Virus record (IMG/VR): IMGVR_UViG_3300048819_000038
Location: 1 to 60,909 of that record
Direction: 5' to 3' (one strand)
From: a virus
Lineage: Duplodnaviria; Caudoviricetes
Length of the DNA: 60,909 nucleotides
Part shown: positions 1 through 60,909 of the stretch, piece after piece
Layout of the letters: each line of letters starts with the position of its first letter
Position numbering within the stretch: position 1 is the stretch's first letter
Position numbers and translations under genes: made by a program
Notes under the pieces: model-generated
Database searches by the model: none
Seen by the model: the letters and a program-made list of their open reading frames with translations, nothing else
Told to the model about the DNA's origin: nothing

Positions 1-150
1 GTCATATGCTGCTGCTGCTGCTTATGCTGATGCTGCTTATGCTGCTTATGATGCTGATGCTGCTGATGCTGCTGCTGCTGCTGCTGCTCGTGCTGCTGAT
101 GCTGCTGATGCTGCTGATGCTGCTGCTCGTGCTGCTGATGCTGCTACTCG
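1..150. repeat. Terminal redundancy, left copy; GCT-rich low-complexity repeat
   Basis: Matches 60778-60909 apart from two extra GCTGCTGAT units, indicating a circular assembly broken in a microsatellite. Confidence 0.9.
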
Positions 151-211
151 TGCTGCTGCTGATGCTGAAATAGACTTCGCGGCATTAGCACAAAAAGCAA
201 TGGCCTACTGA
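2..211 (+). CDS. 3' end of the Ala-rich repeat protein that starts at 60383
   Basis: Frame TCA TAT GCT GCT... reads SYAAAAAYADAA...EIDFAALAQKAMAY* and continues the ORF from 60383. Confidence 0.8.
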   Translation, partial: SYAAAAAYADAAYAAYDADAADAAAAAAARAADAADAADAAARAADAATRAAADAEIDFAALAQKAMAY

Positions 212-284
212 ATGGCAGGCGGCTTTTAATCGAACCAATCTGGAATGGTCGAGCGGACGTAAAGCGCAGAAAAGGAGAATAGAA

Positions 285-476
285 ATGATACAGGGATTAG
301 TCGTCGCTTGGGATGGGGAGCGGGAAGTCATTCAGCCGTTCCAGGGAACGATAGGCTATGCGGAGCGTCTTGTCTCCGCAATGGTCTACGAACAACAATT
401 TCATCACTGCATTGTCTGCTCGGAGTTTACCGGCTACGTATGGGCCGAACAGCACTCCTGGGAAACTCTTAAATAA
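285..476 (+). CDS. hypothetical protein
   Basis: AAAGGAG RBS upstream of ATG. Confidence 0.65.
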   Translation: MIQGLVVAWDGEREVIQPFQGTIGYAERLVSAMVYEQQFHHCIVCSEFTGYVWAEQHSWETLK

Positions 477-787
477 TGGACGCCGTAGGATGGCTACTGA
501 TGACATTCCTGGTAGTATTGGGTATCTACATCGTACAAGAAACGATAAAAGATACCCCTGACTTTCCAGAAGACGACTAACAGGAGGATAAGCTGTGTCT
601 AAGTTCGAGTGGTTTATGTGGTGCTTGACTACTATAATGTGGGCAAACATACTACAGAACAAGTACTCGCAGTACAAGAACGTCAGAGAGTGGAGGCATA
701 AGGCCGAAATGTATGACGAGTTTATAAAGAGGTATGAAGAATTCAGAAGGAAAAAATAAAGTACCGTCGCGATGCAGGGAACTCCTA

Positions 788-804
788 GTAACCAAATTGG
801 TTAC
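788..804. repeat. 17-bp palindrome copy 1 (extends to 31 bp, 781-811)
   Basis: actcctaGTAACCAAATTGGTTACtaggagt. Confidence 0.95.
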
Positions 805-881
805 TAGGAGTATTGGCGTTCGATTCGTCATTATCGCTTGCAGGGAAACTATATCAAACCCTGCTGTTTGAAGGAACCATA

Positions 882-1208
882 ATGAGCACCGCTACGAAAA
901 CCAAGAAGTCCGAAGCCACGACCGAAGAGACGCCGAAGCACTCGGAGAATATGGTCATGGCGCGTACCATCTCCCTGCGTGTCGATCTGCCGCCCAAACT
1001 GTCCCAGGAGCAGGCGGAAGATGTGAAGGCCAATATCATTGACTTCTTCTCCGTCAAGAGCATCGACAGCCGCAACTGGCAGGTTACGCCGAGCGAACTC
1101 CGTTTCGATTCCGTCTACCGGGACGGGGATGAATGGGTTGGGGAGGATATGATCTGCATGGGTGTCCATCTCGCCATCCTGGATTATATGCAGAAGCATT
1201 CCGCCTAA
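882..1208 (+). CDS. hypothetical protein
   Basis: GAAGGA RBS, ATG at 882, followed by a terminator hairpin. Confidence 0.7.
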   Translation: MSTATKTKKSEATTEETPKHSENMVMARTISLRVDLPPKLSQEQAEDVKANIIDFFSVKSIDSRNWQVTPSELRFDSVYRDGDEWVGEDMICMGVHLAILDYMQKHSA

Positions 1209-1239
1209 CCATCCTCGTTTGTACCCCTAGGATGCCTCT

Positions 1240-1281
1240 ATTAGCCCTTCAGGGCCAATTCTGAAGGGCTAATTCTCTTTC
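1240..1281 (+). terminator. intrinsic terminator
   Basis: ATTAGCCCTTCAG/CTGAAGGGCTAAT 13-bp stem followed by a T-rich tail. Confidence 0.7.
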
Positions 1282-1332
1282 GTGACATTTACTATACGTA
1301 GGCCAAAATAGGCCGTAGAAAAGGAGGGCTTA

Positions 1333-1590
1333 GTGAGAAGCATTACGATTAACCTGAAGTCGGGTGACAGCATAACAATTCAGGAAAACGAACCGGGACT
1401 CGGTATGTACATCAATCCTTTGGGGTGGGTTAGTATATCGAGCACTATAATGCCGATCCCTTACCAGAAGGGAAGTTCCATCGTCATCGCTACGGTGGAA
1501 ACTTTCATGGCTACCATGTTCCTATGCGGCGTAGACATGAGCGATCCAAAGATCGTTTTAGCAATCGAAACCGCGTTCGGCGTGGACTGA
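1333..1590 (+). CDS. hypothetical protein
   Basis: AAGGAGG RBS, GTG start. Confidence 0.65.
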   Translation: MRSITINLKSGDSITIQENEPGLGMYINPLGWVSISSTIMPIPYQKGSSIVIATVETFMATMFLCGVDMSDPKIVLAIETAFGVD

Positions 1591-1616
1591 CGAACCATAG
1601 AAAGGAGGATTTATCC

Positions 1617-1826
1617 GTGAACCAGATCATATCGCTCATAGACCCCACCGTATGTAATGGGTGTCGATTTTCCGCAAGCGAGTCCATACCACAGGCAAAT
1701 GGGACAGTGAGACTCATTATGCGTTGTAAGCGAAAGGACTGTGACAACTGGATTATGAGTCAATTCAGACAGCCTAGACTGCCTATTGACGTGTCCCTAC
1801 TAGCGGACTACAAAGAGGAGGATTAG
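1617..1826 (+). CDS. small Cys-rich hypothetical protein
   Basis: AAGGAGG RBS, GTG at 1617; CNGC and CKRKDC motifs. Confidence 0.6.
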   Translation: MNQIISLIDPTVCNGCRFSASESIPQANGTVRLIMRCKRKDCDNWIMSQFRQPRLPIDVSLLADYKEED

Positions 1827-1830
1827 GCAC

Positions 1831-2010
1831 ATGTCCTTAATAGGAGATAGCGAAAACCTACCAATAACCAGAGAGGAGGTACGTTCTATTAGGGACTACT
1901 GTATGACGCAGTGGGAACGCGCCATTTGCCCCGACCAGAAGGACGATTGGAACAATCAGGCACTCGCATGGGCCTGCTACCTGGAACGAAGTAACCAAAT
2001 TGGTTACTAG
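1831..2010 (+). CDS. hypothetical protein (59 aa); palindrome encodes its C-terminus
   Basis: Manual translation MSLIGDSENL...SNQIGY*. Confidence 0.6.
   Translation: MSLIGDSENLPITREEVRSIRDYCMTQWERAICPDQKDDWNNQALAWACYLERSNQIGY
1991..2007. repeat. 17-bp palindrome copy 2
   Basis: GTAACCAAATTGGTTAC followed by TAGGAG RBS. Confidence 0.95.
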
Positions 2011-2019
2011 GAGAAAACT

Positions 2020-2271
2020 ATGGAATGGGTATGGCAACTCGCTTGCGTGCTGATATACATGCTGGCAGTCCTCACGGCGGCATTCCTGGGAGCGTTGGCA
2101 CTGGCCGTCTTACACGATTGGGTAAAGGTTAGCCTACGAAAGCAGAGGCGTGAGCGTGAGTTGGCAAAGAGAAGGGCGCAAACTGTGACCCGCATCCGAA
2201 ACAACAACGACCACTACGATAAGTATGGCGAGGACGAGGAAGAAAGAATAGACTACTACGAGGAGGACTGA
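2020..2271 (+). CDS. single-pass membrane protein
   Basis: Hydrophobic N-terminus, charged tail, RBS. Confidence 0.7.
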   Translation: MEWVWQLACVLIYMLAVLTAAFLGALALAVLHDWVKVSLRKQRRERELAKRRAQTVTRIRNNNDHYDKYGEDEEERIDYYEED

Positions 2272-2785
2272 TATGAGCACATGGCAGATGGTTTACTGCG
2301 TGATACTTCTGTTCGTGACGTGGTGTCTTGCTACATCGGGAAGTAGGTACTAGCATGGATGAAATTCCAGGGGTTGTACTGCTATTCTCTGTGTCTGTGA
2401 TACTAGGTCTGATCGTGATGTTCTGCCGATACTTCGCCAGTCAGGTGATTTCCACGATCCAGGACTATATCTCTGTCTACACAGATAACTGGAAATGTAG
2501 GAGGAGGTGACATGCCTATCATTCATGGGACGTGTGACACCACGTGCAGGGAGGAGGAGGATTTTAAGCAGGAGGCTATCGAAAATTTCCTGGATGGGAA
2601 GCAACCGGCAGACAGACCGGAGTTAATCGTAAGAACGAGTATTCCCATCCTTTCCACGAAAGAGGGTATTCACTACCCACACGACAACAAGCTGGATGCG
2701 GTTTTTGCCGTGTCTATGATCGTGATAGTTGTCGTGCAATACCACGTGAGACGTGCATTCTGGCACTAGAGAGGAGGGATAGCAT

Positions 2786-3082
2786 ATGCTGTGTAACAAC
2801 ATGAAAGTTACTATGTGGGGAGTGTTTCGGTGTATTGACTACGAAGGAACCCCACGCAACTCCCTACCTCTGCGTGTATTTACAACCGACTGTCCTCAGA
2901 AGGCAAAGAACTATCTGTGGAATACGCTGTGCGCCGACTTTGAGCGCAGAGGTAAGCCGGTAGAACGCCGGGAAGGGAAAGACGAATTCACTGTCACCCA
3001 TGACACAGGGGACAGGCATACCTACTTCGCTAACTACGTATCACTGGATAGCGAAGAGGCTTCTAACTACATGGCTAACTAA
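2786..3082 (+). CDS. hypothetical protein
   Basis: GAGGAGG RBS. Confidence 0.65.
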   Translation: MLCNNMKVTMWGVFRCIDYEGTPRNSLPLRVFTTDCPQKAKNYLWNTLCADFERRGKPVERREGKDEFTVTHDTGDRHTYFANYVSLDSEEASNYMAN

Positions 3083-3418
3083 GGAAAAGGTATTGAAAAT
3101 GGGACTCGCACTCTGTGCATTCATACTGTTCGTACTGTTCTGCTGCGGCGGACTCATCGTCTTCGTGTTTGGAGCGCAAGTCGATGACGACAAGGAAGGG
3201 GAAGACTGACAATGGAATGGTTACTGGTAGTTCTGGTAGAAGCGGTCGTGGAGGCTGTTATAGGGGTGGTAGTGGTAAACGCCATTACCAGGAAGCGTGA
3301 GTCGTGAGCGCAAATGACATCGGGTTCTTAGCCGCTACGGTAGTATTCGTAGCGGCTATTTTACTGGCAGGGAAATACATACAACCTCTGAATGATAGAG
3401 AGGATGGAGACGCAGGAG

Positions 3419-3817
3419 ATGAATAAGACGCAACGTGCAAAACTACGCAAGCTGGCAAAGCATCTCGCCAGCGATGAACCGCTGAAAGTGGGGGAGTTCT
3501 CCTTCGCTGTGTGGTTCAATCCGAACAATAACTGTGGGTGTGCGATAGGGGAAACCGCACTCATTTTTCGTGGATGGGAAATAACCAGTGATGACATACC
3601 TTTACTAAAGTCCATGTCAACAAGATATAAATCTACGCATAGATCCGGCGAGGAATTCTACGGAATCGATGATAAAGAATTCTATCACCTGTTCATTCCA
3701 TATTGTCAAAACACAGAACTGTACGGTGGGACTGAACTATCAGACTTTGCCACCCGGCAAGAAGTGGCGGCGAATATGTTTGAATTCCTGAAAAGGGTGA
3801 AGGCCACTACAGAATAG
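3419..3817 (+). CDS. hypothetical protein
   Basis: ORF with a CGCAIG motif in a packed operon. Confidence 0.65.
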   Translation: MNKTQRAKLRKLAKHLASDEPLKVGEFSFAVWFNPNNNCGCAIGETALIFRGWEITSDDIPLLKSMSTRYKSTHRSGEEFYGIDDKEFYHLFIPYCQNTELYGGTELSDFATRQEVAANMFEFLKRVKATTE

Positions 3818-3827
3818 GAGAAGTAGC

Positions 3828-4406
3828 ATGGAGTACACAGACGCGGAACTGTTTGAGATCGGGTACAATATCGGCAAGTACGAACGGTCAAGAGTGGCAC
3901 ACAACGTCAGCAGGCCAATGGACACGAAGACGGAACGCAGGACGCCTATGCAGGGACGCCGGGAAGTCGTACCACGCAGTAGGCCGAGAGATGCAGGGAA
4001 AACCATACGCTACAGGTGGAAGAAGGATCTCTCTGCCGCCTCCCCTGCGTACCAGGAAGGATATGCCAAAGGGTACGCCGAAACTCCCGCCCTGCCCCTC
4101 TTCTCTCCGGACGCGCCTGTGACTTACGGAGACTTCTCTGAGATCCCTACGACCCTGCAAATGCAGGAAAAGCTACCCGATCCGGAAGTCAGGGCAGGGA
4201 TGCTACAAACGATGCAGTCTTTCAAGACGGGTAGTACCAGGGAATATCAGGAAGGCATGTTCACCGAGTTAGACGAACTATGCCGAAAGTTTTTGTCCGG
4301 TAAACTGAAACACATCGACGCAGGGTTTATACAGGGGTTTGCCGATCGGTGGCACATACCTGTCCTAGAGGCAAAACAACGCCTGGAAAGAGAGTTTAAT
4401 CGGTGA
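3828..4406 (+). CDS. hypothetical protein
   Basis: AGGAG RBS, 192 aa. Confidence 0.7.
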   Translation: MEYTDAELFEIGYNIGKYERSRVAHNVSRPMDTKTERRTPMQGRREVVPRSRPRDAGKTIRYRWKKDLSAASPAYQEGYAKGYAETPALPLFSPDAPVTYGDFSEIPTTLQMQEKLPDPEVRAGMLQTMQSFKTGSTREYQEGMFTELDELCRKFLSGKLKHIDAGFIQGFADRWHIPVLEAKQRLEREFNR

Positions 4407-4669
4407 AAAAAGTAGAGGAAGTATTTAGCATTATGGGCGGTACGAACAACGCTAGGGTGTACACGCCAAAAGAAATGCCAATCGAGATCGGGGTAGTAAC
4501 CAACCCGATCGACAGTGAAGAAAAGATGGTATACATCGTGGACAAGGAGGATGGCGATACCATCCTCATCCCGTTAGAGTATATCGGACTCATCATTCAT
4601 ACACTCATCACCCTGCATGTCAGTGAGTCTGGAGATGACCAGGAGGGCGTACCGCACTATGGACACTAG
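4403..4669 (+). CDS. hypothetical protein
   Basis: GTGA overlap with the previous gene. Confidence 0.6.
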   Translation: MKKVEEVFSIMGGTNNARVYTPKEMPIEIGVVTNPIDSEEKMVYIVDKEDGDTILIPLEYIGLIIHTLITLHVSESGDDQEGVPHYGH

Positions 4670-4883
4670 TACGGATTATCAGGTATGTCTTACGGAGGCG
4701 CAGAAGAACTCCGTAATTCGTGAACTCATAAAACGCCAATCGGACGGTTTGCCGAATTACATGAGCATAGAGTGTCCTATCCCCTTACTTGGCGATCACG
4801 GAGCGGTAGTGATGAAGTGCAACTACCGCTCCGGAGGACACATATTCCTCGTCATCGAACCAGACGGCCATACACATAGTTAG
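4659..4883 (+). CDS. hypothetical protein
   Basis: AGGAGG RBS, ATG at 4659. Confidence 0.6.
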   Translation: MDTSTDYQVCLTEAQKNSVIRELIKRQSDGLPNYMSIECPIPLLGDHGAVVMKCNYRSGGHIFLVIEPDGHTHS

Positions 4884-4892
4884 GAGGACTAC

Positions 4893-5102
4893 GTGAAGGA
4901 ATTCGTGATCGAGTTCTGCTACTACTCTCATGTTCGCAACAAGATATTCGACATGGATAAGATTGTCATGGGCAAAGACCCAACGGACGCCATCATTCGC
5001 TTCAAGAAGGACAGCGAAGGTGTATACGGCAAGATCACCGTCATTACCTGTAAGCCACGGAAAGGGGTCAGGAAAGATGCGACTCTATTCTATCCACTGT
5101 AA
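4893..5102 (+). CDS. hypothetical protein
   Basis: AGGAGG RBS, GTG start. Confidence 0.6.
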   Translation: MKEFVIEFCYYSHVRNKIFDMDKIVMGKDPTDAIIRFKKDSEGVYGKITVITCKPRKGVRKDATLFYPL

Positions 5103-5225
5103 GTGCTGTGTGTGTCTTCGGTGCTACACCCTCTTTGTGTACGCCGACTCTGCCGGAAGTGCCGTAGCCTACATGCGCTGTAGGCTAAAAGACATCGCCA
5201 TAGTTCTTCGGGTAAGAACGATGTA

Positions 5226-5242
5226 GTAACCAATTTGGTTAC
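5226..5242. repeat. 17-bp palindrome copy 3
   Basis: GTAACCAATTTGGTTAC between TAG stop and AAGGAG RBS. Confidence 0.95.
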
Positions 5243-5256
5243 TAAGGAGAATTAAA

Positions 5257-5610
5257 ATGACAGAGGAAATGTGCTACTTCTGCACAAAATCAAAACACGA
5301 ATCCCGATCGGTTTCTTTCCTGCCAAAAGGAACCCCCACACAAGAGCAGGCGTTCTTCGATATGGAACCCTGCTTTCGGTGTAAGGAACTATCGGAGGGA
5401 AGAGTTCTTGTGTTCGGGGTGGAGAGCGATTCTTCACCAGAGCCGATACGGACAGGAACCTCAGCACTGTTTACGCAGGAACAGATACGAAAAGAGATGC
5501 CCGACTCCGCAGAGAAGATCATAAACCAAGGAGTAATCTTCATGCTGGAAGAAGAACTCATTGGTCTTATGATGGATATAATGGAGGCTGAACTTGAACC
5601 TACTGGATAA
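5257..5610 (+). CDS. Zn-binding hypothetical protein, paralog of 6704-7090
   Basis: CYFC...EPCFRCKE motifs. Confidence 0.7.
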   Translation: MTEEMCYFCTKSKHESRSVSFLPKGTPTQEQAFFDMEPCFRCKELSEGRVLVFGVESDSSPEPIRTGTSALFTQEQIRKEMPDSAEKIINQGVIFMLEEELIGLMMDIMEAELEPTG

Positions 5611-5785
5611 AATCATACGGTACGAGTCCGGGGAAACAACTGAGCAGGGAGACATTGAACTCTTCCAAGAACTCGTAGACAACGGCATGGAATGGACACT
5701 ACAGGGCCACTATGGGCGTACTGCAACAGCAATGCTGGACGCAGGGTTAATTAAACCACGGCAAAAGAAAGGTATGGCACAATGA
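5594..5785 (+). CDS. conserved phage hypothetical protein
   Basis: FQELVDNG-W-LQGHYGR motif, recalled as common in phages. Confidence 0.7.
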   Translation: MNLLDKIIRYESGETTEQGDIELFQELVDNGMEWTLQGHYGRTATAMLDAGLIKPRQKKGMAQ

Positions 5786-6714
5786 CACGAATAATGGTAA
5801 CGAACGAGGAAGTAATGCACCTGTGGGCACATCAGGCGCAGGAAACAGCAGAGGCGCGTAACGGTTCCATGAGGTTCTATGGGACTTCTATCTATAAGTA
5901 TGGACAGGAAGTTGGCAGGATCGTTCTTAACTCCAAAGGGGAGGAATCGTACCTGTACCGCCAGTTCAATTCAGGGGGATGGGGTTCTCCATCTACATAC
6001 GATCTCCTGCCTAGTCTTCCTCCTGGAAGGCCATCCTTCGACGTGGGCGGAAGCGTGGATCGAAGTCCAGAGGAAATACTGAGAGATTACCTGCACGCGC
6101 TGTCCAACCTGAAGGCCATAGCGGATCGCGCAAGGTCTAATAAGGCGTGGAGGTTAAAAGAAGTCGTGAAGCACATCGAAATGATGAAGCGGTTCAACGA
6201 CTTCTTTGGACTGGAGAATGCCGCCGTGGAAGCACTCTATACAGACGACCTTCAGGACGCCGTGAAGGTCGCAGAGGCAGCCTTCACGGAGTACCTTCGC
6301 AAGAGGGAAGAGAGACGTAGAAAGGATCAGGAAGAACGACTAGAAAAGTCGAAAGAGAGCCTTGCTAAGTGGCTGCAAGGAGAGCATGTTTACTTAGGCT
6401 ACCTGGGAGGTTTATCATACATGCGAGTTCGTGGAGACGAGGTTCATACAACAATGGGGGCAGTCGTCCCGATCTCTCACGTCCAGCGAGCGGCCCCATT
6501 CATCCTCGCAATGATTGACAAGGTAAAAGAGGAACAGACCAATTACTACCCAAACCATGCCATCCGATTAGGGCATTACAAACTCGAATGTATAGACATA
6601 GAGGGTACTGTGCGGGTAGGGTGTCATCTTTTCGCAGAATCGGAGATACGCCGGTTTGCCGAAGTACTAAAAGGTTTGGACTGTGAAGAAAAGGAGAATA
6701 CTAATGAGTCTTAG
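5782..6714 (+). CDS. conserved phage hypothetical protein
   Basis: 310 aa; HLWAHQ N-terminus and VGCH C-terminal motif. Confidence 0.75.
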   Translation: MTRIMVTNEEVMHLWAHQAQETAEARNGSMRFYGTSIYKYGQEVGRIVLNSKGEESYLYRQFNSGGWGSPSTYDLLPSLPPGRPSFDVGGSVDRSPEEILRDYLHALSNLKAIADRARSNKAWRLKEVVKHIEMMKRFNDFFGLENAAVEALYTDDLQDAVKVAEAAFTEYLRKREERRRKDQEERLEKSKESLAKWLQGEHVYLGYLGGLSYMRVRGDEVHTTMGAVVPISHVQRAAPFILAMIDKVKEEQTNYYPNHAIRLGHYKLECIDIEGTVRVGCHLFAESEIRRFAEVLKGLDCEEKENTNES

Positions 6715-7090
6715 AGTATCGGAAAAGTACGGTGTTAATGCGTCCCTGGAATTATGCTTCTTCTGTGGAAAGGAGAAGGGCGTCGTTCTTATGGGAAGGC
6801 TGAAAGGGGACGTAAAAGCCCCTATCAGTGTCATAGCGGACAAGGAGCCGTGCGATGAGTGCAAAGAACGTATGAAGGAAGGGGTTATGTTTATCGGGGT
6901 AGAGGACGGACAAGAAGGTAAAGACGAACCGGATAGAATGGGTATGATCGTTACCGTAAAAGACGAATCAGTAAGCCACCTGTTAAACGAAGACGTGATG
7001 CCTTACTACCTAAAAACCAGGATCGTCTTCTGCCCCAGGGAGGTGTGGTTAAGGATGGGGTTTCCACTAGAACAGGAGGAAGTGAAGTAG
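6704..7090 (+). CDS. Zn-binding hypothetical protein, paralog of 5257-5610
   Basis: CFFC...EPCDECKE motifs; AAGGAG RBS. Confidence 0.75.
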   Translation: MSLRVSEKYGVNASLELCFFCGKEKGVVLMGRLKGDVKAPISVIADKEPCDECKERMKEGVMFIGVEDGQEGKDEPDRMGMIVTVKDESVSHLLNEDVMPYYLKTRIVFCPREVWLRMGFPLEQEEVK

Positions 7091-7091
7091 C

Positions 7092-7571
7092 ATGATCCGT
7101 AGTGACATCGAACCTGTCACGGAGGAATTCTTGGGTTCGCTTCCGGACGATGTACTGGAAGCCTTAGAGGTACACCTGTGCTTTGCAGGCGGGTGGAGAG
7201 CCAATCCGTATAGGTTACAACGTCGCGACGGAAAGATCCACGCTCTGAGTGTAAAGGCAAGCCGATGGTTACAGCTAGATCACATCGGCTCGACCCGAAA
7301 TGACACTCGTATTTTCCTGGAGAACCCGGAGACAAACTTACCGTTGACTATGGAAGAACTGTTCCAAGAAAAAATCGGAACAGTTCTTTGGGTCAAATAC
7401 GCCGGTTGGGGAAAGTCTTTCCCCTACAAGCTGGCTATTATTACAGATACTATCCCAAAGGTAGCTATATTTAAGCCCAAGCAAGGCGACCTTATAGAAC
7501 TCTCTGTGATAGGAGACAAGCGCGGAGACATACAAGTGTTTAGAGAGGAGTATCAATGGAAGTCGAGATAG
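7092..7571 (+). CDS. hypothetical protein
   Basis: Packed ORF in the operon. Confidence 0.65.
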   Translation: MIRSDIEPVTEEFLGSLPDDVLEALEVHLCFAGGWRANPYRLQRRDGKIHALSVKASRWLQLDHIGSTRNDTRIFLENPETNLPLTMEELFQEKIGTVLWVKYAGWGKSFPYKLAIITDTIPKVAIFKPKQGDLIELSVIGDKRGDIQVFREEYQWKSR

Positions 7572-7876
7572 AAAGAGAGCCTACCTTCATGGCGCGGCAG
7601 TCCGGATTTCAGTACCGAAATGACCCGGAAAGGAAATGGAGGTATATGACCCTAGAGGAATACAAGAACCCTCCGGAGTATGTCTACTTGGCGGTGGCTT
7701 CCATTATACCCGGACATACACCTGTGTGGCATGTAAAGGTGAACGGAAAGCCGAAGGTGTGGAAGAGAGATCCTAACAAGGTGAGGGTTGCAGTAAGGTA
7801 TGGGTTGTACGACTTTACAGAAGTATACTACGGCCCAAACGAGTACTACCAACTGTGCCTACCTGCGGAGGAGTAA
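7556..7876 (+). CDS. hypothetical protein
   Basis: VNGKPKVWKRDP...YGLY motif; stop codon lies inside the palindrome. Confidence 0.7.
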   Translation: MEVEIEREPTFMARQSGFQYRNDPERKWRYMTLEEYKNPPEYVYLAVASIIPGHTPVWHVKVNGKPKVWKRDPNKVRVAVRYGLYDFTEVYYGPNEYYQLCLPAEE

Positions 7877-7889
7877 CCAATTTGGTTAC
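7873..7889. repeat. 17-bp palindrome copy 4
   Basis: GTAACCAATTTGGTTAC supplies the TAA stop. Confidence 0.95.
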
Positions 7890-7900
7890 GGAGCAATCCT

Positions 7901-8200
7901 GTGCAAGATAGAATTGAAAAACTTAGGGATCAGATACGGGATCTGGAAACCCTGAAAGACACAATGGAGTGGATGGTAAAGAAAATGGAGTTTGACTCGG
8001 ACGAGAGACGCATCATGCTGCAAGCGGTGCAGTCAATCGTAAACATTCGTAAGTCTCACGAAAACCGAATACATGAGATTTACCTTTACGTGGATCGCGA
8101 ACATCGAGCGAATAACGGTGCGTCTCGGACGCACCGTGATCGAATACAAGCTGGAATTCGCAGGCGAAAGGAAAAGGAAAGTGGCACTGGAGACAAATGA
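7901..8200 (+). CDS. hypothetical protein
   Basis: GGAG RBS, GTG start. Confidence 0.6.
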   Translation: MQDRIEKLRDQIRDLETLKDTMEWMVKKMEFDSDERRIMLQAVQSIVNIRKSHENRIHEIYLYVDREHRANNGASRTHRDRIQAGIRRRKEKESGTGDK

Positions 8201-8951
8201 GGAACAGGTGTACTGCACGACCGATTACGCCCTATTCTCTCACATGAAGGGCAATCGCCCTATCGACCAGAAGAACGTCGATAAGCTGGCAGAGAACATG
8301 AAGAAGGTAGGTTTTAAAAAAGCCTTCCGGATTGTGGTAGACCCGGAGGGAAGGGTCAAGATCGGTCAACACCGACTACTGGCGGCAGAGCAGGCACAGG
8401 TTCCGGTATACTACGTGGTAGACACCGAACTCACTGTTCAAGAGATGCAAGACGCTGAAAACATGCAGAAGAAATGGTCACTGCACGACTACATCTACTC
8501 CTACGCCCAACTTGGCAATGAGGAGTATATCAAGCTAGAATCGACCTACGTAGGATCGGTCTTCCCGCAGGCGGCGATTAGCCAGTTTTGGGGTAGGGCG
8601 TATGGTATATCACTGCTCTCCTACTACGAACACGTAAAGAAAGGGATTTTCAAGTTTACCGACCAGCGCAAGGCGAAGTTCGACCTCCTGCAACGACAAG
8701 TCCTCGATATATTCGAGTTCAACAAGAAACTTATCAACCGTGCCAATGCCGTCGAGGGAACCCTGGTACTCATCTGTCACCCGGACTACAACCATCGGCA
8801 GATGCTTCATAAGCTAGAGAACATGCAGTCGCGGCTAGTAGTTTGCCCGACCAGGGATGAGTACACTAAGATACTCTTCGAGATTTACAACTACAAGAAT
8901 CACGGAAAACATCTGATCGCTCCTCAGCGTCGGATTACAGGAAGGGGTTAG
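8181..8951 (+). CDS. ParB/Srx-like N-terminal domain protein
   Basis: NRPIDQKNVDKLAENM...IVVD...GQHRLLAA; start uncertain (GTG 8181 after AAGGAAA). Confidence 0.7.
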   Translation: MALETNEEQVYCTTDYALFSHMKGNRPIDQKNVDKLAENMKKVGFKKAFRIVVDPEGRVKIGQHRLLAAEQAQVPVYYVVDTELTVQEMQDAENMQKKWSLHDYIYSYAQLGNEEYIKLESTYVGSVFPQAAISQFWGRAYGISLLSYYEHVKKGIFKFTDQRKAKFDLLQRQVLDIFEFNKKLINRANAVEGTLVLICHPDYNHRQMLHKLENMQSRLVVCPTRDEYTKILFEIYNYKNHGKHLIAPQRRITGRG

Positions 8952-8953
8952 CA

Positions 8954-9217
8954 GTGAAAGAAGTCACCATTTCCGGGGCCGTCTTATTGAAGAGAAAAGA
9001 GGCGGCAGTACAAATCGAGATAGGATAGGAGAAGATTATCATGTCTTGCGAAGATGCAAGAGCGATAGCCCTCTCTATCCTCGAATGCGCCGCCGCCTCC
9101 GAGTCGGATCTGTTCCTGGTGGGATACGCGGAGGAAAGGATAGAGCTAACCACAAAAGACCAACAGGCACTACTAGATGATCATAAGAGATGGAAATCGG
9201 AGAAACGGGGGATCTAA
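8954..9217 (+). CDS. conserved phage hypothetical protein with an internal in-frame TAG at 9026-9028 (readthrough or pseudogene)
   Basis: MKEVTISGAVLLKRKEAAVQIEIG*EKIIMSCEDARAIALSILECAAASESDLFL... Confidence 0.55.
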
Positions 9218-9426
9218 CCACGAAAGAGTGTGAGCATAAGTTTGAGTTTCTAAGGCAAGAGCAGGTAATCAATCGGTACGAATATCATCCAGACAGGTTG
9301 ACGTACGATGTATTCATCTGCTCCAAGTGCCTTACCTATCGGCGTATCCATATCCTGACAGAAAGTCAGAGTTATGATCGGTTCGGATACGATGTCAAAT
9401 GGCGGAAGCCTGAACAAGGAGAATGA
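9190..9426 (+). CDS. hypothetical protein
   Basis: CEHKF...CSKC motifs. Confidence 0.6.
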   Translation: MEIGETGDLTTKECEHKFEFLRQEQVINRYEYHPDRLTYDVFICSKCLTYRRIHILTESQSYDRFGYDVKWRKPEQGE

Positions 9427-9943
9427 ATTGAACAAAAAGAATGAGCAAGACTACAGTGGCGTGACAGTGTACGACGCCCTATTCGGGGAAACCATGCTAG
9501 GGAAGTACAGTGATGCCGTAGACCATGACGCTTCTATGGCGAACTTCAAGGCGATAGTGCTGCATGAGATGATGGCTAGGTTTCCCGGTATAAATCTGGT
9601 AATCACATGCGTCCCAGGAATTCATGGAGATGCCCCTACTATTGTACAGGGTGACAAGAAGACTTCCAGTGAAAATCAGATCAACGAGGTTGGAGAGATT
9701 TATGGTGATATTTGCCTGAAAACAATCTCCGACGTTTCGTGGGTCGTGCTGAAACCCGGAGAGTCTTTCAGCCTATCCGACAAGTTGATTATGGCAATAA
9801 CGCCAATCATTATAAAGGAAGCCGATGGTCTATTCGGTGAACTTAATAAGACCGGAGTCGACTCCCTGGAAGAAGCCATCAAGGAGATCCTGCGTAAAAG
9901 AGGTACAAGCGACATCTTCGACAGGCTAAAACACCGACATTAA
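9374..9943 (+). CDS. hypothetical protein
   Basis: Long ORF in the operon; start uncertain. Confidence 0.65.
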   Translation: MIGSDTMSNGGSLNKENELNKKNEQDYSGVTVYDALFGETMLGKYSDAVDHDASMANFKAIVLHEMMARFPGINLVITCVPGIHGDAPTIVQGDKKTSSENQINEVGEIYGDICLKTISDVSWVVLKPGESFSLSDKLIMAITPIIIKEADGLFGELNKTGVDSLEEAIKEILRKRGTSDIFDRLKHRH

Positions 9944-9948
9944 GATTT

Positions 9949-9958
9949 GTGGTACAAT
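9949..9958 (+). promoter_or_regulatory. extended -10 promoter motif GTGGTAYAAT
   Basis: GTGGTACAAT; the same motif occurs at 32805-32814(-), 54987-54996(-), 55469-55478(-) and 59212-59221(+), each upstream of a gene start. Confidence 0.55.
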
Positions 9959-10000
9959 AACCACGAACCGACCGGAAGGCATCCGGAACTACAAGCAGTA

Positions 10001-10017
10001 GTAACCAAATTGGTTAC
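10001..10017. repeat. 17-bp palindrome copy 5 (extends 9996-10022)
   Basis: cagtaGTAACCAAATTGGTTACtactg. Confidence 0.95.
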
Positions 10018-10036
10018 TACTGGAAAGGGAAACACC

Positions 10037-10384
10037 ATGCACGTAGAAGGTCGTCAGGGGGACGTGCTTCTCCTTCGCCTATCAGAAGAGGAACAGGAGA
10101 TCGGAGAGCCTGAAATCCTGAAAGACAGGGATCAGGGAGACATCATCCTGGCTTATGGAGAGGTTACGGGTCACGCGCATCGTATCTCTGCCGAAAACGC
10201 AGAGAAGTACGAAGTGAGACTCGCCACAGGGATTGAGGAGTATCTTCGGGTAGTCGAGGAAGGTGGGCCTGTCTCTCTCAACCATGAGGAGCACGCAACC
10301 ATCACGCTCGCCCCCGCAGTATACGCTATCCTTCACCAAGAAGAATACCGACCCGGAGAAGTTCCGGTATACGTCCGCGATTAG
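10037..10384 (+). CDS. His-rich RQGDV / GEVTGHAH / HEEH protein, usual partner of DUF6745
   Basis: Motifs RQGDV, GEVTGHAH, HEEH, Q-EY. Confidence 0.75.
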   Translation: MHVEGRQGDVLLLRLSEEEQEIGEPEILKDRDQGDIILAYGEVTGHAHRISAENAEKYEVRLATGIEEYLRVVEEGGPVSLNHEEHATITLAPAVYAILHQEEYRPGEVPVYVRD

Positions 10385-10396
10385 TGTATCGCCATC

Positions 10397-10439
10397 TCAG
10401 CCTGCCCATATTACAGTATGGGCAGGCTGATTCTATTTT
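10397..10439 (+). terminator. intrinsic terminator
   Basis: TCAGCCTGCCCATA/TATGGGCAGGCTGA 14-bp stem plus T-rich tail. Confidence 0.7.
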
Positions 10440-10452
10440 AAGGAGCAGATAA

Positions 10453-11523
10453 ATGGAACAGATAGAGATAGATATTCCAGGTATTATCGCAGACTACGCG
10501 AAGTACTACACATCCACAGAACCGGCTGACTTCGGTATGTTCCAAGAGGCTATGGCGGGATTTCTGCATTACTTTGGTTTGGTAGAATTCTACAGAGGTA
10601 GTGTGAGGTTGGTAGAGTCTCCGTTGGAAGCCATGCGGTACATGAGCGATAGAGCAGTAAATAGCTTCCCTCGATTTGCTAAGATTTACAATTATGGGCA
10701 AGAAGGTTTTTCAATAGCGAAAGGGGTTGAATTCCAACGAATCCGTGCAGAAGTTTACAGGTCTATGCCTGTGCCTAGAAACAGGGGTGGTTTCAGGGGT
10801 GGTTTTGGATTAGAAGGCTTCTTGGAACCCGGAGTTCCTATAGCTTGGCAGGATGCACTCCGTTCAGAGGAGCAATTAACATCACTTCCCGCGCAGCAGA
10901 TGTCACCGATGCTATGCCTACAGCGTATCATTAAAACCCTTGAAGGTGAGTCATGGCAACATACGACTACTGATTACAAGGACGCTATCTCTAAAAGTGT
11001 AGGAGGTTTCTACGTTTTTAGAGATGGCGTCATTGCAGTAGACAGGCCCATTAGTCTTAATATAGACGACAGGGGGAGACTGCACAGTACCACGGATGCC
11101 GCTATAAGGTTTAGAGACGGCTCTTCAGCCTATGTGCTACACGGAGTGAACGTACCATCAGTATACATTACACACCCTGGAACAATAACAAGAGACAAAA
11201 TCACCTATGAGCGTAATGTCGAGGTTCGCAGATCCCTCATTGATCTATTCGGCATGGAGCGGTACGTCTATGAAATGTTCAACGGCATATACGTACATAA
11301 AGATAAGTACGGGGAACTTTACAAAGCAAGGCAGGATGGGGACGAAGACATCGCTATCGTCAAGGTCATCAACTCGACCCCTGAACCGGACGGAACCTAC
11401 AAAGCCTACTTCATCCGTGTCAACCCAAACGTGCGTACCGCCCATGAAGCAGTAGCCAGCACATTCCGTTACAAAGGAATTCCGCTCACCCCGGAACAGT
11501 ACAACCCACTACAGGAAAGCTAA
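10453..11523 (+). CDS. DUF6745-like domain protein
   Basis: GRLH...A.RFRDG...HGV.VP...N.EVRR...VINSTPEPDG...RV.P motifs. Confidence 0.75.
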   Translation: MEQIEIDIPGIIADYAKYYTSTEPADFGMFQEAMAGFLHYFGLVEFYRGSVRLVESPLEAMRYMSDRAVNSFPRFAKIYNYGQEGFSIAKGVEFQRIRAEVYRSMPVPRNRGGFRGGFGLEGFLEPGVPIAWQDALRSEEQLTSLPAQQMSPMLCLQRIIKTLEGESWQHTTTDYKDAISKSVGGFYVFRDGVIAVDRPISLNIDDRGRLHSTTDAAIRFRDGSSAYVLHGVNVPSVYITHPGTITRDKITYERNVEVRRSLIDLFGMERYVYEMFNGIYVHKDKYGELYKARQDGDEDIAIVKVINSTPEPDGTYKAYFIRVNPNVRTAHEAVASTFRYKGIPLTPEQYNPLQES

Positions 11524-11595
11524 CGAGCAATTCAGTAGAAAACGCTTTCCCCTTCTTGACGCAAAACACGTCTTGAAAATAGTACAGTTTACCCC

Positions 11596-11625
11596 TTGAC
11601 AAGATTACCCGTTTATGGGTATACT
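11596..11625 (+). promoter_or_regulatory. sigma70-type promoter
   Basis: TTGACA-18 nt-TATACT. Confidence 0.7.
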
Positions 11626-11631
11626 ATAGGT

Positions 11632-12095
11632 AATACAACCAAGGCGGGCTAATATAATGCGTCGCCTATCGAGTAACCAATTTGGTTACTAACCAGAAGT
11701 GACCAACGGTTAGGCTTCCATCCTGTACGGCCCTTCCTTGAAATTGAGAAGGTGACGCGGCGTTGAACCCGCTATAGAACTCTGGATGGCATCCGATGGC
11801 AAGCAGGTGAGAGTCCTGCACTATTTCGTCCTTCGGGGATCTAGTACTGTATCCTAGTAAAGCCCTTATCCGTAGCCATTCTGGTGTATGTCGGTGAAAT
11901 ACCGAATCGAAGGACAAAGATGAGAGGGATAGTTCAAAGCAGAGAACGCTTGCCGTTTTAGGCATGAAATCGGTGAGGCCCACTTACCGTCCGTCTCAAT
12001 GATCCCACCGCTAATCACGCAGTGGACTCGCAGATTGGCGAAGTCTGCGAGAGTTTCCCTATCCCCTACGTAAACCAAATACGTAGGGGATATTT
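11632..12095 (+). ncRNA. candidate large structured ncRNA, family unknown
   Basis: About 460 nt with no credible ORF, nested long-range helices, T-loop-like hairpins and a terminal 13-bp hairpin. Confidence 0.6.
11673..11689. repeat. 17-bp palindrome copy 6
   Basis: GTAACCAATTTGGTTAC. Confidence 0.95.
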
Positions 12096-12100
12096 CATTT
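12060..12100 (+). terminator. intrinsic terminator
   Basis: TATCCCCTACGTA/TACGTAGGGGATA followed by TTTCATTT. Confidence 0.65.
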
Positions 12101-12114
12101 ACAAGGAGAATAGT

Positions 12115-12360
12115 ATGCCATCCATAAACGTAACAAGGTCGGAGGATCGTCTTCGGATCTTCTCCTATCAGACTTGTATTAAGGAGTACTTCACGGAAGA
12201 CGGTAAGGAGTACTCGATAGGAAATACGACATGGTACTCTAAGACCACAACACGCCATCAGAAAGAAGAACATGTTTGGGACTGTGACTTCACTATTGGT
12301 GATGTTCCAAAAGGCACGAGAAGTCTAAAGAACTACCTGGACAACCAGAGGAGGAAATGA
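12115..12360 (+). CDS. hypothetical protein
   Basis: AAGGAG RBS, ATG at 12115; YSKTTTRHQ motif. Confidence 0.7.
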   Translation: MPSINVTRSEDRLRIFSYQTCIKEYFTEDGKEYSIGNTTWYSKTTTRHQKEEHVWDCDFTIGDVPKGTRSLKNYLDNQRRK

Positions 12361-12608
12361 TGGAAGAGAATAGTAAACTGGATAAACTGTTTATCAATGT
12401 CGTAAGGTTGATAGGATGGGGCAGGGCAGAAAAACTGATGGAAACTCTGGTACGTGAGCCTGGAACATATACAACAGTTAAGAAACTTATTGTCAGTGCC
12501 GCTATCAACTTACAGGCGGCAGCGCATGAGAGAGGGTTCCGAGTGTCTGAGGCGATAGAGGAACACTTCAGGGATGGTGATAGTAAGGATGGAAAACGAG
12601 GGTCTTAG
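12357..12608 (+). CDS. hypothetical protein
   Basis: ATGA overlap, GAGGAGG RBS. Confidence 0.6.
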   Translation: MMEENSKLDKLFINVVRLIGWGRAEKLMETLVREPGTYTTVKKLIVSAAINLQAAAHERGFRVSEAIEEHFRDGDSKDGKRGS

Positions 12609-12984
12609 GTCTGCACCACAAGCCTACGCTATGGCCCTCGTTTGGGAGAGGGCCAAGCGTTTGTTTCTCCCATTCGATTCCAGGGAGAAGGATACTACCG
12701 GCTATCAAATGATCGTACAGTTAGTGGATGGTAAGCCTACTGGAAAGGCACACATTAACAAGCCGGATAAGTCCAGAGACAGGGAACTCACACTCTCCAA
12801 TAAAGGATACTACAAAGTAAACCTATCGACAGGAGAGTGTGACTGCTACCACTATGAGAAGAATGGTTACTGCAAGCACAGTATGGCCGCGAAGTGGTGG
12901 CCTGCAACCTATCACCATGAACTGATCCCGTCCAAGAATGGGAAGTACGCATTCGTAAGGTTCACAGAAAGGAAGGCAAAGTGA
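12574..12984 (+). CDS. SWIM zinc-finger protein
   Basis: YKV...CDC...CKH pattern. Confidence 0.75.
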   Translation: MVIVRMENEGLRSAPQAYAMALVWERAKRLFLPFDSREKDTTGYQMIVQLVDGKPTGKAHINKPDKSRDRELTLSNKGYYKVNLSTGECDCYHYEKNGYCKHSMAAKWWPATYHHELIPSKNGKYAFVRFTERKAK

Positions 12985-13176
12985 AATACATAAATTCATT
13001 CTCACACTGTTCGTAACTACGACTATGGAGAAGTACGTGAATGAAGTTATCTTCTTCCAACCATCCGAGGAAGGAGTAGCTTACTCTGAAAAAGAGGAAG
13101 ATATGGACATAAGTATGGAGTATATTCGAGTTACCCAGGATGGGGAAATGGAATTCATTTACAAAGGAGAAATCAA

Positions 13177-13983
13177 GTGACAGAGGCTAGGGGTTGCGGA
13201 AATAGCAGAGTTCAGGGCGGCGTGTATTTAGTCACCAAATTGGTTACTAACGGGAAGCCACTAGAGGATTTCTTGATAGACCCACCTGTGACTGTACCGG
13301 AGAACCTACACGTACCGTACCAGGGGATGACTACTTTCGAGAGAGAGCAGGTATGCCCAAAGTGTATAGGCGATCATAAGAAGTTTCAGTCCTATATGAG
13401 CATGGGCTATCGGTGTGATCTGTGCAATGGGGAGGGTAAGATAAAGGTTCACCATATAGCCGACCACATAGGAACTTCCCACTATCCACACCCGATAGAT
13501 GACATCGAGGAGGTGCGTGCGGTTGGTTCCTCTCGGCGTATCCCTAGCAACTTTCCATTTCACCTACTGACGAAGGAGAGCAGGCACTTCCGTTGTCACG
13601 AAAAGTCTTATATCCACAACTGGATGGAGTATGGTAGGTGGTGGGGATGCCCCAAGAGACACCCACTTCATTTGCCACCGTGGGCGCATCCTAAGTTTGA
13701 GGATATGTGCATCGGAATGCTATGGGAAGACTATGACCCGCCTATGCTTGATGGTGGTGGAGGGTCTACAGACAATCCAGGGATTACAGTAAACTTGCCT
13801 TGTGGTAAGACTTTCAACTGTAATCGTCGTCCGTTCGGTGTAAAGCCAGACTATAGCAGAGCATTCTACATGGCTTTACCTATCTCCAGCATCGACGTAT
13901 TGACCTCTAGGACGGGCGTACACGAGGCAAACTACGAGAGGGCTAGTAAATCCGGGTTGCCGGTAGAAATGGTAGGTGAGTGA
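13177..13983 (+). CDS. Cys/His-rich hypothetical protein
   Basis: RGCG...GGVYL N-terminus; CPKC and CDLC Zn ribbon. Confidence 0.7.
   Translation: MTEARGCGNSRVQGGVYLVTKLVTNGKPLEDFLIDPPVTVPENLHVPYQGMTTFEREQVCPKCIGDHKKFQSYMSMGYRCDLCNGEGKIKVHHIADHIGTSHYPHPIDDIEEVRAVGSSRRIPSNFPFHLLTKESRHFRCHEKSYIHNWMEYGRWWGCPKRHPLHLPPWAHPKFEDMCIGMLWEDYDPPMLDGGGGSTDNPGITVNLPCGKTFNCNRRPFGVKPDYSRAFYMALPISSIDVLTSRTGVHEANYERASKSGLPVEMVGE
13231..13247. repeat. 17-bp palindrome copy 7 (one mismatch, intragenic)
   Basis: GTCACCAAATTGGTTAC, encodes VTKLVT. Confidence 0.85.
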
Positions 13984-14561
13984 TGACATATCAAAATGAT
14001 CCGCCTGTGAAGATGGACTCCGTACTAGACGAACTACGTATGGACGAGTACCGTGATCCAACCCCATTGGAAGACGACGATCCTCCTACCTGGGAACAGG
14101 AGACGGAGTTCTTGGAATGGTATTTAAAGGGTATGACGGCCCTAGATGCCGAGGAGGGGCTTGTCAAAGAACAGTACAACCGAATGATGAACGACATCGC
14201 AAATTCCAAGCGTCTACTGATGGAATCTCACGCAGCAGAGTTTGAGAGGATTGCCCTAGAGCGTATCTCTCAGCAGAAAAACACAAGCCAGATTCGCCTA
14301 TTTCATGGGGACATATCTGCTAGGAAATACAGGTCTTCCATGCGGGTTACGGACAGTGATCTCGCCGTACAATGGGCACTACAGAACCGTCCTGAGATAA
14401 CCAGGACGAGGGTTACTGTAAACTTTATGGAGTATATCAAATCGGCAAAAGAGATGAGCGCAGAGACAGGGGAAGTGCCACCTGGAATTACCATCACCGA
14501 ACCGAAAACTGTGCTATACTATCCGGGTAAGCCGAAAGGAGTTTCCAATGAGGATGAATAA
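13980..14561 (+). CDS. Mu Gam / Gp157-like DNA end-protection protein
   Basis: Coiled coil followed by LFHG.IS.RK...W...TGEVPPGITITE. Confidence 0.65.
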   Translation: MMTYQNDPPVKMDSVLDELRMDEYRDPTPLEDDDPPTWEQETEFLEWYLKGMTALDAEEGLVKEQYNRMMNDIANSKRLLMESHAAEFERIALERISQQKNTSQIRLFHGDISARKYRSSMRVTDSDLAVQWALQNRPEITRTRVTVNFMEYIKSAKEMSAETGEVPPGITITEPKTVLYYPGKPKGVSNEDE

Positions 14562-14862
14562 CAGAGAGCCAGAAGATGCAGAAGAGGCAACAGAGCGATA
14601 CCTTCGTGCCATACACGCCATGCAGACCGGGGTGGCGTATATGCAAGAGTACGACCAATCGGAGAAGGACATCAAGCACATTCGCGTTGGGGTGAATTCC
14701 GCTCTTGTCAGCGGTGCAGCACTTGCCCAACTCCTTATCGAGAAAGGCGTTATCACAAGAGAGGAGTACCACACCGCGCAAGCAGACGCAATGGAAGAAG
14801 AGGTAGCACGGTACGAGAAGATGCTGGAAGAGAAGCTAGGAGTGAAGATAACCCTACTATGA
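14548..14862 (+). CDS. conserved phage hypothetical protein
   Basis: HAMQTGVA...KH.RVGVN...LLIEKGVIT motif. Confidence 0.7.
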   Translation: MRMNNREPEDAEEATERYLRAIHAMQTGVAYMQEYDQSEKDIKHIRVGVNSALVSGAALAQLLIEKGVITREEYHTAQADAMEEEVARYEKMLEEKLGVKITLL

Positions 14863-15755
14863 CTACCGAACTACAAGTCACGATGGATCTTCTTCCGGAC
14901 AAGCCCCTGAAGGGGAAGTTCGTGAAGAGTTACCCACTCGACAAGATACCGGACAATGAGTTTATCATCGGGGAGGATGCCCCGGAGTCATTGGTAGACT
15001 CCATCTTTCGACTAGGGGTGCTTACGCCTATCTTCCTGATCGAACTTGACAAACCACCGCATCCGGATATTGCGGTGATGATCGCCGCCGGGAGGAGGAG
15101 GATTAAGGCGGCAAGACGGATAGGACTTACCGGGATTCCTGCGATTGTATTTCCTCCTGGAACTGGCAGAGAAGTACTCACCCTGGTAGAAAACCAGGAA
15201 CGCAGTATGAATGCTGCCGCCGACTTGGAAGCGATAGAGACGCTGATTAAAGAGCGTCACGCGACCGAACACGACATCCGACTGGCAACAGGAATGCCTA
15301 TACAGACGATCCGTGCCAGGATGAAACTCACAACCCTGATACCGCCTCTAAAGGATCTCCTGAAGTCAGGAGGACTTCCAATCCAACTTGCAGAACGTAT
15401 CTGCAAGTTACCAGTCGTAGAGCAGAACCGATTTATCGTGGAGAGTGAAGGAGAGATAACCAATAAGACCGTGAAGGAGTTCTTCCAGGCAAAGAAGGAG
15501 AGTGCGGTATCAGGACTGCCAGAGAGCATGTTCAGTGAACCCGAACTTGAATCTTCCAGTCCTCCTGAAGAAGTAACCAATTTGGTTACTTATGGTGAAC
15601 CGTACTATGAAGAACCAGTTCGTGTTTACCCTATCCTTATGTCCGATGAGAAGTACGTAAGGTTCCTTCAAGAAAAGGAACCAGACAGGGCGGATATACT
15701 TATCATCGGAAGCGCATTGAAGTTCTACGCGGTACTGAAAGGATACAAGGAATGA
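14859..15755 (+). CDS. ParB/Spo0J-like protein (CTPase fold plus HTH)
   Basis: L.DSI...GVL.PI...IAAGRRRIKAA...IPA...VENQER, then an HTH. Confidence 0.85.
   Translation: MTTELQVTMDLLPDKPLKGKFVKSYPLDKIPDNEFIIGEDAPESLVDSIFRLGVLTPIFLIELDKPPHPDIAVMIAAGRRRIKAARRIGLTGIPAIVFPPGTGREVLTLVENQERSMNAAADLEAIETLIKERHATEHDIRLATGMPIQTIRARMKLTTLIPPLKDLLKSGGLPIQLAERICKLPVVEQNRFIVESEGEITNKTVKEFFQAKKESAVSGLPESMFSEPELESSSPPEEVTNLVTYGEPYYEEPVRVYPILMSDEKYVRFLQEKEPDRADILIIGSALKFYAVLKGYKE
15573..15589. repeat. 17-bp palindrome copy 8 (inside the ParB-like gene)
   Basis: GTAACCAATTTGGTTAC, encodes VTNLVT. Confidence 0.95.
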
Positions 15756-15961
15756 GAGTAAAATACGAAGACTTGAGACTGCATGACGTACTGATTAACG
15801 GGCCTGGGAATGAGTGCTTACAGGAAGGGGCCGAGTCTATCGTAAGAATAAAAGACTCAATATACTGCGTGATATGCACACAGGGGTAGCACTACCTGGA
15901 CGCCGACAAAGACCACGACGGATACATGATGTCATTTACAAAGAAGGAGAAAAAGGAATGA
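15752..15961 (+). CDS. hypothetical protein with an internal in-frame TAG at 15887-15889
   Basis: MRVKYEDL...CVICTQG*HYLDADKDHDGYMMSFTKKEKKE*; ATGA overlaps at both ends. Confidence 0.6.
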
Positions 15962-16061
15962 GTGGATCAGACATGGCAAGCGTGATCGTTGTAGGGATGG
16001 TGACAGTGATTATGATAATAGTTGGTATTATCGTGGATAGTGATAATAGAAAGAAGTAGGT

Positions 16062-17582
16062 ATGTGGAACGATCAACAAGAGGCTATCTTCTCACATATC
16101 GAATGGAGGGATGGGGACCTTATTGTTGAGGCAGATGCAGGGACAGGGAAAACCTCAACTATTACCGAAGCGCACCATCGTATGTTTCCAGAGATACGGG
16201 ACAACTCCGTATCTCTGTCTTTTAACAGGCACATCAATGAGGAACTGAAACTTCACATGCCGGAAGGCGTTCGTGTGAATACCATCCACTCCATCGGTAT
16301 GTCTGCCCTCCTGAAACACTTTCACCCTTCCTCGAATAGATATGTGGATAAGTGGAAGTATGTCAACCTTGTTGATGAGGCTTTCGAGTCCTTAGATGTC
16401 AAGGGTAAGCCTACAGAACTATGGAGGTGGAAGGAGGTATGCGTTGACCTGATTGGAAAGTCTCAACTCACACTTTCCGACACAGACCCCATGAACCTGA
16501 TGATTACCATGATGCACTTCGGGATAGACTCGACAATGGATCTAGGGCTGATGTCCAGGATCGTGACCGGGGCTATTCGCATAGGGTCGGATATGTGCAA
16601 CCGTGTGGTAGACTTCAATGACATGGTGCATCAAATCGCCATAGGGAGAGTTCGGGTTGAGAAGTACCTATCCGTTGCAGTAGACGAGATGCAGGACATG
16701 AACCCGGCGCAACAAGCTGTTGTATTTCACCTGTTAGATGTCGGAGGTCAAGTGTACGGATTTGGAGATTCTTTCCAATCCATCTATGGGTTTGCGGGGG
16801 CAGATACGATAGGGATGGAGACGTTCCGTGTACGACTCAATGCGAGTACCCTGCCTCTCACGGTATGCTATAGGTGTCCTAAGAGTCACCTAGTTCTGGC
16901 AAGGAAGCTGGTTCCCTCCATCCAGGATGCACCAAATGCCAGGGAAGGGATTGTCGAAGTACTGGCAAGCCAATGGGCTATCTACCAGAACTTTGGTTGG
17001 TCGCACAGTGATCTCTGGATATGCCGAACGACGGCTCCTCTGATAGAACACTGCCTCAACTTAATCCAGGCAGACATCCCCGCAAATGTGATTGGAAAGG
17101 ATATGGCAAAAGGGATGGCACGCGCCCTATCGGAAATATCCGACATAAAAGGCTTTACTTTCCGTGAGTTCCCCCGGTACTTAAACGAATGGCTGGACAA
17201 GAAAGTGGAGTCCTTTCGTGAGCAACGCAGGAATGAACTGGCTATCTCTGCGATGGAAGATACGGCACGGTCGCTTATGCATATCCATCGGAGGGGAATA
17301 GCGGAGTACAATGTCCGTAGTGTGAAGGGACTAAAGAACTACGCGGACACACTCTTTAAGAAAGACCCCATCATCGGTCAGGTATCCCTGGCAACGATCC
17401 ATCGCTCTAAGGGACTACAAGCCGATAACGTTTACGTTCTTAACCCGGAACAGTTGCCGCACAGCAAGGCGAAACTGGAATGGGAGCAAGAGCAAGAGAT
17501 GCACCTGGAATACATTGCGTATACCAGGAGTAAGAACGCCCTGTACTTCATAGGGCAGATGCCAAAAGGGAGGAGTGAATGA
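16062..17582 (+). CDS. UvrD/Rep-family SF1 helicase
   Basis: ADAGTGKT, VDEMQD, GDSFQSIYGFAGA, YRCP, TIHRSKGL, YIAYTRSK. Confidence 0.92.
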   Translation: MWNDQQEAIFSHIEWRDGDLIVEADAGTGKTSTITEAHHRMFPEIRDNSVSLSFNRHINEELKLHMPEGVRVNTIHSIGMSALLKHFHPSSNRYVDKWKYVNLVDEAFESLDVKGKPTELWRWKEVCVDLIGKSQLTLSDTDPMNLMITMMHFGIDSTMDLGLMSRIVTGAIRIGSDMCNRVVDFNDMVHQIAIGRVRVEKYLSVAVDEMQDMNPAQQAVVFHLLDVGGQVYGFGDSFQSIYGFAGADTIGMETFRVRLNASTLPLTVCYRCPKSHLVLARKLVPSIQDAPNAREGIVEVLASQWAIYQNFGWSHSDLWICRTTAPLIEHCLNLIQADIPANVIGKDMAKGMARALSEISDIKGFTFREFPRYLNEWLDKKVESFREQRRNELAISAMEDTARSLMHIHRRGIAEYNVRSVKGLKNYADTLFKKDPIIGQVSLATIHRSKGLQADNVYVLNPEQLPHSKAKLEWEQEQEMHLEYIAYTRSKNALYFIGQMPKGRSE

Positions 17583-17739
17583 AGTATAGAGCATTCAAGA
17601 AAGTCTACAGGAAGGCGAAGCTAAGCGTTGAAAGAAAAAGTACGCAAAACGTAGAGAAGGCGGTCTACGTACAATATCGCTATATTACTAGCAAGTGGTT
17701 TGATAGGTACTGGCCTAGAATCATAAAGGAGAAATCGGT

Positions 17740-17985
17740 ATGATAACAGAAACACACCCACGCGCCCTGTTTACCATCGTGAAGGAGATCCGGTCGGACT
17801 GGAAAAAGCCCTACTTCGGGGCTGTGCCTTATATGCAAGCAATGGATTGTATGTATGACATGAACTCGAAATTCGGGGCCGACAGTGCAAAAGAGATCGT
17901 GCTACGCTTCCTGTCCAATGCTTCTACTTGGAGAGGTGAGACGGCACGACGCATAAAGGCGGAACTCAAGGAGATGGTGAAGTGA
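17740..17985 (+). CDS. conserved phage hypothetical protein
   Basis: YFGAVPY...FLSNASTWRGETARRIKAEL. Confidence 0.75.
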   Translation: MITETHPRALFTIVKEIRSDWKKPYFGAVPYMQAMDCMYDMNSKFGADSAKEIVLRFLSNASTWRGETARRIKAELKEMVK

Positions 17986-18278
17986 CAGAAGTAGATCGCA
18001 TCAACCAGGAACAGGGATGGATCGCTCATCGGTGGACGGAAGACGGTCAAATAATCACACTGTTTCCTCTGACGTTTGGTAGGACTCGGATTGGGATTGG
18101 CTCGGATATGTATTACATCCGAGACATGTGGTGATTTTCGGACTTGGAAAGCGGTCTGCTTTCCTACCTACTTTGGAACCCGGAAGTAGATCCAGAACCG
18201 GGAGGATGGATGCGACATCCACCGTCAGGACGACAAAGACCAGAAGGCGATGCAAGCAAGGAGTACGTTTATGAGTGA
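17982..18278 (+). CDS. putative selenoprotein (TGA at 18132-18134, codon 51)
   Basis: ORF exactly fills the intergenic gap; DMW*F then EPGGWMRHP.SGR; SECIS-like hairpin 11 nt downstream. Confidence 0.7.
18146..18164 (+). promoter_or_regulatory. bacterial SECIS-like hairpin
   Basis: GGAAAGC-GGTCT-GCTTTCC, starting 11 nt after TGA. Confidence 0.65.
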
Positions 18279-19068
18279 GGAAGTAGAGCAGGTAGAACTA
18301 GAGGAAATTGACCTGGGTAGTCGGAAGATGCCAGGGTTCGTCAAGAAGGGTCTTGTCGCCGTTCAGGGTGGTCAATACTATCTCCGAGCGGCATACCGGA
18401 TCTTATGGATGCGTGAGGAAAGAGGGGACAGTTGGACGATACAAACCCAGGTGTTCTACTTCGACCCGGAGAAACAGTTTGTTATTTTCAAGGCGACTAT
18501 ACTGGACGAAACCGGCAGGGTAATCGCCACGGCACACCATGAGGAGAAAGCCGGTAAGCTGCCCTTCATTCGCAAGGCCGAGACAGGAGCCGTCGCAAGA
18601 GTGTTAGGTATGTGTGGGTACGGCACTCAGTTTGGGGATATGGACGAAGACGCAGACGGTACGATAGAGAATACCGCAGATGGGGCGCATGGCAGTAATC
18701 CGAAGGGTGCTCAGGCCGCAACTCCTGCGGTAAACACAGGTACTAAGAACTGTCCTTCGTGCGGTGCTCCTGCCGGAAAGCCACACGCCAGCAAGTGCGA
18801 TGTGGTACACAAGGATGCCTCACAGTCGCGTCAGGATGACCATACAGCGTCCAAAGACGAACCAATGGCAACTCCATCACAGACGGAAAGACTGGCTCAG
18901 ATTTACTTCGATCTAGGAATTACGGTAGATTGGGATTCCGAGAAAGGAATGTCGGCAAAGGAGTACAGAGAAAGAGCACACGCCGTCGCACCGGAGTATG
19001 AGGCATACAAGATACGCAAGAGGAACGAGACACCCGCGCAGAGGGCCGAAAGGAATGAGTTGAAATAG
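18271..19068 (+). CDS. single-strand annealing protein (Rad52/Sak-like)
   Basis: Y...R..W.RE...KAETGAVAR.L...GYGTQF, then a disordered C-terminus; next to Gam-like and helicase genes. Confidence 0.65.
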   Translation: MSEEVEQVELEEIDLGSRKMPGFVKKGLVAVQGGQYYLRAAYRILWMREERGDSWTIQTQVFYFDPEKQFVIFKATILDETGRVIATAHHEEKAGKLPFIRKAETGAVARVLGMCGYGTQFGDMDEDADGTIENTADGAHGSNPKGAQAATPAVNTGTKNCPSCGAPAGKPHASKCDVVHKDASQSRQDDHTASKDEPMATPSQTERLAQIYFDLGITVDWDSEKGMSAKEYRERAHAVAPEYEAYKIRKRNETPAQRAERNELK

Positions 19069-19388
19069 TGGAGAGTATGAAAAGGATCGTTGGGGAATGG
19101 GCAGAGGAGACATTCCCAAAGTCTACCAACGCTTCGATATGCAACCACCTGGAAAGGGAGGTGAGGGAACTGGAAGAACTATGCATGATACCGGATAAGT
19201 ACACGGATAGTTTTACTCTCAGAAAGGAGTTGTCAGAAGAGATAGCGGACTGCGTGTTACTACTCATGCACCTCGCGCACAGAAATGGAATCGACATAGA
19301 CAATGCCGTGTTGAGTAAACATGCTGTCAATGTCAGCAGAAAGTGGGGTGAGCCGGATAAGTTCGGGGTTGTAGAACACATCAAGTAA
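19068..19388 (+). CDS. MazG-like nucleotide pyrophosphohydrolase
   Basis: HLEREVREL...EEIADC...K..VN..RKW. Confidence 0.8.
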   Translation: MESMKRIVGEWAEETFPKSTNASICNHLEREVRELEELCMIPDKYTDSFTLRKELSEEIADCVLLLMHLAHRNGIDIDNAVLSKHAVNVSRKWGEPDKFGVVEHIK

Positions 19389-19395
19389 ATAAAAC

Positions 19396-19424
19396 TTGAC
19401 AACAGGGTGACAATAGTATATACT
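19396..19424 (+). promoter_or_regulatory. sigma70-type promoter
   Basis: TTGACA-17 nt-TATACT, with a palindrome 11 nt downstream. Confidence 0.8.
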
Positions 19425-19434
19425 GATTCCCTTA

Positions 19435-19451
19435 GTAACCAAATTGGTTAC
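19435..19451. repeat. 17-bp palindrome copy 9 (operator position)
   Basis: GTAACCAAATTGGTTAC. Confidence 0.95.
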
Positions 19452-19487
19452 GGGACGTGAAAACAAGCAAGCGGAAAGAGGAAAAGA

Positions 19488-20402
19488 ATGTCTGACGTAG
19501 TAGTGCTAGACCCGGTACAGGGCGTGCTGATGCAGGGGGAGTTGACGGAGAAAGAGGTCGTCAAGCGCAGGAAGGCTATCCAGGGAGCACTGGATATGTC
19601 CAAGAAATACCTCCTCGAACTCAAAGAGCAAGACAACTGGAAGAAAGATCCCATCGTCAAGCAGAACAACATATCCACGATGGAGCAGTATTGGAATGTG
19701 GCGTTTGGGTATTCCAAGCAGCACGGCTACCGGCTGATCCAAGAGCAGGAGGTTCGGGAGTCTATCGAAGACGAGAGCCTTCAGCCGGAGAATGAGGGTC
19801 AAGCGAGAGTCCTGGCAACCATACCTGCGGCCTATCGCGAGAAGGTGATGCGGAAAGCGTATGACATCGCACCGGAGCCTGCGAACAAAAAACTGCCAAA
19901 GAAGATTTCGGCTAAGGTGATCGAGCAGGCTATGTCGGTAGTCAAGGCAGAGTACCCGGAAGAGTTCCCGGAAACTGTAATCGTTCCAGTGAAAACGGAA
20001 ACTACCAAGGCGCACACGAACGGCACTGGTTCAGGGGTGTTAAGTGCCAAAGAAGAGGAACGGGAGGGTGCGGACTATATCATGGATGATGAGGTCTACA
20101 AAAACACTCCCAAACTCCTGGATGTGGTACTTGTAAAGAGCAGGAAGGATCTCTTCGCTTTCAAGTTCCGATACCCTGGTGGGGATGTTGGCTATGAGTA
20201 CTTCCGCAGTTCAGTCAAAGGACTCTTCAAGCCGTCAGTGGACACTGCCGTACCGAATACGATGACTAGGGCTGAGTCATTCGTAAAGGATGCGGAGATG
20301 ACGCTGAGTGAGTCTGACTTCGCCGCCGATAAGAAGGCGGACGCCGGTATCTTCGACAAGGATGAAACCGAAGAAGACCCACTGGCAGAAGTCGTATCCT
20401 AG
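19488..20402 (+). CDS. putative DNA-binding protein (DUF3102-like N-terminus)
   Basis: L.ELK....K...TMEQY....FGYSKQ..YRLI...PENEGQARVL. Confidence 0.55.
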   Translation: MSDVVVLDPVQGVLMQGELTEKEVVKRRKAIQGALDMSKKYLLELKEQDNWKKDPIVKQNNISTMEQYWNVAFGYSKQHGYRLIQEQEVRESIEDESLQPENEGQARVLATIPAAYREKVMRKAYDIAPEPANKKLPKKISAKVIEQAMSVVKAEYPEEFPETVIVPVKTETTKAHTNGTGSGVLSAKEEEREGADYIMDDEVYKNTPKLLDVVLVKSRKDLFAFKFRYPGGDVGYEYFRSSVKGLFKPSVDTAVPNTMTRAESFVKDAEMTLSESDFAADKKADAGIFDKDETEEDPLAEVVS

Positions 20403-20412
20403 GAGGTAGGGT

Positions 20413-21084
20413 ATGCATACGCAGGTAATTCACATGCGTAATGCTCCGAATGGATGGCAGGAGGATAACCGATTTGTCTATATCGGACGCCCAAATCCTA
20501 AGTACGACATTGAAGGTAGATGGGGCAATCCCATCTACCTTCCTTACAATGTGGACGAAACGGAGCGAAACCGCATTCTCGACGAGTGCGATGCAATACT
20601 GGACGGACAGTTGCAGTATCTATCTTTTCGGGAACACGTACGCAGGTTACACGGACGTATCCTTGTATGCTTTTGCAAGCCTAAGCGGTGTCATGGAGAT
20701 CATCTGGCTTTATGTGCCGACCAGTTGCAGGCCGAGCACGAAAGGGTTCTCCTGGAATCGAAAGAGGGATTTTCTAAACTCACCAACGCGAAGTCCTTGG
20801 AGGAGCAGGAGTACAGTCGTCGTATGGAAACTAAACGGGCCTTCCACAAAAAGATCGAAGAAGCAAAGGAGGGATTCGAGTCTATCCTGGAAGGTGTAGA
20901 TTTGACCGATAATACTCCCATAGGGATGCCGGAATGGTTTAAGAGATGGAGGCGTGAATATCTCGATCCGGCATTCGCACTAGACAAAAAGAACCAACCC
21001 CAAGAATACTGCACTGTAAACGATAAGGTGCGGTATAATTACTATCAATACATCCCGCCGTTCTACGGCAGCGAGGAGGACTAA
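20413..21084 (+). CDS. DUF4326 domain protein
   Basis: VYIGRP...WGNP...L.GRILVCFCKPKRCHGD.L. Confidence 0.85.
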   Translation: MHTQVIHMRNAPNGWQEDNRFVYIGRPNPKYDIEGRWGNPIYLPYNVDETERNRILDECDAILDGQLQYLSFREHVRRLHGRILVCFCKPKRCHGDHLALCADQLQAEHERVLLESKEGFSKLTNAKSLEEQEYSRRMETKRAFHKKIEEAKEGFESILEGVDLTDNTPIGMPEWFKRWRREYLDPAFALDKKNQPQEYCTVNDKVRYNYYQYIPPFYGSEED

Positions 21085-21603
21085 GTGAGTAACCAATTTG
21101 GTTACTATAGACTGTACACTGACGGAGGATTGCTGTCCAAGAATCCTTCCGACAAAGGAGGCACTTGGGCCTGGGTATGTGTTGATGAGGAGGACAATGT
21201 TCTCGCCAAGGAATCCGGTATCGTTCTTCCTCATCACATCGACAGGGAGAGGGTGACGAACAATCAATCAGAACTGACGGCGATATACAGGGGACTGAGA
21301 TCTTTACCGAATGGATGGCAAGGACAGTTATGGTCGGATAGTAGGATCGCCTTACAGTGGATAGGTGGAACACCTGGGAGGACATGGACTAGCGTACCCA
21401 GGAGGCTTAGTAACCTTGTAATCCACGAACTGCACAGGAACAGGACTACAGGCGGGAGGATAGAGTTCATGCACCTGGACGGGCATAGGGAAGGCAGCGA
21501 GTTCCACAAGTTCAATGTGATGTGTGACCGGATGTGCAACGAAGAAAGGGCCAAATGGGATAAGCGAAATGAAGATGGAGGATCTGAGTCCGGAAGATCG
21601 TAA
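21085..21603 (+). CDS. RNase H (type I-like)
   Basis: LYTDGG..NP, TNNQSELTA, SDS, HLDGH, N..CD. Confidence 0.85.
   Translation: MSNQFGYYRLYTDGGLLSKNPSDKGGTWAWVCVDEEDNVLAKESGIVLPHHIDRERVTNNQSELTAIYRGLRSLPNGWQGQLWSDSRIALQWIGGTPGRTWTSVPRRLSNLVIHELHRNRTTGGRIEFMHLDGHREGSEFHKFNVMCDRMCNEERAKWDKRNEDGGSESGRS
21089..21105. repeat. 17-bp palindrome copy 10 (in the first codons of RNase H)
   Basis: GTAACCAATTTGGTTAC. Confidence 0.95.
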
Positions 21604-22000
21604 GGCACTCCAATGGTATATGACTCCGTATGTGCGTGACAAGTTCGGTCGTGTGCCAAAAGAACTACGAACATGCTATTGCGAGAAGCTGCAAGAGACT
21701 GTCACATTCGATAGTCTCGGAGAGATGAATCATTGGAACGAACTTGTCTTTCGAGAAAAGGTAGGAGACATACGCAATCTACAGAGGCAGGTAGACTTTA
21801 TCCTGGTAGATGATAAGAAGTCGGGATTCAAGCTAACCTATCGAGCAGACTACATGTACGAGGAAAGGATTGGGACAACGGAATCGTTTGAGGTAGTCGT
21901 CTCAGACTTCAAGGGGCAAATTACCCGAATATACAGGAAGAAGAAGAAACTCATGCTATCGGTATACGGAATCAAGATCAAGGAGGTGTTTTCAAAATGA
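21524..22000 (+). CDS. DUF1064-like PD-(D/E)xK endonuclease
   Basis: FDS..E...L.RQ..F....Y.AD.......D.KG......KKKL; start uncertain. Confidence 0.75.
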   Translation: MTGCATKKGPNGISEMKMEDLSPEDRKALQWYMTPYVRDKFGRVPKELRTCYCEKLQETVTFDSLGEMNHWNELVFREKVGDIRNLQRQVDFILVDDKKSGFKLTYRADYMYEERIGTTESFEVVVSDFKGQITRIYRKKKKLMLSVYGIKIKEVFSK

Positions 22001-22236
22001 CTGCAAAGGAAGTGGCAGAGGCACTGTTCGATAAGCTGGATACCAAGTCCATGAACCAGGATCAAGTTGCCGATGTGATCCAGAAAGCTTACGATGTAGA
22101 GAGGGAAGCCTGTAAGAAGGACGCCAGGGATGTACTGGTTAATTGGGCATGGTCTATCTACTGCTACGAACCGGATCTGTTCATATCCCTGGCAAATGAC
22201 ATAGACAAGAAGATGGACGCAAGGCGTGATTCCTGA
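21997..22236 (+). CDS. hypothetical protein
   Basis: ATGA overlap, AGGAGG RBS. Confidence 0.6.
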   Translation: MTAKEVAEALFDKLDTKSMNQDQVADVIQKAYDVEREACKKDARDVLVNWAWSIYCYEPDLFISLANDIDKKMDARRDS

Positions 22237-22506
22237 CACTAGGAAGCCCGTACAGCGTCCTAATCGGTTCGGGTGACATAATCATCAGGTGGCGTAAAAC
22301 ACGCCCTAGAATCTGGAGGTTTGATATGAATAGGTGGACATGTATGAGAGGCAGGCAGGGGAGTTCATTCACATTTATGTGGAGGAGGCTGACAGTCAAC
22401 TTCACAAGAGACTTCCAGTGTGTGCGTGATGTGATAAAGCAGCACCCAAATGCAGTAGATATATGCATCACCATGAAAGACGGAGAGCAGATTATCGTCA
22501 GAAAGG

Positions 22507-22830
22507 ATGTGCCAAGTGAGTAGTATGTTTGAGAGAATTATTGGAGAGACATACGGGGAGTTCAAAGAGTCTATGCTGCATGAACTAGAAACTGCTCAGA
22601 AGGAAGCCGAGACTGCTTCCCGTAAAGTATGGACGGCACAGCACGCGCTTGCTAAAGCCAGGAGAGCACTTCAAGATGCCTCGGCAGAGAACCGTTTAGC
22701 ACAGGAAAGACTCTCCGTGGCTCTCGCAATAGCGCAGCGCGACGGGTATGTCTCTGTCCAAATGAACCGTCCTTCTTATCTAGGCGTTGCGCCGGTTAGC
22801 CAACCACCGGAAGGAGATCCGCTGTCCTAG
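22507..22830 (+). CDS. coiled-coil hypothetical protein
   Basis: Ala/Glu-rich heptads; start uncertain. Confidence 0.6.
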   Translation: MCQVSSMFERIIGETYGEFKESMLHELETAQKEAETASRKVWTAQHALAKARRALQDASAENRLAQERLSVALAIAQRDGYVSVQMNRPSYLGVAPVSQPPEGDPLS

Positions 22831-22834
22831 AAAT

Positions 22835-22921
22835 GAGTGTACATTCTACATCAGGTTTCGGTCTTCGGCCCTACGGGATAGTCCCGACCTACTGCCGAAC
22901 TTAGGTGAACTGCATCACTAC
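22835..22921 (-). ncRNA. candidate small antisense-oriented RNA
   Basis: Directly downstream of a consensus - strand promoter; several complementary segments. Confidence 0.45.
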
Positions 22922-22927
22922 AAATCG

Positions 22928-22956
22928 ATTATACCGTAGTATCTTCAGTATGTCAA
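22928..22956 (-). promoter_or_regulatory. sigma70-type promoter, opposite to the surrounding genes
   Basis: TTGACA-17 nt-TATAAT, perfect consensus. Confidence 0.8.
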
Positions 22957-22973
22957 GGAAAAAGGAGAAATAA

Positions 22974-23519
22974 ATGCCAGAAGAAGAGAAAGTGGTTACA
23001 AATCGCAGAGGGACAAAAGTGTCGCTGTCAGCGAATGATGTTCAAATAGGTACATTGGGGGCGGACATATTAAGGATACTGTGGCAATACGGAAGACCAT
23101 GCTCCTTAAATGAAATATACTACGCCCTCTATCGTGGAAACTTCAATAAGAAGAGACAAACACAATCCATACATACATTAACTCTGTCTCTTGGTAAACT
23201 TGTAGACAAAAACATGGTAAGGGCCATCCCAAGACCAGTAGGTAAGAAAGGAAGACCATCCGCCAGGAACGGAGGATATGGTCTTCCTAGTGTCCCAAAG
23301 CTGTATGAGGCTGCAAGGCCGAGAGAGTTAGTCGTCGCCAGTATACTGAACGACAACATAATACGACTAACCGGGCAGTCGTTAGGTTTTATCTTGTCAA
23401 GGATGAATAAAGATAACCAGTTAGGGATCGTACCAACGGATGACGTATCAGACTTTATGATGGAACTATCACAGAATGATACAGAGTATGACCACGACTA
23501 CGATCTGGAGGAAGACTAA
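22974..23519 (+). CDS. BlaI/MecI/CopY-like winged-helix regulator
   Basis: LGADILRILW.....S..EI...L...T.TL.L.KLVDK.MV. Confidence 0.65.
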   Translation: MPEEEKVVTNRRGTKVSLSANDVQIGTLGADILRILWQYGRPCSLNEIYYALYRGNFNKKRQTQSIHTLTLSLGKLVDKNMVRAIPRPVGKKGRPSARNGGYGLPSVPKLYEAARPRELVVASILNDNIIRLTGQSLGFILSRMNKDNQLGIVPTDDVSDFMMELSQNDTEYDHDYDLEED

Positions 23520-23950
23520 TGAAACTGTGTGTCTATGGTTCTGTTAGGTGGCCCGAACATAAGAGTAATGAGGTTGTAAAGGCGGTACGACTAGCGACAA
23601 ATGAGCTAGATACCAATGAAGACGCTGTAGATACTCTCATTATATCTGGAGCACAAGCGGGAGTAGACAAAGTAATACGGGAATGCTTTCCGTATTATGG
23701 GTACGAAGTCGTGGAGGTTCCTTACGGGTCTTACAACTACAAAGATCCTTCACGGCAGTCGAGAGAAATGGTTGAGATGGCGGATGCTGTTCTTGTGATT
23801 GCACACACCGGAGGCATGAACAAGAACAGCATCATGGTACACGCCGTCAAGACAAACAAGCCTCTGTATGTTTACAAGTCTGGAATGCTTTATACGAGAA
23901 AAGAGGAAGGTTATATTTTAACAGTGTCGGAAACAGCCTGTGTCGAGTAA
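23519..23950 (+). CDS. SLOG-family (YspA/DUF2493-like) protein
   Basis: V.GS.R...IISGAQAGVD...M...ADA. Confidence 0.65.
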   Translation: MKLCVYGSVRWPEHKSNEVVKAVRLATNELDTNEDAVDTLIISGAQAGVDKVIRECFPYYGYEVVEVPYGSYNYKDPSRQSREMVEMADAVLVIAHTGGMNKNSIMVHAVKTNKPLYVYKSGMLYTRKEEGYILTVSETACVE

Positions 23951-23963
23951 CCAAATTGGTTAC
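23947..23963. repeat. 17-bp palindrome copy 11
   Basis: Supplies the TAA stop, followed by AAGGAG. Confidence 0.95.
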
Positions 23964-23977
23964 TAAGGAGTTGAAAA

Positions 23978-24214
23978 GTGGGTAGAATAAAACAGTTAAG
24001 GACAGAGCTAGGAAAGACATGGCATTATCAGTACACGGCATGTTCCTTGGAAAGCAGAGAGAAGCACAGGAGTAAGATATGGGAATTTAAGTATAGAGTA
24101 TGGAAACGAAAAGAGAATGGGAAGCAAGTATATCACTTCTACATCCAGATACAGGACGGCAAACCTGTGAAGAGAACTCATAGCCGTGGTAAGTGGGGAG
24201 CGTGGATGAAATGA
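23978..24214 (+). CDS. hypothetical protein, last gene of the + arm
   Basis: AAGGAG RBS, GTG start. Confidence 0.6.
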   Translation: MGRIKQLRTELGKTWHYQYTACSLESREKHRSKIWEFKYRVWKRKENGKQVYHFYIQIQDGKPVKRTHSRGKWGAWMK

Positions 24215-24215
24215 C

Positions 24216-26132
24216 TTACGTCCAAGTCCTGCCCTCATCCGAACTGAATGCGAAGTGTGGCTGATCGCTTAGAATCCATATCGCGAGTACGCCCTGCGTA
24301 AGAGAGACAAGGCATGGTGGGTAAGCGAGGGCAGGTATCTGCGGAATGGCGGCACTGTCCTGTTCCCAGGTAATTCCAGTATCACGACTTCTTGCTGCCT
24401 TGCATGTCATGGCGGTCGTGTCGTATACCAGTGCAAGGAAGGTATAGCTAGGAAGCATAACCCCGGAGCATACCGTACCTGTGATCGCAGAGATTGCAGC
24501 AGATGTCCAGGTGATCCCACCGTCCTTACTACGATAACAGACAGTAGTGCCGTGTGTGAGGAGTAGTGCTTGGACGGCCCCAAAGTCGGCAAACCCACAC
24601 CTCTGTATATCCGATGGCACTCCTGCCACACTGGTAGCACCGGAGAAGTTTCCCTGCGTGCTGTAGTCAAAGTCTATTTCAACATCAGAACCAGTGAGAC
24701 GTATAACGGTAGTGCGGGATCGTTTCTTCGACCCTGGCTGACAGTTGGGGGCAGCGATAGTGACTCCTGAGTTCCAACTTCCATTCACCCCAAATGCATT
24801 GTTCAGGTATCCCTTAGACGATCCACTACCATTCGTTTCCAGTAACAGCAGTCCATTGGCTAGATAGGAAAGTCCGGCTTCTGTTACGAAGTGGTAAAGC
24901 AGGTACGGCATATCCCATCCGACCGTACTGTGCCCCACATGTGCCATAGCGGATCTATTGCTGGAGATCATAAGGTCGTCATTCTGCTTGATCCAGATAA
25001 TGCTAACCACTCCCATGTAGCCGTCTGCCAATGAGAACACAGGAGAGGTTAGGGCAATACCTGCGAGGATGATGTAGGTATTGCCAGAAGCACCAAAACC
25101 GGCAGAGGTAGTGGTATAGGTTATGGCACTGGTAGTTACACCGGCAGTAAAACCCCACCTTCCCCAATTCCATGATCCAAAAGTTCCGGAATAGACCACG
25201 CTTGCAGGGATCACACCTCCGCTTGGTGGCGTGAAGTTGATTCCACCGTTTGTATCGAATGCAACCGTCTCGGCGTCATTGTATATTCCTGATGGCACTG
25301 TGAATGTCCCTGGATAGGTAACGGGAATGATAACAGATTCCAGATAGAATGCTATGTCCCAATGGATGACAGAGGCTACTGCCCCGAACCCGCCAGCAAC
25401 AGCCGCAGAGAATGTAAAGTAACCTCCGGTAGATCCTACGCCTGGACTTGGGACGTCTATGTAAAGAATCTCTGTGCCGTGGGTAACTCCAACAGAGGTG
25501 GTCGTTGCTGTGTAGAGAGTCCCATTGACAGTTACATCAACCGTTGTTCCAAGTGTTATTGTCCCGCCAAAACTACCTTGAACCTCTACGAACACGCGAC
25601 CACCTGAGATAGTATGCCCTGGTACGCCTGGGTAGTAAAAGTTATCGTACAGGTTCAGGTTTGGAGTTGCCCTGTAGAAACCAAAGGATGCGAATATGGT
25701 TGTTATTCCTCCGGGATTGGCAGTAGAGAAAGTGATAACTGCCGTGGACATCATGCTGAATGGGTAGAAGGTAATCTCTATAGGAAGGTTAGTACCCGCA
25801 ACAACAGCCTCATTGATCGCAGCAATGGCGGCATTGGAAAGGTGAGGATAGCCAGAACCATCATCCAGCCCGACCGCAACCCCGGATACTGTGATGATGT
25901 TGTAGATTCTTTCCTGCACGACCCCGGATAATGTAGTAACCTTTACGCCTATGGTGTCAGCGGGATTGATAGTACCCGTACTGCTCATGTTGACATTCCA
26001 TATAGCTCTCAGATCGTTGTAGAGGCATCCCACAGGTAGTACGGGCGCAGGCAGGAGATGCCTTGTAACCGTAGGCGAGGATACATCGAGGGAGAATGCG
26101 GTAATTTCTAGGGGCACTACAGTAAACGACAT
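24216..26132 (-). CDS. tail tip / receptor-binding protein with Asp-box (BNR) repeats
   Basis: S.DGG.TW motifs (RSKDGGITW, SRDTGITW, SSDEGRTW); beta-rich; distal tail position. Confidence 0.65.
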   Translation of the reverse strand: MSFTVVPLEITAFSLDVSSPTVTRHLLPAPVLPVGCLYNDLRAIWNVNMSSTGTINPADTIGVKVTTLSGVVQERIYNIITVSGVAVGLDDGSGYPHLSNAAIAAINEAVVAGTNLPIEITFYPFSMMSTAVITFSTANPGGITTIFASFGFYRATPNLNLYDNFYYPGVPGHTISGGRVFVEVQGSFGGTITLGTTVDVTVNGTLYTATTTSVGVTHGTEILYIDVPSPGVGSTGGYFTFSAAVAGGFGAVASVIHWDIAFYLESVIIPVTYPGTFTVPSGIYNDAETVAFDTNGGINFTPPSGGVIPASVVYSGTFGSWNWGRWGFTAGVTTSAITYTTTSAGFGASGNTYIILAGIALTSPVFSLADGYMGVVSIIWIKQNDDLMISSNRSAMAHVGHSTVGWDMPYLLYHFVTEAGLSYLANGLLLLETNGSGSSKGYLNNAFGVNGSWNSGVTIAAPNCQPGSKKRSRTTVIRLTGSDVEIDFDYSTQGNFSGATSVAGVPSDIQRCGFADFGAVQALLLTHGTTVCYRSKDGGITWTSAAISAITGTVCSGVMLPSYTFLALVYDTTAMTCKAARSRDTGITWEQDSAAIPQIPALAYPPCLVSLTQGVLAIWILSDQPHFAFSSDEGRTWT

Positions 26133-26141
26133 TGGTACTCC

Positions 26142-28463
26142 CTACAAGTAGTTTGCTATGGCTCTTGCTACAAACTGTGACGTGTTTTGCTGCGTTCCAC
26201 CCTCGCCGTACAGAGAGCCGTGACCATAGGAACTATCCAGTTGTATGATATAGAAGTCGATAGGGCTTGCTCCAATGTACGGGTGGAAGATCGAAACACG
26301 CTGACCGGCGAATAGGTTTGGGATGAAAGGCACTGATCCCATTGCGGTACTGGACGGAATGGATGCCTGCCCTCCTGCCGTGAGTACCAGATCGTTCAGC
26401 GTTCCCTGATCGGCCCACCTTCCGTTTCCCTCGATCCAGTTGGAGTAGTGACCGATCTTCTCCTTTGTGTAGGCAGGCATGTCCAGGTGCGCTTCCAGTA
26501 GTTCGTTGGTGATCGCATCAACACTCTGGAAAGTAATCTCACTACGCATCTGTGCAATGGAGTAGTTCGCCCCAAAGTTTGACAGCGGATACCACGTGGT
26601 AGCAGGGTAGAGTGCGATGGCCCTTTCCAGGTTGTAGGTAAATCCACAGGTGACGGAAAGCAGGGCCGGATGGTAAGGCTCGAAGTGGAAGTACCCATTC
26701 GCATCGAAGTACATCATGTAGGGGATGTAGTAGATCAGTCCGGTCATAGGGTCGGTGTACTCATAGCTCTCTTCCATAACGAGTTTCTGTAAGCACTGCC
26801 ACGGAGTCATAGACCTGTCGAAGACGTACCGGGGCGTATCCCCCACTCCTCTCCCCAAGATAGGGTACGGGCACGTTCCATCCGCAGGGCCATACGGCGC
26901 ATATCCATTGGTTCCAGGAGGCGTAGTCGGAGCACCGGGAGGGTAGTAGATGGCAGAGTTATCTGCCAGGGATAGCGTAGATGGGTGGATATTCCCCTTC
27001 TCGGTCAGGAACCTGACGGCAGAAAATATACACCAACCATCTAACTGAACCTCGTACCCTAGCACCACCGGAGGCTGACCATTGCCCATCATGTCCGACT
27101 TATCGAAGACGGGTACACGGATAATGTCTGCCGCAGACGCAGGGTTCTCTAGTTGGTTCCCATTATCCGCAGAGCCACAGACGCCAGTAACACGCACGAA
27201 GTTGGTAGATCCCCCGTTGATACCGGAACTTATCTGGATCGCCTGCTTTCCAACTACGCCGTTATACTGCCCGGTGTAGTTGTTGACAAACAGAGTGCCT
27301 GACCAGTATCCTACCCGATTATTCTCATCCCACACTTGGTGCTCGTCTACACGCATACACTTAGGATGAGTCACCGTAGTCGGGTTTACGCCTCCCGGAA
27401 CCGTCGTACTCCAATAGGCAGGAACGACACAGGTTCCGTCTGTGAAGCGCGGAGGCGTGGAAGAACCAAGAGCCATACCGCTATCATCCGGCTTTGTAAC
27501 GGTTGCGGTGTAGGAGAAGTTTCCAGACCCGTCATTGCTAACCGCCCCGGAGAGTGTTCCAAAGTCCTGTGTCAGTGCATTGCCGACCAGGAACGCCATA
27601 CTCGCATTAGTAGGCGGTACTACGGAGAAGTTATTCTTGACAACTACATCGGTATGGTAGTTGTACATTACTGTAAACGATGTGTACCCGTTGGAGGTAA
27701 GAACTCGTAACCTGCTGTCGATCCCTGAAAGCGGTGAGGTTCCCAGGGTAAGTTCAGGGGCCTTGTGCATTAAGACAAGTCCGTTTCCAAGATTGACAGC
27801 GAAGTAGCCTTTCAACTGGTCATGCTCCGTTTGCATGACCACGCAATCGTTGTACAGATGGAAGAACGCCTCAGTAGTGGGTAACTTCCTCCCCTGGTCT
27901 ACATCTGTCCAGGTAGTTCCGGTGTCGTAACTCACTTGAAGTCGTACAGGCCGTGAGTACTCAAAAGCCATACGATAGTCCAGCATGGAGCCATAAAGAA
28001 ACTGGACATAGACATAGCAGTTAGACGGCGTTGGTGTAGATCCTAGCGGTGGAACTCCCCTGCGAAGAACAAACTTTATGTACCGTATGTTTGTGTCGGC
28101 AGTATGTTGCCTCAGTTCGGTCGGTGTTGCCCCTGCGCCCTGGTTTGGCAGGAGGATTCCGTAGGTCGAGTACAGGGGATCAATCCAGTCGTCCTGTACA
28201 AGAAATGTTCCTATCGCGTCAAAGGTTATTCCTACGTTCCTGCCCGTAACCAACGAGCATCCATTCGGATCTAGGTACGGAGAAGACTCTCCCCATACCT
28301 CCCCGATATGATCCTTGTAGTCCCCGGTGTCGATATACCCGTCGTCCTGCTCGTTGACATCCTCTGCAATTGCAGGAAAAGCGATAGGCGGATCAACTAA
28401 GTACGAGTACTCAAACGGAATGGCGGCAATCGCTGCGGTTATCCAAGGGTTATAACTTGACAT
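26142..28463 (-). CDS. minor tail / baseplate hub protein
   Basis: Follows the tape measure gene; YFDANGYFHF motif. Confidence 0.6.
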   Translation of the reverse strand: MSSYNPWITAAIAAIPFEYSYLVDPPIAFPAIAEDVNEQDDGYIDTGDYKDHIGEVWGESSPYLDPNGCSLVTGRNVGITFDAIGTFLVQDDWIDPLYSTYGILLPNQGAGATPTELRQHTADTNIRYIKFVLRRGVPPLGSTPTPSNCYVYVQFLYGSMLDYRMAFEYSRPVRLQVSYDTGTTWTDVDQGRKLPTTEAFFHLYNDCVVMQTEHDQLKGYFAVNLGNGLVLMHKAPELTLGTSPLSGIDSRLRVLTSNGYTSFTVMYNYHTDVVVKNNFSVVPPTNASMAFLVGNALTQDFGTLSGAVSNDGSGNFSYTATVTKPDDSGMALGSSTPPRFTDGTCVVPAYWSTTVPGGVNPTTVTHPKCMRVDEHQVWDENNRVGYWSGTLFVNNYTGQYNGVVGKQAIQISSGINGGSTNFVRVTGVCGSADNGNQLENPASAADIIRVPVFDKSDMMGNGQPPVVLGYEVQLDGWCIFSAVRFLTEKGNIHPSTLSLADNSAIYYPPGAPTTPPGTNGYAPYGPADGTCPYPILGRGVGDTPRYVFDRSMTPWQCLQKLVMEESYEYTDPMTGLIYYIPYMMYFDANGYFHFEPYHPALLSVTCGFTYNLERAIALYPATTWYPLSNFGANYSIAQMRSEITFQSVDAITNELLEAHLDMPAYTKEKIGHYSNWIEGNGRWADQGTLNDLVLTAGGQASIPSSTAMGSVPFIPNLFAGQRVSIFHPYIGASPIDFYIIQLDSSYGHGSLYGEGGTQQNTSQFVARAIANYL

Positions 28464-28477
28464 ATTGTTCCTCTATA

Positions 28478-28494
28478 GTAACCAAATTGGTTAC
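28478..28494. repeat. 17-bp palindrome copy 12
   Basis: tataGTAACCAAATTGGTTACtata. Confidence 0.95.
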
Positions 28495-31400
28495 TATACC
28501 TGCTGCCCTCTTCCGTAGGACGCCCTTGCATTAAACGTAGAGGATTGCAGGTTGCCGTTAAGATTACCAAGGGCTTCCCCTGTCCTGGCTCCTCCACCGG
28601 GAGTAGTATTCTTTGTAGAACTACCTTGCATTAGTTTGACCATCTGCTCTAGTAGTTCTACCATCTTTTGCTGTTGGTGCTGCGACACTCCTGTTGCTGC
28701 ACCTGGGTAAGACATCGGGCCGGATAGGTTCTTCGGGTTTAGTGCATCCAGGGCGTGAAATCCGGGAGAATCAAACTGCGAGAAGAAGTCGTTCTGGTAC
28801 TGTAACTGCTGACCGTTCCTTGCTCCGAAGCCTACCTGCGGAGATCCACGGTTCCATACTGCGGTTCGTGCGAGAGATATACTGTTCATCCTACCGAAGA
28901 AGGATGGTCTTCCTCCGGAGAAAGCGAGGGCGCGATCCTGTCCACCTTCGGCAAGATGTCCGAGATCCCTGGCCTGTTCGGTCATAAGACCTTGGATCTC
29001 ATTGAACTGGCCTAACTGTTCCTCTTCGGTAAGACTGCCACTGGCGACCTGTGCAGCGTATCGAGATTGACGCTGCTGTATGTAAGGCGCACGCATTCCC
29101 ATACGCTGCATGGAGAGGACGAGTCCGTACCCAGGCATGTTGGGTAGGTATTGTCTGCGCTGCTCTTGGCCTTCCAGTGCAGACATAGGCAGACCATAAC
29201 TCATAATATCTTGTTCGCGGTAGGCTTGTAGTTGCGCCCTGCGTTTCTGTTCTCCGAGTTGAGCGAATGTAAGGCTGTCAGATCCCCCTGGTAGGGATGC
29301 GATATTTTCCTGCTGTGTTGAGAGTGATGATACTGCCCTGCTGCCCTGTGACCTCGGAAACGTCTCTGAGAACTGCATAATCCTGCTGAGTGTTTGCTGA
29401 TTACTACTAACGCGCATTAAGTCTTTCAGGCCAACGCGAGGGTTATCCCCGAAGACGGTTGTATCCTGAACAAAGTAATCTGTGTCGGATACTCCATGCT
29501 TCATCAGGATGTCTGCTATGTTGCCACCCGTCTGATTGATTCCTGCGATGATTGGCGCAACGCTCTTATCGAAGATTGCCCTTCCCGCATCACCCCACCG
29601 CTTGTCCGCATTCTCTGCAAGCCATGTATAGAGGCTCTGCTGCTCTGTGGTCTTAAACCTATCCCGGAAATTGATTGCGTTTCCTATTGCGACCTGTGCG
29701 GCAGGTATGCCGAATATCTTGTCAATACCTCCCGACCTATCAAAGTTTCGCTCTCCTTCGCGGATCGCAGCGTCTCCACGACTTCCTGGAATAGTCGCAT
29801 CTGAGAAGCCACCACGTGTCATCTGTTCAGGGTTAATGCCAGCCTCAATCAGTGCTCCGTAAGCACTGCCGTATGTCTTTGCAAGATCCTGCGGGGTCAT
29901 GTAGTATTGTGTATAGTCTGGTACTTCTTTCCCGTCCTTGTCGGTAGTTGTTTTTCCTCTGCTCCAAAAATCCTTTCCAATAATATCCGCCATCTTATTC
30001 GCACGATCCGTCATACGTTCTACGCCGCCAAGAACAGGGTTGACATACCTATCAGTCATCCCCGGATCGTGCATACGCGCCCTGTCTGGATTTCGCACTC
30101 TAGTCCAAGATCCGTAATCTCCAGCATAGGAGGCAGCAAGGGAGGCAGCAGGGAGCAGGCCGCGCTGCATAGTGATGTCTTTTATCTGCTCCGCTACTGT
30201 ATAGTTAGCAACCTGGCTACCGACCTGGGAACCAATGCCTGCCCCGATTACCGTGCCGTATCCTGGGAATAAGGAGCCTATCCCTGCGCCAACCAGACCT
30301 CCAACCAAGCCTCCCTGTGCTCCTGCCTCTGCGCCCATATCCCTCCTTCCGGTAGAGATATAAGATACTTGGGCCTGGGCCTCTGCCGCCGCAAACTCGC
30401 CACCTGCGACTAACGCCCCCTTCGCGAAACGCATACCGTACCCCGGCAAAGCGTTTATGAACTGTTGGCGAATTGCCATCATCTGCCCAGGTGAACCAAA
30501 CTGATAGTTACCAGGGTTGGCGAATCCTCCGGTTAGCGTAGGTGCGCCGGGTGGTGTAGGTGGCCCGTAAGACATCGGGTACAGTGGAGAACTTGGCCCC
30601 ATACTCTGCGGGGCAGCATTCGCCCACATACGAATACCTGCATCTGATATAGAAGTTCTACTACCTATATTGCCAGTCTCGGCGTTGTATATATTATTTA
30701 CTTGTGCCCGTGTAATCCCCCCTGGCCCGTCAGGGGACAGAGACTTATTCCTTGCATTGATGAGGCGTTGTAATCTTTTCGCAGAACGCACGTCCGTCCC
30801 AAAGTCATACAACTCCTCATCGCTCATGTTTATATCGGCGGCAGTATATCCTTCACCTTGGTATTCCTTGACGAGACGGTTCTTTCTTTTGAAGTTCATT
30901 CTTCCGCGCTTGGAAAGGTTATCACTGGAAATTTTAGCACTTAATTCATCTGCTGCTAACTGTGCATCATTTAATTCCTCTGTGGTTATATCTTGTTCTA
31001 AACCAGAAGTGAAGCTACCTAAATTGACTTGACTTCTAAGCCGTTTTATCCTCCTCTGTCTTTGGAATTCTTTTTGATTATACCTAGCCAGGATGGAAGA
31101 CTCACGAGCAGGAGTAACCACATCCTTGAGGTTTACTACACTGCCAGTCTCGTTTATAAATCCGGTATCCTCCTCAATACCTAGAGACATATTATTTAAT
31201 GACTTATAAGCCTCATTGAGACGTAATTCTTCAATCCGGCTAGAAGCCCTGGTTAAACTTCGCTCTCCTCTCTCATCAATTCGCGCCATGCGACGATTGG
31301 AAGTGTCTATCCGGCTATAAGCCCTGTCTACAAGAGAGTCTGCCCTTAACTCGGATCGGTTCTCTTGTAGAATATCCCGTTTCCATTTTGCCGCATTCCT

Positions 31401-31973
31401 GTCCTCGAATATCTGCTGCGCGTATGGGCCAGCAAACGCAGACGGTGTAGAGTACTGAGATTGGCTGGAGTACGCCTGTGTAAATGCTAAGCTGGACTGT
31501 GATGGTATAAATGGTCGATGTGGGCCTGCCTGAGACGGGTACATAGGCTGATGCACAACAGGCGGTGTACCTGCCGGTGGGACTCCTGATCCTCCTCCCA
31601 AGTTAGACATTGCGGAGTTCAGGATCGACAGCATGTTGTTTACCTCAGAGTCGGAAAAAGATCCGCTCTGAGAAGACACAGGCCGCGTTACGGAGGGTAG
31701 GGTTCCGGAGGAGACAGGAGATGGTATGGACGGACTTGGAGGAGTTATTCCTACAGGGCCAGGGACAGCAGACTGAGAACTGGCAGACTTAGCCGCAGCA
31801 CCGGCAGCAAGTTTAGAGGCTCCCCCTGCCGATTGCGTTCCCTGCTGCATATTGTAGTTCACAGATACAGCCTGTGCAACATTTGCGACAGTGTTCTGTA
31901 TGGAGGCGACGGACTGCTGATCTGCCTCAAACTTAACACCGACAGTTATATCATGGTTTCCCTGTTTGCCCAT
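28494..31973 (-). CDS. tape measure protein
   Basis: 1159 aa, Ala/Gly/Gln-rich, GG.VGA.IG..FPG.GT.IGA.IG segment, follows the chaperone pair. Confidence 0.75.
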   Translation of the reverse strand: MGKQGNHDITVGVKFEADQQSVASIQNTVANVAQAVSVNYNMQQGTQSAGGASKLAAGAAAKSASSQSAVPGPVGITPPSPSIPSPVSSGTLPSVTRPVSSQSGSFSDSEVNNMLSILNSAMSNLGGGSGVPPAGTPPVVHQPMYPSQAGPHRPFIPSQSSLAFTQAYSSQSQYSTPSAFAGPYAQQIFEDRNAAKWKRDILQENRSELRADSLVDRAYSRIDTSNRRMARIDERGERSLTRASSRIEELRLNEAYKSLNNMSLGIEEDTGFINETGSVVNLKDVVTPARESSILARYNQKEFQRQRRIKRLRSQVNLGSFTSGLEQDITTEELNDAQLAADELSAKISSDNLSKRGRMNFKRKNRLVKEYQGEGYTAADINMSDEELYDFGTDVRSAKRLQRLINARNKSLSPDGPGGITRAQVNNIYNAETGNIGSRTSISDAGIRMWANAAPQSMGPSSPLYPMSYGPPTPPGAPTLTGGFANPGNYQFGSPGQMMAIRQQFINALPGYGMRFAKGALVAGGEFAAAEAQAQVSYISTGRRDMGAEAGAQGGLVGGLVGAGIGSLFPGYGTVIGAGIGSQVGSQVANYTVAEQIKDITMQRGLLPAASLAASYAGDYGSWTRVRNPDRARMHDPGMTDRYVNPVLGGVERMTDRANKMADIIGKDFWSRGKTTTDKDGKEVPDYTQYYMTPQDLAKTYGSAYGALIEAGINPEQMTRGGFSDATIPGSRGDAAIREGERNFDRSGGIDKIFGIPAAQVAIGNAINFRDRFKTTEQQSLYTWLAENADKRWGDAGRAIFDKSVAPIIAGINQTGGNIADILMKHGVSDTDYFVQDTTVFGDNPRVGLKDLMRVSSNQQTLSRIMQFSETFPRSQGSRAVSSLSTQQENIASLPGGSDSLTFAQLGEQKRRAQLQAYREQDIMSYGLPMSALEGQEQRRQYLPNMPGYGLVLSMQRMGMRAPYIQQRQSRYAAQVASGSLTEEEQLGQFNEIQGLMTEQARDLGHLAEGGQDRALAFSGGRPSFFGRMNSISLARTAVWNRGSPQVGFGARNGQQLQYQNDFFSQFDSPGFHALDALNPKNLSGPMSYPGAATGVSQHQQQKMVELLEQMVKLMQGSSTKNTTPGGGARTGEALGNLNGNLQSSTFNARASYGRGQQV

Positions 31974-31988
31974 CGTAACCTCCGACGA

Positions 31989-32005
31989 GTAACCAAATTG
32001 GTTAC
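31989..32005. repeat. 17-bp palindrome copy 13 (extends 31984-32010)
   Basis: gacgaGTAACCAAATTGGTTACtcgtc. Confidence 0.95.
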
Positions 32006-32268
32006 TCGTCCTTGCCGTAAACCATCTTTAAGAACTGATCCCTCTGTTGCTCGTAGACCTTGCGTGCCGCACTTTCGTGATCCCTGCCGTACTTCTTAAC
32101 AAGATAGTCGAACTGAATGGCTATCTCTAACGGCTGATCCGCAACGGTGGGGTACGACATCAGGGCAGGATCACTCTTCCATCGTACCCACTCTAGGAAC
32201 GCAGGCGACCACACCCTTTTCATATTGTATCGTAGGTCTTCTACCTGCTTATCCAGATATGCCTCGAA
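32002..32268 (-). CDS. tail assembly chaperone, frameshifted (gpT-like) part
   Basis: The +1 frame is open from the end of the upstream gene; no RBS before ATG 32223. Confidence 0.6.
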   Translation of the reverse strand, partial: FEAYLDKQVEDLRYNMKRVWSPAFLEWVRWKSDPALMSYPTVADQPLEIAIQFDYLVKKYGRDHESAARKVYEQQRDQFLKMVYGKDE

Positions 32269-32773
32269 ACGATTTCGGGTCGCCTTTGTACCTCACCCAT
32301 ATCAGATTAACGAGATAGAAACCAACCTTGTCCGGCAGCATCCCGATCCCTTTTTCAGAGACGGGGAGGATCTTACTTTCATCGGTCGGGTTCTGGAAGT
32401 CCCAACCCTCGATTACCTGCGCGGCGAAGGCATCCCTTTGCCGACTCTGCTGATACGTCACCATGCCAGTGTCCGGATCAGTTACGTAGAGGGACTGTTC
32501 GGCTTTCAGGTTATCCTTACGATACACGTTGTCTTTGAGGGCTACGGTGTACCACCTTCCGTCCTTGTAGGGAGTCCAGTGCATCACTTCTCTCAGTGTC
32601 ACCTCTCCCGACTTTGGGCCGTCTATGAGTGTAACCAGGATATTGTCTAAATCCTCTTCGGTGGCGCAGTGAGTAACCCCATCTTCATTCCAGACAAACA
32701 GTTTGATTTCAGGCACTTGGGTTTCCTGTAGGCTACGTAGTATTACTCGTAACCCAAATCTTCGTTTCCGCAC
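32249..32773 (-). CDS. tail assembly chaperone (gpG-like)
   Basis: Between the tail tube and tape measure genes; I.GWDF motif; GTG start after AAAGGAAA. Confidence 0.7.
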   Translation of the reverse strand: MRKRRFGLRVILRSLQETQVPEIKLFVWNEDGVTHCATEEDLDNILVTLIDGPKSGEVTLREVMHWTPYKDGRWYTVALKDNVYRKDNLKAEQSLYVTDPDTGMVTYQQSRQRDAFAAQVIEGWDFQNPTDESKILPVSEKGIGMLPDKVGFYLVNLIWVRYKGDPKSFRGISG

Positions 32774-32821
32774 GAAGATTTCCTTTCCGCAAAATAGTAG
32801 TGTCATTGTACCACAAGTCGC

Positions 32822-32893
32822 CTATGGTAGCAAGGCGCGGAACTTCCTTGCTACCATAGTACGCTTAACGCTATGGTACGGGTTAGCGTTAAG
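32822..32893. terminator. two tandem hairpins after the tail tube gene
   Basis: CTATGGTAGCAAGG/CCTTGCTACCATAG and CTTAACGCTA/TAGCGTTAAG. Confidence 0.55.
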
Positions 32894-32905
32894 ATTGGTA
32901 GCCTG

Positions 32906-33850
32906 TTAGTACGCGGCGAAGACGCATGGGTTCCCGCCACTGGAAATGTCAAACAGGCTATAGGTTCGTACGGTAGACATGATACCAGGGATGACGTTCT
33001 CTACCATGTTGTCCAGGTTGAGCAGCAGGGAAAGAGAGAACCTTCCGGTGGTAGATGTCTTGTCCGTACAGAAGTTTATTGTGCAAGTGCTGCTGGCAAC
33101 CGTACTTGCATCCGACTCTTGCTCAACTGTCAGAAGGCCCGACAGTTGACTGGACACAATATCCTCCGGAGCCCTGTCACCGTTGAAATGGTACTGCGGA
33201 GTCTGTGGGCGGATAATCATTACATTGAACGACTTCACCGCATTCATTCCGGTAATAGAGGTAGCGATCACGTTTGCCGCTAGACCTGCGTCTGGATAGC
33301 CCGGAGTGGTGAACGTTGGAGCCGCCGGTATCACTTCTCCACTAGCCAGTGTTGTGCCATACGGACACTCCGGAGTTCCGTTTGCGGTGTCTCCCCATCG
33401 GCAGTTATAGGCAAGCCGGGTGGCAATCGGCCCACTTACAGCAGAGCCGGATAGCTCCACCATACCACATCGGCCCCAATTGTACTGACGCTGGACGATC
33501 TCATCGTTGAGGGCGAAATCGAACAGGTCGGTATTGTTGTCCGTGCCAAGCCCTAGGCAGCTATTGAAGAAAGCCGCGTCCGACCAACCGATAGATCCGG
33601 GAAGCGTAGCTGTAGAGTTGTAAGGCTTCAGGTACGTGTGGATCTGTAGTGCAGGCGACCCACGACCGATCACCACGGAGTTAGGGTATCCTCCACGGTT
33701 CACGACATTCATGTAGCTATTGTTTCGGGGACTGCTCGGATTGACTTCTAGGGAGAGGATATTCCTCTGTGCTCCATTGGATAGACCGCCGCCAGCAGTC
33801 CCCGATCTTTTCATTGCGGCTACCCACCCGGTAAAACCATGATCTGCCAT
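32906..33850 (-). CDS. major tail tube protein
   Basis: Position, size (314 aa), G/T/S-rich beta composition. Confidence 0.6.
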   Translation of the reverse strand: MADHGFTGWVAAMKRSGTAGGGLSNGAQRNILSLEVNPSSPRNNSYMNVVNRGGYPNSVVIGRGSPALQIHTYLKPYNSTATLPGSIGWSDAAFFNSCLGLGTDNNTDLFDFALNDEIVQRQYNWGRCGMVELSGSAVSGPIATRLAYNCRWGDTANGTPECPYGTTLASGEVIPAAPTFTTPGYPDAGLAANVIATSITGMNAVKSFNVMIIRPQTPQYHFNGDRAPEDIVSSQLSGLLTVEQESDASTVASSTCTINFCTDKTSTTGRFSLSLLLNLDNMVENVIPGIMSTVRTYSLFDISSGGNPCVFAAY

Positions 33851-33863
33851 AGAAATCCCTTCC

Positions 33864-34136
33864 TTACTTTACAACCGTGGCAAGCAGAGCCTTGTTGTAG
33901 CTAATGAACGAGCGCAGGTGACGACTGTTCGCGTCCACCCCGTTCGGTATGCGTCCCTCCACACTCACGATTACCGCCTGAATCTCCTTGTAGAGATCGT
34001 TTACTACTCCCGAATTTGCAGTTTCCTGATCGGTAATCTGTGAAGGACTGAGCGGTTCCGGATGGATAGGCTGTCCTCCTAATTGGACTACAGGAGCCTG
34101 ATACGATGTATCTTCCATATCATTTAGTTCTGACAT
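33864..34136 (-). CDS. hypothetical protein
   Basis: AAGGAG RBS, ATG at 34136. Confidence 0.55.
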   Translation of the reverse strand: MSELNDMEDTSYQAPVVQLGGQPIHPEPLSPSQITDQETANSGVVNDLYKEIQAVIVSVEGRIPNGVDANSRHLRSFISYNKALLATVVK

Positions 34137-34149
34137 CTCATTCTCCTTA

Positions 34150-34166
34150 GTAACCAAATTGGTTAC
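34150..34166. repeat. 17-bp palindrome copy 14
   Basis: Supplies the TAA stop on the - strand, followed by AAGGAG. Confidence 0.95.
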
Positions 34167-34765
34167 TGTATAATGCACTCATGCGTTGCTAGTACGCCGT
34201 AGTAGATACGACTACCTGCTTCTCCCATACCCCTGCGAAAGAAACCTTTGGACAGATTAGTGCAGTTGCACATCTGCATCGTGTCCCCGCTTGGATCATA
34301 GATCGTACTGGTAAGCGGGATAAGTCCGTTATGGATGTTGTTGAGTACTCCGTCAAATAGCCAGTCTGCGGCAATCTCAGAAGCCACTATCCTGGCATTC
34401 CTCTGGTCGTCCGAGTCCTCAAAGTTGAAGACATCGTAATGGAAGTAGAGAGAGACTTCTGTAATACGAGTCTGCTTCTTAATACCGCCGATGTAGATAA
34501 ACTCGCCGGTAGCATCCAGCCCGTTATGCCTTGCCCCCGCAGAGACAGATATTCTCAGGTATCCTGTAGAGATGTCCCACGCGCCTTCTACATCTCCCAG
34601 GATCACCATTCCTGTGTTTAGTCCTCCCCACTGTGCAAAGAACTGCTGCGTGACGGGGAAGTTCTGCAAGGCGGTATCAAGGTTCGCTATGTTATTCTGC
34701 AATAGAAGTTGCATAGCGAGTAGCCTTGCGTAACCTAATCCGATTGATGTTGGACTCCAAGGCAT
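34163..34765 (-). CDS. putative tail terminator / neck protein
   Basis: Synteny only. Confidence 0.45.
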   Translation of the reverse strand: MPWSPTSIGLGYARLLAMQLLLQNNIANLDTALQNFPVTQQFFAQWGGLNTGMVILGDVEGAWDISTGYLRISVSAGARHNGLDATGEFIYIGGIKKQTRITEVSLYFHYDVFNFEDSDDQRNARIVASEIAADWLFDGVLNNIHNGLIPLTSTIYDPSGDTMQMCNCTNLSKGFFRRGMGEAGSRIYYGVLATHECIIQ

Positions 34766-36018
34766 TACTCTACCCCCTTCTTAATCTTCAAAGCGTCCGA
34801 CATGAGTTGGAAGACATAATCAGATACTTCTGATATTTGTGCAGGAGTCAACTGGAATACTTCCGGGTGCGGCTTGGAAGCTGTAACGCTGTAGGTGGTA
34901 TGCCATCCGCCGAAGCTAAGGTTTCCGGACTCATACCCGGAGTAGAACCGCATCACGTGCTCACTGTCCGAAGCGATGATAGCCCTGCGACCATCAAATA
35001 CCATTGCGCCGTACCACCGCGTACTTCGTTGTTCCTCATCGTCTCCAGGATTAAATCCTCCACCCTCTTTGCGGTCATAAGCAATATCTCTTCCGGGTCG
35101 TGGTGGGCGTGTTAGGTCGGCAAGTGTTACCGATATGGTAACGGACTTACTATTATCACCGACCTTCTGCTGGACTTCCGCAGTCTCAATAGACTTGCGG
35201 AGCGTACCGGATATGTTGTTAATACCACTATTGTCAAAGTTTGCCAGGATATAGGATCGTACCTTTTTTCCTATCTGTTGCTGTAACTCAGGATCGGTAT
35301 TAAGGTCGAAGTCTACGACAGTATCTTTGAAATCGTACCTACCCAACTTATTACGAACCGCAGTTAGTTTTATCTCTCCCCTGGTCTTGCTCTGACGAAC
35401 ACCGTTCGGTAGTAACTGATTGAACCGGGACAAGTCGCCAGGAGTATAGTCGGTTGTAGTAAAACTCGGCGTCTCGTACTGCTTGGCAGGACTCAGTGTG
35501 CTGATAAGATTATAGTTCTGCCTATCGGTCGCAAAGATGGAAGCCTCACCACCTGGAGTACGCACTACTCTTCCAGGTGGTTGTACCCACTCGCTTCTAC
35601 TATCACCTTCGTCTCCCTTGGAGTTTCGCCAATATCCCTGACGCTCCTGGTACTCCTGTCCTCCTAACATCCGGTAGGTTCCGTCTGCATTCCGAGCAAA
35701 TAAGTCTCGCTGTTCACCGCGCATTTGGCTCATAGAGGGCACTTCTGGAAATGTTCCTTCAAAGTGGCTTCCCATATAGTTAGCAATACGCTGCGAGAGT
35801 TGGTTCCTTCCGGTCGGCCCCTGTCTAAACAGGCCGTACATCTCGTCAATGGCAGGCTTGGGGCGTCTTAGATCGTACACCTCCTGCATGAACCCGGCAG
35901 CACTATCCTCCATGTCGTACAGGTAGCGCATGAACCCACGATCTTGTAGGATGGGATCTTGAGGTTCATAGAACTGTCCTAAGTCCTGCTGTATATACTC
36001 TAGGTAATCGTCTGCCAT
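34765..36018 (-). CDS. putative neck / tail-completion protein
   Basis: SGTLRKSI...YG..V..G motif like HK97 gp10 proteins, with a long N-terminal extension. Confidence 0.45.
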   Translation of the reverse strand: MADDYLEYIQQDLGQFYEPQDPILQDRGFMRYLYDMEDSAAGFMQEVYDLRRPKPAIDEMYGLFRQGPTGRNQLSQRIANYMGSHFEGTFPEVPSMSQMRGEQRDLFARNADGTYRMLGGQEYQERQGYWRNSKGDEGDSRSEWVQPPGRVVRTPGGEASIFATDRQNYNLISTLSPAKQYETPSFTTTDYTPGDLSRFNQLLPNGVRQSKTRGEIKLTAVRNKLGRYDFKDTVVDFDLNTDPELQQQIGKKVRSYILANFDNSGINNISGTLRKSIETAEVQQKVGDNSKSVTISVTLADLTRPPRPGRDIAYDRKEGGGFNPGDDEEQRSTRWYGAMVFDGRRAIIASDSEHVMRFYSGYESGNLSFGGWHTTYSVTASKPHPEVFQLTPAQISEVSDYVFQLMSDALKIKKGVE

Positions 36019-36019
36019 T

Positions 36020-36397
36020 TTAGTTCTGTCTCAGGAAGTAGGCGATCCGAACGATGTTCACATTCGAGAGCGGGTAGGTTCTTACCAGGGATGCTACCCT
36101 ATCATGTCCATCGAAGTTTACCAGATCCATCTCCTTGATGTCTGCATCCGGCAAGAAGTAGAGAATATCGTGGTTGTCCATAGACATCTGATTGGACATC
36201 CCAAATGGGTTGACGGCCCCAGGATACGGGTTACTTACGAGTAGCTGCGCCATGCAGGTGAGCGTTGCAGTAGACTCTGCCTGCCAGGAACCATTCGTAA
36301 GTTTGCGTTTCGGTCTTGTACGAACGACATTACTACCGAACTCTTTAATTGCTGCGGCGATGGCGATAGCCGCCTGCTGTGCATCACTGAGTGCCAT
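36020..36397 (-). CDS. head-closure protein
   Basis: Size, synteny, DIKE.D.V..DG motif. Confidence 0.55.
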   Translation of the reverse strand: MALSDAQQAAIAIAAAIKEFGSNVVRTRPKRKLTNGSWQAESTATLTCMAQLLVSNPYPGAVNPFGMSNQMSMDNHDILYFLPDADIKEMDLVNFDGHDRVASLVRTYPLSNVNIVRIAYFLRQN

Positions 36398-36411
36398 ATC
36401 TATTACCCATA

Positions 36412-36428
36412 GTAACCAATTTGGTTAC
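36412..36428. repeat. 17-bp palindrome copy 15
   Basis: Supplies the TAA stop on the - strand. Confidence 0.95.
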
Positions 36429-37222
36429 TCCCAATTCCAGGGCGCATCGTTCCTGTACTCTCGCTCCATGCGGTGCTGCCTCTCGTAGAACTCGCCAGCC
36501 GGGGAAGAGAACAGGGCATTCGCCTCATTCCCTGCGGCGGTCAGGTATCGGTTCGCCATGTCGATTGCCGCTTCGTAGGTTGACTGCGTAGACGACTGTA
36601 TGAACAGGATACGTTGCACCTTGACCAGATTAGCTTTTGTGGACGCTATATTGATCCATCCGTAGTACGCGGCCATGTACACGGTTTGGTTATTTAGAGC
36701 CGTGTACGGGCCTTGTGGGGCCAGTAATGGGGATGCCTGATAAAGAAAGGCATCCACCTCAGAGTCCGAAAAGGTGGGAGACGTAATCCCTACGGCTGTT
36801 CCTGGAATGATGAAGTCGGATATATCCTGCAACTCCTGACGTAGCCTACCCCTGGCAGTAGACGGATCGAACGTGGCTACTACTTCCACGTAAGGAAGGA
36901 CGCGGATCTGTACATCCGGAACGAGCACCCTGGACTTATTATCCGATGCTTGCGGCTGTATAGAGAACGACCCGTAGTAAAGATTGGGCGTAATCGAAGT
37001 ACAGTCTAAGTCGTAGGAAACATTGCCTCCGAGAAGGTCAGGCTCGACATAAGAACTTGCGGTCGCATTTACAATCCCGTAAGCAGGGTTTCCAAGAGAG
37101 TCCATCAGTGTGAAAGTAACACTGTTAATAGCCGGAACAGTGCCTCCATCCGGAACGGTAAAGGGTACTACAAGCGGTTGCTTTTGCCCTTGCCGATAGT
37201 CTATGGTTGTATTGTATGCCAT
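36425..37222 (-). CDS. head-tail adaptor with an extra N-terminal beta domain
   Basis: R.RQELQD...FSDSEVDAFL C-terminal module. Confidence 0.55.
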   Translation of the reverse strand: MAYNTTIDYRQGQKQPLVVPFTVPDGGTVPAINSVTFTLMDSLGNPAYGIVNATASSYVEPDLLGGNVSYDLDCTSITPNLYYGSFSIQPQASDNKSRVLVPDVQIRVLPYVEVVATFDPSTARGRLRQELQDISDFIIPGTAVGITSPTFSDSEVDAFLYQASPLLAPQGPYTALNNQTVYMAAYYGWINIASTKANLVKVQRILFIQSSTQSTYEAAIDMANRYLTAAGNEANALFSSPAGEFYERQHRMEREYRNDAPWNWE

Positions 37223-37231
37223 GATACTTCC

Positions 37232-37636
37232 CTACGCTACAAACGCAGTACCAAGAGAGATGACCACTACGGGTGTGGGGGCTGTTGCGATATACGTAGA
37301 ACTTCCAGGGTTCGTCAGCGATCCGTTATTCGTTGCCGTAAGTGTTCCCGTACCGCCAGCAGAAGGCGTAAACGTAATCGTAACAGGAGAGGTTCCATTT
37401 AGCGTTACATTAGTGGCAGAAAAGGAACCTGCGAGTCCTGCCATCGCAGGGGTCACAACGGCATTTGTCGTTCCGTTTGCGACAAATGTAATCGTAACCG
37501 GAGAGTTAATAGACCCCGAAGAAAACGCCAGAGACATCGAATAGGATGTTGCTGGCCCTACCGGAGCAGGACTTCCAACCAGAACATCTTGTAGGTTCTG
37601 AAACCAGGGTATATGCGGAGAGAGTAGGTTCTGCAT
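37232..37636 (-). CDS. virion structural protein (Ig-like)
   Basis: T/S/G-rich; resembles the middle of 38658-41633. Confidence 0.55.
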   Translation of the reverse strand: MQNLLSPHIPWFQNLQDVLVGSPAPVGPATSYSMSLAFSSGSINSPVTITFVANGTTNAVVTPAMAGLAGSFSATNVTLNGTSPVTITFTPSAGGTGTLTATNNGSLTNPGSSTYIATAPTPVVVISLGTAFVA

Positions 37637-37646
37637 CGCTCTCTCC

Positions 37647-38645
37647 TTACGGAAGTCCAGTGAAGCTGACTGTCCTGCCGGTCATCTTTGTAAACGTATT
37701 ATCGGTAAATGTACTCACAAACGTTGCGGTTGCACTCCCGTCCGTAAAGATGCAAGTAATAGTCCACGGAGACATTGATGAATAGGTAACAGAGAGTGGA
37801 TTTCCTGCCGCATCAAACCCAATCATCGTCATAAGGTCAGCGAAGGTGTGACCGTTAATCGTCATAGATAGTATTGCAGTTGTGATCTGTGCAGTCGTCA
37901 GGATTGGTATGTTCGCCATCGCCCCGGACGTAAAGGCATTGGATGCAATCATGGTGTGTAGCGATGCCAGCGTTGCCTCGTCATTCACCGACAGTGGGTA
38001 TGTAGATGGTAGATTGTTTACTGCCACATTCCCACTTATATCTGTTGCCAGTAAGTGAGCAGGGGTTGCCAGTACCAGGGAGGACACATTGGCTAGTGCT
38101 GCCGAGGTGAATACATTGGACGAAATCATTGCATGAAGAGATCCTAGTGTTGCCTCATCCGTTCCACCAAGGTTCACTGTACTAGCAAGCGCATTGAAGT
38201 TTGTCGTAGAGAATGTATTGGCATGGGAAGGATTGGCAATAGCCGCCCAATCAATTCCGGCATAGCCAGCCTGACCTGCGCTTGCTGTTCCCAGGATCTT
38301 CCCTATGTCCACCCTACCAGAACTGTCCACCGAAAGCAGGTTAAAGTTCGTCGGCCCTCCAAGGTCAACGGAGAAGTCTACAATCACCTTGGCGTCAGAG
38401 ACACCACCCACCGTTGCGAACATAATGACTTGGCATTTATCATTCGCAGCATAACCAGATGGTATCGTCCCTGTGACCTTGTACCTCCCGGTGGAGACAT
38501 TGGTAACAGTACACGTAACAGTTCCATCGTCCGTACCATTTCGCGTAAGTGCGGCAGTAGGAAGGCTATCGGCATTGGTCAACGCGCCAGCAGAACTGTG
38601 CGTAAATCCCTGCTCCCAAAAAACATCACCCGGTCGGTATGCCAT
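37647..38645 (-). CDS. virion structural protein
   Basis: T/S/A-rich, with an internal repeat DEATL.SLH.MI.SN.FTS. Confidence 0.6.
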   Translation of the reverse strand: MAYRPGDVFWEQGFTHSSAGALTNADSLPTAALTRNGTDDGTVTCTVTNVSTGRYKVTGTIPSGYAANDKCQVIMFATVGGVSDAKVIVDFSVDLGGPTNFNLLSVDSSGRVDIGKILGTASAGQAGYAGIDWAAIANPSHANTFSTTNFNALASTVNLGGTDEATLGSLHAMISSNVFTSAALANVSSLVLATPAHLLATDISGNVAVNNLPSTYPLSVNDEATLASLHTMIASNAFTSGAMANIPILTTAQITTAILSMTINGHTFADLMTMIGFDAAGNPLSVTYSSMSPWTITCIFTDGSATATFVSTFTDNTFTKMTGRTVSFTGLP

Positions 38646-38657
38646 TGAATGACCTTC

Positions 38658-41633
38658 CTATGATATAGAACCGTTGTCTAGCGGTCGTCGTGTTGCAGAC
38701 GTTGTACCGCCGTCAATCTTTGATTGGAATAGATCCGCTACCATTGCCCCAAGATAACCGTGGTACTGCGCGGATGGGTGTATTCCAGCACTGTCAGAAC
38801 AGGCTTGACTGCTAGATCCTCCGACCATACCTCTAGCCCCAAGTGTTCCAAGTCCTCCAAGGTAGCACTTGGTATCCGGAGTTGCCGATTGGTAGGTATT
38901 AAAACCATTCGTGACAGCAGTAACCAATTTGGTTACTGCGCTGTCGTAGGTTCCTATACTGTTACCATTCCAGTTTCCGAACGGGATCAGCAGTAGTATC
39001 TGTGTAGACGATCCACATGCAGCACGAAGTTGGGTAAGCATCTGCGCCACGTCCGCAGATACGGTCGCCTGGGCTATTCCTTGCCCCGTATCGTTAGTTC
39101 CCATGTTGATTACGATATGGGTAGGAACGGGGAAAAACAGACTACTAACAAGGCGGGACTGGCCTGACCAGTAGTGATCCCAGGACTTCACACCTGACCC
39201 TACAGAGTGGAACTTAGGTACGTTGCCACTACCTCCTACGTCCCATCCCTGCGAAGCGAACCCTATATTGCCGTACTCTGCGTTCAGTGCCAGTCCGAGT
39301 GCGAATACATAACTCTTGGTAGCATCTCCATTGCCAACTCCAACTCCAGCACCAGACGTGTTCTCCGCTCCTGTAATCGAGTCTCCGAACACGATCAACT
39401 TGTTAGACCTTGCAGGTCGCACTGCCGCCGAACTCGTTGCCAGGGAGTCACACGTAAGTCCCTTGTACCGAACAGAGTTTACAGGAGTGTTCCAGCGATC
39501 CGTACCACTATCGGTCGATGTGATATAGAACTCTAGCGTGTGCGCCCCTGCTGCAAGACTGGACAGAGTTAATGTTGTAGCAGCCCCTCCACCGTTAGGA
39601 AGAGTACCAGATACCCACGGAGCATCGTCTATTGAGTATGCGTACCGAGGGTAGTTTGCTGTCGAGAGTGGCAGTACAAGTTCCGGCGTAACGTCGAATG
39701 TCATAACCGGGGAGTAGGTTCCTCCAAGAGTAAACCCTTGCACGAAATACGCACCATTCATTTGGGATTGTACGTAAGTAGAACTACCCTTCACATTGTT
39801 AGCCGCCAGCGAACCGACACCATCCGAATACCAGACATACGGAGCGGCGAAGAAGTTAGCATCGTTCACACCAAGAGTGACAGGGCCACTTGTAGCCGTA
39901 TAGCTTAGGTTGGACTGGTCGGTTATAGACGGGCTACCCGCATACGTATGTGTGAAGCTAAGAGTTTTCACGCCTGCGGTCGCATTGGGCGTGTAGGTAA
40001 ATGTTTGAGCCGCAGGCGTGCTTGTTCCACTTGGAGTGAAGGTTAATGTGGTAGGAGTAAATGTTCCACCGCCACCTCCATCCGAGGGTGTTACTACTAG
40101 GTTGTCACTGGCTTGCAGATAGCCGTTTACCGTCACCGTGAAGTTCGTACTTGGTGTGCTTGTCGCGCCGCTTGACGGGCCGGAAACAGAATACGCCGTA
40201 GCTGCCGATGGAGCGGCAGGGGTGTTTGCGGTGACTGTGTTGGTGTATACCGTACCCGCAATCGTGTCGATCTGAGCGATGCGATACAGGTAGTTCGTCG
40301 ATGCGCTGACCGTACTATCCGTATACGTAAGTGTAGCTACAGACAGACCCGTTACCACATTCGTTGCCGACGCAAATGTGGGGTCGGTAGATAGTGTCCT
40401 CTGAACCGTGTAAGTAACTACACCAGAAGAGTTCGTTGGAGCAGTCCATGTCAAGCCAACACTGTTGTAGTTGACGGGAGACGGAGCAGAGAGAGTACCG
40501 GCAGTGTACGTGGCACTTGTAGAGAACAGGGCACTGGTAAGAGTGTATGGGCTAGAGGAAAGTTCTACCCATGTAACAAGCAGGTTCGATCCACTATCCG
40601 AATGTGAACACGAAACGGACGTTCGGTTGATACTGTTATGCGTAACGAGGTCGCTTACCGTAGTCCAGGTAGCAGTTCCGGAAGACCCGGCACTGCGCGT
40701 AATATGACCAATCCCAAAGTCTCCTGCGGCATTGTACTTCGCATAGAAGCAGTGGATTAGTCCAGAGGAGTCTACTGCCAGCGACGGAGTAAGGTCATTC
40801 GTCGTCAGGTTTGTAATCTGCGTTCCGGAATTCCAGGTCGATCCGTTGTATACCGCCTCAAACCATCCGGTTCCTGAAACGAAATATAAAACATGCAGGT
40901 TTCCACTACCATCTACTATAGTAGCTATGGTAGTAATCATGCTTGCGGTAGTGAACGCCGAGGTTGCCGTACCAGAAGGCGAAGTAGCGGTTCCACCGAT
41001 GGAGTAAAAATCTAAAGAGGGCGTTGCAAGGTTGTTGACGCCCGTAAATATAACATTCGTTCCAACCGTATCAAGTCCTACCGAATACGAATGGTAATCC
41101 GTCGCGCCTCCGGACGGGGTAATAAATCCCGTATTCGGCATACTGCTTGTTGATACGGTTGGATCTGTGGCCTCATTGAGGTGCGCTGCGCCCGTGCCCG
41201 ACTCATTGCCTGCAACTATTCTCCAGTAAGTGTGCCCACCGCTTTGGTATATATTGGTGGTAGCACCTGCAAAGTTGTTATTTACAGAGAACGGAGTAGT
41301 AGACCATGCCGTTCCGTTGTACATCGTCGCAACAGCAGATCCGGAAGCAGAGGCAAGCACACAGTAAAGGTTCCCCGATGTGTCCTTCGTGATGCATCCC
41401 AGGTATCCATTTACACCCGGAGCCGTTGCGGACATACCAGTGATGTAACCGTTGTCTGTCCATGAGAGAGTTCCGTCCGCAGACGTAGACCATCGCCACC
41501 CTGTACCGTTGTTCCATACCACGTACCACAGGCCGGAACCGGAGACAGTGCTATAGACCGCAGTACGTGCGTTGGCTGCACCCATACCTGCGAAGGCCAG
41601 TGTTATTGTTCCTGTTGAAATAGGAGTCGGCAT
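38658..41633 (-). CDS. tail/head spike: beta-propeller-like, FN3 and SGNH/GDSL esterase domains
   Basis: LTWTAP...Y.VQR...YTD...Y.YRI (FN3); FGDSIT, MGTND, HPS (SGNH). Confidence 0.75.
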   Translation of the reverse strand: MPTPISTGTITLAFAGMGAANARTAVYSTVSGSGLWYVVWNNGTGWRWSTSADGTLSWTDNGYITGMSATAPGVNGYLGCITKDTSGNLYCVLASASGSAVATMYNGTAWSTTPFSVNNNFAGATTNIYQSGGHTYWRIVAGNESGTGAAHLNEATDPTVSTSSMPNTGFITPSGGATDYHSYSVGLDTVGTNVIFTGVNNLATPSLDFYSIGGTATSPSGTATSAFTTASMITTIATIVDGSGNLHVLYFVSGTGWFEAVYNGSTWNSGTQITNLTTNDLTPSLAVDSSGLIHCFYAKYNAAGDFGIGHITRSAGSSGTATWTTVSDLVTHNSINRTSVSCSHSDSGSNLLVTWVELSSSPYTLTSALFSTSATYTAGTLSAPSPVNYNSVGLTWTAPTNSSGVVTYTVQRTLSTDPTFASATNVVTGLSVATLTYTDSTVSASTNYLYRIAQIDTIAGTVYTNTVTANTPAAPSAATAYSVSGPSSGATSTPSTNFTVTVNGYLQASDNLVVTPSDGGGGGTFTPTTLTFTPSGTSTPAAQTFTYTPNATAGVKTLSFTHTYAGSPSITDQSNLSYTATSGPVTLGVNDANFFAAPYVWYSDGVGSLAANNVKGSSTYVQSQMNGAYFVQGFTLGGTYSPVMTFDVTPELVLPLSTANYPRYAYSIDDAPWVSGTLPNGGGAATTLTLSSLAAGAHTLEFYITSTDSGTDRWNTPVNSVRYKGLTCDSLATSSAAVRPARSNKLIVFGDSITGAENTSGAGVGVGNGDATKSYVFALGLALNAEYGNIGFASQGWDVGGSGNVPKFHSVGSGVKSWDHYWSGQSRLVSSLFFPVPTHIVINMGTNDTGQGIAQATVSADVAQMLTQLRAACGSSTQILLLIPFGNWNGNSIGTYDSAVTKLVTAVTNGFNTYQSATPDTKCYLGGLGTLGARGMVGGSSSQACSDSAGIHPSAQYHGYLGAMVADLFQSKIDGGTTSATRRPLDNGSIS
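38920..38936. repeat. 17-bp palindrome copy 16 (inside the SGNH domain)
   Basis: gcaGTAACCAATTTGGTTACtgc. Confidence 0.95.
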
Positions 41634-41649
41634 CTATGGAACCTTCCGA

Positions 41650-41666
41650 GTAACCAAATTGGTTAC
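41650..41666. repeat. 17-bp palindrome copy 17
   Basis: GTAACCAAATTGGTTAC. Confidence 0.95.
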
Positions 41667-42130
41667 TACTCGCCTCTTGGTAGTTCGTAACAGTGCGTAA
41701 CTATACGCATCAAGACTTCATCATTCCATAGCCTGCTGGATGGCCCCGCGTGACCGTGACTCTCCAGGCTTCTGCCGATCGTGCCGTCTACGAGCCATGT
41801 GTGTCCAATGCCACTAGGATTGACGTAGAAGGCCCAAAATAGTCTCCCCTGACCATATTGGCCTATCCCTGAATAATCCACCGGATTTAGCTTTGCGACC
41901 ATAGCACACCAACTGTACTGATCGAAGCTACCATCTGGAACGACTAACTGCTGGCCCGTCGATCTTGCGAGTACGTACTTCGTAAACCCTGAACAGTCGA
42001 TTCCGTGTATCGCAGATGTCTGACAGTATAGGGACGGTGACTTTCCGCCGTACAGGTATACGCAGTTTTCTGCTTCCAGGTTATGCAGAACGTCCCAGGC
42101 CATTGATACAGAAACAGGCGGAACTGTCAT
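41666..42130 (-). CDS. NlpC/P60 peptidase, probable endolysin
   Basis: Y.YGG...GIDCSGF...GH. Confidence 0.8.
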   Translation of the reverse strand: MTVPPVSVSMAWDVLHNLEAENCVYLYGGKSPSLYCQTSAIHGIDCSGFTKYVLARSTGQQLVVPDGSFDQYSWCAMVAKLNPVDYSGIGQYGQGRLFWAFYVNPSGIGHTWLVDGTIGRSLESHGHAGPSSRLWNDEVLMRIVTHCYELPRGE

Positions 42131-42131
42131 T

Positions 42132-42353
42132 TCAGTCTTCTCGCTTTATGCTCACCGTGATCCCTTTGGGCATCGTAGGTGAAGGACTCATGTACTTGTA
42201 AATCGTGAGGAGTGTTGTAGCGATGGCCCCGATCATTCCGGTCTGCCAAGCCTGTACTCCAAATCTCCTAGTCGCATAGTACACCCCAATACTACTTACC
42301 GGAATAAGAGCGGCTGTAATCCCGGTAAGTAGGACTTTCGTACGGGGCGACAT
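42132..42353 (-). CDS. holin-like protein with two TM segments
   Basis: Two hydrophobic segments, adjacent to the lysin. Confidence 0.6.
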   Translation of the reverse strand: MSPRTKVLLTGITAALIPVSSIGVYYATRRFGVQAWQTGMIGAIATTLLTIYKYMSPSPTMPKGITVSIKRED

Positions 42354-42772
42354 CAGTTTCCCTGTAGTCCTCCAAGTGGAGTGTTATCCAGGGATGCGTC
42401 CTGCACGACGGACGGATCTAGGTCGGCATCCGCAGAAACCGTGTCGGGGACGGGTTGCGGGGCAGGTACGAACACAGGAGGAGTCGCAGCGATAACGACG
42501 TGGGTATTAGCTGCGACAGTCTTTACCGTACCAGAAGGAACCGAGAGCACCTTCTTGGAGAGAGGGGCCGCTTCTACTTCAGGGCCGAACTTAATGTCCA
42601 GTCGGGCAATACCGAACGACGGCTGAAACTCCAGAGACTTCGGGAGTTGCTTCATTAGGTCATTCAGAAGCAGTATGACAAATGCAGGTAGGTCTTTTGC
42701 CGCTTCTGCCAGTAGGTCGATGTGGAAGTTTTCGATAGTGATACCGAAGACCACAATAGCGATGGTGAGCAT
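42353..42772 (-). CDS. hypothetical protein
   Basis: Hydrophobic N-terminus, Pro-rich tail. Confidence 0.55.
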   Translation of the reverse strand: MLTIAIVVFGITIENFHIDLLAEAAKDLPAFVILLLNDLMKQLPKSLEFQPSFGIARLDIKFGPEVEAAPLSKKVLSVPSGTVKTVAANTHVVIAATPPVFVPAPQPVPDTVSADADLDPSVVQDASLDNTPLGGLQGN

Positions 42773-42792
42773 TTTGGTTTCCGCCTTTCAAT

Positions 42793-43269
42793 TCACTGTC
42801 TTTTCAATGTATTGAATATATTTATCAATACAGAGATCGTTGCGATGATGCCGACTATGACCAACCAGAGAGAGTGTGCGCCTGTATTCTTACCCTCACT
42901 CCTCTCGACACGAACGATAAGTGCATCTATTTTGTCCGAGTTTGTTTGGTACTTCTGTTCCATCTGAGCACGTACAGAATTGATTATAGCCTCTGTTTCC
43001 GACCTGGACATAAAGGTATTTGTCTGGTCGGACAGCGCAGCACGGAACTCATTCACAGAGTCGAAACGCTTATTGTTGGCAATTTCTGCCTTTTCTACAG
43101 CACTCTGCTGTGCATCCAGCGCAAGTTTCGTTAATCTATCCTGCTGCTCGATTGCTAGTCTTAGTTCAGCCCTGTAGTCTCGTAGCCTGTCGTCGCCAAG
43201 TTTGTCCCGATCATGGAACATCTGCAACATCTTCTCATGCAGTGTCTCTATGTTCCATCCTTCGGACAT
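42793..43269 (-). CDS. coiled-coil protein with a C-terminal TM segment
   Basis: AVEKAE....RF.SVNEFR..L.D motif and hydrophobic C-terminus. Confidence 0.65.
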   Translation of the reverse strand: MSEGWNIETLHEKMLQMFHDRDKLGDDRLRDYRAELRLAIEQQDRLTKLALDAQQSAVEKAEIANNKRFDSVNEFRAALSDQTNTFMSRSETEAIINSVRAQMEQKYQTNSDKIDALIVRVERSEGKNTGAHSLWLVIVGIIATISVLINIFNTLKRQ

Positions 43270-43587
43270 TTACTTCGTGAACTTTTCTATCCTATCCAGG
43301 ATAATCTTAATGCTACCATCTCGGTAGTTATCCCCCTGCTTGATAAGGGCAATATCTTCCTTGATGGAGTCTTGACTGCGTGCAAGTTCCGTCATACGAT
43401 CCAGAACTTCCTTGTTGCCATTGCTCTGACTGTACTCCACTTTGTCCAGTCTGTATCCATGCATCGTCACCTGTACGTTGACCCATAGAACGTAAGAACC
43501 AAGTGTCGAAGTGACGATAATCATAGAGAGGATTAACTGCCCCAATGAGATAGACCTATCGAAAATAGTAGAGACGCCTTGTGTCAT
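43270..43587 (-). CDS. membrane protein (N-terminal TM plus coiled coil)
   Basis: ISLGQLI... hydrophobic segment. Confidence 0.6.
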   Translation of the reverse strand: MTQGVSTIFDRSISLGQLILSMIIVTSTLGSYVLWVNVQVTMHGYRLDKVEYSQSNGNKEVLDRMTELARSQDSIKEDIALIKQGDNYRDGSIKIILDRIEKFTK

Positions 43588-43940
43588 TGTTTTTGTCCCT
43601 CTTTGTCCTGTTCTACTAAGGCTTTTGTCAGTTCGTCCATGCCGTGTATCATCTTCCCAACCTGCTCGTTGGTGTACCTCTGACCTTCCAATAGTGCCTT
43701 CGTGGTAGCTACTTCATCTTTCTTCATCTCCACGACATCCCTGTACTCCCTGTTGGCAAGATAGGAAACACTTGCGATCAGTATAGAGGTCAGGAAAATT
43801 AAGTTGAATATAAAGCTAAGAGCCATCTGCTTCCTAGTTACAAATTCTCCCCACCACGAAAGAGGATCTGGTAGACTGGAAGCCACGGAGATATGAGATA
43901 CCCCGTCATCCTCCGGATCTTTTCCGATAATGACAGACAA
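43584..43940 (-). CDS. membrane protein (TM plus coiled coil)
   Basis: Central hydrophobic helix. Confidence 0.6.
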   Translation of the reverse strand: MSVIIGKDPEDDGVSHISVASSLPDPLSWWGEFVTRKQMALSFIFNLIFLTSILIASVSYLANREYRDVVEMKKDEVATTKALLEGQRYTNEQVGKMIHGMDELTKALVEQDKEGQKQ

Positions 43941-43961
43941 CTTGGGTACTCCTATCCTTTT

Positions 43962-44309
43962 TCAAACCTCTGTGAACAGCCTCTTTCCGCGCCACTTCTT
44001 TAGGTGAATGTGCCTGTACCTTACCTTCTTGACGGGCCAGTTCCACGGAGGAGTACCCTGCTGATCTATGTAGTTTTGGATAGGAGCGATTACGGATGTG
44101 AAGCACCCGGACAACGGATCTATGTTAGTAGTAGCCTGTGTACCGTCAATCAGTATCTCGTCCTCCCCTAGAGGAGTAGTCAGGTCGTCAATATCACTGG
44201 CATCGCAGTACTGCATAGTAGCACCACCGAGTGAGTCGTCGGTGTCACATGTCCATTCGACACCGACGCATTGTGGGGAGTCTTCCGGACATTCTGGATA
44301 GGAGCGCAT
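43962..44309 (-). CDS. acidic Cys-containing hypothetical protein
   Basis: GGAGG RBS. Confidence 0.55.
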   Translation of the reverse strand: MRSYPECPEDSPQCVGVEWTCDTDDSLGGATMQYCDASDIDDLTTPLGEDEILIDGTQATTNIDPLSGCFTSVIAPIQNYIDQQGTPPWNWPVKKVRYRHIHLKKWRGKRLFTEV

Positions 44310-44319
44310 CTCTACCTCC

Positions 44320-44652
44320 CTACGGTGCTACGACAGGCTTTCCGGTAGACGGATCTCGTACAGGTTTGGCAGGAGGCTCAACCTCTTTGGGAGGATCATT
44401 CTCCTTGGGCGGGTCTACCTCTTTCGGGGTATCGTCCTCCTCTAACTCCTGTAGCTGTTCCTCTATGAGTGCCTTCTGCAAGAGCAGGTCTTCCCTTGCC
44501 TGACGTGCAGCGATTGGATCTCCTTTGGACAGTACCGCAGAAGAGGGAAGGTCTTTCTTATGACGAATAACCTCTCCGTCAAATGCGACCACGCCTCCGT
44601 TGTCAAGTACATGTTCCATCTGCGTCCTGGTTAGTTGAAACCTATCCGCCAT
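44320..44652 (-). CDS. hypothetical protein after the capsid gene
   Basis: RBS; PK-rich tail. Confidence 0.6.
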   Translation of the reverse strand: MADRFQLTRTQMEHVLDNGGVVAFDGEVIRHKKDLPSSAVLSKGDPIAARQAREDLLLQKALIEEQLQELEEDDTPKEVDPPKENDPPKEVEPPAKPVRDPSTGKPVVAP

Positions 44653-44667
44653 TTCATTCCCCTTTCA

Positions 44668-44684
44668 GTAACCAATTTGGTTAC
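44668..44684. repeat. 17-bp palindrome copy 18
   Basis: Directly after the capsid gene. Confidence 0.95.
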
Positions 44685-44703
44685 AATTCGAGAGTCTCGA
44701 ATG

Positions 44704-45957
44704 CTACAGTTGAACCAGTGGGCATACCGTCAGGACGGCAGAACTGGCAAGTTTCTTCTTACGCGGAACCGCAGACATCGTAGACCACAGGTTCAGCCCA
44801 GGAGGGTTGCCGTTTGAGTCCGCAGATGTGACATACGAGAACGGGCCGAAGACGCTCTTGCCACTGTCCGGAGTACCGATCATGTTGGGAACCATGCCTG
44901 CCTTCGCTTCCAGTACAGGGGCGTTGGAAATCTCCCACGTGTTCAGGCTACCATCGTCCATGTCGTTCGTCAGGATGACCTTGTTGGACGGATGCAGGCG
45001 AAGGTACTGTCCAGAGGCAGGTACGTTCGGAGGCGCATTCCAGTTATCGAGGGCCGGATCTTCGTACATGAACTTGCGGTCGTCAATCTCGATCTTCAGT
45101 TCCCACATCGCTTCCAGGATCGACTTCATGTACTTGTAGTCGTTGAACGGAAGCGTGGGGGCCGCAGGAGAGATGCCCATGCGCGTTGCATAGATCGGCG
45201 CAAGGTTCTTGAACTCCGTAGTGAAGAATATGTAATTCAGCACGTAGAGCGGCATAGAAGCCCTATTGAACGTCGTTCCGTATTCCTGCTCGGCAAGAGT
45301 CTGGAGAAGTTGCATGTCGGTGATCGGGGTTGCACCAACGTTCGCGTGAGTCGATCCGGAGTTGCCGTCTCCCCATTGCGTAGAGACGGTTACGTTCAGA
45401 TCCGCAGGCATACCCCACGACATATTGAACGCCTGCCCATGCTCCGTACCGTAGGCATACGTATTGCAGAGCATCCCGATTGCCATGTGCTCGATACGAT
45501 ACCGACATCCCAAATCGAGCATTTCTAGCTGACCTACCTCGTAGGAGTTGAAAGCCGATATGTCTTCCATAACTGCCGTAGACTCCGTAAGTCCCCTGGA
45601 TAGGTTCTCCTCGATGCGGTGGAGCATAATCAGCATATCCTCGTTAATCTGCACACCGTGCTTGATCTTAGGGATGTCGTTCTGCTCCAAGCGAACCGCA
45701 AGGTTGGGAGTTTTCAGGGGCGCACGCTGACCATACCCGATGATCGGGGCGATGGTCGGACGATCCGAGATACGGGCCGCAATCTCCCCCCAATACCGGG
45801 GATGCCAGGGGATACGAGGGGCATTGGAAGCGGTAACGTTTTTCAGTTTACCATCCGTCGTACCCGTCCACCGGAAGTCACCCGCGATTGTCCGAACGTC
45901 CGCAAGTTCGTCAAACATCGAGTTGATATGTGTAACTGCAAGCAGTTCGTAAGACAT
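44704..45957 (-). CDS. major capsid protein (lambda gpE-like)
   Basis: PKIKHG..INE, R.E.MA...L, W......P..D pattern; follows protease and decoration genes. Confidence 0.8.
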   Translation of the reverse strand: MSYELLAVTHINSMFDELADVRTIAGDFRWTGTTDGKLKNVTASNAPRIPWHPRYWGEIAARISDRPTIAPIIGYGQRAPLKTPNLAVRLEQNDIPKIKHGVQINEDMLIMLHRIEENLSRGLTESTAVMEDISAFNSYEVGQLEMLDLGCRYRIEHMAIGMLCNTYAYGTEHGQAFNMSWGMPADLNVTVSTQWGDGNSGSTHANVGATPITDMQLLQTLAEQEYGTTFNRASMPLYVLNYIFFTTEFKNLAPIYATRMGISPAAPTLPFNDYKYMKSILEAMWELKIEIDDRKFMYEDPALDNWNAPPNVPASGQYLRLHPSNKVILTNDMDDGSLNTWEISNAPVLEAKAGMVPNMIGTPDSGKSVFGPFSYVTSADSNGNPPGLNLWSTMSAVPRKKKLASSAVLTVCPLVQL

Positions 45958-45972
45958 CTAAGGATCTCCTTC

Positions 45973-46689
45973 TTAGTCCACAACCCAACTGAGGTCAGGG
46001 AATGCGGCTTCGATCTGTGCGCGGGTAGGATTGGTGGCAACCCCTCCGGAGTAATCAGAAGCGATGCGGTTGATATAAGCGGTTCCTCCGTCGAAGAACC
46101 CTATACCCTGGTCGGAGAATATGTCATCCTTCATAGTTCGGGTATGGTTCAGGATGTAACTCTCTCCACGGCGAAGCGTCTGTCGCCCATCGTCCACCTT
46201 GGTAACAGCAACACCATTGGCGTGCGTCTTCGTGGTGGCAGTTACGAAGGTAACAACCGACCCGGAAACCGAGAGCACTTGCAAGAGTTCCTGCTGACCG
46301 GCTGTGTCCACCGTCAGGATGTCTCCGGGGTTGATATTCGTTACTGCGGCAAGCGTGAGGGTATAGACCCCTAGAACCGTACCACCGGAGGCGACCGTTG
46401 TGGCCGTCATGGCAGGCGACCACGGCACGAACAGGCCGATCTTGCCGCCTGCACTCCATGCCGTACCCGTATTGATACGAGAGAATACCTGTCCGTAGCG
46501 GAAGTAGGCATTCCCTGCGCGAATAACCTCACCGGAACCGGGGATGGTATAGTCGGCTGCAAGGGGTGTGTACGCGGTTGTGTCGATAGCCGCACCACCT
46601 ACTTTCCACCGAACCTGTTCTGCGTCCGCAAGGCATCCTACGACACGGCCCAGGTTCGTAGGCCCATAAGCTACTTGTCCGAAAGGCAT
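45973..46689 (-). CDS. head decoration protein
   Basis: Between protease and capsid genes; beta-rich. Confidence 0.6.
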   Translation of the reverse strand: MPFGQVAYGPTNLGRVVGCLADAEQVRWKVGGAAIDTTAYTPLAADYTIPGSGEVIRAGNAYFRYGQVFSRINTGTAWSAGGKIGLFVPWSPAMTATTVASGGTVLGVYTLTLAAVTNINPGDILTVDTAGQQELLQVLSVSGSVVTFVTATTKTHANGVAVTKVDDGRQTLRRGESYILNHTRTMKDDIFSDQGIGFFDGGTAYINRIASDYSGGVATNPTRAQIEAAFPDLSWVVD

Positions 46690-47220
46690 TTACTCATCCT
46701 CCTTAGCCGGGATGCCATACTGTGCGCGGAGTACAGTCATCGCTGCCTCTTGTGCTACCGCAGCAACGCTGTTGTCCGACTCTTCCTTGCGGGTAATACG
46801 GTTCGTGTACGTCCTGGCGTCCTGACGACCAGATCCTTTTGCCGGAACCTGCGTAGACGGTGTGGAGAACTGAGGCAGTACGGCACGGTTCTTCCAAATC
46901 GCGTCGTAAAGGACGGGATCTTTCAAGCGAAGCGCGGTTTCCTCTGCAAGTTTCGCAGGGGTAAACTTGCCTTCCTTGTTGTAGGCTTCCATCACTTCGT
47001 CGTTACGAAGTTTCTCCTGGTCGGCAATCGCCTGATTGCGAACACGCTCCTGGCCGGCAAGGCGATCACGCTCTGAGGCCATTGCGATATACTTAGGATC
47101 TTTCTCCACGTCGTATACGGCAGGGAGTTGAGTGGTTGCGGTTACGACGACAGGCTTCTCCTCCTTGGCGTGCATACCGAGTAAAGCCTTGATTTGGTCT
47201 AGTAGTCCTTCGTCAGCCAT
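46690..47220 (-). CDS. nested scaffold protein (internal start)
   Basis: AAAGGAAAAGCT ATG GCT GAC in frame after the protease domain. Confidence 0.55.
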   Translation of the reverse strand: MADEGLLDQIKALLGMHAKEEKPVVVTATTQLPAVYDVEKDPKYIAMASERDRLAGQERVRNQAIADQEKLRNDEVMEAYNKEGKFTPAKLAEETALRLKDPVLYDAIWKNRAVLPQFSTPSTQVPAKGSGRQDARTYTNRITRKEESDNSVAAVAQEAAMTVLRAQYGIPAKEDE

Positions 47221-48072
47221 AGCTTTTCCTTTTGACGGACTTTTACCGTCTGTGATGCGCTTGACAAGTTTCTTGTAAGCGGAATCTTTGTCCATTACTC
47301 CGTCCATGAGTCCTGCGTCTACAGCCTCCTTACCAATGTAACCTCGACCATCCGCCACTGCGGAAACCTTATCTGGAGACATCTGACGACCGTACGCAAC
47401 GTCTTTCTCAAACATCGCGTGGAAGGCGTCTATCTCCCTTTGGATCTCTGCCTTGCCCTCTTCGGACATCGGTACTCCGGACTCTCCATTACCCTTGTAC
47501 GGAGCAGACTTGAATAGCATCCTGTCTACACCCATGTTCTTTAGCATCTTGGAGTTATCGGTTCGTACCGTGTATACCCCAATAGATCCAAGAACACTCA
47601 TTCCTGTGCCGTACATATCGTCGCACTGTGCGCCAATCCAATAGGCCGCAGAAGCACAAAGACCATCTGTAAACCCTACAATCGGCTTCTTCTTGCGGAA
47701 ATTCTGCATCGCTGCGACCGCCTGATCCAAGCCATCAATCGATCCTCCCGGAGACTGAAATACCGGGAACGCTCCCTTGACGAGCGGATCGTTAGAGGCA
47801 CGGTTTAACATCGCGCAAAGGCTATCTACCGCAGTACCGCCAAGGTAATAGCAGTAGAAGTCGGCAGAACGAACGATAGGCCCGGAAACCTTAAAGTGGG
47901 CTACACCGTTCATATCCGTGGTGTAGTTCATGGAACCGTCGTAGCCATCCTCTACTGCACTACGGTAGCTTGCGTAGACAGCCCCGTACTCCTCCGGAGA
48001 CTTCGCGAAGATTTCCGAGAAGGCGTTTACTTCGCTCTGCATGATAGAGACATAACCAAGTGTGTCGGGCAT
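46690..48072 (-). CDS. S49 (SppA-like) prohead protease fused to scaffold
   Basis: SPGG, CASAAYWI, GSIGV, A.DAGL.DG; ATG 48072 preferred because a terminator lies just upstream. Confidence 0.88.
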   Translation of the reverse strand: MPDTLGYVSIMQSEVNAFSEIFAKSPEEYGAVYASYRSAVEDGYDGSMNYTTDMNGVAHFKVSGPIVRSADFYCYYLGGTAVDSLCAMLNRASNDPLVKGAFPVFQSPGGSIDGLDQAVAAMQNFRKKKPIVGFTDGLCASAAYWIGAQCDDMYGTGMSVLGSIGVYTVRTDNSKMLKNMGVDRMLFKSAPYKGNGESGVPMSEEGKAEIQREIDAFHAMFEKDVAYGRQMSPDKVSAVADGRGYIGKEAVDAGLMDGVMDKDSAYKKLVKRITDGKSPSKGKAMADEGLLDQIKALLGMHAKEEKPVVVTATTQLPAVYDVEKDPKYIAMASERDRLAGQERVRNQAIADQEKLRNDEVMEAYNKEGKFTPAKLAEETALRLKDPVLYDAIWKNRAVLPQFSTPSTQVPAKGSGRQDARTYTNRITRKEESDNSVAAVAQEAAMTVLRAQYGIPAKEDE

Positions 48073-48087
48073 AGGTTTTCCAGGTAC

Positions 48088-48126
48088 AAAAAAAGAAGCA
48101 GTCTCGCTGGATTGGCGAGACTGCTT
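48088..48126 (-). terminator. intrinsic terminator ending the small-RNA array
   Basis: AAGCAGTCTCGC/GCGAGACTGCTT 12-bp stem followed by CTTTTTTT. Confidence 0.8.
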
Positions 48127-48205
48127 AATGGAAAGAACCATCATATGAGCAGTTGCTTTGGGCAGGAGTAGGTATACTATCCCGTAACCCATATAAAGTT
48201 GTATT

Positions 48206-48313
48206 CGTAGTAGGTTAGATTTGAACTAACGGATCGGCACTGATGTTATACAGTTGGCCTCACACGTAGGATTACAAGTTCTGCGTCGCATTTAACCACT
48301 CTGCCACTACTAC
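48206..48313 (-). tRNA. atypical tRNA-like RNA (~107 nt; loop CT-TGT-AA, Thr-type anticodon)
   Basis: Acceptor GTAGTAG/CTACTAC, D arm TGGCAGAGTGGTTAAATGC, T arm GTTAG-TTCAAAT-CTAAC; extended anticodon and variable arms. Confidence 0.6.
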
Positions 48314-48321
48314 GAATTATT

Positions 48322-48392
48322 TTGCCATCTTATCCGATTCGGACGGAGTTGCGCTAACCGGCTGCGCCGCACTACCTATGCTTCGATGGCAA
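48322..48392 (-). ncRNA. degenerate tRNA-like cloverleaf
   Basis: TTGCCATC/GATGGCAA ends, with GCA/TGC, GCGC/GCGC and TCCG-TCCGAAT-CGGA arms. Confidence 0.5.
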
Positions 48393-48399
48393 GCTTTTT

Positions 48400-48676
48400 G
48401 GGGATCGCTTACAGTCATTACCTTTCTGTGGTTCCTGCGTAGGCAAATCCCCCATCTTATTGTCAGGCAAGTGATGTAAGAGCGGTATTTTACAAGGTAA
48501 CGCTCTTACTTCGGCCCAACAAAACTTAGGAAGGAGTACTCTCGTCCATCATACAGACCGATCTGAGTTTTACCCACAGTGCCCCTTTCGGGATTTTATC
48601 GGGAACCTTCCAAGTGGTATGTTCTTTTTGCACCACATTTGCCTTAAAGACTATTTTGGTGTAGTTTTAACCACTT
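48400..48676 (-). ncRNA. four further end-paired small RNAs (48400-48452, 48460-48522, 48529-48611, 48612-48676)
   Basis: Each unit is closed by a 6-9 bp terminal stem, with 0-7 nt linkers. Confidence 0.45.
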
Positions 48677-48692
48677 CTTGCTATTTCTAAAA

Positions 48693-48767
48693 GTGCCTGG
48701 GTTGGACTCGAACCAACGATCTCTTCGGTATGAACGAAGCGAGGACTCCAGACTCCTCCACCCGGCA
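48693..48767 (-). tRNA. tRNA-Met/Ile2 (CAT)
   Basis: Cloverleaf: GAGG/CCTC D stem, CTTCG-TTCATAC-CGAAG, GTTGG-TTCGAGT-CCAAC; no encoded CCA. Confidence 0.85.
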
Positions 48768-48773
48768 TGAGTA

Positions 48774-48790
48774 GTAACCAATTTGGTTAC
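48774..48790. repeat. 17-bp palindrome copy 19
   Basis: Between the promoter and the tRNA 5' end. Confidence 0.95.
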
Positions 48791-48831
48791 TACCTACCCG
48801 AAACTGGCCCGCTAAGGAACGTAACATGGGT

Positions 48832-48860
48832 ATTATAACATACTTTTCCAGATTTGTCAA
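48832..48860 (-). promoter_or_regulatory. sigma70-type promoter for the RNA array
   Basis: TTGACA-17 nt-TATAAT with a TG extension. Confidence 0.85.
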
Positions 48861-49150
48861 GTGGTGTCTATTTCCTGAAAAACCATATTGTCAAAATACT
48901 TCGGTTGCTGGCCTCTCAATAGGGTCATAGTCCAGTCAAGGTGAATTCTCTCTTTGGTGGATGTACGGAATAAGTGCTCCCTGGTACGTGTATTGTCGGT
49001 CAGAAACAGTACCACGTACTTATTGCCATACAAGGCCGCATTTTTAAAAGCCAGATCAATGTTCTCGTTAGTACCTGCCACGCTAAGGTATGCTTCTTGT
49101 GGGTCTACTACGAGGGGCTGATACTGTCCATCAGTTCTAATAGCTTGCAT
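48857..49150 (-). CDS. hypothetical protein
   Basis: ORF between the portal gene and the RNA array. Confidence 0.5.
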   Translation of the reverse strand: MQAIRTDGQYQPLVVDPQEAYLSVAGTNENIDLAFKNAALYGNKYVVLFLTDNTRTREHLFRTSTKERIHLDWTMTLLRGQQPKYFDNMVFQEIDTT

Positions 49151-49308
49151 AGTTGCGCCTTTGCCTGTTTTAGTGTTTTAACGGTTACTTGCCCTCTGTC
49201 TACTTCTTGGGCAAGTTTTCGGATCTCCCCACCTGCATAGGAGGCTATCTTGCGGAACTCGGAAGACTTTCCTTCCTTGCTGGCAAAACTCGGATAACCA
49301 GAACTCAT
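49108..49308 (-). CDS. hypothetical protein
   Basis: ATGA overlap with the portal gene. Confidence 0.55.
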   Translation of the reverse strand: MSSGYPSFASKEGKSSEFRKIASYAGGEIRKLAQEVDRGQVTVKTLKQAKAQLCKLLELMDSISPS

Positions 49309-50825
49309 TGTGACGCCTCCTCTAGTTCCTTTGTAAGTCCAGGAACCTTCTTTGTTTTTACGTACTCTGCGACGATCTTGAATGCGTCTTCGATTGCCTG
49401 CGGGGTAGCGGCGGGTTTAGACTTCGTGCTGCCAGTTGTGTCTACCGTGATACGCTCTCTCACCGGAAGAAGCGGAAGGGAATCGTCATTCGGGTCAAAA
49501 CCTTCGGGCATCTCCGGGATGTTTACTGCTCCACGTACCCAATCCTCTCGCGGGTCAAATACACCGATGTTGGCTAGGATCTCGTACACCTTAGCGATCA
49601 GGAGTCTTTCTTCATCATCCCAATGTCCTAGGAATAGCCGAGGAGTTAGGTGTCGGTAGTCCTCCCCAAAGTTATAGACTACTGCCGTTTCCAGCATATC
49701 CGACGTTACCACGTCCTGTAGGTCGTTCCTAGGATAGCCTAAGAAGAAGTTCTGGCTGTTCTGGTGAGTCTTACCGAGGGCGAACGAAGAAGAACCGTCT
49801 CCCTGCGTCGTAGTGAGTGTGTTACCTAATACCGCCATCATCATCTCTTGTTGATGGAATCCGCAGAACGTGGCGAACGTATCCAGCGAAGAAGACGGAG
49901 GCCACCATATCTTATACTCGTCCTGCTTGGTATGAGCGAAAGAAGCACCATTCTCCGTGTTGTTGATGTCCTGGATCATCTTTACGAGTTTGTTTGGGTT
50001 ACTGGTAATCCCTTCGATGAACGGCTGCCCGAAACGCTTCTGCGCGATACCCCACCAACGCATCGCAGTATCCATACTGTAGTAGTGCTTATGCATGACC
50101 CTGAGATCGCCATTACCCCACGGAAGACCCCTGGTAGGCTTGTAGGTATAGAGCATTACCTTTTCGGCAGGAATAGGCTCGGATCGTCCCTTTTGAGGCG
50201 TCCAGGAAAAAACGTTGAGGACTTCCATTGTCTTCTCGTCCAAATCGAAGGCAACCTGCTCGACTGGACGATGTACCACATTACGAAGGACACGCTTGCC
50301 TTTATACTTTCCATTGTCCTCTATTCTCCAGATGAGTTCCTGACAGGAGAAACCAAACGGCACAGCCTGCAATAGATTCCATAGGACAGCCCGAAAAGGA
50401 GTCTTCTTACCTGTCTCCGGGTTGCGTACGTTGTGGATAAGGTACTCGCAGAACTCCAATGCCTCCATCGCCTTTTCGTAGTCCCCCGATACAACCTCAT
50501 CCTTCTTCGAGGGAACCGAAGGTAGAAGTTGAGGAGTCTTGTATAGTGCGGCTTGTAGTTTGAGATCAATCGGGGTACGAACTGCCGCGAATGTCATCAT
50601 GCGGTAGAGTTCGTCGTATCCCTTGTGCTGAATGAGTACGTCCGGGTTATACCGAGCAATCGTGAATACAGACCGTAGGTAAGAGTCATAACCCCACATC
50701 GCAGACTGCTGAGACTCTGACTCGGTTAGCTTCTGCGGTGTGCCAAGAGTAGGGTTCCCAGGCTGACCATTCGGCCCAAGTATGTAGATAGGGACTGGTG
50801 AGTTTGTCGGAAAGAAGTTCGGCAT
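49305..50825 (-). CDS. portal protein (DUF935 / Mu gp29-like)
   Basis: A..FGFS..E..W, P.G.G.L, RFG.P, LG.TLTT..G.GS.SFALG..H. Confidence 0.85.
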   Translation of the reverse strand: MPNFFPTNSPVPIYILGPNGQPGNPTLGTPQKLTESESQQSAMWGYDSYLRSVFTIARYNPDVLIQHKGYDELYRMMTFAAVRTPIDLKLQAALYKTPQLLPSVPSKKDEVVSGDYEKAMEALEFCEYLIHNVRNPETGKKTPFRAVLWNLLQAVPFGFSCQELIWRIEDNGKYKGKRVLRNVVHRPVEQVAFDLDEKTMEVLNVFSWTPQKGRSEPIPAEKVMLYTYKPTRGLPWGNGDLRVMHKHYYSMDTAMRWWGIAQKRFGQPFIEGITSNPNKLVKMIQDINNTENGASFAHTKQDEYKIWWPPSSSLDTFATFCGFHQQEMMMAVLGNTLTTTQGDGSSSFALGKTHQNSQNFFLGYPRNDLQDVVTSDMLETAVVYNFGEDYRHLTPRLFLGHWDDEERLLIAKVYEILANIGVFDPREDWVRGAVNIPEMPEGFDPNDDSLPLLPVRERITVDTTGSTKSKPAATPQAIEDAFKIVAEYVKTKKVPGLTKELEEASQ

Positions 50826-50837
50826 TAAGTCTCCTTA

Positions 50838-50854
50838 GTAACCAATTTGGTTAC
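50838..50854. repeat. 17-bp palindrome copy 20
   Basis: Between terL and portal: TAG TAA then AAGGAG. Confidence 0.95.
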
Positions 50855-52278
50855 TACCAGTCCCTCCCAAGGGATGCAAATTCGTTCATTTGTGGGACGT
50901 AGGAGGCGTTTTCGTGGTACTCTTCGACGACTTCTTCTATGGTACGTACGCCTCCATCCAGATCCTTTAGCATGATGGCTACCATTGCGGCAAGGTCGTC
51001 GTAGGAACCTTTGTCGCCCTTAATCTCCGTAGAGTTAGCCAACTTACGCCGTTTGAGTGATCTTAGCTCTTTGATGACTTCTGGATGGGCAAAAAGAGCC
51101 ACTTTCCGTCCTTCGATAAGTGAGGACATGTTATCGTAGAGTTCGACTTTCTTTGCAGACCCGCCGCCAAAATTGATTCCCTCGATGTCCACTCCGTAAT
51201 CTCTGGACATGGTGGACGGGACGGAAAGGCCCATACCAGTGATGTCTGCGATAAACCTTCCGGGGAATAGCTCATCGCATCGTTTGAGTGCCTGATATAC
51301 CTGATTCCACCTGCCAAGATCCGTGTGGGCATCCGGGGTGAAGTGGCGCATATAGACTTGAGTGTGCGTGTCACAGTCCATAACTCCGATAGCTAGACGG
51401 TCGCCTGATACTGCAAGGTCGGCTCCTTTTTGGTAGGTAGTCATCGGGTTGAATCGGTAATCCTGCCCAAACCACTCATTCGGAAGCGTTCCCTCGACAT
51501 ACGGAACGGTACATACCTTCTCCGGGTCTTCTACCTGAGATCCCGCCTCCATCAGAAACTCGCACAGCATCTCAATCCGCCAACGGATCTTCTGCATGGC
51601 GGTTTCATTGATGTTCCAAGAACGAACTAACTCATCGAATGTCTTGGCAGGGTTCTCATAAGGATGCGGAACTCGAATGAGTTGATCGCCTAATACCTTT
51701 GCGCCTACTACCGGGATAACGTTCCCGCTAATGTCCGGGTTATTGCGCGTATTCATGCAGTAACGCCAGAAGTCATTGAACGGGTTATAGGGGTTTGGCG
51801 TGCCTACCTGCCAGTACTCTGCATTCAACTTGAATGCCATCGGAGCAAGGAAAGAGGCGAACACTCCGTCGTCCATCTCCCCACCCTCGTCGTTAATAAT
51901 CAAACCCGGTGTCTTACCACGAACGTTCTCCGGTTCTTCGAGGGACGCAAAGTAGATAGGACGCCATCCGGGAGGTTGTAATATCTTATTCGTGGTATCG
52001 TAGACATTCTCCCAAGAATCCCCGAACATAAACCGAAGTTGCTCTTTTTGCACCATCGTGATTGGTGCAAGGGTATGCGCGGTATACAGAACCGACTTTT
52101 GCTTGTACAGCGCGAACTCACGCATGAGGTGAATTAGCATGGTCGTCTTGCGCCATCCACGACCGGCAGCAAGAAAGTTGTACTGCTTGCGGTTCGCCAT
52201 GACATACTTCTGACCGTCATGTAACTTCGGCAGTGCCAGCTTAAAGACGGTATCTTGCTTAATCGGTGTTATCGGCAA
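50854..52278 (-). CDS. terL: terminase large subunit
   Basis: LHDGQ, Walker A variant AGRGWRKTT, RG, IINDE, GTP, GADLA, D.TG.G, DDL. Confidence 0.9.
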   Translation of the reverse strand: MPITPIKQDTVFKLALPKLHDGQKYVMANRKQYNFLAAGRGWRKTTMLIHLMREFALYKQKSVLYTAHTLAPITMVQKEQLRFMFGDSWENVYDTTNKILQPPGWRPIYFASLEEPENVRGKTPGLIINDEGGEMDDGVFASFLAPMAFKLNAEYWQVGTPNPYNPFNDFWRYCMNTRNNPDISGNVIPVVGAKVLGDQLIRVPHPYENPAKTFDELVRSWNINETAMQKIRWRIEMLCEFLMEAGSQVEDPEKVCTVPYVEGTLPNEWFGQDYRFNPMTTYQKGADLAVSGDRLAIGVMDCDTHTQVYMRHFTPDAHTDLGRWNQVYQALKRCDELFPGRFIADITGMGLSVPSTMSRDYGVDIEGINFGGGSAKKVELYDNMSSLIEGRKVALFAHPEVIKELRSLKRRKLANSTEIKGDKGSYDDLAAMVAIMLKDLDGGVRTIEEVVEEYHENASYVPQMNEFASLGRDW

Positions 52279-52834
52279 CGAACTCTCCCTCTACCGTGTC
52301 CGAATCGTCCGTATTAGCAGATCCACCAAGAAGCCTTTGTTCCCAGGCATCCCCGTCTAATTCGTCAAATTCGTATCGCACCACGATGTCTGTCTTCTGC
52401 TCTACCCTCTGCTTCGGGGCGTAGTAGTCAGGATTCTCTGCGGCAAGTAGTCTGACGAGCAATGCGGCATACCGAGCATCCTTCTCCTGGAAAACAAGAT
52501 ACTCTGTCTGCTTACGCATCTTATGAGCATGAGACGCCATCGCCGCTTGCATATTCAGCAAGAACTGCCCGTAATCCATCAGGTGCTCTGTCTTACCCTT
52601 GTCAAAATCTACCAATTCCAGCTTACCGCGTTCTATCCAGCCTTGCTTTGTGCCATCACCTATACGAGTCATAGCAAAAGCGTACGTGATACTTGCCCCT
52701 TCCGAAAGGTATGCCAGTATTTTGTTCTTATTCGTGGGCGTGAAGTACCTACTGGCCGCATTAGCACTTACTATCTTCCTCTGCTTGTCGGGACTTTGAG
52801 GAAAAAGATCATTAAAACTTGGCAGCCTGCTCAC
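52259..52834 (-). CDS. terS: terminase small subunit
   Basis: HTH-like N-terminus, directly upstream of terL. Confidence 0.65.
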   Translation of the reverse strand: MSRLPSFNDLFPQSPDKQRKIVSANAASRYFTPTNKNKILAYLSEGASITYAFAMTRIGDGTKQGWIERGKLELVDFDKGKTEHLMDYGQFLLNMQAAMASHAHKMRKQTEYLVFQEKDARYAALLVRLLAAENPDYYAPKQRVEQKTDIVVRYEFDELDGDAWEQRLLGGSANTDDSDTVEGEFVADNTD

Positions 52835-53145
52835 TTGTCTTCTCCTTTCAGTAATACTAACTCCTGCTCCATCGCATTGAAGTCCTGACAGATTTGTAGT
52901 AAGTTGAACCCTTCCGCGAGATTGATCGGATTTACTCCTATCGCCTCCACTACCGCTCCTGTAAGTGCAGCGTCAAATTTCTCACTGTACAGATAGATAA
53001 TCATTTGACCGTTTTTATCAAACTCAACGTTGTAAGCCTGCGCTCATTCCATGAGTTCAGGATCATCAAATACGAGTTGAGCGCGTCCCATTAGTGCCTG
53101 CAAAACCGTATCGGCATCTACAATAATGACACGCCGCCTGGACAT
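52831..53145 (-). CDS. hypothetical protein with an internal in-frame TGA at 53044-53046
   Basis: MSRRRVIIVDAD...PELME*AQAYNVEFD...KGEDK*; fills the gap and overlaps terS by GTGA. Confidence 0.55.
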
Positions 53146-53150
53146 TAGTT

Positions 53151-53362
53151 TCATTTCGTAGCCTTCGATTTCTTATCCAAGAAAGTCTCTTCGATATTGT
53201 GGAGAAAAGATACTCTGCTGATATGTCGGTTGTGCTGATCCAGTAGCGCGTCGTAGATTACATCCTCTAACGGCGTATCGGTATCCATCAGGTAAGCCCT
53301 GGCATACTTCGCCGCCATGCCCCTGAGTTCATGCACTTTGTCCGATTTTGGATTGATTTCCA
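53151..53362 (-). CDS. hypothetical protein
   Basis: AGGGG RBS, MEINPKSDK. Confidence 0.55.
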
Positions 53363-53364
53363 TA

Positions 53365-54018
53365 CTATCCCCTAATAAAAGATGACACCCGAACCGCTTT
53401 GGCCCCTGTAGCGGCCTCGTAGCGGCTAAGAATGACATCTGCGTTGTACGGATCGGGTTCGATATTGTACGAAATACGCCCTGCTCTAATACATGCGATC
53501 AGGCATCCACCCATCCCGGCGAAAGGATCTAGGATGACATCCCCTTCTTCGGACATCAGCAGGATTTGGTTCTCCCAAATATCTCCCCTACCATCGAATA
53601 TCCCTTGCGCGAAGATAGACCCCGTGAGAAGTCTGGAACGGTTGGCAACCGGCTCTACGTTCCTGCTATTGATCCCGAAACGAGTTGCACAGAATAGGAA
53701 CTGTAAATCTTCAATATACCCACTCGGATCGTCCTGGTCTTCCGGGAAGATTCGTATACCTACCAAGTCTACCTTTCTGTCCGAATAGAATGAGTATAGA
53801 GTCGGTAGTTGTTCACTTTTACAGAAAAAACTACAGCTTCCTCGAAAAGCGGTAGGGAACTCTACTTCTTCTTCCAGATTAACTCCAACAAAGTCTGACA
53901 TTAGATGCACGCTGTCGGTATTTGATATTTTCCTGTCATTCCCGACATACAGGCGATGTTCGCCCATTTGCCACATATCGCCTACTGCTGTCCTGGAAGG
54001 TAAACTCATTGTGTTCAT
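53365..54018 (-). CDS. degenerate N6/N4 DNA methyltransferase-like protein
   Basis: GD.W..G.HRL..G N-terminus and VILDPFAG.G SAM motif; no DPPY. Confidence 0.7.
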   Translation of the reverse strand: MNTMSLPSRTAVGDMWQMGEHRLYVGNDRKISNTDSVHLMSDFVGVNLEEEVEFPTAFRGSCSFFCKSEQLPTLYSFYSDRKVDLVGIRIFPEDQDDPSGYIEDLQFLFCATRFGINSRNVEPVANRSRLLTGSIFAQGIFDGRGDIWENQILLMSEEGDVILDPFAGMGGCLIACIRAGRISYNIEPDPYNADVILSRYEAATGAKAVRVSSFIRG

Positions 54019-54242
54019 TATGCACTATTCCCGCTTTTATCCGGTCTTTTCCCGGCACTCGCCCTGGTCGCCTTACTCTTTGCCCTCTGCTCGTCAGACC
54101 TGAGCATCGAGATCCTTGCCGCCGCCTGCTCTACTAGGATACGCCTATTGTACCACGCTTCGGTAGGTGGGCCGATTACCGGAGGCGGCTCTAGCCTAGC
54201 GAGTACAAAGTTCTCTCCGTCATCGTTATAGATGATCTCCAT
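54018..54242 (-). CDS. hypothetical protein
   Basis: AGGGG RBS. Confidence 0.55.
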   Translation of the reverse strand: MEIIYNDDGENFVLARLEPPPVIGPPTEAWYNRRILVEQAAARISMLRSDEQRAKSKATRASAGKRPDKSGNSA

Positions 54243-54268
54243 GTCTATCCCCTAGTGGTAGAGCCTCA

Positions 54269-54285
54269 GTAACCAATTTGGTTAC
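54269..54285. repeat. 17-bp palindrome copy 21 (extends to 31 bp, 54262-54292)
   Basis: agcctcaGTAACCAATTTGGTTACtgaggct. Confidence 0.95.
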
Positions 54286-54321
54286 TGAGGCTGTGTTTCT
54301 CCGCACAATTTACAGGAGAAA

Positions 54322-54954
54322 CTACGGGCCTGCGGGAGTGGATGTGGGAACACTACCGGGTGGCAGTGCCCCTGCTGCTCCTGCCGGGGAAGGGACTGTG
54401 GCTACCGTGAGGGTGACAGTTGCGGTACTCGATCCGTCTACGATAGAGATAGAGGCAGAACCGGAACCCACCGGGCTAACCGTAAAGCCAGAGACAGTGA
54501 CACTGCTTACGGAAGCTACGGTTGTATCAGAGGAGGTGACTACCGGGGCTGTTGCGCCAGTAAGCGTGACGGACTGCGGCGCATCGTTCGGAGAGGCGAA
54601 GGAGAGCGTAGACGGGGAGACGGATAGCGGTGCGACAGGTGCAGGGTCGATTCCGGCAAGGGAGGATACGTCTGCGCTTAGGTCACTAATCACAGCGTCG
54701 AGTTGCGGGTTGTTTGCACTGAGGGCGGCGAGTTGGGACTGCAACGAGGCGAGTCCTGCGGTAACACGTGCGGCTGTTGCAGCGATGTCGGCTTTGAGGG
54801 CTGCGTCATCGGCAACAAGAGTAGCGATCTGGTCTGAGAGGGCCATTTGGTTCTTCTCCAAGGTTTGTAGGTGGGCCTGTAGTTCCGATACATTGACCGG
54901 AGTAGCGACGAAATCTTTTAGTTCGGCAGGTGTGCCGTCGATGGTCAGTTGCAC
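54322..54954 (-). CDS. coiled-coil plus Ig-like (Big_2) protein
   Basis: SSDTTVASV...V..G.A.I...DG; AGGAGG RBS. Confidence 0.7.
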   Translation of the reverse strand: MQLTIDGTPAELKDFVATPVNVSELQAHLQTLEKNQMALSDQIATLVADDAALKADIAATAARVTAGLASLQSQLAALSANNPQLDAVISDLSADVSSLAGIDPAPVAPLSVSPSTLSFASPNDAPQSVTLTGATAPVVTSSDTTVASVSSVTVSGFTVSPVGSGSASISIVDGSSTATVTLTVATVPSPAGAAGALPPGSVPTSTPAGP

Positions 54955-55024
54955 TTTCTCTGCCTCCTGCTAAGTCGGCTAGTAGTATTATACCACAATT
55001 CCCCAATAGTATGCACCGTAACCC

Positions 55025-55050
55025 AAATCTTGACTTCCGCGTCAAGATTT
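55025..55050. terminator. hairpin at the end of the HNH gene
   Basis: AAATCTTGAC/GTCAAGATTT. Confidence 0.5.
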
Positions 55051-55263
55051 TACCACACTCTTCTTATGGTGTCTACTATGGCAGTTGTGACACAGTACGG
55101 TAAGATCAGAGAGAAGTTCCTTGCCATACCGCTCGTAGGTTCGGTGATGCACTTCGAGTCTCTGATTGCTATAGCAGACCTGACACCGATTCTTAGCCGC
55201 CGTCAAAGCCTTCTTCCGTAGGGCTAACCAGTGCGGTGTCTGGAGGTAGAGTTCGTACGGCAT
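55042..55263 (-). CDS. HNH endonuclease
   Basis: Y..YL....W...R.....CQVC....LEVHH..Y......L..LC..CH. Confidence 0.85.
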   Translation of the reverse strand: MPYELYLQTPHWLALRKKALTAAKNRCQVCYSNQRLEVHHRTYERYGKELLSDLTVLCHNCHSRHHKKSVVKS

Positions 55264-55450
55264 TGCTTTCAATGCCTGAACGGAAACGGGACTTGTTGTA
55301 GTTTTCCCCAAAGTATTGCCGAATGCAGTTTTCAATGATGATTCTGGCAATTTCTGGTGAACCGTACTCTGACTTGCGGATTCTGTAGTTTTCTGTAGTA
55401 CCGTGCATGTTGTCGCGTTGCTGCGCTTGGTTCTCATTTTCACTCTCCAT
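55193..55450 (-). CDS. hypothetical protein
   Basis: GGGAG RBS and a promoter (GTGACA-17 nt-TATAAT, 55469-55497) upstream. Confidence 0.5.
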   Translation of the reverse strand: MESENENQAQQRDNMHGTTENYRIRKSEYGSPEIARIIIENCIRQYFGENYNKSRFRSGIESNAVRTLPPDTALVSPTEEGFDGG

Positions 55451-55490
55451 GATGTTCTCCCTTGTATAATTATACCACGAAAGGAAAGCT

Positions 55491-55760
55491 ATGTCACTAA
55501 CACCCATCGAGCGACTGACCAAAGAGATAGAGCGGCAAGGGTATGACCGTGTGAATATCCAGGTTCCTAGCGGATCGCAACGAAAGTTGGAGATACCACG
55601 GTGGGAGGCGACTGCCAGGAATACGGCCCTCGGAACCGTCGTCCTGATTACCTCCCGGATACCTGTGCGAGACTATCTCGGTAAGTCGGTCTATCTCAGA
55701 CTCTACACCGACTCCACGTTTCACTACCTCGCGCTACCCGTCGAAAGGGAAGACAAATGA
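55491..55760 (+). CDS. hypothetical protein
   Basis: AAAGGAAA RBS. Confidence 0.6.
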   Translation: MSLTPIERLTKEIERQGYDRVNIQVPSGSQRKLEIPRWEATARNTALGTVVLITSRIPVRDYLGKSVYLRLYTDSTFHYLALPVEREDK

Positions 55761-56017
55761 CAATCAAAGAAGAGATGCTTTTACGAATGGATTTAATCGG
55801 CCTCATCGCGTACCCTGCTAACATGGCAATGCGTCACGCAATGGACACTATCGAGGAAATGGAAGGCAGGTGGGAAGATAGCACTTCTGGATACCCTCCT
55901 GAACTAATCCAAGTTATCTGGATGGCTGTTAGCAATCGTACCGGGGAATGGCTTGATGTCAACTTTCCCCAATTCCCAGGACGGCGACACTTCGGAGGTA
56001 AAAAGGATGCCTTGTAA
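55757..56017 (+). CDS. hypothetical protein
   Basis: ATGA overlap. Confidence 0.6.
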   Translation: MTIKEEMLLRMDLIGLIAYPANMAMRHAMDTIEEMEGRWEDSTSGYPPELIQVIWMAVSNRTGEWLDVNFPQFPGRRHFGGKKDAL

Positions 56018-56459
56018 GATAGTTCACGGAAGTATCTTCGACAGTAAGATGCAAACTCTCGTCAACCCGGTCAACTGTGTCGGTGTCATGGGAGCAGGTC
56101 TGCCCAAAGAGTTTAAGAGACGTTATCCGGAAATGATGAGTACGTACCAGGAAATTTGTAACACAGGTAGGCTTACCCTTGGCAGACCCTACCTGTTTAT
56201 CAGTCTAAGCATGTCCCATCGGATCGTTCTGTTTCCAACCAAAAACCACTGGAAGTATAACTCACATGCTCCGGATATTATAGAGGGAATCCAATTCCTT
56301 CGCAGGAACTATGCAGGCATGGAGATTACCTCACTCGCTGTACCTGCTCTTGGGTGCGGTCTTGGTGGTCTGGAATGGAGCGCCTTCTGGCCCGACCTAC
56401 TAAACGAGTTCGACAAGTTTCCTATCCCTGTCGAACTTTACGCACCTAGTTCGGCATAA
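56007..56459 (+). CDS. macro-domain ADP-ribosylhydrolase (DarG-like)
   Basis: LVNPVNCVGVMGAG...FK..YP, FPTK.HW, A.PALGCGLGGL.W. Confidence 0.88.
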   Translation: MPCKIVHGSIFDSKMQTLVNPVNCVGVMGAGLPKEFKRRYPEMMSTYQEICNTGRLTLGRPYLFISLSMSHRIVLFPTKNHWKYNSHAPDIIEGIQFLRRNYAGMEITSLAVPALGCGLGGLEWSAFWPDLLNEFDKFPIPVELYAPSSA

Positions 56460-56588
56460 ACTTATGGTAGATGTCGTTGTTGGCTCCCCACCAACCTACA
56501 TCACTCATCCAGAAGTCTATGTACTGATTGAGGAGGTATCCGGTAAGAAATCCGTTGTATACCTCCTCTCTTATTTGGTCATTCATAC

Positions 56589-56762
56589 CTACTCCTGGTC
56601 TAGCTCTAATATTGCCCACCATACTTCATCGTATAGGTTGAGTAATTGTTTTCCATCTATCTCCAGACTAACTCTATCGGAGGTGGTGTAATAGTTAATA
56701 CGTATCTCTATCTCTCTCCCATCATCATCTGTAACCTTTTTGACCTTACTATACGTGCTCAC
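56589..56762 (-). CDS. hypothetical protein
   Basis: GTG start, downstream of the 56908-56936 promoter. Confidence 0.5.
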   Translation of the reverse strand: MSTYSKVKKVTDDDGREIEIRINYYTTSDRVSLEIDGKQLLNLYDEVWWAILELDQE

Positions 56763-56838
56763 TTTCCAAGTCTCCCTCGCGCACGCGCCCACGCACGCTA
56801 GTTTAATTAACCAATACTACTTTGTAGGGAATAGGAAT

Positions 56839-56868
56839 GACTATGTAGTATGAATATACTACATAGTC
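56839..56868. repeat. perfect 13-bp inverted repeat in an AT-rich non-coding region
   Basis: GACTATGTAGTAT-GAAT-ATACTACATAGTC. Confidence 0.8.
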
Positions 56869-56907
56869 TATATCTTAACTACTAACCCCCATCCCCGCCC
56901 AACCACC

Positions 56908-56936
56908 ATTATGACACACATTTTCTTGTTTGTCAA
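56908..56936 (-). promoter_or_regulatory. sigma70-type promoter
   Basis: TTGACA-17 nt-CATAAT with a TG extension. Confidence 0.6.
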
Positions 56937-56993
56937 GTCTTTTTCCCACCTGTCAAGTTATTTTTTTAGCCTTGTATATTTGGGACTTTACGA

Positions 56994-57010
56994 GTCACCA
57001 ATTTGGTTAC
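56994..57010. repeat. 17-bp palindrome copy 22 (one mismatch)
   Basis: GTCACCAATTTGGTTAC. Confidence 0.85.
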
Positions 57011-57240
57011 TACTACCTCCTGACTTTGTATCTTGGAGATGTCCTTTTTAGGAAAGGACAGTGGTGGGTAGTGTCCTCTTTAACCACTGTCGATACAATG
57101 CTCCGCCACTGTCCGAGTCCTTCCTTGGTATCTATAGGTAGGGATTGATCCACTCACCTACAGGTGCATCACTTGGCGAGGTTACTAGGTATCCTAATAC
57201 CAAGGCGGTCTATCACTTTTTCAGAACTATCTTCTCGGTA

Positions 57241-57257
57241 GTAACCAATTTGGTTAC
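57241..57257. repeat. 17-bp palindrome copy 23
   Basis: GTAACCAATTTGGTTAC. Confidence 0.95.
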
Positions 57258-57769
57258 TCAGTTGGTGGTGGTTTTTATTTTCTATCGGGGGCGTTGGTTT
57301 AGTTTTTTTGTTTTTTCTATTTTTTATATCGAGAGATAGTCGGACTAATTATTACGGGTGGCGTTCTATAATGTACGCAGGCCGGAACCGCTCCCCACTT
57401 GCCAGTTCATTCAGGCATACAACCAGGCAGACGCTCAACCGTAGCGCAGCGAACACGGTACACGATGATAGCCCGGTGAAGCGGGGCCTTGGATTGTGGC
57501 AAGAACAATGGAGAGACTGACATCTGTTAGGCGTTGCATCTGTTTAAGCGATTGTGTTGGTATCTACCGAGCACTGCGAGACACAGAGACAGGAGGAGTT
57601 TTGACTAGCAAACAAGACAATTCCTGGCAAGGGAACTAGCGCCACGGACAGACGTTTTGCCCTCCCATAGTCCCCAAAATGGTAGCGAGATACCTGCGGG
57701 AACGGCTTACAAGCCTCTTGTTAAACAACACCAGTTTTAAACCTAAGTCAGTCAAAGGGAGCAACGAAT

Positions 57770-57970
57770 ATGCATTATACACTGGTACTTGTAAACAGCA
57801 AAGGCGAGTCGATCGACAATTCCAACAAGTACGATACATACACAGAAGCGACAAAAGCAGCAGCTCTCATTAACAACAGCCCTATACGTTACCCATTCGC
57901 CATTGTCATTAACACGTGGGTACTGTGTGCCTGCGTTCCTGGTAGCATCTGCGATTTCTGCAACGAATAA
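57770..57970 (+). CDS. small hypothetical protein
   Basis: GGGAG RBS; Cys-rich C-terminus. Confidence 0.55.
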   Translation: MHYTLVLVNSKGESIDNSNKYDTYTEATKAAALINNSPIRYPFAIVINTWVLCACVPGSICDFCNE

Positions 57971-58070
57971 GACCGTAACCACGCGGCATGGAGAGTGTGC
58001 AATCCCTCTCCGACCTTCCCCAACATGGGGCATTAGCTGGCGAGCTTAAAACGTACAAGGAGATACTCAA

Positions 58071-58622
58071 ATGTCACAGTCTACTACCATCACCAACGCG
58101 ACACTGCCCGAAACAACCCAGGAGGAAACGCAGGCAGAGACGCAGGAAACGCCTCCAGCTACTCCTCCCGTGCACGGGAGTATCAATCTTGACTTGAAAG
58201 AGTCAATGGAAATCCTGGCCGACTTGATTGCATACGGCACAGTGTGGATCTCTGAACTGCGTAAGGCATCTGCGAAGATGCGTTCCATGCGAACCGTTCA
58301 GACGGCGAAAGTTCTCAAGCAGGGTGAAAGTTCGCTTAAAGGTAGCAAACCTTCCGCGCTGACCATGTATGAAGTTATGTTCCTTACTACCAGGGCGCAA
58401 AACGTGTGCGCCTACACAGAAGGACTTCCCGAAGGTTTGGACATCCTGGCTATTCAAGACTTCACACTCCAATTGAACACGGCGTTCATGGAGTATGAAA
58501 TCATCAAGCAGGCACTATCGTCCGGTAAGGCTATGACCCGCGCACAGGAAAACTTCAATACGAAAGACGCTCGCCGCGTGCAAGTGCGAAATATCTTCGT
58601 ATCCCTCAAAGACAGCAAGTAA
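58071..58622 (+). CDS. hypothetical protein
   Basis: AAGGAG RBS, 183 aa. Confidence 0.7.
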   Translation: MSQSTTITNATLPETTQEETQAETQETPPATPPVHGSINLDLKESMEILADLIAYGTVWISELRKASAKMRSMRTVQTAKVLKQGESSLKGSKPSALTMYEVMFLTTRAQNVCAYTEGLPEGLDILAIQDFTLQLNTAFMEYEIIKQALSSGKAMTRAQENFNTKDARRVQVRNIFVSLKDSK

Positions 58623-58708
58623 TACCGGCCCGGTTCGCTACCCCGTACAGTCTTCTGTACGGGGCATTTCGTTCGCATCGTCAATCTGTTTTGCCAGGAG
58701 GGAATTCA

Positions 58709-59143
58709 ATGGGACAATTCATAGAGGGATGGCGCAAGCACAACAGTCATTCGCATACTAACCTTTCCGCGCAGACGCTTGCGAAACTAGATGCTGAAAA
58801 GCAGAAGCAAGCAGACGCGGAAGTAGCGGATGTGCAACGGCGATTGCAAGCGGCAAAGACTCTGCACCAATACGGCTTGACCGTCACAATCGCAGACGTG
58901 GAACTGCCACACATTCCCTTTGCCGAACAGTTCCGGCTGTTGGCAGATGAGCAAGTTATTCCTCCGGTTCTAAGCCGGGAGGAGTTTAAGGCGCAACAGA
59001 TAGCGGAGGCGCGTGAACAGCAGAAGCAAGCGGAACGTGAACGCAAGAAGAAGCAAGCTCGCCCGGAAAAAGAAGCGAAAAGGCAAGCGAAATTGCAGGC
59101 ACAGGCAGAAGAACTGCTCCGTTTGCAATCCGAACTCCTGTAG
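58709..59143 (+). CDS. coiled-coil hypothetical protein
   Basis: AGGAGG RBS; Q/K/E/A-rich. Confidence 0.65.
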   Translation: MGQFIEGWRKHNSHSHTNLSAQTLAKLDAEKQKQADAEVADVQRRLQAAKTLHQYGLTVTIADVELPHIPFAEQFRLLADEQVIPPVLSREEFKAQQIAEAREQQKQAERERKKKQARPEKEAKRQAKLQAQAEELLRLQSELL

Positions 59144-59165
59144 CCCGTACTACAATCGAATAACC

Positions 59166-59202
59166 AATTAAGCCACTAGTATCATTCACTAGTGGCTTAA
59201 TT
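59166..59202. terminator. hairpin / bidirectional terminator
   Basis: AATTAAGCCACTAGT/ACTAGTGGCTTAATT. Confidence 0.65.
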
Positions 59203-59333
59203 CTGCCTGTCGTGGTACAATACTCCCGAAAGGAGGTAATACAGTGAAACTTATCAAATGGCTTGTTGCCTACATCCGCAATACCCCGTCGCCATCCGCG
59301 TATGACGCCGAATAGTCCCCCATTAGGCCCATA

Positions 59334-59350
59334 GTAACCAAATTGGTTAC
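59334..59350. repeat. 17-bp palindrome copy 24 (extends 59329-59355)
   Basis: ccataGTAACCAAATTGGTTACtatgg. Confidence 0.95.
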
Positions 59351-59442
59351 TATGGTCTATTTTTGTGAGTCACCCATAGCCACTCACATGCGCGTTATCA
59401 TAGTTATAGAAGACGCGCATACGTACACACAAGGAGAAACCA

Positions 59443-59811
59443 ATGACTATCTTCGATCAGGATTCCGACTTCTATGCCAGGATGGAAAACGCGCAAGCGA
59501 AGTACTACAATCGGCACATGGCGGAAAAACAGGATATGGGCGTTCGCCTGCATACAGACATTTTCATTGTCTGTAAAATCAACTTCAGCAATGTCAAAGT
59601 CATACACACGGACGCAATAGACACCCTAAAACAGAACTACCCTGCGGAGTTTATGGGTTTCTACCAGGATACCCGCAAGCCGATTTTCCAATTACCGATC
59701 AGAGCCTACAAGGTCTGTCCGGTGGACTACTCGAAAGGAAGCAAGTTCTTTTTCCCTGTAACCGATCCCGACTGGTTCTACTTCATATACTACTGCCATA
59801 TATCCCACTAG
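59443..59811 (+). CDS. hypothetical protein
   Basis: AAGGAG RBS. Confidence 0.65.
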   Translation: MTIFDQDSDFYARMENAQAKYYNRHMAEKQDMGVRLHTDIFIVCKINFSNVKVIHTDAIDTLKQNYPAEFMGFYQDTRKPIFQLPIRAYKVCPVDYSKGSKFFFPVTDPDWFYFIYYCHISH

Positions 59812-60107
59812 GATGCACTTTCCCGCCTCCACCGTGCCCGTACAGCGTCCAAAACCGCTTACGGGCAGTATTCTTCACCTATGGCTTTTTAGCCTCTCAA
59901 ATCGACTCATAAGGAGAGTACCGTCATGTCTACCATTTCTATTCGTTCCCGCACCAACGCAATCGCCACTATCGAATTCGAGGATGGGAGTTACCGGCAC
60001 GTGCCGGTTGAGGACGTGGAAGGTTTCCTCGAAATCCATACCGTCACGGCAATCTTCGTCAATGGGCAACTCATCAAACGTTTCTAATCACGCATAAGGA
60101 GAAGAAA

Positions 60108-60317
60108 ATGACCCCGCAAGATCGTGCGGAACGAACTGTTCGGTGGGAGTTGCGTAACAAGCGCCGTTCCCCTAACGGCGTCGATTACATCATGGCAGTG
60201 ATGCCATATAGTTACCGTCGTGAATGGCCGCAAGTGGCCTACGATGAGGCCATTCGCCTGTTGGGGGAGGCCAGGAACAGCCTCTACAGGGGTGATGGGG
60301 TATATCCATACCTCTAA
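60108..60317 (+). CDS. hypothetical protein
   Basis: TAAGGAG RBS. Confidence 0.6.
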   Translation: MTPQDRAERTVRWELRNKRRSPNGVDYIMAVMPYSYRREWPQVAYDEAIRLLGEARNSLYRGDGVYPYL

Positions 60318-60382
60318 CCCCCCCCTTTTAATCGAACGCATAGCGAATCGTCGGCGGACGTTAAGCGCAGAATGGAGATTTA

Positions 60383-60909
60383 ATGGAAACTATTTACAAG
60401 CTAACAGGCTATCAAAATACAACTTACAACGGTTGTGTGTGGGAACCAGGAGAATGGAAAGAGGTATCAGGGGACGGGGAACTGTGCGGAAAGGGATGGT
60501 TACACTGCTATAACGATCCGTTTCTAGCAGTCCTGTTTAATCCTATACATGCGAATCTTACTTCTCCCGTGCTATGGGTGGGTGAGGGAGACGGAGAGAA
60601 AAAGACAGACAGAGGACTGAAACAAGGGCATACAAAAATGCGCGTTCTGAATCAGATACCTCTCCCTGGAATCACGCGCACACAGAAAACCGCATTCGCT
60701 ATTCTCTGTGCATTAGAGGTATACCGCGAACAGATTTTTGCAGCATGGGCAGCAAAGTGGCTGTCAGGAGAAGACAGGTCATATGCTGCTGCTGCTGCTT
60801 ATGCTGATGCTGCTTATGCTGCTTATGATGCTGATGCTGCTGATGCTGCTGCTGCTGCTGCTGCTCGTGCTGCTGATGCTGCTGCTCGTGCTGCTGATGC
60901 TGCTACTCG
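60383..60909 (+). CDS. Ala-rich repeat protein, 5' part (continues at window start)
   Basis: METIYKLT...LCGKGWLHCY...AILCALEVY...WLSGEDRSYAAAAA; open to the window end. Confidence 0.8.
   Translation, partial: METIYKLTGYQNTTYNGCVWEPGEWKEVSGDGELCGKGWLHCYNDPFLAVLFNPIHANLTSPVLWVGEGDGEKKTDRGLKQGHTKMRVLNQIPLPGITRTQKTAFAILCALEVYREQIFAAWAAKWLSGEDRSYAAAAAYADAAYAAYDADAADAAAAAAARAADAAARAADAAT
60778..60909. repeat. Terminal redundancy, right copy
   Basis: Matches 1-150 minus 18 nt. Confidence 0.9.

Follow-up and report, generated by a model that had tools for sequence, protein, structure and literature searches.

The genome of an uncultivated peat phage carries 24 near-identical copies of a palindrome, spread at even intervals over the window (the whole stretch of 60,909 nucleotides analysed here) and located mostly at gene junctions. 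As the most plausible explanation of this pattern we tentatively propose that the copies form a lattice across the genome to which a dimeric DNA-binding protein of the phage itself binds, an orphan ParB-family protein being the leading candidate.

A family of evenly spaced palindromes

The window represents the entire 60.8-kb genome. Its two ends share sequence, a second copy of the first 30 nt being located at 60778 and one of the last 30 nt at position 121. Despite these overlapping ends, CheckV estimated a completeness of 57%. All 24 start coordinates given for the motif in an earlier note on this DNA were correct on recount (Table 1), compared to 0.01 copies expected by chance, and none of 100 shuffles gave 24. 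As claimed there, 22 copies of the 17-mer are exact and two (13231 and 56994) show a single change, GTC in both cases. Allowing up to four mismatches yielded three further copies with four mismatches, but none with two or three; because these are absent, the family has no degenerate members. The palindromic nature of the 17-mer is real, but the true unit is wider than the 17 bp reported before. An A precedes the 17-mer in all 24 copies and a T follows it in 21, and the conserved palindrome therefore comprises 19 bp, AGTAACCAAWTTGGTTACT, extended by TA/TA flanks to 21 bp in about half of the copies.

The motif differs from canonical parS and shows no strand bias of its centre, both in line with the earlier description: read in transcription sense, half of the copies (12) have A and half (12) have T at the centre, never G or C, and the dyad reaches up to it. 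Binding of double-stranded DNA by a symmetric dimer would fit such a centre and full dyad. The near-identity of the copies (22 of 24 over 17 bp, an invariant position -1, none with two or three mismatches) implies sequence-specific recognition rather than recognition of structure alone.

The gaps between the copies average 2.5 kb and do not exceed 4531 bp, in agreement with the earlier values of about 2.5 and 4.5 kb. Their circular coefficient of variation (CV) is 0.37, compared to 0.94 for random points and 1.00 for 24 random picks from 100 gene junctions. The observed value was reached in none of 100,000 simulations under either null, and the even coverage noted before is thus statistically real against both.

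Table 1. Motif copies and candidate binding proteins in the window
Feature	Position	Strand	Context
motif copy	788..804		intergenic; 7 extra complementary bp per side (ctccTA / TAggag region)
motif copy	1991..2007		overlaps 3' end of gene 1831-2010; ATG at 2020, 12 nt on
motif copy	5226..5242		ATG at 5257, 14 nt on
motif copy	7873..7889		holds TAA of gene 7556-7876; start at 7901, 11 nt on
motif copy	10001..10017		5 extra pairs; ATG at 10037, 19 nt on; terminator-like flag
motif copy	11673..11689		about 45 nt downstream of strong sigma70-like promoter 11596-11625 (11/12 matches)
motif copy, GTC variant	13231..13247		probably intergenic; followed by SD and in-frame TTG at 13273
motif copy	15573..15589		in ParB gene; codes VTNLVT, non-conserved low-confidence linker
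motif copy	19435..19451		11 nt past -10 hexamer; about +5 to +21 of transcript
motif copy	21089..21105		codons 2-7 (SNQFGY) of RNase H gene 21085-21603
motif copy	23947..23963		holds TAA of gene 23519-23950; GTG at 23978, 14 nt on
motif copy	28478..28494		late operon (- strand); overlapped by upstream stop; ATG at 28463, 14 nt on
motif copy	31989..32005		late operon; 5 extra pairs; ATG at 31973, 15 nt on
motif copy	34150..34166		late operon; stop within; ATG at 34136, 13 nt on
motif copy	36412..36428		late operon; stop within; ATG at 36397, 14 nt on
motif copy	38920..38936		within 991-aa late gene 38658-41633; codes VTKLVT
motif copy	41650..41666		late operon; ATG at 41633, 16 nt on
motif copy	44668..44684		between major capsid gene and gene 44320-44652; ATG 15 nt on
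motif copy	48774..48790		leader of tRNA-Met (48693-48767, - strand)
motif copy	50838..50854		between gene 50854-52278 and portal gene; ATG at 50825, 12 nt on
motif copy	54269..54285		divergent region, late (-) versus early (+) operons; 7 extra pairs; terminator-like flag
motif copy, GTC variant	56994..57010		poorly coding stretch
motif copy	57241..57257		247 bp from copy 56994; same poorly coding stretch
motif copy	59334..59350		5 extra pairs, T-rich tail; terminator-like on + strand
orphan ParB-family protein	14883..15755	+	CTPase-fold N-domain with GRRRIKAAR, ENQER box, HTH domain
second ParB-N-like protein	8181..8951	+	no detectable DNA-binding domain
BlaI/MecI/CopY-like winged-helix candidate	22974..23519	+	second candidate binder, lead only

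Most copies lie at gene junctions. Half of them (12 of 24) precede a start codon by 11-19 nt, and in eight the stop codon of the upstream gene lies inside or abuts the motif. The earlier note had described neither this close fit immediately 5' of ribosome-binding sites nor the stops within the motif. Three copies are located within genes (15573, 21089 and 38920). The deep in-gene position stated before holds for 15573 and 38920, but copy 13231 is probably intergenic, because an AGAGGA Shine-Dalgarno sequence precedes the in-frame TTG behind it. The copy in the RNase H gene was not among the in-gene copies listed there. Copy 19435 directly follows a promoter at 19396-19424 (TTGACA-17-TATACT), and copy 48774 lies downstream of a sigma70-like promoter (48860-48832, 12/12 matches). 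The operon of copy 7873 continues into the second ParB-like gene.

Candidate binding proteins and a distant relative

The earlier label ParB-like for the frame 14859-15755 is supported, since its CTP-motif and HTH regions align to solved ParB, Noc and KorB. Both N-domain and HTH are included in the alignment with a solved ParB (7bnk, E=7.5e-8), the CTP-binding motif is intact, and ParB, KorB and Noc are the best PDB matches of the model. GRRRIKAAR and VLTLVEN are invariant among its four known homologs; the Pfam score of 25.6 bits is just below the curated cut-off (26.3). The other protein named ParB-like before is indeed ParB-N-like, but shows no detectable DNA-binding domain. For the BlaI-like label ESM Atlas gave support, as a lead only; a separate TGTACA palindrome precedes this gene, and none of the motif copies is close to it. 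Searches of the window revealed neither an XRE-type HTH nor an integrase or a ParA, HTH_3 gave no match in a six-frame search of it, and 72 Pfam queries of its ORFs revealed no other standard DNA-binding family. Among the late-operon proteins, the family-library scan covered two (53365-54018 and 54018-54242). Any of the many small early proteins without family assignment could be the binder as well.

A distant relative of the phage, G006 (capsid 42% identical, at least 15 structural proteins in common), lacks the motif. Instead, it shows about 10 evenly spaced copies of another palindrome in a similar kind of position, at similar but not identical junctions (10 copies; circular CV 0.43, P=0.006; linear CV 0.25, P=8e-5). 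The palindrome has thus been replaced in a lineage-specific manner while the even spacing recurs. Joint evolution of site and binder in each phage should produce such a turnover, and the even spacing in both genomes suggests selection for coverage. In the G006 palindrome the symmetry reaches a 2-bp centre, and the copy at 47941 lies just upstream of a ParB-like ORF. The ParB-like proteins of the two phages show no pairwise similarity, so that conservation of ParB together with co-variation of its site is not demonstrated. In another contig, L068, a ParB 41% identical to that of the window is encoded by a gene flanked by two related GC-rich palindromes without a spacer at the centre, the only two copies in 10 kb.

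The 24 copies would accordingly act as high-affinity sites on double-stranded DNA for one phage-encoded, twofold-symmetric protein, and intervals of about 2.5 kb would keep the entire genome in reach of the bound or loaded protein. ParB, the most likely binder, may be loaded at every site in the form of a CTP-gated clamp and from there slide along the adjacent kilobases, like KorB from its OB sites, and would thereby coat, silence, compact or mark the phage DNA. This reading is favoured by the copy in the linker of the ParB gene itself, by the palindromes beside ParB-like genes in G006 and L068, by the use of the 17-mer as an operator in unrelated proviruses and, apparently, in higBA-like operons, and by the small number of other candidates. 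We infer the binding of the motif by ParB or any phage protein, the sliding and the purpose of the coating. The protein-binding lattice proposed in the earlier note is thus partly supported, by the even spacing, the identity of ParB and the layout in the relative.

Alternative explanations

The main rival reading, with a lower probability, is that the motif functions in RNA, as a hairpin (7-9 bp stem, AWU loop) for a phage or host RNA-binding factor. Situated just 5' of ribosome-binding sites, it might punctuate long polycistronic transcripts as an exonuclease block, processing site, nut-like recharging of antitermination or means of translation coupling, a longer stem acting as terminator where space allows. 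Five of the 24 copies show 5-7 extra complementary bp of individually different sequence (P about 7e-7), a feature absent from the earlier note, whereas the 51 CI-type provirus sites never exceed three. Because a duplex-binding protein would have no benefit from these extensions, they speak for a selected hairpin or cruciform, and for a hairpin role, at least at these five. Three of them were flagged as terminator-like, and the G006 copies at 2340 and 17430 lie at the apex of longer interrupted palindromes beside A/T runs. Where the motif holds or abuts a stop and precedes a start, a terminating ribosome would melt the hairpin beside the following Shine-Dalgarno sequence; genome compaction alone would, however, give an equally tight spacing. 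Folding energies predict stable hairpins (-6.1 kcal/mol for the 17-mer, -9.0 for the 21-mer), and one would be 5'-terminal in the transcript of the strongest early promoter (copy 19435) and another part of the tRNA-Met leader. On the other hand, owing to the random orientation of the motif, half of the transcripts would contain an AAU and half an AUU loop, never with G or C. Furthermore, positions 8 and 10 are symmetric although unable to pair in a hairpin, a stem pair is lost in both GTC variants with no compensating change, and no candidate RNA-binding protein or nuclease was identified. Elsewhere, the phage has ordinary terminators unrelated to the motif (e.g. 10397-10430, 48126-48096). Contigs from RNA runs span copies 36412, 48774 and 54269; this is weak evidence against the hairpin, because contigs cannot show RNA ends.

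It is improbable that the phage decoys or borrows an XRE-type HTH protein of the host or a resident prophage (a HigA-like antitoxin or CI-like repressor), a protein type not detectable in the window. The 17-mer serves as CI-type operator in unrelated proviruses, four of which (G001, G003-G005) carry tandem copies before a CI/LexA-like repressor gene and 5-9 copies in total. The exact 21-mer occurs in five GTDB contigs (0.27 expected), and in L077 and L078, the two of three Bacteroidota MAG contigs with listed ORFs, it precedes a higB-higA-like pair by about 30 nt, as the apparent operator. These MAGs are unlikely hosts, because the phage has strong Shine-Dalgarno sites and TTGACA/TATAAT promoters, which are generally not typical of Bacteroidota. 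Besides, offering 24 sites to a resident repressor would normally harm the carrier, and a host protein explains neither the stem extensions nor, unless hosts differ in step, the equal layout of another palindrome in G006. We give equally little credit to a selfish or neutral repeat (mini REP or recombination linker) spread by copy-and-paste or gene conversion without function for the phage. The all-or-none family would suit it, as would the two central-base forms (one sequence in two orientations) and the in-gene copies in open frames and a disordered linker; the motif brings stop codons (TAG, TAA), so that insertion at gene ends is tolerated. Random insertion, however, does not yield the observed gap CV, and the comparable evenness of a different sequence in a second phage is left unexplained. 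No transposase, RAYT-like or Y1 HUH protein matched in the 72 Pfam queries, a single HNH gene being the only nuclease of this general sort. Identical repeats of 19-21 bp should be lost unless useful, because they pose a deletion and inversion hazard. Bacterial REP/BIME elements are likewise dispersed intergenic palindromes, proposed as DNA sites and mRNA 3' hairpins. REPs are imperfect, longer, chromosomal and spread by RAYT transposases; no RAYT was detected in the window.

Comparison with known systems

For the favoured lattice of protein sites, plasmid RK2 offers a parallel with 12 OB sites, half as many as in the window. KorB-OB, ParB-parS and Noc-NBS share with it a ParB-family protein with CTPase-fold N-domain and HTH, and, as described for KorB, a short palindrome occurs at many dispersed places on a replicon of about 60 kb, from which the protein slides as a CTP clamp and acts at a distance (PMC11790492). 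The window site differs from the 16-bp parS in its 17-19 bp with odd centre, and from the KorB system in its regular spacing on an apparently lytic phage, the lack of a ParA or KorA-like partner in the searches, and the motif being a predicted ParB site only.

Multi-operator repressors with many sites in the phage genome are also represented by the CIRs of phiC31 and C1 of P1. In the Cluster A mycobacteriophages, one repressor has many near-identical stoperators genome-wide, some inside operons; as characterised in PMC9283540 these are asymmetric and oriented with transcription, unlike the symmetric, evenly spaced sites of the window. Phages of both kinds are temperate, whereas neither repressor nor integrase was found in the window.

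Palindromic repeats of such a type are known from a few other phages. The closest case are the 17-bp dyad repeats of Cluster O mycobacteriophages such as Corndog, which share the unit length, invariant inverted arms and an A/T-rich centre without orientation bias; most copies are intergenic and a minority lie in genes, and an integrase is absent (Cresawn et al. 2015, PMC4351075). Gp90 has a ParB-like domain. According to the authors, a dimeric DNA-binding protein should bind the repeats, whose function they describe as unknown. Our recount gave 34 copies throughout the Corndog genome of about 70 kb. The repeat sequence is different (TGTTCGGNNNCCGAACA), and phage-database searches revealed no protein similarity between the window and Cluster O phages. 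The even spacing sets the window apart, since the Corndog sites crowd at the right end (CV 1.06, P=0.77), as does the start-codon linkage of half its copies: the Cluster O sites are described as not closely linked to translation starts (PMC4351075).

One further provirus, G002, contains the motif but no ParB_N match; its binder is evidently a CI-like repressor, and the motif hence does not imply ParB. G001-G005 share the 17-mer with the window in 5-9 dispersed copies each, and the higBA-like operons share the 21-mer, the binder in both being of the XRE type, which was not found in the window; the earlier note had not mentioned this use of the palindrome as an ordinary operator. Compared to the window, the provirus sites have a variable central 5 bp, degenerate copies, a T/A instead of an A/T flank and unextended stems.

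Sequence, spacing and placement of the palindrome

A search of the window for GTAACCAAWTTGGTTAC with up to two mismatches yielded 24 places, identical to those listed in the earlier note. Of these copies 22 are exact and two (13231 and 56994) carry GTC in place of GTA, while shuffled versions of the window gave a mean of 0.01 matches. Widening the search to 4 mismatches added only three matches, all of them with 4 mismatches; copies with 2 or 3 mismatches were absent from the whole window, and the motif family therefore has no degenerate fringe. The 17-bp unit described in the earlier note is present at all places, but the conserved unit is wider. The base 5' of the 17-mer is A in 24/24 copies and the base 3' of it is T in 21/24, resulting in a 19-bp palindrome AGTAACCAAWTTGGTTACT. 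A T/A pair follows one step further out in about half of the copies, and outside this flank no position up to 45 nt on either side carried information. The two forms of the central base are reverse complements of one another and occur 12:12 in the sense of local transcription, in agreement with the claimed lack of strand bias. Canonical parS is a 16-bp TGTTNCACGTGAAACA-like palindrome. The motif was correctly set apart from it, having another sequence, a length of 17-19 bp and an odd centre.

Successive copies are separated by gaps of at most 4531 bp, the lengths of which have a coefficient of variation (CV) of 0.37. The mean CV was 0.94 for 24 random points and 1.00 for 24 picks among 100 gene junctions, and the observed value was reached in 0 of 100,000 trials under either null. 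If the in-gene copies are left out, the largest gap grows to 7.8 kb. The claim of even coverage therefore stands, also against random placement at gene junctions, and in-gene copies do break up long gaps as had been proposed. Such regularity implies that coverage is under selection.

Twelve copies end 11-19 nt in front of the next start codon, with a Shine-Dalgarno (SD) sequence in between. At eight junctions the stop codon of the upstream gene lies inside the motif or at its edge, being either the TAA of GTAACC or a TAG made with the flank. Three copies lie within genes (Table). The earlier note had placed 13231, 15573 and 38920 deep in genes; this holds for the latter two, whereas copy 13231 is probably intergenic, since an SD sequence comes after it and an in-frame TTG is located 25 nt downstream. 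Three further copies are situated downstream of strong sigma70-type promoters (Table). A promoter role of the motif itself was ruled out because the start codons are so close and no conserved flank exists outside the 19 bp. A terminator scan flagged 5 of the 24 copies (among them 5226, 10001, 54269 and 59334), 10001 and 5226 on the non-coding strand. With so few copies flagged, and most of the 24 lacking a T tract and followed by an SD sequence, the motif does not have the GC-rich stem plus U tract of an intrinsic terminator. On account of its length and symmetry, the motif was not considered further as a Chi-like sequence, nick site or methylation target.

At about 60.8 kb, the window represents a complete phage genome and is the sole contig of its record. 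The first 30 nt occur a second time at 60778, as do the last 30 nt at 121. The offsets of this terminal repeat (1-150 vs 60778-60909) differ by 18 bp, hence the two ends overlap over about 130-150 bp, with an indel of 18 bp. An independent peat-metagenome assembly contains a 60,699-base contig of the same phage, and the pieces seen in a second one add up to about the same length. The CheckV completeness estimate of 57% runs counter to this and looks like an underestimate. Rightward genes, comprising the early and replication functions, begin at about 54.3 kb and continue across the ends to 24.2 kb; the leftward genes from 54.2 to 24.2 kb are structural. Six-frame searches of the window for a tyrosine integrase, a ParA/CbiA ATPase and HTH_3 gave no match, and no repressor family was returned by 72 Pfam queries of window ORFs, covering the early genes and only two late ones.

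Table. Motif copies in genes or behind promoters, recognised products and further features of the window
Type	Position (strand)	Description
In-gene copy	15573	ParB gene
In-gene copy	38920	near the end of a 991-aa late gene
In-gene copy	21089	codons 2-7 of RNase H
Post-promoter copy	19435	about +5 of the transcript
Post-promoter copy	11673	about +40
Post-promoter copy	48774	between a 12 of 12 promoter and the tRNA
Recognised product		lambda E-type capsid protein
Recognised product		portal
Recognised products		helicase, RNase H, Gam-like protein, MazG-like and macro-domain proteins
Recognised products		HNH nuclease; DUF1064/resolvase-like protein
Recognised products	14883-15755; 8181-8951	two ParB-like proteins
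Recognised RNA	48693-48860 (-)	one tRNA-Met; perfect TTGACA-17-TATAAT promoter with TG extension; lies in the late-operon gap 48193-48856, which has no good ORF
Promoter	22928-22956 (-)	12 of 12 sigma70-like, opposite in direction to the rightward early genes and situated immediately before the BlaI-like gene; possible small antisense/leftward unit around 22.2-22.9 kb
Methylase-like protein	53365-54018 (-)	217 aa; matches only a C-terminal piece of N6/N4 DNA methylase and aligns to the second half of a 464-aa protein (22167-23561) of the relative G006; may be truncated or split
HNH endonuclease ORF	55042-55443 (-)	strand opposite to its neighbours, own promoter 55497-55469; may be a homing-type insertion

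Occurrence in other genomes and relatives

Ten other IMG/VR contigs with an exact copy of the palindrome possess only 1-2 copies apiece. Two motif-bearing contigs of low GC content, L009 and L016, have an iteron-like region and are unrelated. In the viral contig L009, GTAACCAATCTGGTTAC, GTAACCAATTTGGTTAC and GTAATCAAATTGATTAC lie inside 300 bp at 6700-7020, which looks like an iteron or operator region crossed by a spurious ORF.

Five GC-rich proviruses (G001-G005), having no protein in common with the window, contain 5-9 copies of GTAACC-N5-GGTTAC within 2 mismatches, compared to 0 for reversed-pattern controls. Two tandem copies precede a CI/LexA-like repressor gene in G004, and one copy is found at the equivalent place in G001 and G003. 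A search of one of the motif-bearing proviruses for ParB_N gave no match. The provirus copies are evidently ordinary operators of an XRE-type repressor. The same proviruses share a second repeat, CCCTACCACGGAGA, with 5-7 copies each, and the ParB ORF of G003 carries a low-complexity insertion of about 200 aa which splits its ParB_N match.

The exact 21-mer occurs in 5 GTDB contigs vs a calculated expectation of 0.27; three of these are Bacteroidota metagenome-assembled genomes (MAGs). In the two of these MAG contigs for which ORFs were listed (L077 760-780 and L078 6062-6082) it is located about 30 nt upstream of a higB-higA-like pair, where it is probably the operator of the antitoxin. This operator-type use in proviruses and higBA-like operons suggests that the GTAACC palindrome is an established type of duplex operator bound by HTH dimers.

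Near relatives of the phage were found neither by megablast of an 8-kb late stretch (44000-52000) against phage records nor by scanning IMG/VR with single proteins (portal, BlaI-like protein, ParB-like protein 8181-8951). A capsid-profile scan of JGI metagenomes recovered only the G006 contig again, and a ParB-profile scan only the 10-kb contig L068. A capsid relative at 88% identity (P0002) and a ParB relative at 44% identity (P0022) exist in Logan contigs only.

The nearest relative examined, the 64-kb IMG/VR contig G006, has a capsid protein 42% identical to that of the window and shares at least 15 structural proteins in the same order. It contains no copy of the window motif even with 3 mismatches. 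Instead, another palindrome, aatGYGACCCRYGGGTCRCatt, occurs in about 10 copies located a few nucleotides before SD sequences; the junctions they occupy are close to those used in the window but do not coincide with them. They are evenly spaced, too (circular CV 0.43, P=0.006; linear CV 0.25, P=8e-5). The remoter capsid relatives G007 and G008 (30-31% identity) showed no multi-copy palindrome. Since G006 retains the layout with another palindrome, the layout is a heritable trait of this small lineage and the sequence private to each phage. This combination fits a site co-evolving with a phage-encoded partner. G008 also has seven tandem 18-bp repeats GAAATTATCAACACGGCA at 38093-38215 (- strand), which look like iterons of a replication origin.

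The ParB protein and described systems

The protein at 14859-15755 had been called ParB-like, and this was borne out. The N-terminal family PF02195 matches with E=1.2e-5 (25.6 bits vs a cut-off of 26.3), and phmmer aligns residues 37-192 with residues 24-175 of the solved chromosomal ParB 7bnk (E=7.5e-8), across the CTPase-fold N-domain and the HTH domain. Thereby AGRRRIKAA falls on AGERRWRAS, the GxxRxxA arginine box, and VENQERS on VENLQRA; GRRRIKAAR is invariant among 4 ParB homologs. The protein thus has both features of the ParB/Noc/KorB family, an N-domain with arginine box and an HTH after the ENLQR box. A model from a 4-sequence alignment reached a pLDDT of 62.6. Its best PDB matches in Foldseek were ParB, KorB and Noc (E down to 2.9e-5), with low TM scores of 0.3-0.45, which result from the moderate confidence of the model. 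A partner ParA was not detected by a six-frame PF01656 search at E<=1 or among the 72 Pfam queries, and the protein is therefore an orphan ParB and not part of a ParABS partition module. Orphan ParBs are described in a 2025 survey as frequent on mobile elements and phages and mostly unexplained (PMC12704722). Copy 15573 in the ParB gene encodes VTNLVT, which is unconserved among homologs and modelled with pLDDT < 50, so that the DNA sequence is kept rather than the peptide.

In G006, one copy of its palindrome lies directly upstream of a ParB-like ORF, whose product has no pairwise similarity to either ParB of the window. L068 encodes a ParB 41% identical to that of the window, and two related GC-rich palindromes flank its gene. 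Both directly precede an SD sequence, and they are the only copies in this 10-kb contig.

No DNA-binding domain was detectable in the second ParB-like protein, 8181-8951. The protein 22974-23519 resembles BlaI/MecI/CopY repressors in the ESM Atlas, where a feature score of 0.93 and a TM of 0.54 provide no more than a lead; upstream of its gene there is another palindrome (TGTACA) and no motif copy. A link to a 5mYOX-ParB hypermodification system (PMC13229309) was dropped because no dioxygenase family appeared among the Pfam results.

The closest described case is the repeat of the Cluster O mycobacteriophages. A 2015 paper (PMC4351075) reports dispersed dyad repeats whose function its authors call unknown, 17 bp long with invariant arms, 34 copies in Corndog, no orientation bias and no tie to translation starts, in phages which have a ParB-like protein and no integrase. 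Our literature searches, aimed at other questions, found no later explanation. Like Cluster O, the window has tens of near-identical inverted repeats of about 17 bp genome-wide and without biased orientation. The sequence of the repeat is different, and the spacing is regular, in contrast to Corndog, where our recount gave 34 copies with irregular spacing (CV 1.06, P=0.77). With regard to relatedness, tblastn with the portal gave only matches below 60% identity; the organisms matched included Mycobacterium phages, though none of these was among the 25 matches listed. Unlike the window sites, which are palindromic and 12:12, Cluster A stoperators are asymmetric, follow the direction of transcription and are linked to lysogeny; stoperator phages are temperate with an immunity repressor, while integrase and XRE repressor were not found in the window. 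The best mechanistic model is KorB on plasmid RK2, a CTP clamp of the ParB family which, once loaded at dispersed palindromes, slides and thereby acts at distant places (PMC11790492). New are the strict regularity, the all-or-none conservation and the fusion with stop codons and ribosome-binding sites, as well as a lineage with the palindrome replaced and the layout kept.

Weighing the readings

We rank first that the motif is a duplex-DNA binding lattice for a phage-encoded dimer with ParB as leading candidate, a reading to which we give not quite an even chance. Ranked second is an RNA hairpin punctuating operons, which we consider possible but rather unlikely; both may hold together. Five copies (788, 10001, 31989, 54269, 59334) have 5-7 extra complementary base pairs beyond the 17-mer, and these stem extensions differ in sequence between copies (chance about 7e-7 given the common TA flank). 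None of 51 operator-type provirus sites has more than 3 extra pairs, and in G006 one copy has 6 and two copies are at the apex of longer interrupted palindromes beside A/T runs. The extended copies occupy roomier intergenic regions, and 10001, 54269 and 59334 are terminator-like. Since a duplex-binding dimer has no use for extensions, at least some copies appear to be selected to form stem-loops. Against a purely RNA function, however, with orientation being random the loop reads AAU or AUU, and despite this never contains G or C. Motif symmetry also reaches positions unable to pair in a hairpin, the two GTC variants break a stem pair without compensation, and the phage has ordinary terminators unrelated to the motif elsewhere. 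At the Y/R positions in G006 (G·U vs C·A), an RNA stem is compatible with four copies and incompatible with two, which favours neither reading. A peat metatranscriptome run contains the late region as contigs only, in which RNA ends are not readable; some contigs bridge motif copies, which speaks firmly for neither reading, and apparent joints are 20-24-nt alignments of the repeat itself, not rearrangements.

The palindrome serves as an XRE-type operator elsewhere, but neither a local HMM applied to every frame nor a six-frame search for HTH_3 revealed an XRE protein in the window, which makes binding by a host or prophage XRE-type protein a minor reading; this and a selfish repeat are both quite improbable. 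Returning to the lattice with ParB as binder, a bolder version, which we regard as unlikely, is that this apparently lytic phage builds its own "chromatin", with the orphan CTP-switch ParB at the 24 sites coating the genome. ParB would load at the evenly spaced sites and then slide until the whole genome is covered, and the resulting phage-specific nucleoprotein coat or condensate might mark self DNA, time gene expression or protect DNA against host defences. Site and binder would evolve as a pair private to each phage lineage, as suggested by the different palindrome of the relative.

With its all-or-none sites, regular spacing and sequence-swapped relative, the window phage is a cleaner case than Cluster O, and it offers one obvious candidate binder from the CTP-clamp family. 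Should ParB bind the sites, the phage would directly exemplify the coating of a whole viral genome by a ParB clamp, and orphan ParBs would gain a testable function. If the element acts as RNA, it would represent a novel way of punctuating phage operons sequence-specifically.

Two further regions were observed. A 115-aa gene at 10037-10430 (phrog_27831, function not assigned) lies between an extended motif copy and a very strong terminator (10397-10430, 15-bp stem) and is a self-contained unit inside the early operon. About 1.1 kb at 56691-57770 are without convincing ORF or SD sequence. In this stretch two motif copies are separated by 247 bp, and there are also a strong promoter directed leftwards (56936-56908) and a palindrome with a 13-bp stem (56839-56868) that reads as a hairpin on both strands; this may be a small RNA or origin-like region.

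Follow-up and report, generated by a model that had tools for sequence, protein, structure and literature searches.

The stretch between the promoter at 11596-11625 and the start codon at 12115 is read here, tentatively, as a long, partly structured cis-acting 5′ leader or attenuator of the replication/recombination operon at 12115-19388, with no independent RNA gene. We prefer this reading to the others considered, while giving it somewhat less than an even chance. The window analyzed is the whole of an IMG/VR virus record (60,909 bp), and all positions are given in its coordinates. As a single sequence with no relatives the region is a candidate and not a discovery; as a terminator-bearing phage operon leader it would be a new example of an established type.

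Between positions 1 and 24000 the plus-strand genes run nearly gap-free, and 11524-12021 is the sole stretch there of more than 124 nt that lacks a plus-strand ORF of at least 45 aa. It belongs to a gap of 591 nt (11524-12114, +) that extends from the stop codon of gene 10453-11523, encoding a DUF6745 protein, to the ATG at 12115 of gene 12115-12360, with AAGGAGA preceding that ATG; the first-pass annotation was right to single it out as the largest non-coding gap of the densely packed early arm. All six frames of the gap contain stop codons (7-14 per frame), and the two minus-strand ORFs that overlap it, 11666-11983 (105 aa) and 11866-12273 (135 aa), gave no match in Pfam, PHROG or a phage tblastn search. 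The region is non-coding. Because the tightly packed arm has no other large non-coding stretch, a function is likely. Four other accounts of the gap were tried and rejected. Coding under another genetic code fails on the mixture of TAA, TAG and TGA in every frame but one on the minus strand, and that frame carries 7 stops, TAA or TAG. An origin of replication would be expected to show iterons or an AT-rich tract, neither of which is present. A mobile or invertible element was considered from inverted repetition linking the promoter region to the gene start, which is not locally significant, with 13 of 4854 genome windows scoring equally, and paralogy with the non-coding interval 48193-48692 is matched in score by 43 of 200 shuffles.

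The promoter is of sigma-70 type (TTGACA, 18-nt spacer, TATACT; 11596-11625, +), matches at 11 of 12 positions and would start transcription near 11629-11632. Six sites of at least 11/12 occur in the window, against a mean of 0.67 ± 0.85 and a maximum of 3 in 60 dinucleotide shuffles, and the five of them that have TTGACA are all preceded by C (CTTGACA). Since the phage evidently uses this type of promoter, the site is credible, and its credibility is one of the grounds for reading the region as a leader. A non-coding transcript of ~470 nt from this promoter is plausible.

At its other end the region is closed by an intrinsic-terminator-like element (12060-12100, +), in which a hairpin at 12060-12092 with 13 perfect base pairs, a 7-nt loop and an energy of -20.0 kcal/mol is followed by the T-rich tail TTTCATTT. 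The 13-bp terminal hairpin described earlier is therefore real. That it marks a discrete gene is not supported, however, as only 22 nt separate it from the next ATG, and the same layout of hairpin, T-tail, AAGGAG and ATG, again with 22 nt from hairpin to ATG, is found between two protein genes at 10397-10455. The ribosome binding site AAGGAGA (12104-12110) and the first operon gene, an ORFan of 81 aa starting at ATG 12115, together occupy 12104-12360 (+), and the operon (12115-19388) also encodes a SWIM protein, a Gam-like protein, a ParB-like protein and a UvrD-type helicase. Plus-strand promoters of at least 9/12 within 11626-19395 are limited to a 9/12 match at 14161, which is in-gene, and a site at 15735, and the next strong plus-strand promoter after 11596-11625 is at 19396. 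With no promoter of at least 9/12 between terminator and gene, the operon would be transcribed only through the 12060 terminator. The parallel at 10397-10455 indicates that such terminators punctuate polycistronic units in this genome and have to be read through, so that they do not mark separate genes; the other strong plus-strand hairpin terminators are at 1240-1273 and 3329-3358. Given the 22-nt spacing, the lack of room for a promoter and this parallel, the ~470-nt RNA is physically the 5′ leader of 12115-19388. The order promoter, leader, terminator and ribosome binding site, with no further promoter before the gene, is that of an attenuator or riboswitch-type leader. A nearly promoterless 11626-19395, a terminator ending 22 nt before the ATG and the obligatory read-through implied at 10397-10455 thus all argue for a leader. 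A candidate antiterminator pairing can also be read from the sequence (GGGATAG/CTATCCC, 7 bp, 11926-11932 with 12059-12065), at what we estimate to be chance level.

Within the leader, the 10-mer TGGATGGCAT (11783-11792, +) is the perfect complement of the first gene's start codon and the 7 nt after it (12115-12124), as would be expected of a leader-encoded antisense RNA. A complement of at least 10 nt to the start region was reached by 18 of 3000 leader shuffles (p ~0.006, post hoc), no other of the window's 112 ORF starts has such a match, and in the fold of 11632-12170 the two segments pair with probabilities of 0.82-1.0. The rarity of the 10-mer in shuffles, its uniqueness among the ORF starts and its high pairing probability (at least 0.82) favor a leader function, and its significance, noticed after the fact, is suggestive.

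The promoter, the terminator, the absence of coding capacity and of any other promoter, and the complementarity are what this analysis established, and from them we infer each step of a possible mechanism. Host RNA polymerase would initiate at the near-consensus promoter and transcribe ~430 nt comprising a palindrome cassette near the promoter, a core that bears the two T-loop-type hairpins, and the pair of stable 3′ hairpins, before reaching the intrinsic terminator 22 nt 5′ of the first start codon. Many transcripts would stop there, yielding the ~470-nt RNA, and those that read through would express the operon. In the read-through RNA the 10-mer would pair with the start region and keep first-gene translation low until refolding, binding or cleavage of the leader. 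The terminated RNA would carry the 10-mer as well, and read-through mRNA could be its target in trans, as with P1 c4. Several points weigh against a cis-acting leader. No homologue was found, and hence conservation and covariation lend it no support. The p value of the 10-mer is post hoc, and the antiterminator candidates are at chance level by our estimate. Without the terminator the folding z is -2.9, and background windows reach -5.6. Finally, 430 nt is long for a cis-regulator, and by analogy a second promoter cassette in this genome (48860-48832, described below), which drives stable RNA genes, favors a stable RNA product here also.

The predicted fold is uneven. With the terminator included, 11630-12096 has z = -5.9 (+); with the terminator excluded, 11632-12055 has z = -2.9 (+) and -2.4 (-), against a background in 14 windows of 424 nt from the same genome that spans +1.3 to -5.6 (+) and +0.15 to -4.8 (-). 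The terminator-free folding energy is unexceptional, and the claim of exceptional structure fails. By part, z is -2.6 (+) and -2.7 (-) for 11632-11775, -3.2 for 11965-12055 and -2.46 (+) for the 121-nt core at 11800-11920, where 5 of 200 shuffles fold equally well. For the domain 11775-11965, which takes in the nested long-range helices of the first-pass annotation, z is -0.4 (+) and -0.9 (-), and nested structure more extensive than chance would give is not supported. The four nested long-range helices that it listed are all present in the sequence, but they fared differently. The helix GTCCTTCG/CGAAGGAC (11828-11915, +), which encloses three small hairpins including that at 11891-11905, is stable, with pair probabilities of 0.84-0.99, whereas CCATCC/GGATGG, GATGGCAAGC/GCTTGCCGTT and ACTATTTC/GGGATAGT have ensemble probabilities of ~0, and imposing all four costs 7.5 kcal/mol (-158.1 against -165.6). 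GATGGCAAGC shares 2 nt with the GCAGG hairpin. The local hairpins that it quoted are all in the sequence and ensemble-stable: both T-loop-type hairpins, CGGTGAG/CTTACCG and CTCGCAGA/TCTGCGAG have, like GTCCTTCG/CGAAGGAC and the terminator, p >= 0.84 for most pairs. The two 3′ hairpins, CGGTGAG/CTTACCG at 11971-11989 and CTCGCAGA/TCTGCGAG at 12027-12051 (together 11971-12051, +), mostly reach pair probabilities of at least 0.96. The minimum-free-energy structure also predicts a 5′ domain (11643-11773, +), a long irregular hairpin around the palindrome.

The most distinctive feature of the region is its two GGUGARANNCC hairpins. One, GCAGG-TGAGAGT-CCTGC (11803-11819, +; pair probability 0.99), contains the T-loop-type sequence GGUGAGAGUCC; for the other, at 11891-11905, a stem of 5 bp closed by the 5-nt loop GAAAT is an alternative reading. 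Across both strands of the 60.9-kb window, only five hairpins combine a 7-nt UGARANN loop with a stem of at least 4 bp, and two of the five are here, so that the T-loop-like UGARA loops already remarked on are indeed clustered. Such clustering (2/5, in strands totaling 122 kb) would be compatible with a folded domain for binding or sensing. The loops, UGAGAGU and UGAAAUA, differ from the canonical UUCRANN of the T-arms of the window's tRNAs.

At gathering thresholds, Rfam 15 recognizes tRNA-Met alone in the whole window. Across 11450-12200 (751 nt) at E <= 10 it returns five weak matches and nothing else: Acido-1 and RT-6, both on the minus strand, MIR1862, which hits the terminator hairpin twice, and the AdoCbl riboswitch (clan CL00101). 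The last scores 16.2 bits against a gathering threshold of 50 (E = 3.1 in 751 nt, 0.92 in 221 nt) and aligns with high posterior probability only in the region of the GGUGAGAGUCC hairpin; group-II-D1D4-4, at 9.6 bits against a gathering threshold of 49, covers 23 nt of the region of the 11803-11819 hairpin. This hairpin drives both the AdoCbl and the group II match, and it is a module known from large structured RNAs that establishes membership in none of them. In the same 751 nt, no Rfam 15 match at E <= 10 was obtained for ROOL, GOLLD, tmRNA, RNase P, 6S, T-box, group I intron or ribozyme models, and neither ARAGORN nor Rfam found a tRNA or tmRNA. The earlier failure to place the RNA among tmRNA, RNase P, 6S or introns is thereby backed by a search that gave only sub-gathering matches, and the kinship suggested with ROOL and GOLLD finds no covariance-model match. 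By these comparisons no known family appears to hold this RNA, and one sequence cannot define a new family.

Searches for homologues were negative at several levels. A blastn search in distant mode with 11540-12110 found no match in 50,697 phage records, and neither the two flanking proteins nor a 474-aa terminase-like protein had a relative among viral contigs. The helicase query listed at least 80 metagenome loci, with identities of no more than 35% among the matches listed, and 80 loci in viral contigs, with no more than 33%; the P0123 query gave one locus, at 30% identity. An nhmmer search with the RNA against 80 of these loci, and then against 339 loci (3.45 Mb), found nothing at E <= 1. 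Pattern scans returned no match to the two T-loops in viral contigs, and none to the palindrome plus T-loop in metagenome contigs. Palindrome-bearing viral contigs have no protein in common with the window, 183 stop-to-stop ORFs of at least 90 aa having given no match against 34 loci other than the window's own (L009-L042), and five palindrome-bearing proviruses showed no RNA match past the palindrome itself. Among 401 genomes of the likely host order, a BLAST search with 11695-12059 hit 21, over at most 36 nt at E <= 0.05, which is the chance expectation; the DUF6745 query found only its C-terminal domain, in 8, and the helicase query found a match in one, at 31%. A single-sequence covariance model (R1, 11800-11920), for which the sole positive control was the window itself, hit none of 151 genomes. 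Apart from the palindrome, no complementarity of 12 nt or more to the rest of the phage was detected.

The 19-mer of the first hairpin occurs in two viral contigs, L009 and L010, which have nothing else in common with the region; model R1 gives them only 19 and 17 bits. In L010 the identical 19-nt hairpin lies within a non-coding stretch of ~400 nt (150-552) of an otherwise unrelated contig. Directly past the hairpin is a tRNA-like minihelix that scores 33.1 bits (E = 1.4e-11) against the tmRNA model, matching that model at its two ends, and a second T-arm-like element follows, the notable spans being 224-296 and 405-458.

The first-pass annotation favored a large structured RNA with its own promoter and terminator, possibly of a new family. 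On this reading a stable, stand-alone RNA of ~470 nt, possibly processed, would found such a family and act in trans on a host or phage target. We consider this possible but rather unlikely. It is favored by the ORF-free interval between a strong promoter and a strong hairpin terminator, and by the clustering of the two GGUGARANNCC hairpins, the module behind the weak AdoCbl and group II matches. The other promoter-palindrome cassette, with its tRNA-Met and tRNA-like gene transcribed as stable RNAs before protein genes, also speaks for it, and the failure of any Rfam family to match would make such an RNA new. Conversely, the downstream operon has no promoter of its own and terminators of this type also stand between protein genes; three of the four long-range helices are thermodynamically unsupported and the central domain has z = -0.4; no homologue came from the phage records, the contig pattern scans, the 339 loci or the 401 and 151 genomes; and, the palindrome aside, the phage offers no 12-nt complement elsewhere as a target. 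The bolder version, in which this phage, probably one of Verrucomicrobiota, carries the founding example of a hitherto undescribed class of large structured phage RNAs, built around the two GGUGARANNCC hairpins and serving either as a signal sensor that gates the replication module or as a stable trans-acting RNA, seems to us unlikely. We judge it just as improbable that the region has no function at the RNA level, being regulatory or spacer DNA (a promoter, operator-like sites and a punctuating terminator) or the remnant of a lost gene with incidental hairpins. Its terminator-free folding is indeed unexceptional and alike on the two strands (-2.9 against -2.4), helices of 6-10 bp are by our estimate expected by chance in 470 nt, and nothing is conserved in phage records, host-order genomes or the 339 loci. 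However, 430 nt of inert DNA would be unusual in an arm that is otherwise gap-free, the marks of an origin are absent, and no remnant of a protein is seen, the minus-strand ORFs having neither family nor phage match; the clustered T-loop-type hairpins and an anti-start-codon match that is unlikely by chance also tell against it.

A further possibility is that passage of the arm's terminators is decided by processive antitermination, through a put- or nut-like leader RNA, or by leader-peptide attenuation. The arm has four strong plus-strand terminators (1240, 3329, 10397 and 12060) and only two strong promoters, which calls for some mechanism of read-through. Short ORFs are visible in the frame translations, an example of a candidate leader peptide being a 24-codon ORF at 11999-12073 whose stop lies within the 5′ arm of the terminator, and 11891-11905 admits the alternative reading noted above, a GAAAT loop on 5 bp. 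The 24-codon ORF lacks a Shine-Dalgarno sequence, though, and none of the 18 neighboring early-arm proteins scanned, most of which have no family at all, is recognizably N-, Q- or LoaP-like by Pfam. Comparative support is also lacking, and we regard this explanation as very unlikely.

Set beside known systems, a cis-acting leader at 11596-12114 resembles several and coincides with none. Riboswitch and attenuator leaders have the same succession of promoter, structured leader, intrinsic terminator, ribosome binding site and gene. Among them the AdoCbl riboswitch is nearest by sequence, since GGUGAGAGUCC aligns to the T-loop hairpin of its model, but the score is 16.2 bits against 50, the downstream genes are unrelated to cobalamin and the leader here is twice the size. 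The lambdoid leader from PR′ to tR′ and the put leader of HK022 consist of a strong promoter and a short terminated leader ahead of an operon that has no other promoter and needs read-through. The layout here (promoter, terminator, promoterless operon) is the same; unlike these, however, it shows no recognizable Q- or N-like protein and no qut or put site, its leader is 2-6 times longer, and it precedes an early/replication module instead of a late one. At ~77 nt the c4 RNA is small; it arises by processing and has two short matches to its target. In one published account, c4 of P1 and P7 is an antisense RNA whose sequence lies 5′ of its target within one transcription unit and complements the ribosome binding site or start region of the first downstream gene (PMC12197685). 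The leader described here likewise complements a start region (11783-11792 with 12115-12124) in the way that c4 represses the icd-ant operon; unlike c4, it is ~470 nt long and has a single 10-mer, and its processing and trans action are conjectural. In phage and prophage DNA, tRNA genes are frequent near ROOL and GOLLD. These two RNAs are described, in the account consulted, as frequent in phages and of unknown function (PMC12286853). The RNA here is similarly large, non-coding and phage-borne, but it has no match to either model at E <= 10, no adjacent tRNA gene, no homologues and only modest predicted structure. If the region is a leader, an uncultured peat phage would gate its replication and recombination genes by combining a terminator and start-codon occlusion in one T-loop-bearing leader, which could be a new riboregulator. 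If it is instead a stand-alone RNA, it would be a new large phage RNA beside the very few on record (ROOL, GOLLD).

Judged by protein searches, the phage is isolated. The closest non-self relative of the DUF6745 protein is 45% identical; that of the UvrD-type helicase is 74% identical and lies on a contig of 2412 nt, which was not among the helicase loci listed above, and the next is 44% identical. The 81-aa protein of 12115-12360 matches itself alone among 5.8 billion proteins. The gene upstream of the promoter (10453-11523, +) is assigned to DUF6745 through PF20530 (4e-41), and the C-terminal domain of its product is otherwise common in Streptomyces and Nocardia chromosomes, while the N-terminal half has few relatives. 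An identical copy of the sequence, without variants, is present in two peat-metagenome DNA runs, possibly its source. One such run contains a contig of 60,699 nt that spans the searched region and has nearly the same extent as the record, for which CheckV gives a completeness of 57%; in view of this independent assembly, the genome may be nearer complete than the CheckV figure indicates.

The 17-bp palindrome GTAACCAAWTTGGTTAC, one copy of which lies at 11673-11689, 47 nt past the -10 hexamer, occurs 24 times in the window with at most 2 mismatches, from 788 to 59350, or about once per 2.5 kb (for example 5226-5242, 19435-19451 and 48774-48790), usually flanked by A...T. Most copies are at gene boundaries, often immediately 5′ of TAAGGAG or TAGGAG, and in ~10 of them the flanking bases differ yet remain complementary, lengthening the stem. 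The exact 17-mer is also found 14-27 times per genome in five Opitutaceae/Verrucomicrobia assemblies of 3-3.9 Mb, where copies are sometimes paired with 45-80 nt between them, and the five proviruses carry 4-6 copies each with at most 1 mismatch. As the palindrome is common to the phage and these assemblies, the host is probably a member of the Verrucomicrobiota, Opitutaceae-like. The palindrome looks like a REP-like element of the host lineage or a regulator site, with a density in the phage 50-100 times that of the host.

A second promoter and palindrome cassette, with a spacing of ~45 nt between the two, lies upstream of tRNA-Met at 48860-48774 (-). Its promoter (48860-48832, -) is a 12/12 match, and protein genes lie beyond the stable RNAs that it drives, tRNA-Met and a tRNA-like gene. 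The intervals 11586-11700 (+) and 48765-48872 (-) align beyond their hexamers, sharing CTTGACAA and a GCGGGC block and then the palindrome 42-47 nt after the -10, and this suggests a duplicated promoter-leader cassette. The only tRNA genes of the window that ARAGORN and Rfam together reveal, tRNA-Met (48693-48767) and the tRNA-like gene (48206-48313, -), are 36 kb from the region. The tRNA-like gene, which ARAGORN and a default Rfam run missed, scores 37.4 bits against a gathering threshold of 29; its T-arm and acceptor stem are canonical but its anticodon arm carries ~40 extra nt, so that it may be intron-bearing or disrupted. Between the two genes, downstream of the 12/12 promoter and a palindrome copy, are ~380 nt of non-coding DNA (48314-48692, -) that have no Rfam match and do not significantly resemble the 11.6-12.1 kb region. 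Another perfect 12/12 sigma-70 promoter is found at 22928-22956 (-), in a 143-nt gap between the plus-strand ORFs 22507-22830 and 22974-23519; it points antisense into plus-strand genes and could be the source of an antisense RNA.

Follow-up and report, generated by a model that had tools for sequence, protein, structure and literature searches.

Bacterial selenoprotein genes have their SECIS hairpin within the coding region, immediately downstream of the UGA, with an apical loop that contains G and U; the usual range, reportedly that of the bSECISearch description, puts this loop about 16-37 nt after the UGA. The SelB of E. coli needs a bulged U on the 5' side of the upper stem. Among the closest described counterparts of the element reported here is that of E. 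coli fdhF (formate dehydrogenase H), where UGA-140 is decoded with a SECIS read by SelB. In the K-12 gene, 11 nt separate the TGA from GGTTGCAGGTCTGCACC, with GGUC at nt 22-25 and GGUCUGC at nt 22-28 (counting the T of TGA as 1). This anatomy was stated correctly in an earlier note on the present DNA, and the phage gene described below shares it: a UGA, 11 nt, a hairpin, GGUC at nt 22-25 and the identical GGUCUGC at nt 22-28. The two proteins are unrelated, however, the gene analyzed here lies on a phage, its SECIS is putative, and its stem consists of 7 perfect pairs without the bulged U17 and without the lower stem of fdhF.

Viral genes that borrow the selenocysteine (Sec) machinery of their hosts have been described in poxviruses. 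Atkins et al. (2021) name two viral selenoproteins, both from poxviruses, and place the fowlpox SECIS in the coding region (PMC8310308). The poxvirus glutathione peroxidases (molluscum contagiosum, fowlpox) are like our candidate in their dependence on host decoding, but they belong to eukaryotic viruses, use a eukaryotic SECIS and SBP2, and are host-captured genes of known function, whereas the family considered here is phage-specific and has a candidate SECIS of bacterial type. For phages, tRNA-SeC genes have been reported in Basilisk-like Bacillus phages (PMC6145125), which combine a predicted tRNA-SeC with no selenoprotein gene, while our window combines a candidate selenoprotein gene with no tRNA-Sec. 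Phage tRNAs of unusual shape are mentioned by Mukai et al. (PMC5389517). A full-text literature search returned no report of a bacteriophage selenoprotein. The words 'phage' and 'virus' are absent from the text of deep-Sep (PMC12013277) and from the main text of BSepDB (PMC13326102, 111 families). No earlier work appears to have recognized the phage family of this gene as selenoproteins. The earlier note had suggested a possibly new selenoprotein family, which fits the lack of a published report and of a Pfam or NCBIfam model. An anonymous 'hypothetical protein' family of earlier metagenome surveys could overlap with it.

We use "the window" for the whole stretch of DNA that was analyzed, a record of 60,909 bp that is estimated to be ~57% complete. 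It derives from a tailed phage with a Mu-type portal, an S49 protease, a terminase-like protein, a UvrD-like helicase and a MazG-like pyrophosphatase. One of its genes (Table 1) very probably encodes a selenoprotein that is decoded via a compact fdhF-like SECIS by the SelB of the host; SelB binding and Sec insertion are the steps that we infer. A ribosome on the mRNA of this gene would reach the internal UGA, and the hairpin 11 nt downstream would present its GGUC(U) loop in the manner of a bacterial SECIS. Host SelB carrying Sec-tRNA(Sec) would then bind the hairpin and deliver Sec to the UGA, and translation would continue after insertion at residue 51 to the regular stop codon.

Table 1. 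Positions of the proposed recoding elements and of the adjoining gene in the window.
Feature	Position	Strand	Remarks
Read-through gene, 98-residue protein	17982..18278	+	GTG start; proposed Sec is residue 51; stop TGA 18276-18278
Shine-Dalgarno-like AAGGAG	17968..17973	+	8 nt upstream of GTG 17982; read from the sequence, presumed function
In-frame TGA, proposed selenocysteine codon (residue 51)	18132..18134	+	Aligns with the family Cys
Proposed SECIS hairpin	18146..18164	+	7-bp stem 18146-18152 / 18158-18164, loop GGUCU 18153-18157
Downstream gene, likely start ATG 18271	18271..19068	+	Context only, outside the recoding device

Between the gene at 17740-17985 and the downstream gene (start 18250 or 18271), the ORF listing contains only a 50-codon ORF, 17982-18134. 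The same frame has 47 further codons between its first TGA and the next, and our translation across the internal TGA is the same as that given in the earlier note. The note had also described this frame as filling the gap between its neighbors with an overlap on either side. Upstream, a GTGA overlap is indeed formed by GTG 17982 and the stop of gene 17740-17985. Downstream, ATG 18271 is the more likely start; it produces a ATGAGTGA overlap with the end of the read-through gene, and the AAGGAG of the downstream gene (18258-18263) lies inside K-E-Y codons of the read-through gene. The downstream overlap therefore stands with the likely start, but the label SSAP that had been attached to this neighbor found no confirming match: the product of 18271-19068 matches only PHROG families of unknown function, and neither Pfam nor the PDB yielded a match for it.

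The read-through product was used, with C at residue 51 (a slight bias towards Cys), as a phmmer query against 1.84 billion representatives. It matched 617 of them at E ≤ 1e-3 and 79 at E ≤ 1e-10, and most matches cover both halves, from about residue 10 to residue 96. Likewise, Brevundimonas phage proteins found by tblastn cover residues 9-96, across the TGA. The interval 17982-18278 encodes one protein. In an alignment of 124 matches, which remained after visual inspection had eliminated 26 of the 150 matches listed (fragments, fusions and partial matches), the residue at site 51 is C in 70, D in 23, E in 6, Q in 5, H in 3, T in 3, R in 2 and W in 2 sequences, plus singletons. Predicted-protein databases cannot hold TGA forms as whole proteins, and the two database proteins with W and the one with G at this site possibly reflect a TGA that was translated under another code by the gene caller. 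Asp, Glu and Gln are tolerated at the site in relatives, and a product with a different residue may be functional as well.

The first six homologues with available DNA have a Cys codon at the site, in the context D-R-W/Y-C-F/Y. The earlier note had given a family motif of this kind, with the in-frame stop aligned to a conserved Cys. Both parts were borne out: D-R-W/Y-C-F/Y at the site and EP.GW.RHP.SGR downstream are found in every homologue first examined, and the partner of TGA is indeed Cys, which occupies the site in 70 of the 124 aligned matches (W in only 2) and in all 62 stretches, all of them family members, that were retrieved from IMG/VR with a TGY in place of the TGA in our DNA pattern.

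Cultured relatives of the gene are known from jumbo phages of Caulobacter (CcrBL9 gp257c), Brevundimonas (Kabachok_01010) and Sinorhizobium. Their proteins share family, length and the motifs D.W-C-Y and EP.GW.RHP.SGR with the window protein, to which they are 28-32% identical, are all annotated as hypothetical proteins, and have TGC or TGT, not TGA, at the site. Among 50,697 cultured-phage records, the family was found only in phages of these three host genera, as continuous ORFs; the TGA form was absent from the records searched, with the codon itself inspected in CcrBL9 and Kabachok. A megablast of 17000-20000 against cultured phages gave no match.

Two short database proteins correspond to the two halves of the window protein. 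P0042 (43 aa) is 71% identical to residues 10-50 and ends exactly at ...IRDMW, and P0114 (40 aa), a separate short ORF that represents the downstream half, is 68% identical to residues 60-96. Each is known from a single contig, and the sources differ. In a word-index protein search, no relative of the window protein was found at near-length, and P0042 was the sole match among shorter proteins. IMG/VR patterns for a window-like N-terminus and for P0114 had no match.

The TGA of the window is not a one-off: at least 147 relatives have the same TGA, a conserved frame and a covarying hairpin that is absent from the Cys forms. They were collected by scanning DNA for TGG-TGA, followed after 60-84 nt by the back-translated motif GW.RHP.SGR.R. 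Metagenome contigs contained at least 119 such stretches, of which 114 of those listed are real family members (L103, L114 and L117 are out of frame, L009 has an unrelated translation, and L068 has a stop right after the TGA). IMG/VR viral contigs contained 34, of which 33 are real, the exception being an out-of-frame match (L156). GTDB species genomes contained 7, of which 3 are real, in two Planctomycetota MAGs and one Candidatus Peribacteria MAG. The metagenomic (at least 114) and IMG/VR (33) members are natural genes that keep their frame beyond a TGA at the same codon. Among the metagenome matches listed, 116 of 119 are in frame, with gaps of 63 nt (69 cases), 69 nt (42), 72 nt (5), 73 nt (2) and 71 nt (1).

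The recurrent site has the context W-TGA-Y/F, and the TGA forms represent at least 134 distinct proteins. Features beyond the search pattern are also conserved in the 114 metagenome TGA forms listed. The E-Y C-terminal motif, which was not demanded by the pattern, is kept in 112, the tail after the TGA measures 45-48 codons in 112, the N-terminal F/Y-G-R..R motif is present in 97, and a second, terminating TGA ends the gene in 84. TGA is also an ordinary stop codon in the window, where it ends 24 of the 98 ORFs of at least 100 aa, including those of the neighboring helicase and the adjacent upstream gene. Because TGA is an ordinary terminator both in the window and in the relatives listed, we rejected a global reassignment of TGA; recoding would concern one codon only.

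A FastTree phylogeny of 303 distinct sequences (123 TGA forms, entered with X at the site) places the window in a clade of 170 tips with 112 TGA forms, 33 Cys forms and 8 Asp forms, and 11 TGA forms fall elsewhere. Support at the key node is 0.45, and the tree serves for placement only, not for counting switches between Sec and Cys. With this weak node support, the sequences assign the window to a putatively Sec-rich branch, and Sec and Cys forms are interleaved. The main TGA branch comprises sequences from soil, groundwater and peat metagenomes and from IMG/VR (PLTFGRARI...DD.W-U-YD.P.AAVAAL...GWMRHP). It has the TGA codon, the family and the codons of the NGUN-loop hairpin in common with the window, and its proteins are about 40-45% identical to the window protein, but the loop starts at nt 24 rather than 22 and the stem is made of Ala codons.

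In the window, the sequence GGAAAGC / GGTCT / GCTTTCC follows the TGA after a spacer of exactly 11 nt, as the earlier note had it, and RNAfold returns this hairpin as the minimum free energy structure of the local RNA. Its GGUC-type loop starts 18 nt past the UGA. The hairpin spans codons +5 to +11, with the loop in +7/+8, the same codons as in the family hairpin, although the loop codons are S-G-L in the window versus A-V-A in the main TGA branch. The three other GGTC-loop hairpins of the window (43026, 44550 and 27840) have no TGA at the right distance. Markov-shuffled windows contain about 3 GGTC-loop hairpins with a stem of at least 6 bp on both strands, and 0.165 such hairpins per window have any TGA 21-23 nt upstream, so that the combination of hairpin and TGA alone is not rare. 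If one TGA is specified beforehand, about 3 x 3 / 121,818, or ~7e-5, are expected. The folding energy is unremarkable, with z-scores of -0.72 over 61 nt and -2.1 over 40 nt (7 of 200 shuffles as good), compared with -1.29 for E. coli fdhF. An Rfam search of 17900-18400 gave no match at E ≤ 10. In a search with a covariance model of 131 family hairpins (R1), the window hairpin scored 5.3 bits (E 8.4) and ranked sixth of 7 weak matches. The same model fails to recognize the E. coli fdhF SECIS, and so describes the Ala-codon stem of one branch rather than SelB sites generally.

The family hairpin was analyzed in 132 distinct TGA forms listed, including the window. The loop of the best simple hairpin starts at nt 24 in 95 of them, and GGUC (62), AGUU (16) and CGUGC (7) are the recurring loops. 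In 56 distinct Cys-form segments, hairpin positions are scattered and no loop recurs. Under a strict rule (perfect stem of at least 5 bp, loop of 4-5 nt that begins at nt 21-26 and has GU as its second and third nucleotides), an NGUN(N)-loop hairpin is present in 108 of the 132 TGA forms listed versus 0 of the 56 Cys forms; the other 24 TGA forms have no simple hairpin under this rule. The contrast is confounded by descent and is mainly a difference between clades, since the Sec-rich clade contains no more than two Cys loci with DNA (L183 and L208).

Covariation is stronger evidence than this contrast. In an ungapped alignment of 131 TGA forms listed, the covariation of the 8-bp stem is 0.327, versus 0.182 +/- 0.011 in shuffles, none of which reached it (0/500), and versus at most 0.148 when the stem was slid along the alignment. 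One pair joins the third positions of two Ala codons, both synonymous, and is occupied by GC (36), CG (30), UA (19), AU (9), UG (6), GU (4) and other combinations (27). Coding gives no reason for two wobble positions to be complementary.

A sequencing error at the TGA, which the earlier note had named among the possible refutations, is not apparent. Two public peat-metagenome assemblies carry 17500-19000 with 0 differences, at word depths of 12.7 and 14.2, although both consist of contigs rather than raw reads and may be the source of this DNA. An RNA run matches only 18390-18655, outside the gene.

The window has no selB that a search of its 60.9 kb (~57% complete) could find, and a tRNA search of the record found a tRNA-Met only, with no Sec or suppressor tRNA. 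With no sel genes and no tRNA-Sec in these 60.9 kb, the phage would have to rely on the selA, selB, selC and selD of its host. Both Planctomycetota MAGs with a TGA form, i.e. two of the three MAGs, have selB and tRNA-Sec above the cut-offs. In the Candidatus Peribacteria MAG, neither was above the cut-off; phage contigs are easily mis-binned. Terminase comparison produced weak matches, at 25% identity, to Rhizobium and enterobacterial phages, and gives no host.

An AlphaFold2 model built from the query and the 124 matches shows one compact domain (mean pLDDT 94.8, pTM 0.84) to which both halves contribute strands, with residue 51 within strand 48-52. Searches for known relatives of this domain gave little. 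For the window protein, Pfam and NCBIfam have no matching model (one chance-level Pfam match was seen among 125 family members), Foldseek found no fold neighbor in the PDB (best E 0.45), and PHROG phrog_24748, of unknown function, matched only at E 0.0076. BFVD offers a single uncharacterized phage protein as a structural match, and for the homologue P0002 a structure atlas returned only unnamed, mostly viral clusters. Genomic context is not conserved either: 0 of 19 window proteins recur beside the family gene in 221 loci, and the largest shared neighbor cluster comprises 14 of these loci.

In the alignment, W76 is invariant and R78, R84, R86, G89 and D90 are near-invariant. Across this large phage family, most members would have Cys at residue 51, a large minority Sec, and some Asp or Glu, a distribution that points to a catalytic or ligand residue. 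That Sec, Cys, Asp and Glu would replace one another at a single buried-strand position beside W76 and the other conserved residues suggests, by inference only, a catalytic nucleophile or acid, or a metal ligand. Residue 51 would most likely be a nucleophile or part of a redox or metal site.

Selenocysteine need not be what is inserted at the UGA. A near-cognate or suppressor tRNA (Trp, Cys, Gly, or a Cys-tRNA delivered by SelB) could read the codon, with the hairpin merely slowing termination. Delivery of a Cys-tRNA by SelB has reportedly been proposed for some deltaproteobacteria. The range of residues at site 51 in relatives (C, D, E, Q, H and T, with W in two database proteins and G in one) would suit such decoding, as would the tRNA-Sec-like Cys tRNAs described by Mukai et al. 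(PMC5389517). We nevertheless consider it improbable, as TGA pairs specifically with Cys, which is the classic Sec signature, and the hairpin resembles SECIS elements that bind SelB in its loop motif and spacing. Suppression would also need site specificity, given that a second TGA ends 84 of the 114 genes listed, and neither the window nor the available parts of the 33 IMG/VR loci with TGA forms yielded a suppressor or Sec tRNA.

It is more improbable still that the gene is simply broken in this phage, i.e. that a mutation of a Cys codon or an assembly error left a 50-residue stump with a coincidental hairpin behind it. A single change would suffice to turn TGC or TGT into TGA, a GGTC-loop hairpin near some TGA is met in about 0.16 shuffled windows, and the family covariance model does not score the window hairpin. 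Yet the frame stays open for 47 more codons up to the normal C-terminus of the family with the conserved motifs intact, the start of the downstream gene overlaps its far end, and the two assemblies agree. The window moreover falls inside the Sec-rich clade, its 71%-identical relative P0042 stops at the same W, and such a hairpin at this particular TGA is expected only ~7e-5 times. Equally hard to accept is a design with two products, in which most translation stops at the UGA with a 50-aa peptide, TTG 18144 or GTG 18128 provides a separate start for the downstream half (or that half is made only rarely), and the UGA acts as a switch that depends on selenium or growth more than as a means of putting Sec into an active site. 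ORFs that could serve this purpose are present (18144-18278, from a TTG in the same frame, and 18128-18274), and some truncated product is to be expected anyway, bacterial Sec insertion being usually inefficient. The homologues are single proteins, however, in the structural model the two halves contribute strands to a single domain, no start codon is conserved after the TGA in the family alignment, and both the covarying hairpin and the pairing with Cys would be left unexplained.

We return to Sec insertion as the preferred reading. According to Atkins et al. (PMC8310308), the known selenoproteins belong to cells or to two poxviruses. It is an evenly balanced question whether we are dealing with the first natural family of bacteriophage selenoproteins, a widespread protein of ~95 residues without known fold relative, whose key residue switches between Sec, Cys and Asp when phages change between hosts that possess the Sec machinery and hosts that lack it.

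If Sec is inserted, gene callers truncate or split such genes, as seen for P0042 and P0114, and a whole class of phage genes is mis-annotated. The UGA/SECIS pair would then imply selA, selB, selC and selD in the host and narrow host prediction for uncultured phages, and compact hairpins (19 nt here) would widen the natural variety available to SECIS models. The many natural Sec/Cys/Asp triplets on a small, confidently modeled fold would be well suited for asking what Sec buys, and one would have to ask why a phage tolerates, for an accessory protein, a mode of decoding that is inefficient and depends on selenium. Should this be the first family of phage selenoproteins, UGA plus SECIS would be a host-range marker that can be read from sequence, and infecting phages would draw on the selenium metabolism of their hosts.

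The proposed selenoprotein gene lies within a module of replication and nucleotide-metabolism genes in the viral genome. Its helicase, MazG-like and ParB_N-match neighbours (see table) did not recur beside the family gene in other loci. As for the downstream gene, the earlier note had labelled its product an SSAP, a label that found no support in Pfam, PHROG or PDB sequence searches. Pfam and PDB yielded no matches at all, and the only PHROG matches were phrog_11717 and phrog_27776, both of unknown function.

For the downstream gene, ATG 18271 is a more probable start than the listed position 18250; the AAGGAG motif ahead of this ATG falls within the K-E-Y codons of the selenoprotein gene. With this start, the downstream gene overlaps the end of the selenoprotein gene by ATGAGTGA, an arrangement suggestive of translational coupling with ribosomes already past the UGA. 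Positions 18390-18655 of the downstream gene match a 266-nt contig of the peat metatranscriptome run X3 with 0 differences. The phage may be active in peat, DNA carry-over being the alternative source of the contig.

Features around the proposed selenoprotein gene and in other loci with a TGA form (L, locus; positions are those of the window or of the locus)
Feature	Sequence	Positions	Remark
UvrD-like helicase	window	16062-17582	
MazG-like dATP/dGTP pyrophosphohydrolase	window	19068-19388	
ParB_N match	window	14859-15755	weak
Downstream gene	window	18250-19068 (as listed)	likely start ATG 18271, based on AAGGAG 18258-18263
tRNA-Cys(GCA)	L135	11139-11212	
tRNA-Cys(GCA)	L140	10722-10799	
tRNA-Cys(GCA)	L152	5752-5826	

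Residue 51 is Asp in about one fifth of the full-length members in alignment A4 (23/124), Glu, Gln or His in a few each, Trp in two and Gly in one, at a position where other family members have Cys or Sec. The Trp and Gly entries might stem from a gene caller that read TGA with genetic code 4 or 25.

A phage tRNA-Cys(GCA) was found within a few kb of the TGA-form gene in three IMG/VR loci, and none of the 33 IMG/VR TGA-form loci scanned contained a tRNA-Sec or any tRNA with a UCA anticodon. The TGA-form gene of L129 is on a 62,514-bp contig of a Candidatus Peribacteria MAG, in which neither selB nor tRNA-Sec scored above the cut-off; this locus is either a mis-binned phage contig, part of an incomplete MAG, or a counter-example.

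The 132,733-bp metagenome contig WNGI01000009.1 carries two distinct family genes of the TGA form (L008 and L069). In the weakly supported tree, 11 TGA-form tips (including L018, L026, L037, L057, L059, L062 and L086) fall outside the main Sec-rich clade. The outlying branch has the motif ...RMFNTI.T.G...QHW-U-F/Y-ETPEAA, and several of its TGA forms lack the simple hairpin. Sec use may have been gained or retained more than once in the family.

Follow-up and report, generated by a model that had tools for sequence, protein, structure and literature searches.

Layout of a non-coding cassette in the head-gene module

A non-coding stretch of about 775 nt lies on the minus strand of a peat phage (48860-48086) within the head-gene module, flanked by portal-side genes on one side and by the head-maturation protease on the other. 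From promoter to terminator, it consists of a sigma-70 promoter, a copy of a palindrome that recurs throughout the genome, a tRNA-Met(CAT) gene, five end-paired modules of 53-83 nt, a 108-nt tRNA-like RNA and an intrinsic terminator (Table 1). The cassette is the largest gap in the dense map of 106 open reading frames (ORFs) of the window, the whole 60.9-kb stretch of DNA that was analysed, which represents only ~57% of the phage genome, with ~43% lying outside the analysis. An ORF check of units 2-7 found no frame longer than 36 aa. The linkers between units measure 0-16 nt each and 46 nt in total, with unit 3 directly adjoining unit 2, and are 78% A+U compared with 51% within the units, in agreement with the short, A/T-rich linkers described in a sequence-only reading of the locus.

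Table 1. Coordinates and main properties of the elements of the cassette, in order of transcription.
Feature	Position	Strand	Properties
Sigma-70 promoter TTGACA-17-TATAAT, TG ahead of -10 box	48832-48860	-	12/12 matches
Copy of genome-wide 23-nt palindrome, in 5' leader	48771-48793	-	11-bp hairpin
Unit 1, tRNA-Met(CAT)	48693-48767	-	ARAGORN; Rfam RF00005 45.3 bits (gathering score 29)
Unit 2, 65 nt, 34% G+C	48612-48676	-	7-bp end stem 48612-48618 / 48670-48676, perfect
Unit 3, 83 nt, three-way junction, GAAA-capped hairpin	48529-48611	-	6-bp end stem 48529-48534 / 48606-48611, perfect
Unit 4, 63-nt long hairpin	48460-48522	-	Outer stem 9 pairs (two G-U); inner stem 9 bp, perfect
Unit 5, 53 nt, interrupted hairpin	48400-48452	-	6-7-bp end stem; perfect part 48400-48405 / 48447-48452
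Unit 6, 69-71 nt, four-way junction, cloverleaf-like	48322-48392	-	7-8-bp end stem 48322-48329 / 48385-48392
Unit 7, 108-nt tRNA-like RNA	48206-48313	-	Rfam tRNA 37.4 bits (gathering score 29; permissive filters only)
Trailer, 79 nt, unit 7 to terminator	48127-48205	-	Weakly structured, z -1.17
Intrinsic terminator with T run	48086-48126	-	12-bp stem (7 G-C pairs, 48126-48096), 7-nt loop

The promoter and the palindrome copy both lie ahead of the tRNA, as the sequence-only reading had placed them. Perfect promoter matches occur only twice in the window, against 0.01 expected, one of them being the cassette promoter, from which transcription is expected to start at approximately 48825-48827 on the minus strand. 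The palindrome occupies 24 sites in the window, all in intergenic gaps, against none expected, and the copy in the leader stops 3 nt short of tRNA-Met. A terminator had been placed after unit 7; it is present, with a 12-bp stem, though ~80 nt further on, beyond the trailer, and not directly behind the unit. It is the sole terminator-like site on the minus strand across 36000-55900 and ends about 14-24 nt ahead of the likely start of the protease gene (48072), so that the downstream genes require read-through.

Two tRNA-type genes and five end-paired modules

ARAGORN and Rfam both identify unit 1 as the tRNA that had been read from the sequence; the pair U1-A72 and the mismatch G5-A68 occur in it, and its CCA is not encoded. 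Unit 7 had been described as an end-paired RNA, which it is, with an end stem extendable to 11 bp (48203-48213 / 48307-48317, a perfect inverted repeat), but it is not merely end-paired, as it also scores above the gathering threshold of the Rfam tRNA model, a match that appears only under permissive filters. Its acceptor stem (7/7 pairs) and T arm (5/5 pairs) are intact and its D arm is normal, whereas ~55 nt fill the position normally taken by an anticodon arm and a variable loop, including 40 nt at a position where the model has 17. Unit 7 therefore lacks a canonical anticodon arm (5-bp stem, 7-nt loop) and exceeds the normal tRNA length of ~72-95 nt, and its middle 56 nt fold no better than their shuffles do (z +0.37). 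By default, ARAGORN does not call unit 7, and a call requires either that a 31-nt intron be assumed at position 34/35 or that the threshold be lowered to 70%; no tmRNA was found by the same program. That an RNA lacking a canonical anticodon arm passes the Rfam tRNA threshold is a new observation that goes beyond the first reading.

The terminal stems named earlier for units 2, 3, 5, 6 and 7 are perfect inverted repeats, and the inner stem of unit 4 is likewise perfect, but its outer stem forms only if two G-U pairs are admitted. Unit 6 has a cloverleaf-like fold in which a D-arm-like hairpin takes the middle position and one loop, UCCGAAU, is T-loop-like, and ARAGORN calls it a tRNA, weakly, at the relaxed 70% threshold only. 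A scan of 47900-49000 matched units 2-6 to no Rfam family, tRNA included, at E up to 10, and tRNA is the only family found anywhere in the cassette. Units 2-6 also lack a T-loop/D-loop pair recognisable to RNase P, and given both of these results their separate release is conjectural.

Folded alone, the 376-nt stretch 48317-48692 on the minus strand resolves units 2-6 as exactly five separate closed domains, with an energy of -108.7 kcal/mol (z -2.93) that none of 100 shuffles equalled. The five modules span 333 of the 376 nt, and more than three modules were found in none of 300 dinucleotide shuffles and in none of 197 other stretches of the same size from the window. A sliding scan that assumed no borders and covered 806 windows on both strands placed the longest chains of adjacent modules (6, 5 and 5) all on the minus strand of the cassette, with chains of at most 4 in the remaining windows and of 3 on the plus strand of the cassette. 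The modular fold is far beyond chance, and the metric behind it is conservative, since it recovered only 4 of the 10 annotated RNAs of the T4 tRNA operon used as a control. A naive test restricted to perfect Watson-Crick end stems of at least 6 pairs gave a chain of 3, which 24 of 300 shuffles equalled and which is not significant. Taken singly, unit 4 is clearly more stable than its shuffles (z -5.5, with none of 200 as stable), units 5 (z -2.23) and 2 (approximately -2.2) are less extreme, and units 1, 3, 6 and 7 are unremarkable (z -0.8 to -1.6).

RNA-library evidence, relatives and precedents

Two assembled contigs from a single RNA run, a peat metatranscriptome, fall on the cassette. The first (48324-48804, 481 nt) spans units 1-6 and ends 1 nt from the closing pair of unit 6, and the second (47750-48281), whose end at 48281 is joined to an adaptor and may be a processing site, crosses the terminator into the protease gene; as assemblies, they carry no ends, strand or abundance, and DNA carry-over is possible. 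RNA contigs do not cover 48282-48323 and 48805-48929, and these gaps are not counted as evidence. Because the contigs cannot show ends, processing of the transcript into discrete species is a point that we infer. The claim of a polycistronic cassette organised like a tRNA operon accordingly stands as far as its architecture is concerned, comprising a promoter and terminator, small ORFs only, tRNA-type ends, A/U-rich linkers and a contig across units 1-6, with the processing being the predicted part.

Relatives of the cassette were sought by several routes. A blastn search against 50,697 phage records gave no match, and two DNA runs, from which the window itself may derive, showed no variants. 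Queried with the protease alone, IMG/VR gave no match, and alignment searches with this protein in IMG/VR (among the matches listed), GTDB genomes and JGI metagenomes gave relatives of at most 39% identity. The closest proteins, with 53, 49 and 46% identity, came from Logan and NCBI contigs, and a tblastn search of the phage records with one close protease relative, P0003, returned nothing at 60% identity or above. Of 240 loci that surround distant protease relatives (at most 39% identity, among the matches listed), a single one has a tRNA within 4 kb, and the absence of a tRNA from the other 239 would fit an inserted accessory unit.

Three other sources of comparison were rejected. The genome-wide palindrome, used as a marker of kinship, occurs in 32 IMG/VR stretches, and none of the five records tested (three with more than one match) had a protease relative. 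Motif scans returned 41 matches for unit 4 and 24 for unit 3, which are unrelated elements with only the seed in common, and gaps in the tRNA arrays of other phages are mostly filled by open frames and are therefore unusable as comparators.

The closest precedent for the cassette is the tRNA-Arg/rnaD/rnaC cluster of T4, whose small stable RNAs have been known since the 1970s. There, tRNA-Arg, rnaD (species 2, 119 nt) and rnaC (species 1, 139 nt) are contiguous, with spacers of 1 and 6 nt, and in the cassette, too, the non-tRNA RNAs are co-oriented and back to back with a tRNA gene at a distance of a few nt. The over-long rnaC has paired ends and a T-arm-like hairpin, and neither it nor rnaD has an Rfam family, as is the case for units 2-6. 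The cassette differs from the T4 cluster in having six non-canonical units rather than two, in their shorter length (53-108 nt), in its own consensus promoter and terminator, and in its location among the head genes of a phage far smaller than T4. In a blastn comparison of the cassette with loci including T4, the sole T4 match was of 20 nt (E 0.47) and lay outside rnaC and rnaD. According to PMC9697503, no function is known yet for rnaC and rnaD.

Genes with the layout of unit 7 were also found in other phages. A pattern of D-loop and T-loop motifs separated by 50-75 nt gave 24 IMG/VR matches, eight of which have at least 6 of 7 acceptor pairs, a full T stem (5/5) and a length of 99-118 nt; default ARAGORN calls none of these eight. 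Together with L282, which resembles L292, they make nine over-long candidate loci, of which six score above the Rfam tRNA threshold and six have ordinary tRNA genes no more than 1.5 kb away. Beyond the searched motifs, they share no sequence kinship with unit 7 and their inserts differ, and a partial check saw no run of non-tRNA modules beside them. Over-long tRNA-like genes that default tRNA finders overlook thus recur in phage tRNA arrays, and phage tRNA inventories are therefore probably incomplete.

Other structured RNAs that are phage-borne or adjacent to tRNAs include GOLLD, ROOL, Y RNAs (YrlA), phi29 pRNA and ToxI arrays. The cassette units share paired ends with Y RNAs, and the cassette shares a place in the packaging module with phi29 pRNA. 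The suggestion that the units are Y-RNA-like nevertheless finds no counterpart in Rfam at E up to 10, nor is a Ro/TROVE domain among the 13 Pfam families identified in 36 larger ORFs of the window, which also include no RNA-repair or CCA-adding family in this ~57% of the genome. An antitoxin array, another option raised from the sequence, is not supported by the cassette, which unlike ToxI arrays, with their tandem near-identical repeats beside a toxin gene, has no tandem repeats and consists of dissimilar units, the only similarity between any two being the 10-mer shared by units 2 and 7. With respect to antisense targets, no unit matches other parts of the window over more than 13 nt, which is at chance level.

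Candidate roles of the cassette RNAs

We give about even weight, for and against, to the cassette being a self-contained, non-coding "RNA moron" that is organised like a tRNA operon and was inserted into the head-gene module. Like morons, it has its own promoter and terminator and is wedged between late structural genes. Classic morons are protein-coding, and the RNA morons reported in PMC4104026 and PMC7067206 are single Hfq-type sRNAs.

Under the RNA moron reading, the host sigma-70 RNA polymerase would initiate at the perfect consensus promoter, and the transcript would comprise the leader hairpin, tRNA-Met(CAU), five tRNA-sized end-paired RNAs and the 108-nt tRNA-like RNA before halting, at least partly, at the strong intrinsic terminator. 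Cleavage would probably occur in the A/U-rich linkers, as RNase E-type sites, and RNase P, RNase Z or exonucleases would act at the termini of the tRNA and of the tRNA-like RNA, yielding discrete small RNAs that the end stems may protect from exonucleases. PMC11143913 reports that RNase P also cleaves RNAs other than tRNAs, among them the phage RNAs M3 and C4. We infer this processing, along with the stability and function of the RNAs, whereas the anatomy, the non-random modular fold, the tRNA and tRNA-like identities and the occurrence of the stretch in an RNA library are observed.

As to the six non-canonical products, our preferred guess is that they are trans-acting tRNA-like or structured RNAs, which would bind host proteins of tRNA handling or defence and serve as decoys or sponges. 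The full form of this proposal, held tentatively, is that they constitute an undescribed set of phage small RNAs, including a tRNA look-alike without an anticodon arm, which host tRNA-processing enzymes would free and which would act in trans as decoys or sponges on host proteins that respond to the shape of a tRNA, for example defence nucleases that cleave tRNAs or enzymes that process or modify them. A putative role as decoys against anticodon nucleases, which had already been proposed from the sequence, is possible. If true, the decoy or sponge reading would explain what RNAs of the kind first met in T4, as rnaC and rnaD, do. A bolder but less likely idea, suggested by the location of the cassette between the portal and protease genes, is that the RNAs are cofactors of head assembly or packaging.

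The cassette could instead act in cis, as a leader or "punctuation" of the head-gene mRNA in which a tRNA-like t-element and hairpins define the 5' end of the message for protease, scaffold and capsid and protect it, the message being expressed from a strong promoter through a leaky terminator. This is doubtful, though it draws on several features of the locus: the sole terminator on that strand of the structural operon lies only just ahead of the protease start, an RNA contig runs across it into the protease gene, and palindrome hairpins in 24 intergenic gaps suggest that transcripts are punctuated by structure. The t-elements of plant mitochondria (PMC1920247) and the tRNA punctuation model provide a precedent, in which a non-decoding tRNA-like structure adjoins an mRNA at a place where RNase P or RNase Z could set the transcript ends, although these elements are organellar, unlike the cassette. 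Five distinct, elaborate modules and two tRNA-type genes exceed the needs of a leader by far, however, a 12-bp terminator with a T run favours a unit that mostly terminates, and the contigs are no proof of a single continuous transcript.

It is unlikely that the cassette is a decaying tRNA cluster in which tRNA-Met alone is functional and units 2-7 are functionless relics. Such an origin would account for the retention of acceptor, D and T arms in unit 7 around an aberrant anticodon region, for the D-arm-like hairpin and near-T-loop of unit 6, and for a 10-mer of the unit 7 D-loop that is identical to nt 2-11 of unit 2 (E about 0.02-0.04). Neutral decay, however, should affect stems and interiors equally, whereas five end stems of 6-9 pairs are intact and the tRNA features are lost. 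The chain of modules is, moreover, without equal elsewhere in the window, and the genome is tightly packed, with the cassette as its largest non-coding gap.

GOLLD and ROOL are found in phages beside tRNA genes, and models for both are included in Rfam. The cassette might by analogy encode one large ornate RNA, with tRNA genes at its flanks and the units as its domains, and the stability of the whole 376-nt stretch relative to shuffles and the presence in units 4 and 5 of apical regions that are complementary over 7 nt would be consistent with this. We consider it improbable, as no Rfam family apart from tRNA matches, whether at the gathering threshold or with E allowed up to 10, no long-range helix exceeds the 3 bp of the outer closure, and complementarity between units is at chance level. 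An element that works at the level of DNA, for example an origin or a packaging site with many inverted repeats, or else a set of chance stems in a gap would agree with the near-equal fold energies of the two strands (-108.7 vs -103.9), which do not discriminate between them, and with the non-significant tiling of perfect stems, but is very improbable given two co-oriented tRNA-type genes, a promoter and a terminator on one strand, a module chain that is twice as long on the minus strand (6) as on the plus strand (3), a module count that no shuffle reached and the recovery of the stretch from an RNA library.

The cassette represents a compact and statistically clear second candidate for T4-type accessory small RNAs, with six non-canonical units, and adds to the T4 case a strong promoter and terminator of its own and presence in an environmental RNA library. 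Provided that its units are processed and target proteins involved in host tRNA handling or defence, it would offer a handy minimal system for a long-standing question.

Genomic setting and modular fold of the cassette

The cassette lies on the minus strand of the head-gene module, between portal-side genes and the S49 head-maturation protease, in the record of an uncultivated virus (60,909 bp, estimated completeness 57%), the DNA of which is present in peat metagenome runs. Genes are tightly packed, with 106 ORFs in a greedy map of the window, and the cassette region is the largest gap; no ORF of more than 36 aa lies inside units 2-7. Both protease models (longest ORF, 500 aa; database gene, 484 aa) are too long in the region 48072-48192 (minus strand) and cross the terminator hairpin. 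In an alignment with a relative of 49% identity, residue 31 of the 484-aa model falls opposite residue 10, so the true protease start is probably the ATG at 48072.

Features of the window and over-long tRNA-model matches in other viral contigs
Feature	Position	Strand	Remark
Large terminase	50854-52278	minus	first in listed gene order
Portal	49305-50825	minus	after large terminase
Two small ORFs		minus	after portal, before non-coding region
Cassette promoter	48860-48832	minus	TTGACA-17-TATAAT with TG extension
Unit 1	48693-48767	minus	tRNA-Met(CAT)
Unit 2	48612-48676	minus	
Unit 3	48529-48611	minus	
Unit 4	48460-48522	minus	
Unit 5	48400-48452	minus	
Unit 6	48322-48392	minus	
Unit 7	48206-48313	minus	tRNA-like RNA
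Terminator hairpin	48126-48096	minus	12 bp, 7 G-C, T run
S49 head-maturation protease	46690-48072	minus	after non-coding region
238-aa ORF		minus	between protease and major head protein
Major head protein	44704-45957	minus	after 238-aa ORF
9-mer repeat, cassette copies	48325-48333, 48452-48460	minus	
Palindrome, example sites	788-804, 10001-10017, 41650-41666, 44668-44684, 48774-48790, 50838-50854, 59334-59350		
Second perfect promoter	22928-22956	minus	pointing leftward
Two ORFs facing it	21850-22474	minus	amid plus-strand genes
Promoter-like site	55469-55497	minus	11/12 match with TG
HNH endonuclease	55042-55443		
Over-long matches missed by default ARAGORN	L285:2572-3136, L291:253-490, L286:4588-4692, L295:1788-1886, L301:3219-3325, L292:3813-3926		in other viral contigs

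The array is a real, non-random RNA cassette. Its tRNA-Met(CAT) is the sole tRNA called by ARAGORN in the whole window and is also found by Rfam at the gathering threshold (45.3 bits), in agreement with the single normal tRNA of the sequence-only reading, and the end stems proposed in that reading are real inverted repeats. The modular, end-paired layout it described for units 2-6 is reproduced by the minimum-energy fold of the isolated 48317-48692 (minus strand), which resolves into the five proposed units and no others, each with its own end stem of 6-9 pairs, at -108.7 kcal/mol (z -2.93; none of 100 dinucleotide shuffles as stable). Closed modules, counted in the minimum-energy fold as elements of 50-115 nt with a closing stem of at least 6 pairs, number five in the real sequence and cover 333 of 376 nt, and no more than three occur in any of 300 shuffles or of 197 other 376-nt stretches of the window. 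Because the chosen borders could bias this count, a sliding scan without preset borders was performed on both strands of the whole window (806 windows of 600 nt, pair span up to 125). Chains of adjacent modules were longest (6, 5 and 5) in three windows, all on the cassette minus strand; no other window exceeds 4, and the plus strand over the cassette has a chain of 3. The module metric is conservative, since it recovers only 4 of the 10 annotated RNAs of the T4 tRNA operon. Tiling by perfect Watson-Crick stems is not significant (a chain of 3, matched by 24 of 300 shuffles), the folding energy of the cassette does not distinguish the strand, and among single units unit 4 alone stands out in stability (z -5.5, against -0.8 to -2.2 for the others). 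The linkers amount to 46 nt altogether, with 78% A+U compared with 51% within units, in line with the mostly A/T-rich linkers originally described.

The 9-mer ATAAGATGG occurs at three sites in the window, two of them in the cassette, where both copies run into an end-stem strand; UAAG also opens two linkers. The repeat is weakly significant, three matches being reached in 2 of 100 shuffles.

Transcription signals and RNA-library evidence

The consensus promoter and the terminator of the sequence-only reading were both recovered. The promoter matches at 12 of 12 positions and is one of two perfect TTGACA-17-TATAAT matches in the window (expected number, 0.01); the terminator is the only minus-strand terminator-like site between 36000 and 55900. 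It sits directly before the protease start, so late transcription must read through it. A promoter-like site upstream of the HNH endonuclease and terminase genes is, from its sequence, a candidate start for a structural operon that would have to do so. The other perfect promoter of the window faces two ORFs, neither with a PHROG match, and may form a second autonomous unit with them.

A perfect palindrome of 17-23 nt with the core GTAACCAAWTTGGTTAC occurs at 24 sites in the window (0 expected), in short gaps between genes at the sites compared with the ORF map, and both variants of the central base are seen whichever strand the genes are on. A role as a hairpin that punctuates transcripts is possible, as is one as a symmetric binding site for a protein, for which mycobacteriophage stoperators offer a comparison. 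As a multi-copy element it was not found in related IMG/VR records.

One peat metatranscriptomic run contains 79% of the words sampled from the window and yields nine pieces of at least 99% identity over 46000-51000; cover over the neighbouring genes is patchy in this run and flat in two DNA runs. A 481-nt contig (48324-48804) spans the palindrome and units 1-6, starting about 20 nt past the expected start site and ending 1 nt from the last pair of unit 6, and another (47750-48281) has one end within unit 7, crosses the terminator and has its other end in the protease gene. The stretch is therefore present in the RNA library and some molecules cross the terminator, in contigs that carry no strand, end or abundance information and with DNA carry-over possible; the cassette is probably transcribed. 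In a single contig, the end at 48281 (minus strand) is joined to sequencing-adaptor letters, five nt after unit 7 position 26, where canonical spacing would start the anticodon loop. This end may mark cleavage or a stop in reverse transcription, or may mean nothing, and is only a hint.

Distribution, precedents and proposed processing

Among 50,697 phage records there is no DNA match to the cassette. The closest protease proteins are 53, 49 and 46% identical, and relatives from IMG/VR, GTDB and JGI scans reach at most 39% among the matches listed. A tRNA lies at a distance of up to 4 kb from the protease gene at only 1 of 240 loci of the latter, again among the matches listed, suggesting that the wider group as a whole does not carry the cassette; an inserted accessory unit fits. 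The layout is most likely that of a moron, with promoter, payload and terminator wedged between conserved late genes and a payload that is RNA and resembles a tRNA operon.

Membership of GOLLD, ROOL, Y RNA, pRNA, tmRNA and ToxI-type families was rejected by the tests run, which gave no support to the earlier suggestions of Y-RNA-like or antitoxin RNAs. The nearest precedent is the phage T4 tRNA cluster, in which tRNA-Arg, rnaD (119 nt) and rnaC (139 nt) stand back to back with spacers of 1 and 6 nt, and rnaC has paired ends and a T-arm-like hairpin. The cassette has no sequence homology to rnaC or rnaD, neither of which has an Rfam family, and one account still describes both as RNAs whose function is unknown (PMC9697503). 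A non-exhaustive full-text search, with subscription journals mostly outside its scope, found no array of this kind described. The cassette is a new form of 'tRNA operon plus accessory stable RNAs', with putative processing and function.

Host RNA polymerase would produce a transcript of about 700 nt, to be cut in the single-stranded A/U-rich linkers; the tRNA and the tRNA-like RNA would be finished by RNase P and 3' trimming, and the other modules would be shielded by their own end stems. The cassette RNAs could also be released from the late message by cleavage. One source describes pre-4.5S RNA, phage M3 RNA and P1/P7 C4 RNA as non-tRNA substrates of RNase P, and T4 tRNA precursors without CCA and with spacers of less than 5 nt (PMC11143913).

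Unit 7 and over-long tRNA look-alikes in other phages

Unit 7 had been described simply as end-paired; the stem is real, and the description is incomplete in that it missed a match to the Rfam tRNA model (37.4 bits, gathering score 29), which filters dropped in the whole-window run and permissive filters recovered. The acceptor stem is paired at 7 of 7 positions and reaches 11 bp with its flanks, the D arm is ordinary, and the T arm (5/5) carries a TTCAAAT loop. About 55 nt separate the D and T arms, compared with about 22 in tRNA, and shuffles of this segment are just as stable (z +0.37). ARAGORN reports unit 7 under two conditions only. The first assumes that position 34/35 holds a 31-nt 'intron'; in the second, the threshold is lowered to 70% and the unit is called as 'Thr(tgt)', 99 nt in length and with an extended variable arm. 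Read by eye, the middle offers a possible 8-pair stem with two A-C mismatches capping a well-formed 7-nt loop, followed, where the variable arm would be, by a hairpin of 7 pairs. On any of these readings unit 7 is a tRNA look-alike, for which normal decoding would not be expected.

Unit 6 has the size of a tRNA and folds into a four-way junction with a central D-arm-like hairpin and a near-T-loop; it shows no similarity to the tRNA covariance model (Rfam, E up to 10). Unit 2 starts with the same 10-mer as the unit 7 D loop (E ~0.02-0.04), and no tRNA-like feature was found in units 3, 4 and 5. At E up to 10, Rfam gave six matches, two of them tRNA and the others at chance level only.

A pattern that requires the D-loop and T-loop motifs of unit 7 at a separation of 50-75 nt matches 24 IMG/VR stretches. 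Eight of these, 99-118 nt long, are paired at 6 or more of the 7 acceptor positions and throughout the T stem (5/5), and default ARAGORN called none of the eight. Nine candidate loci, comprising these eight and the L292-like L282, were scanned with Rfam; six passed the tRNA threshold, and ordinary tRNA genes lie within 1.5 kb of six of the nine. Each over-long match in the table (99-118 nt) is lengthened by 30-45 nt inserted in its anticodon or variable region, and L285, on one 138-kb contig, has three over-long tRNA-like genes in a row. Such genes may be spliced, may be functional long tRNAs or may be mimics. The pattern-scan and Rfam results indicate that over-long tRNA look-alikes recur in the tRNA arrays of phages and are poorly annotated there.
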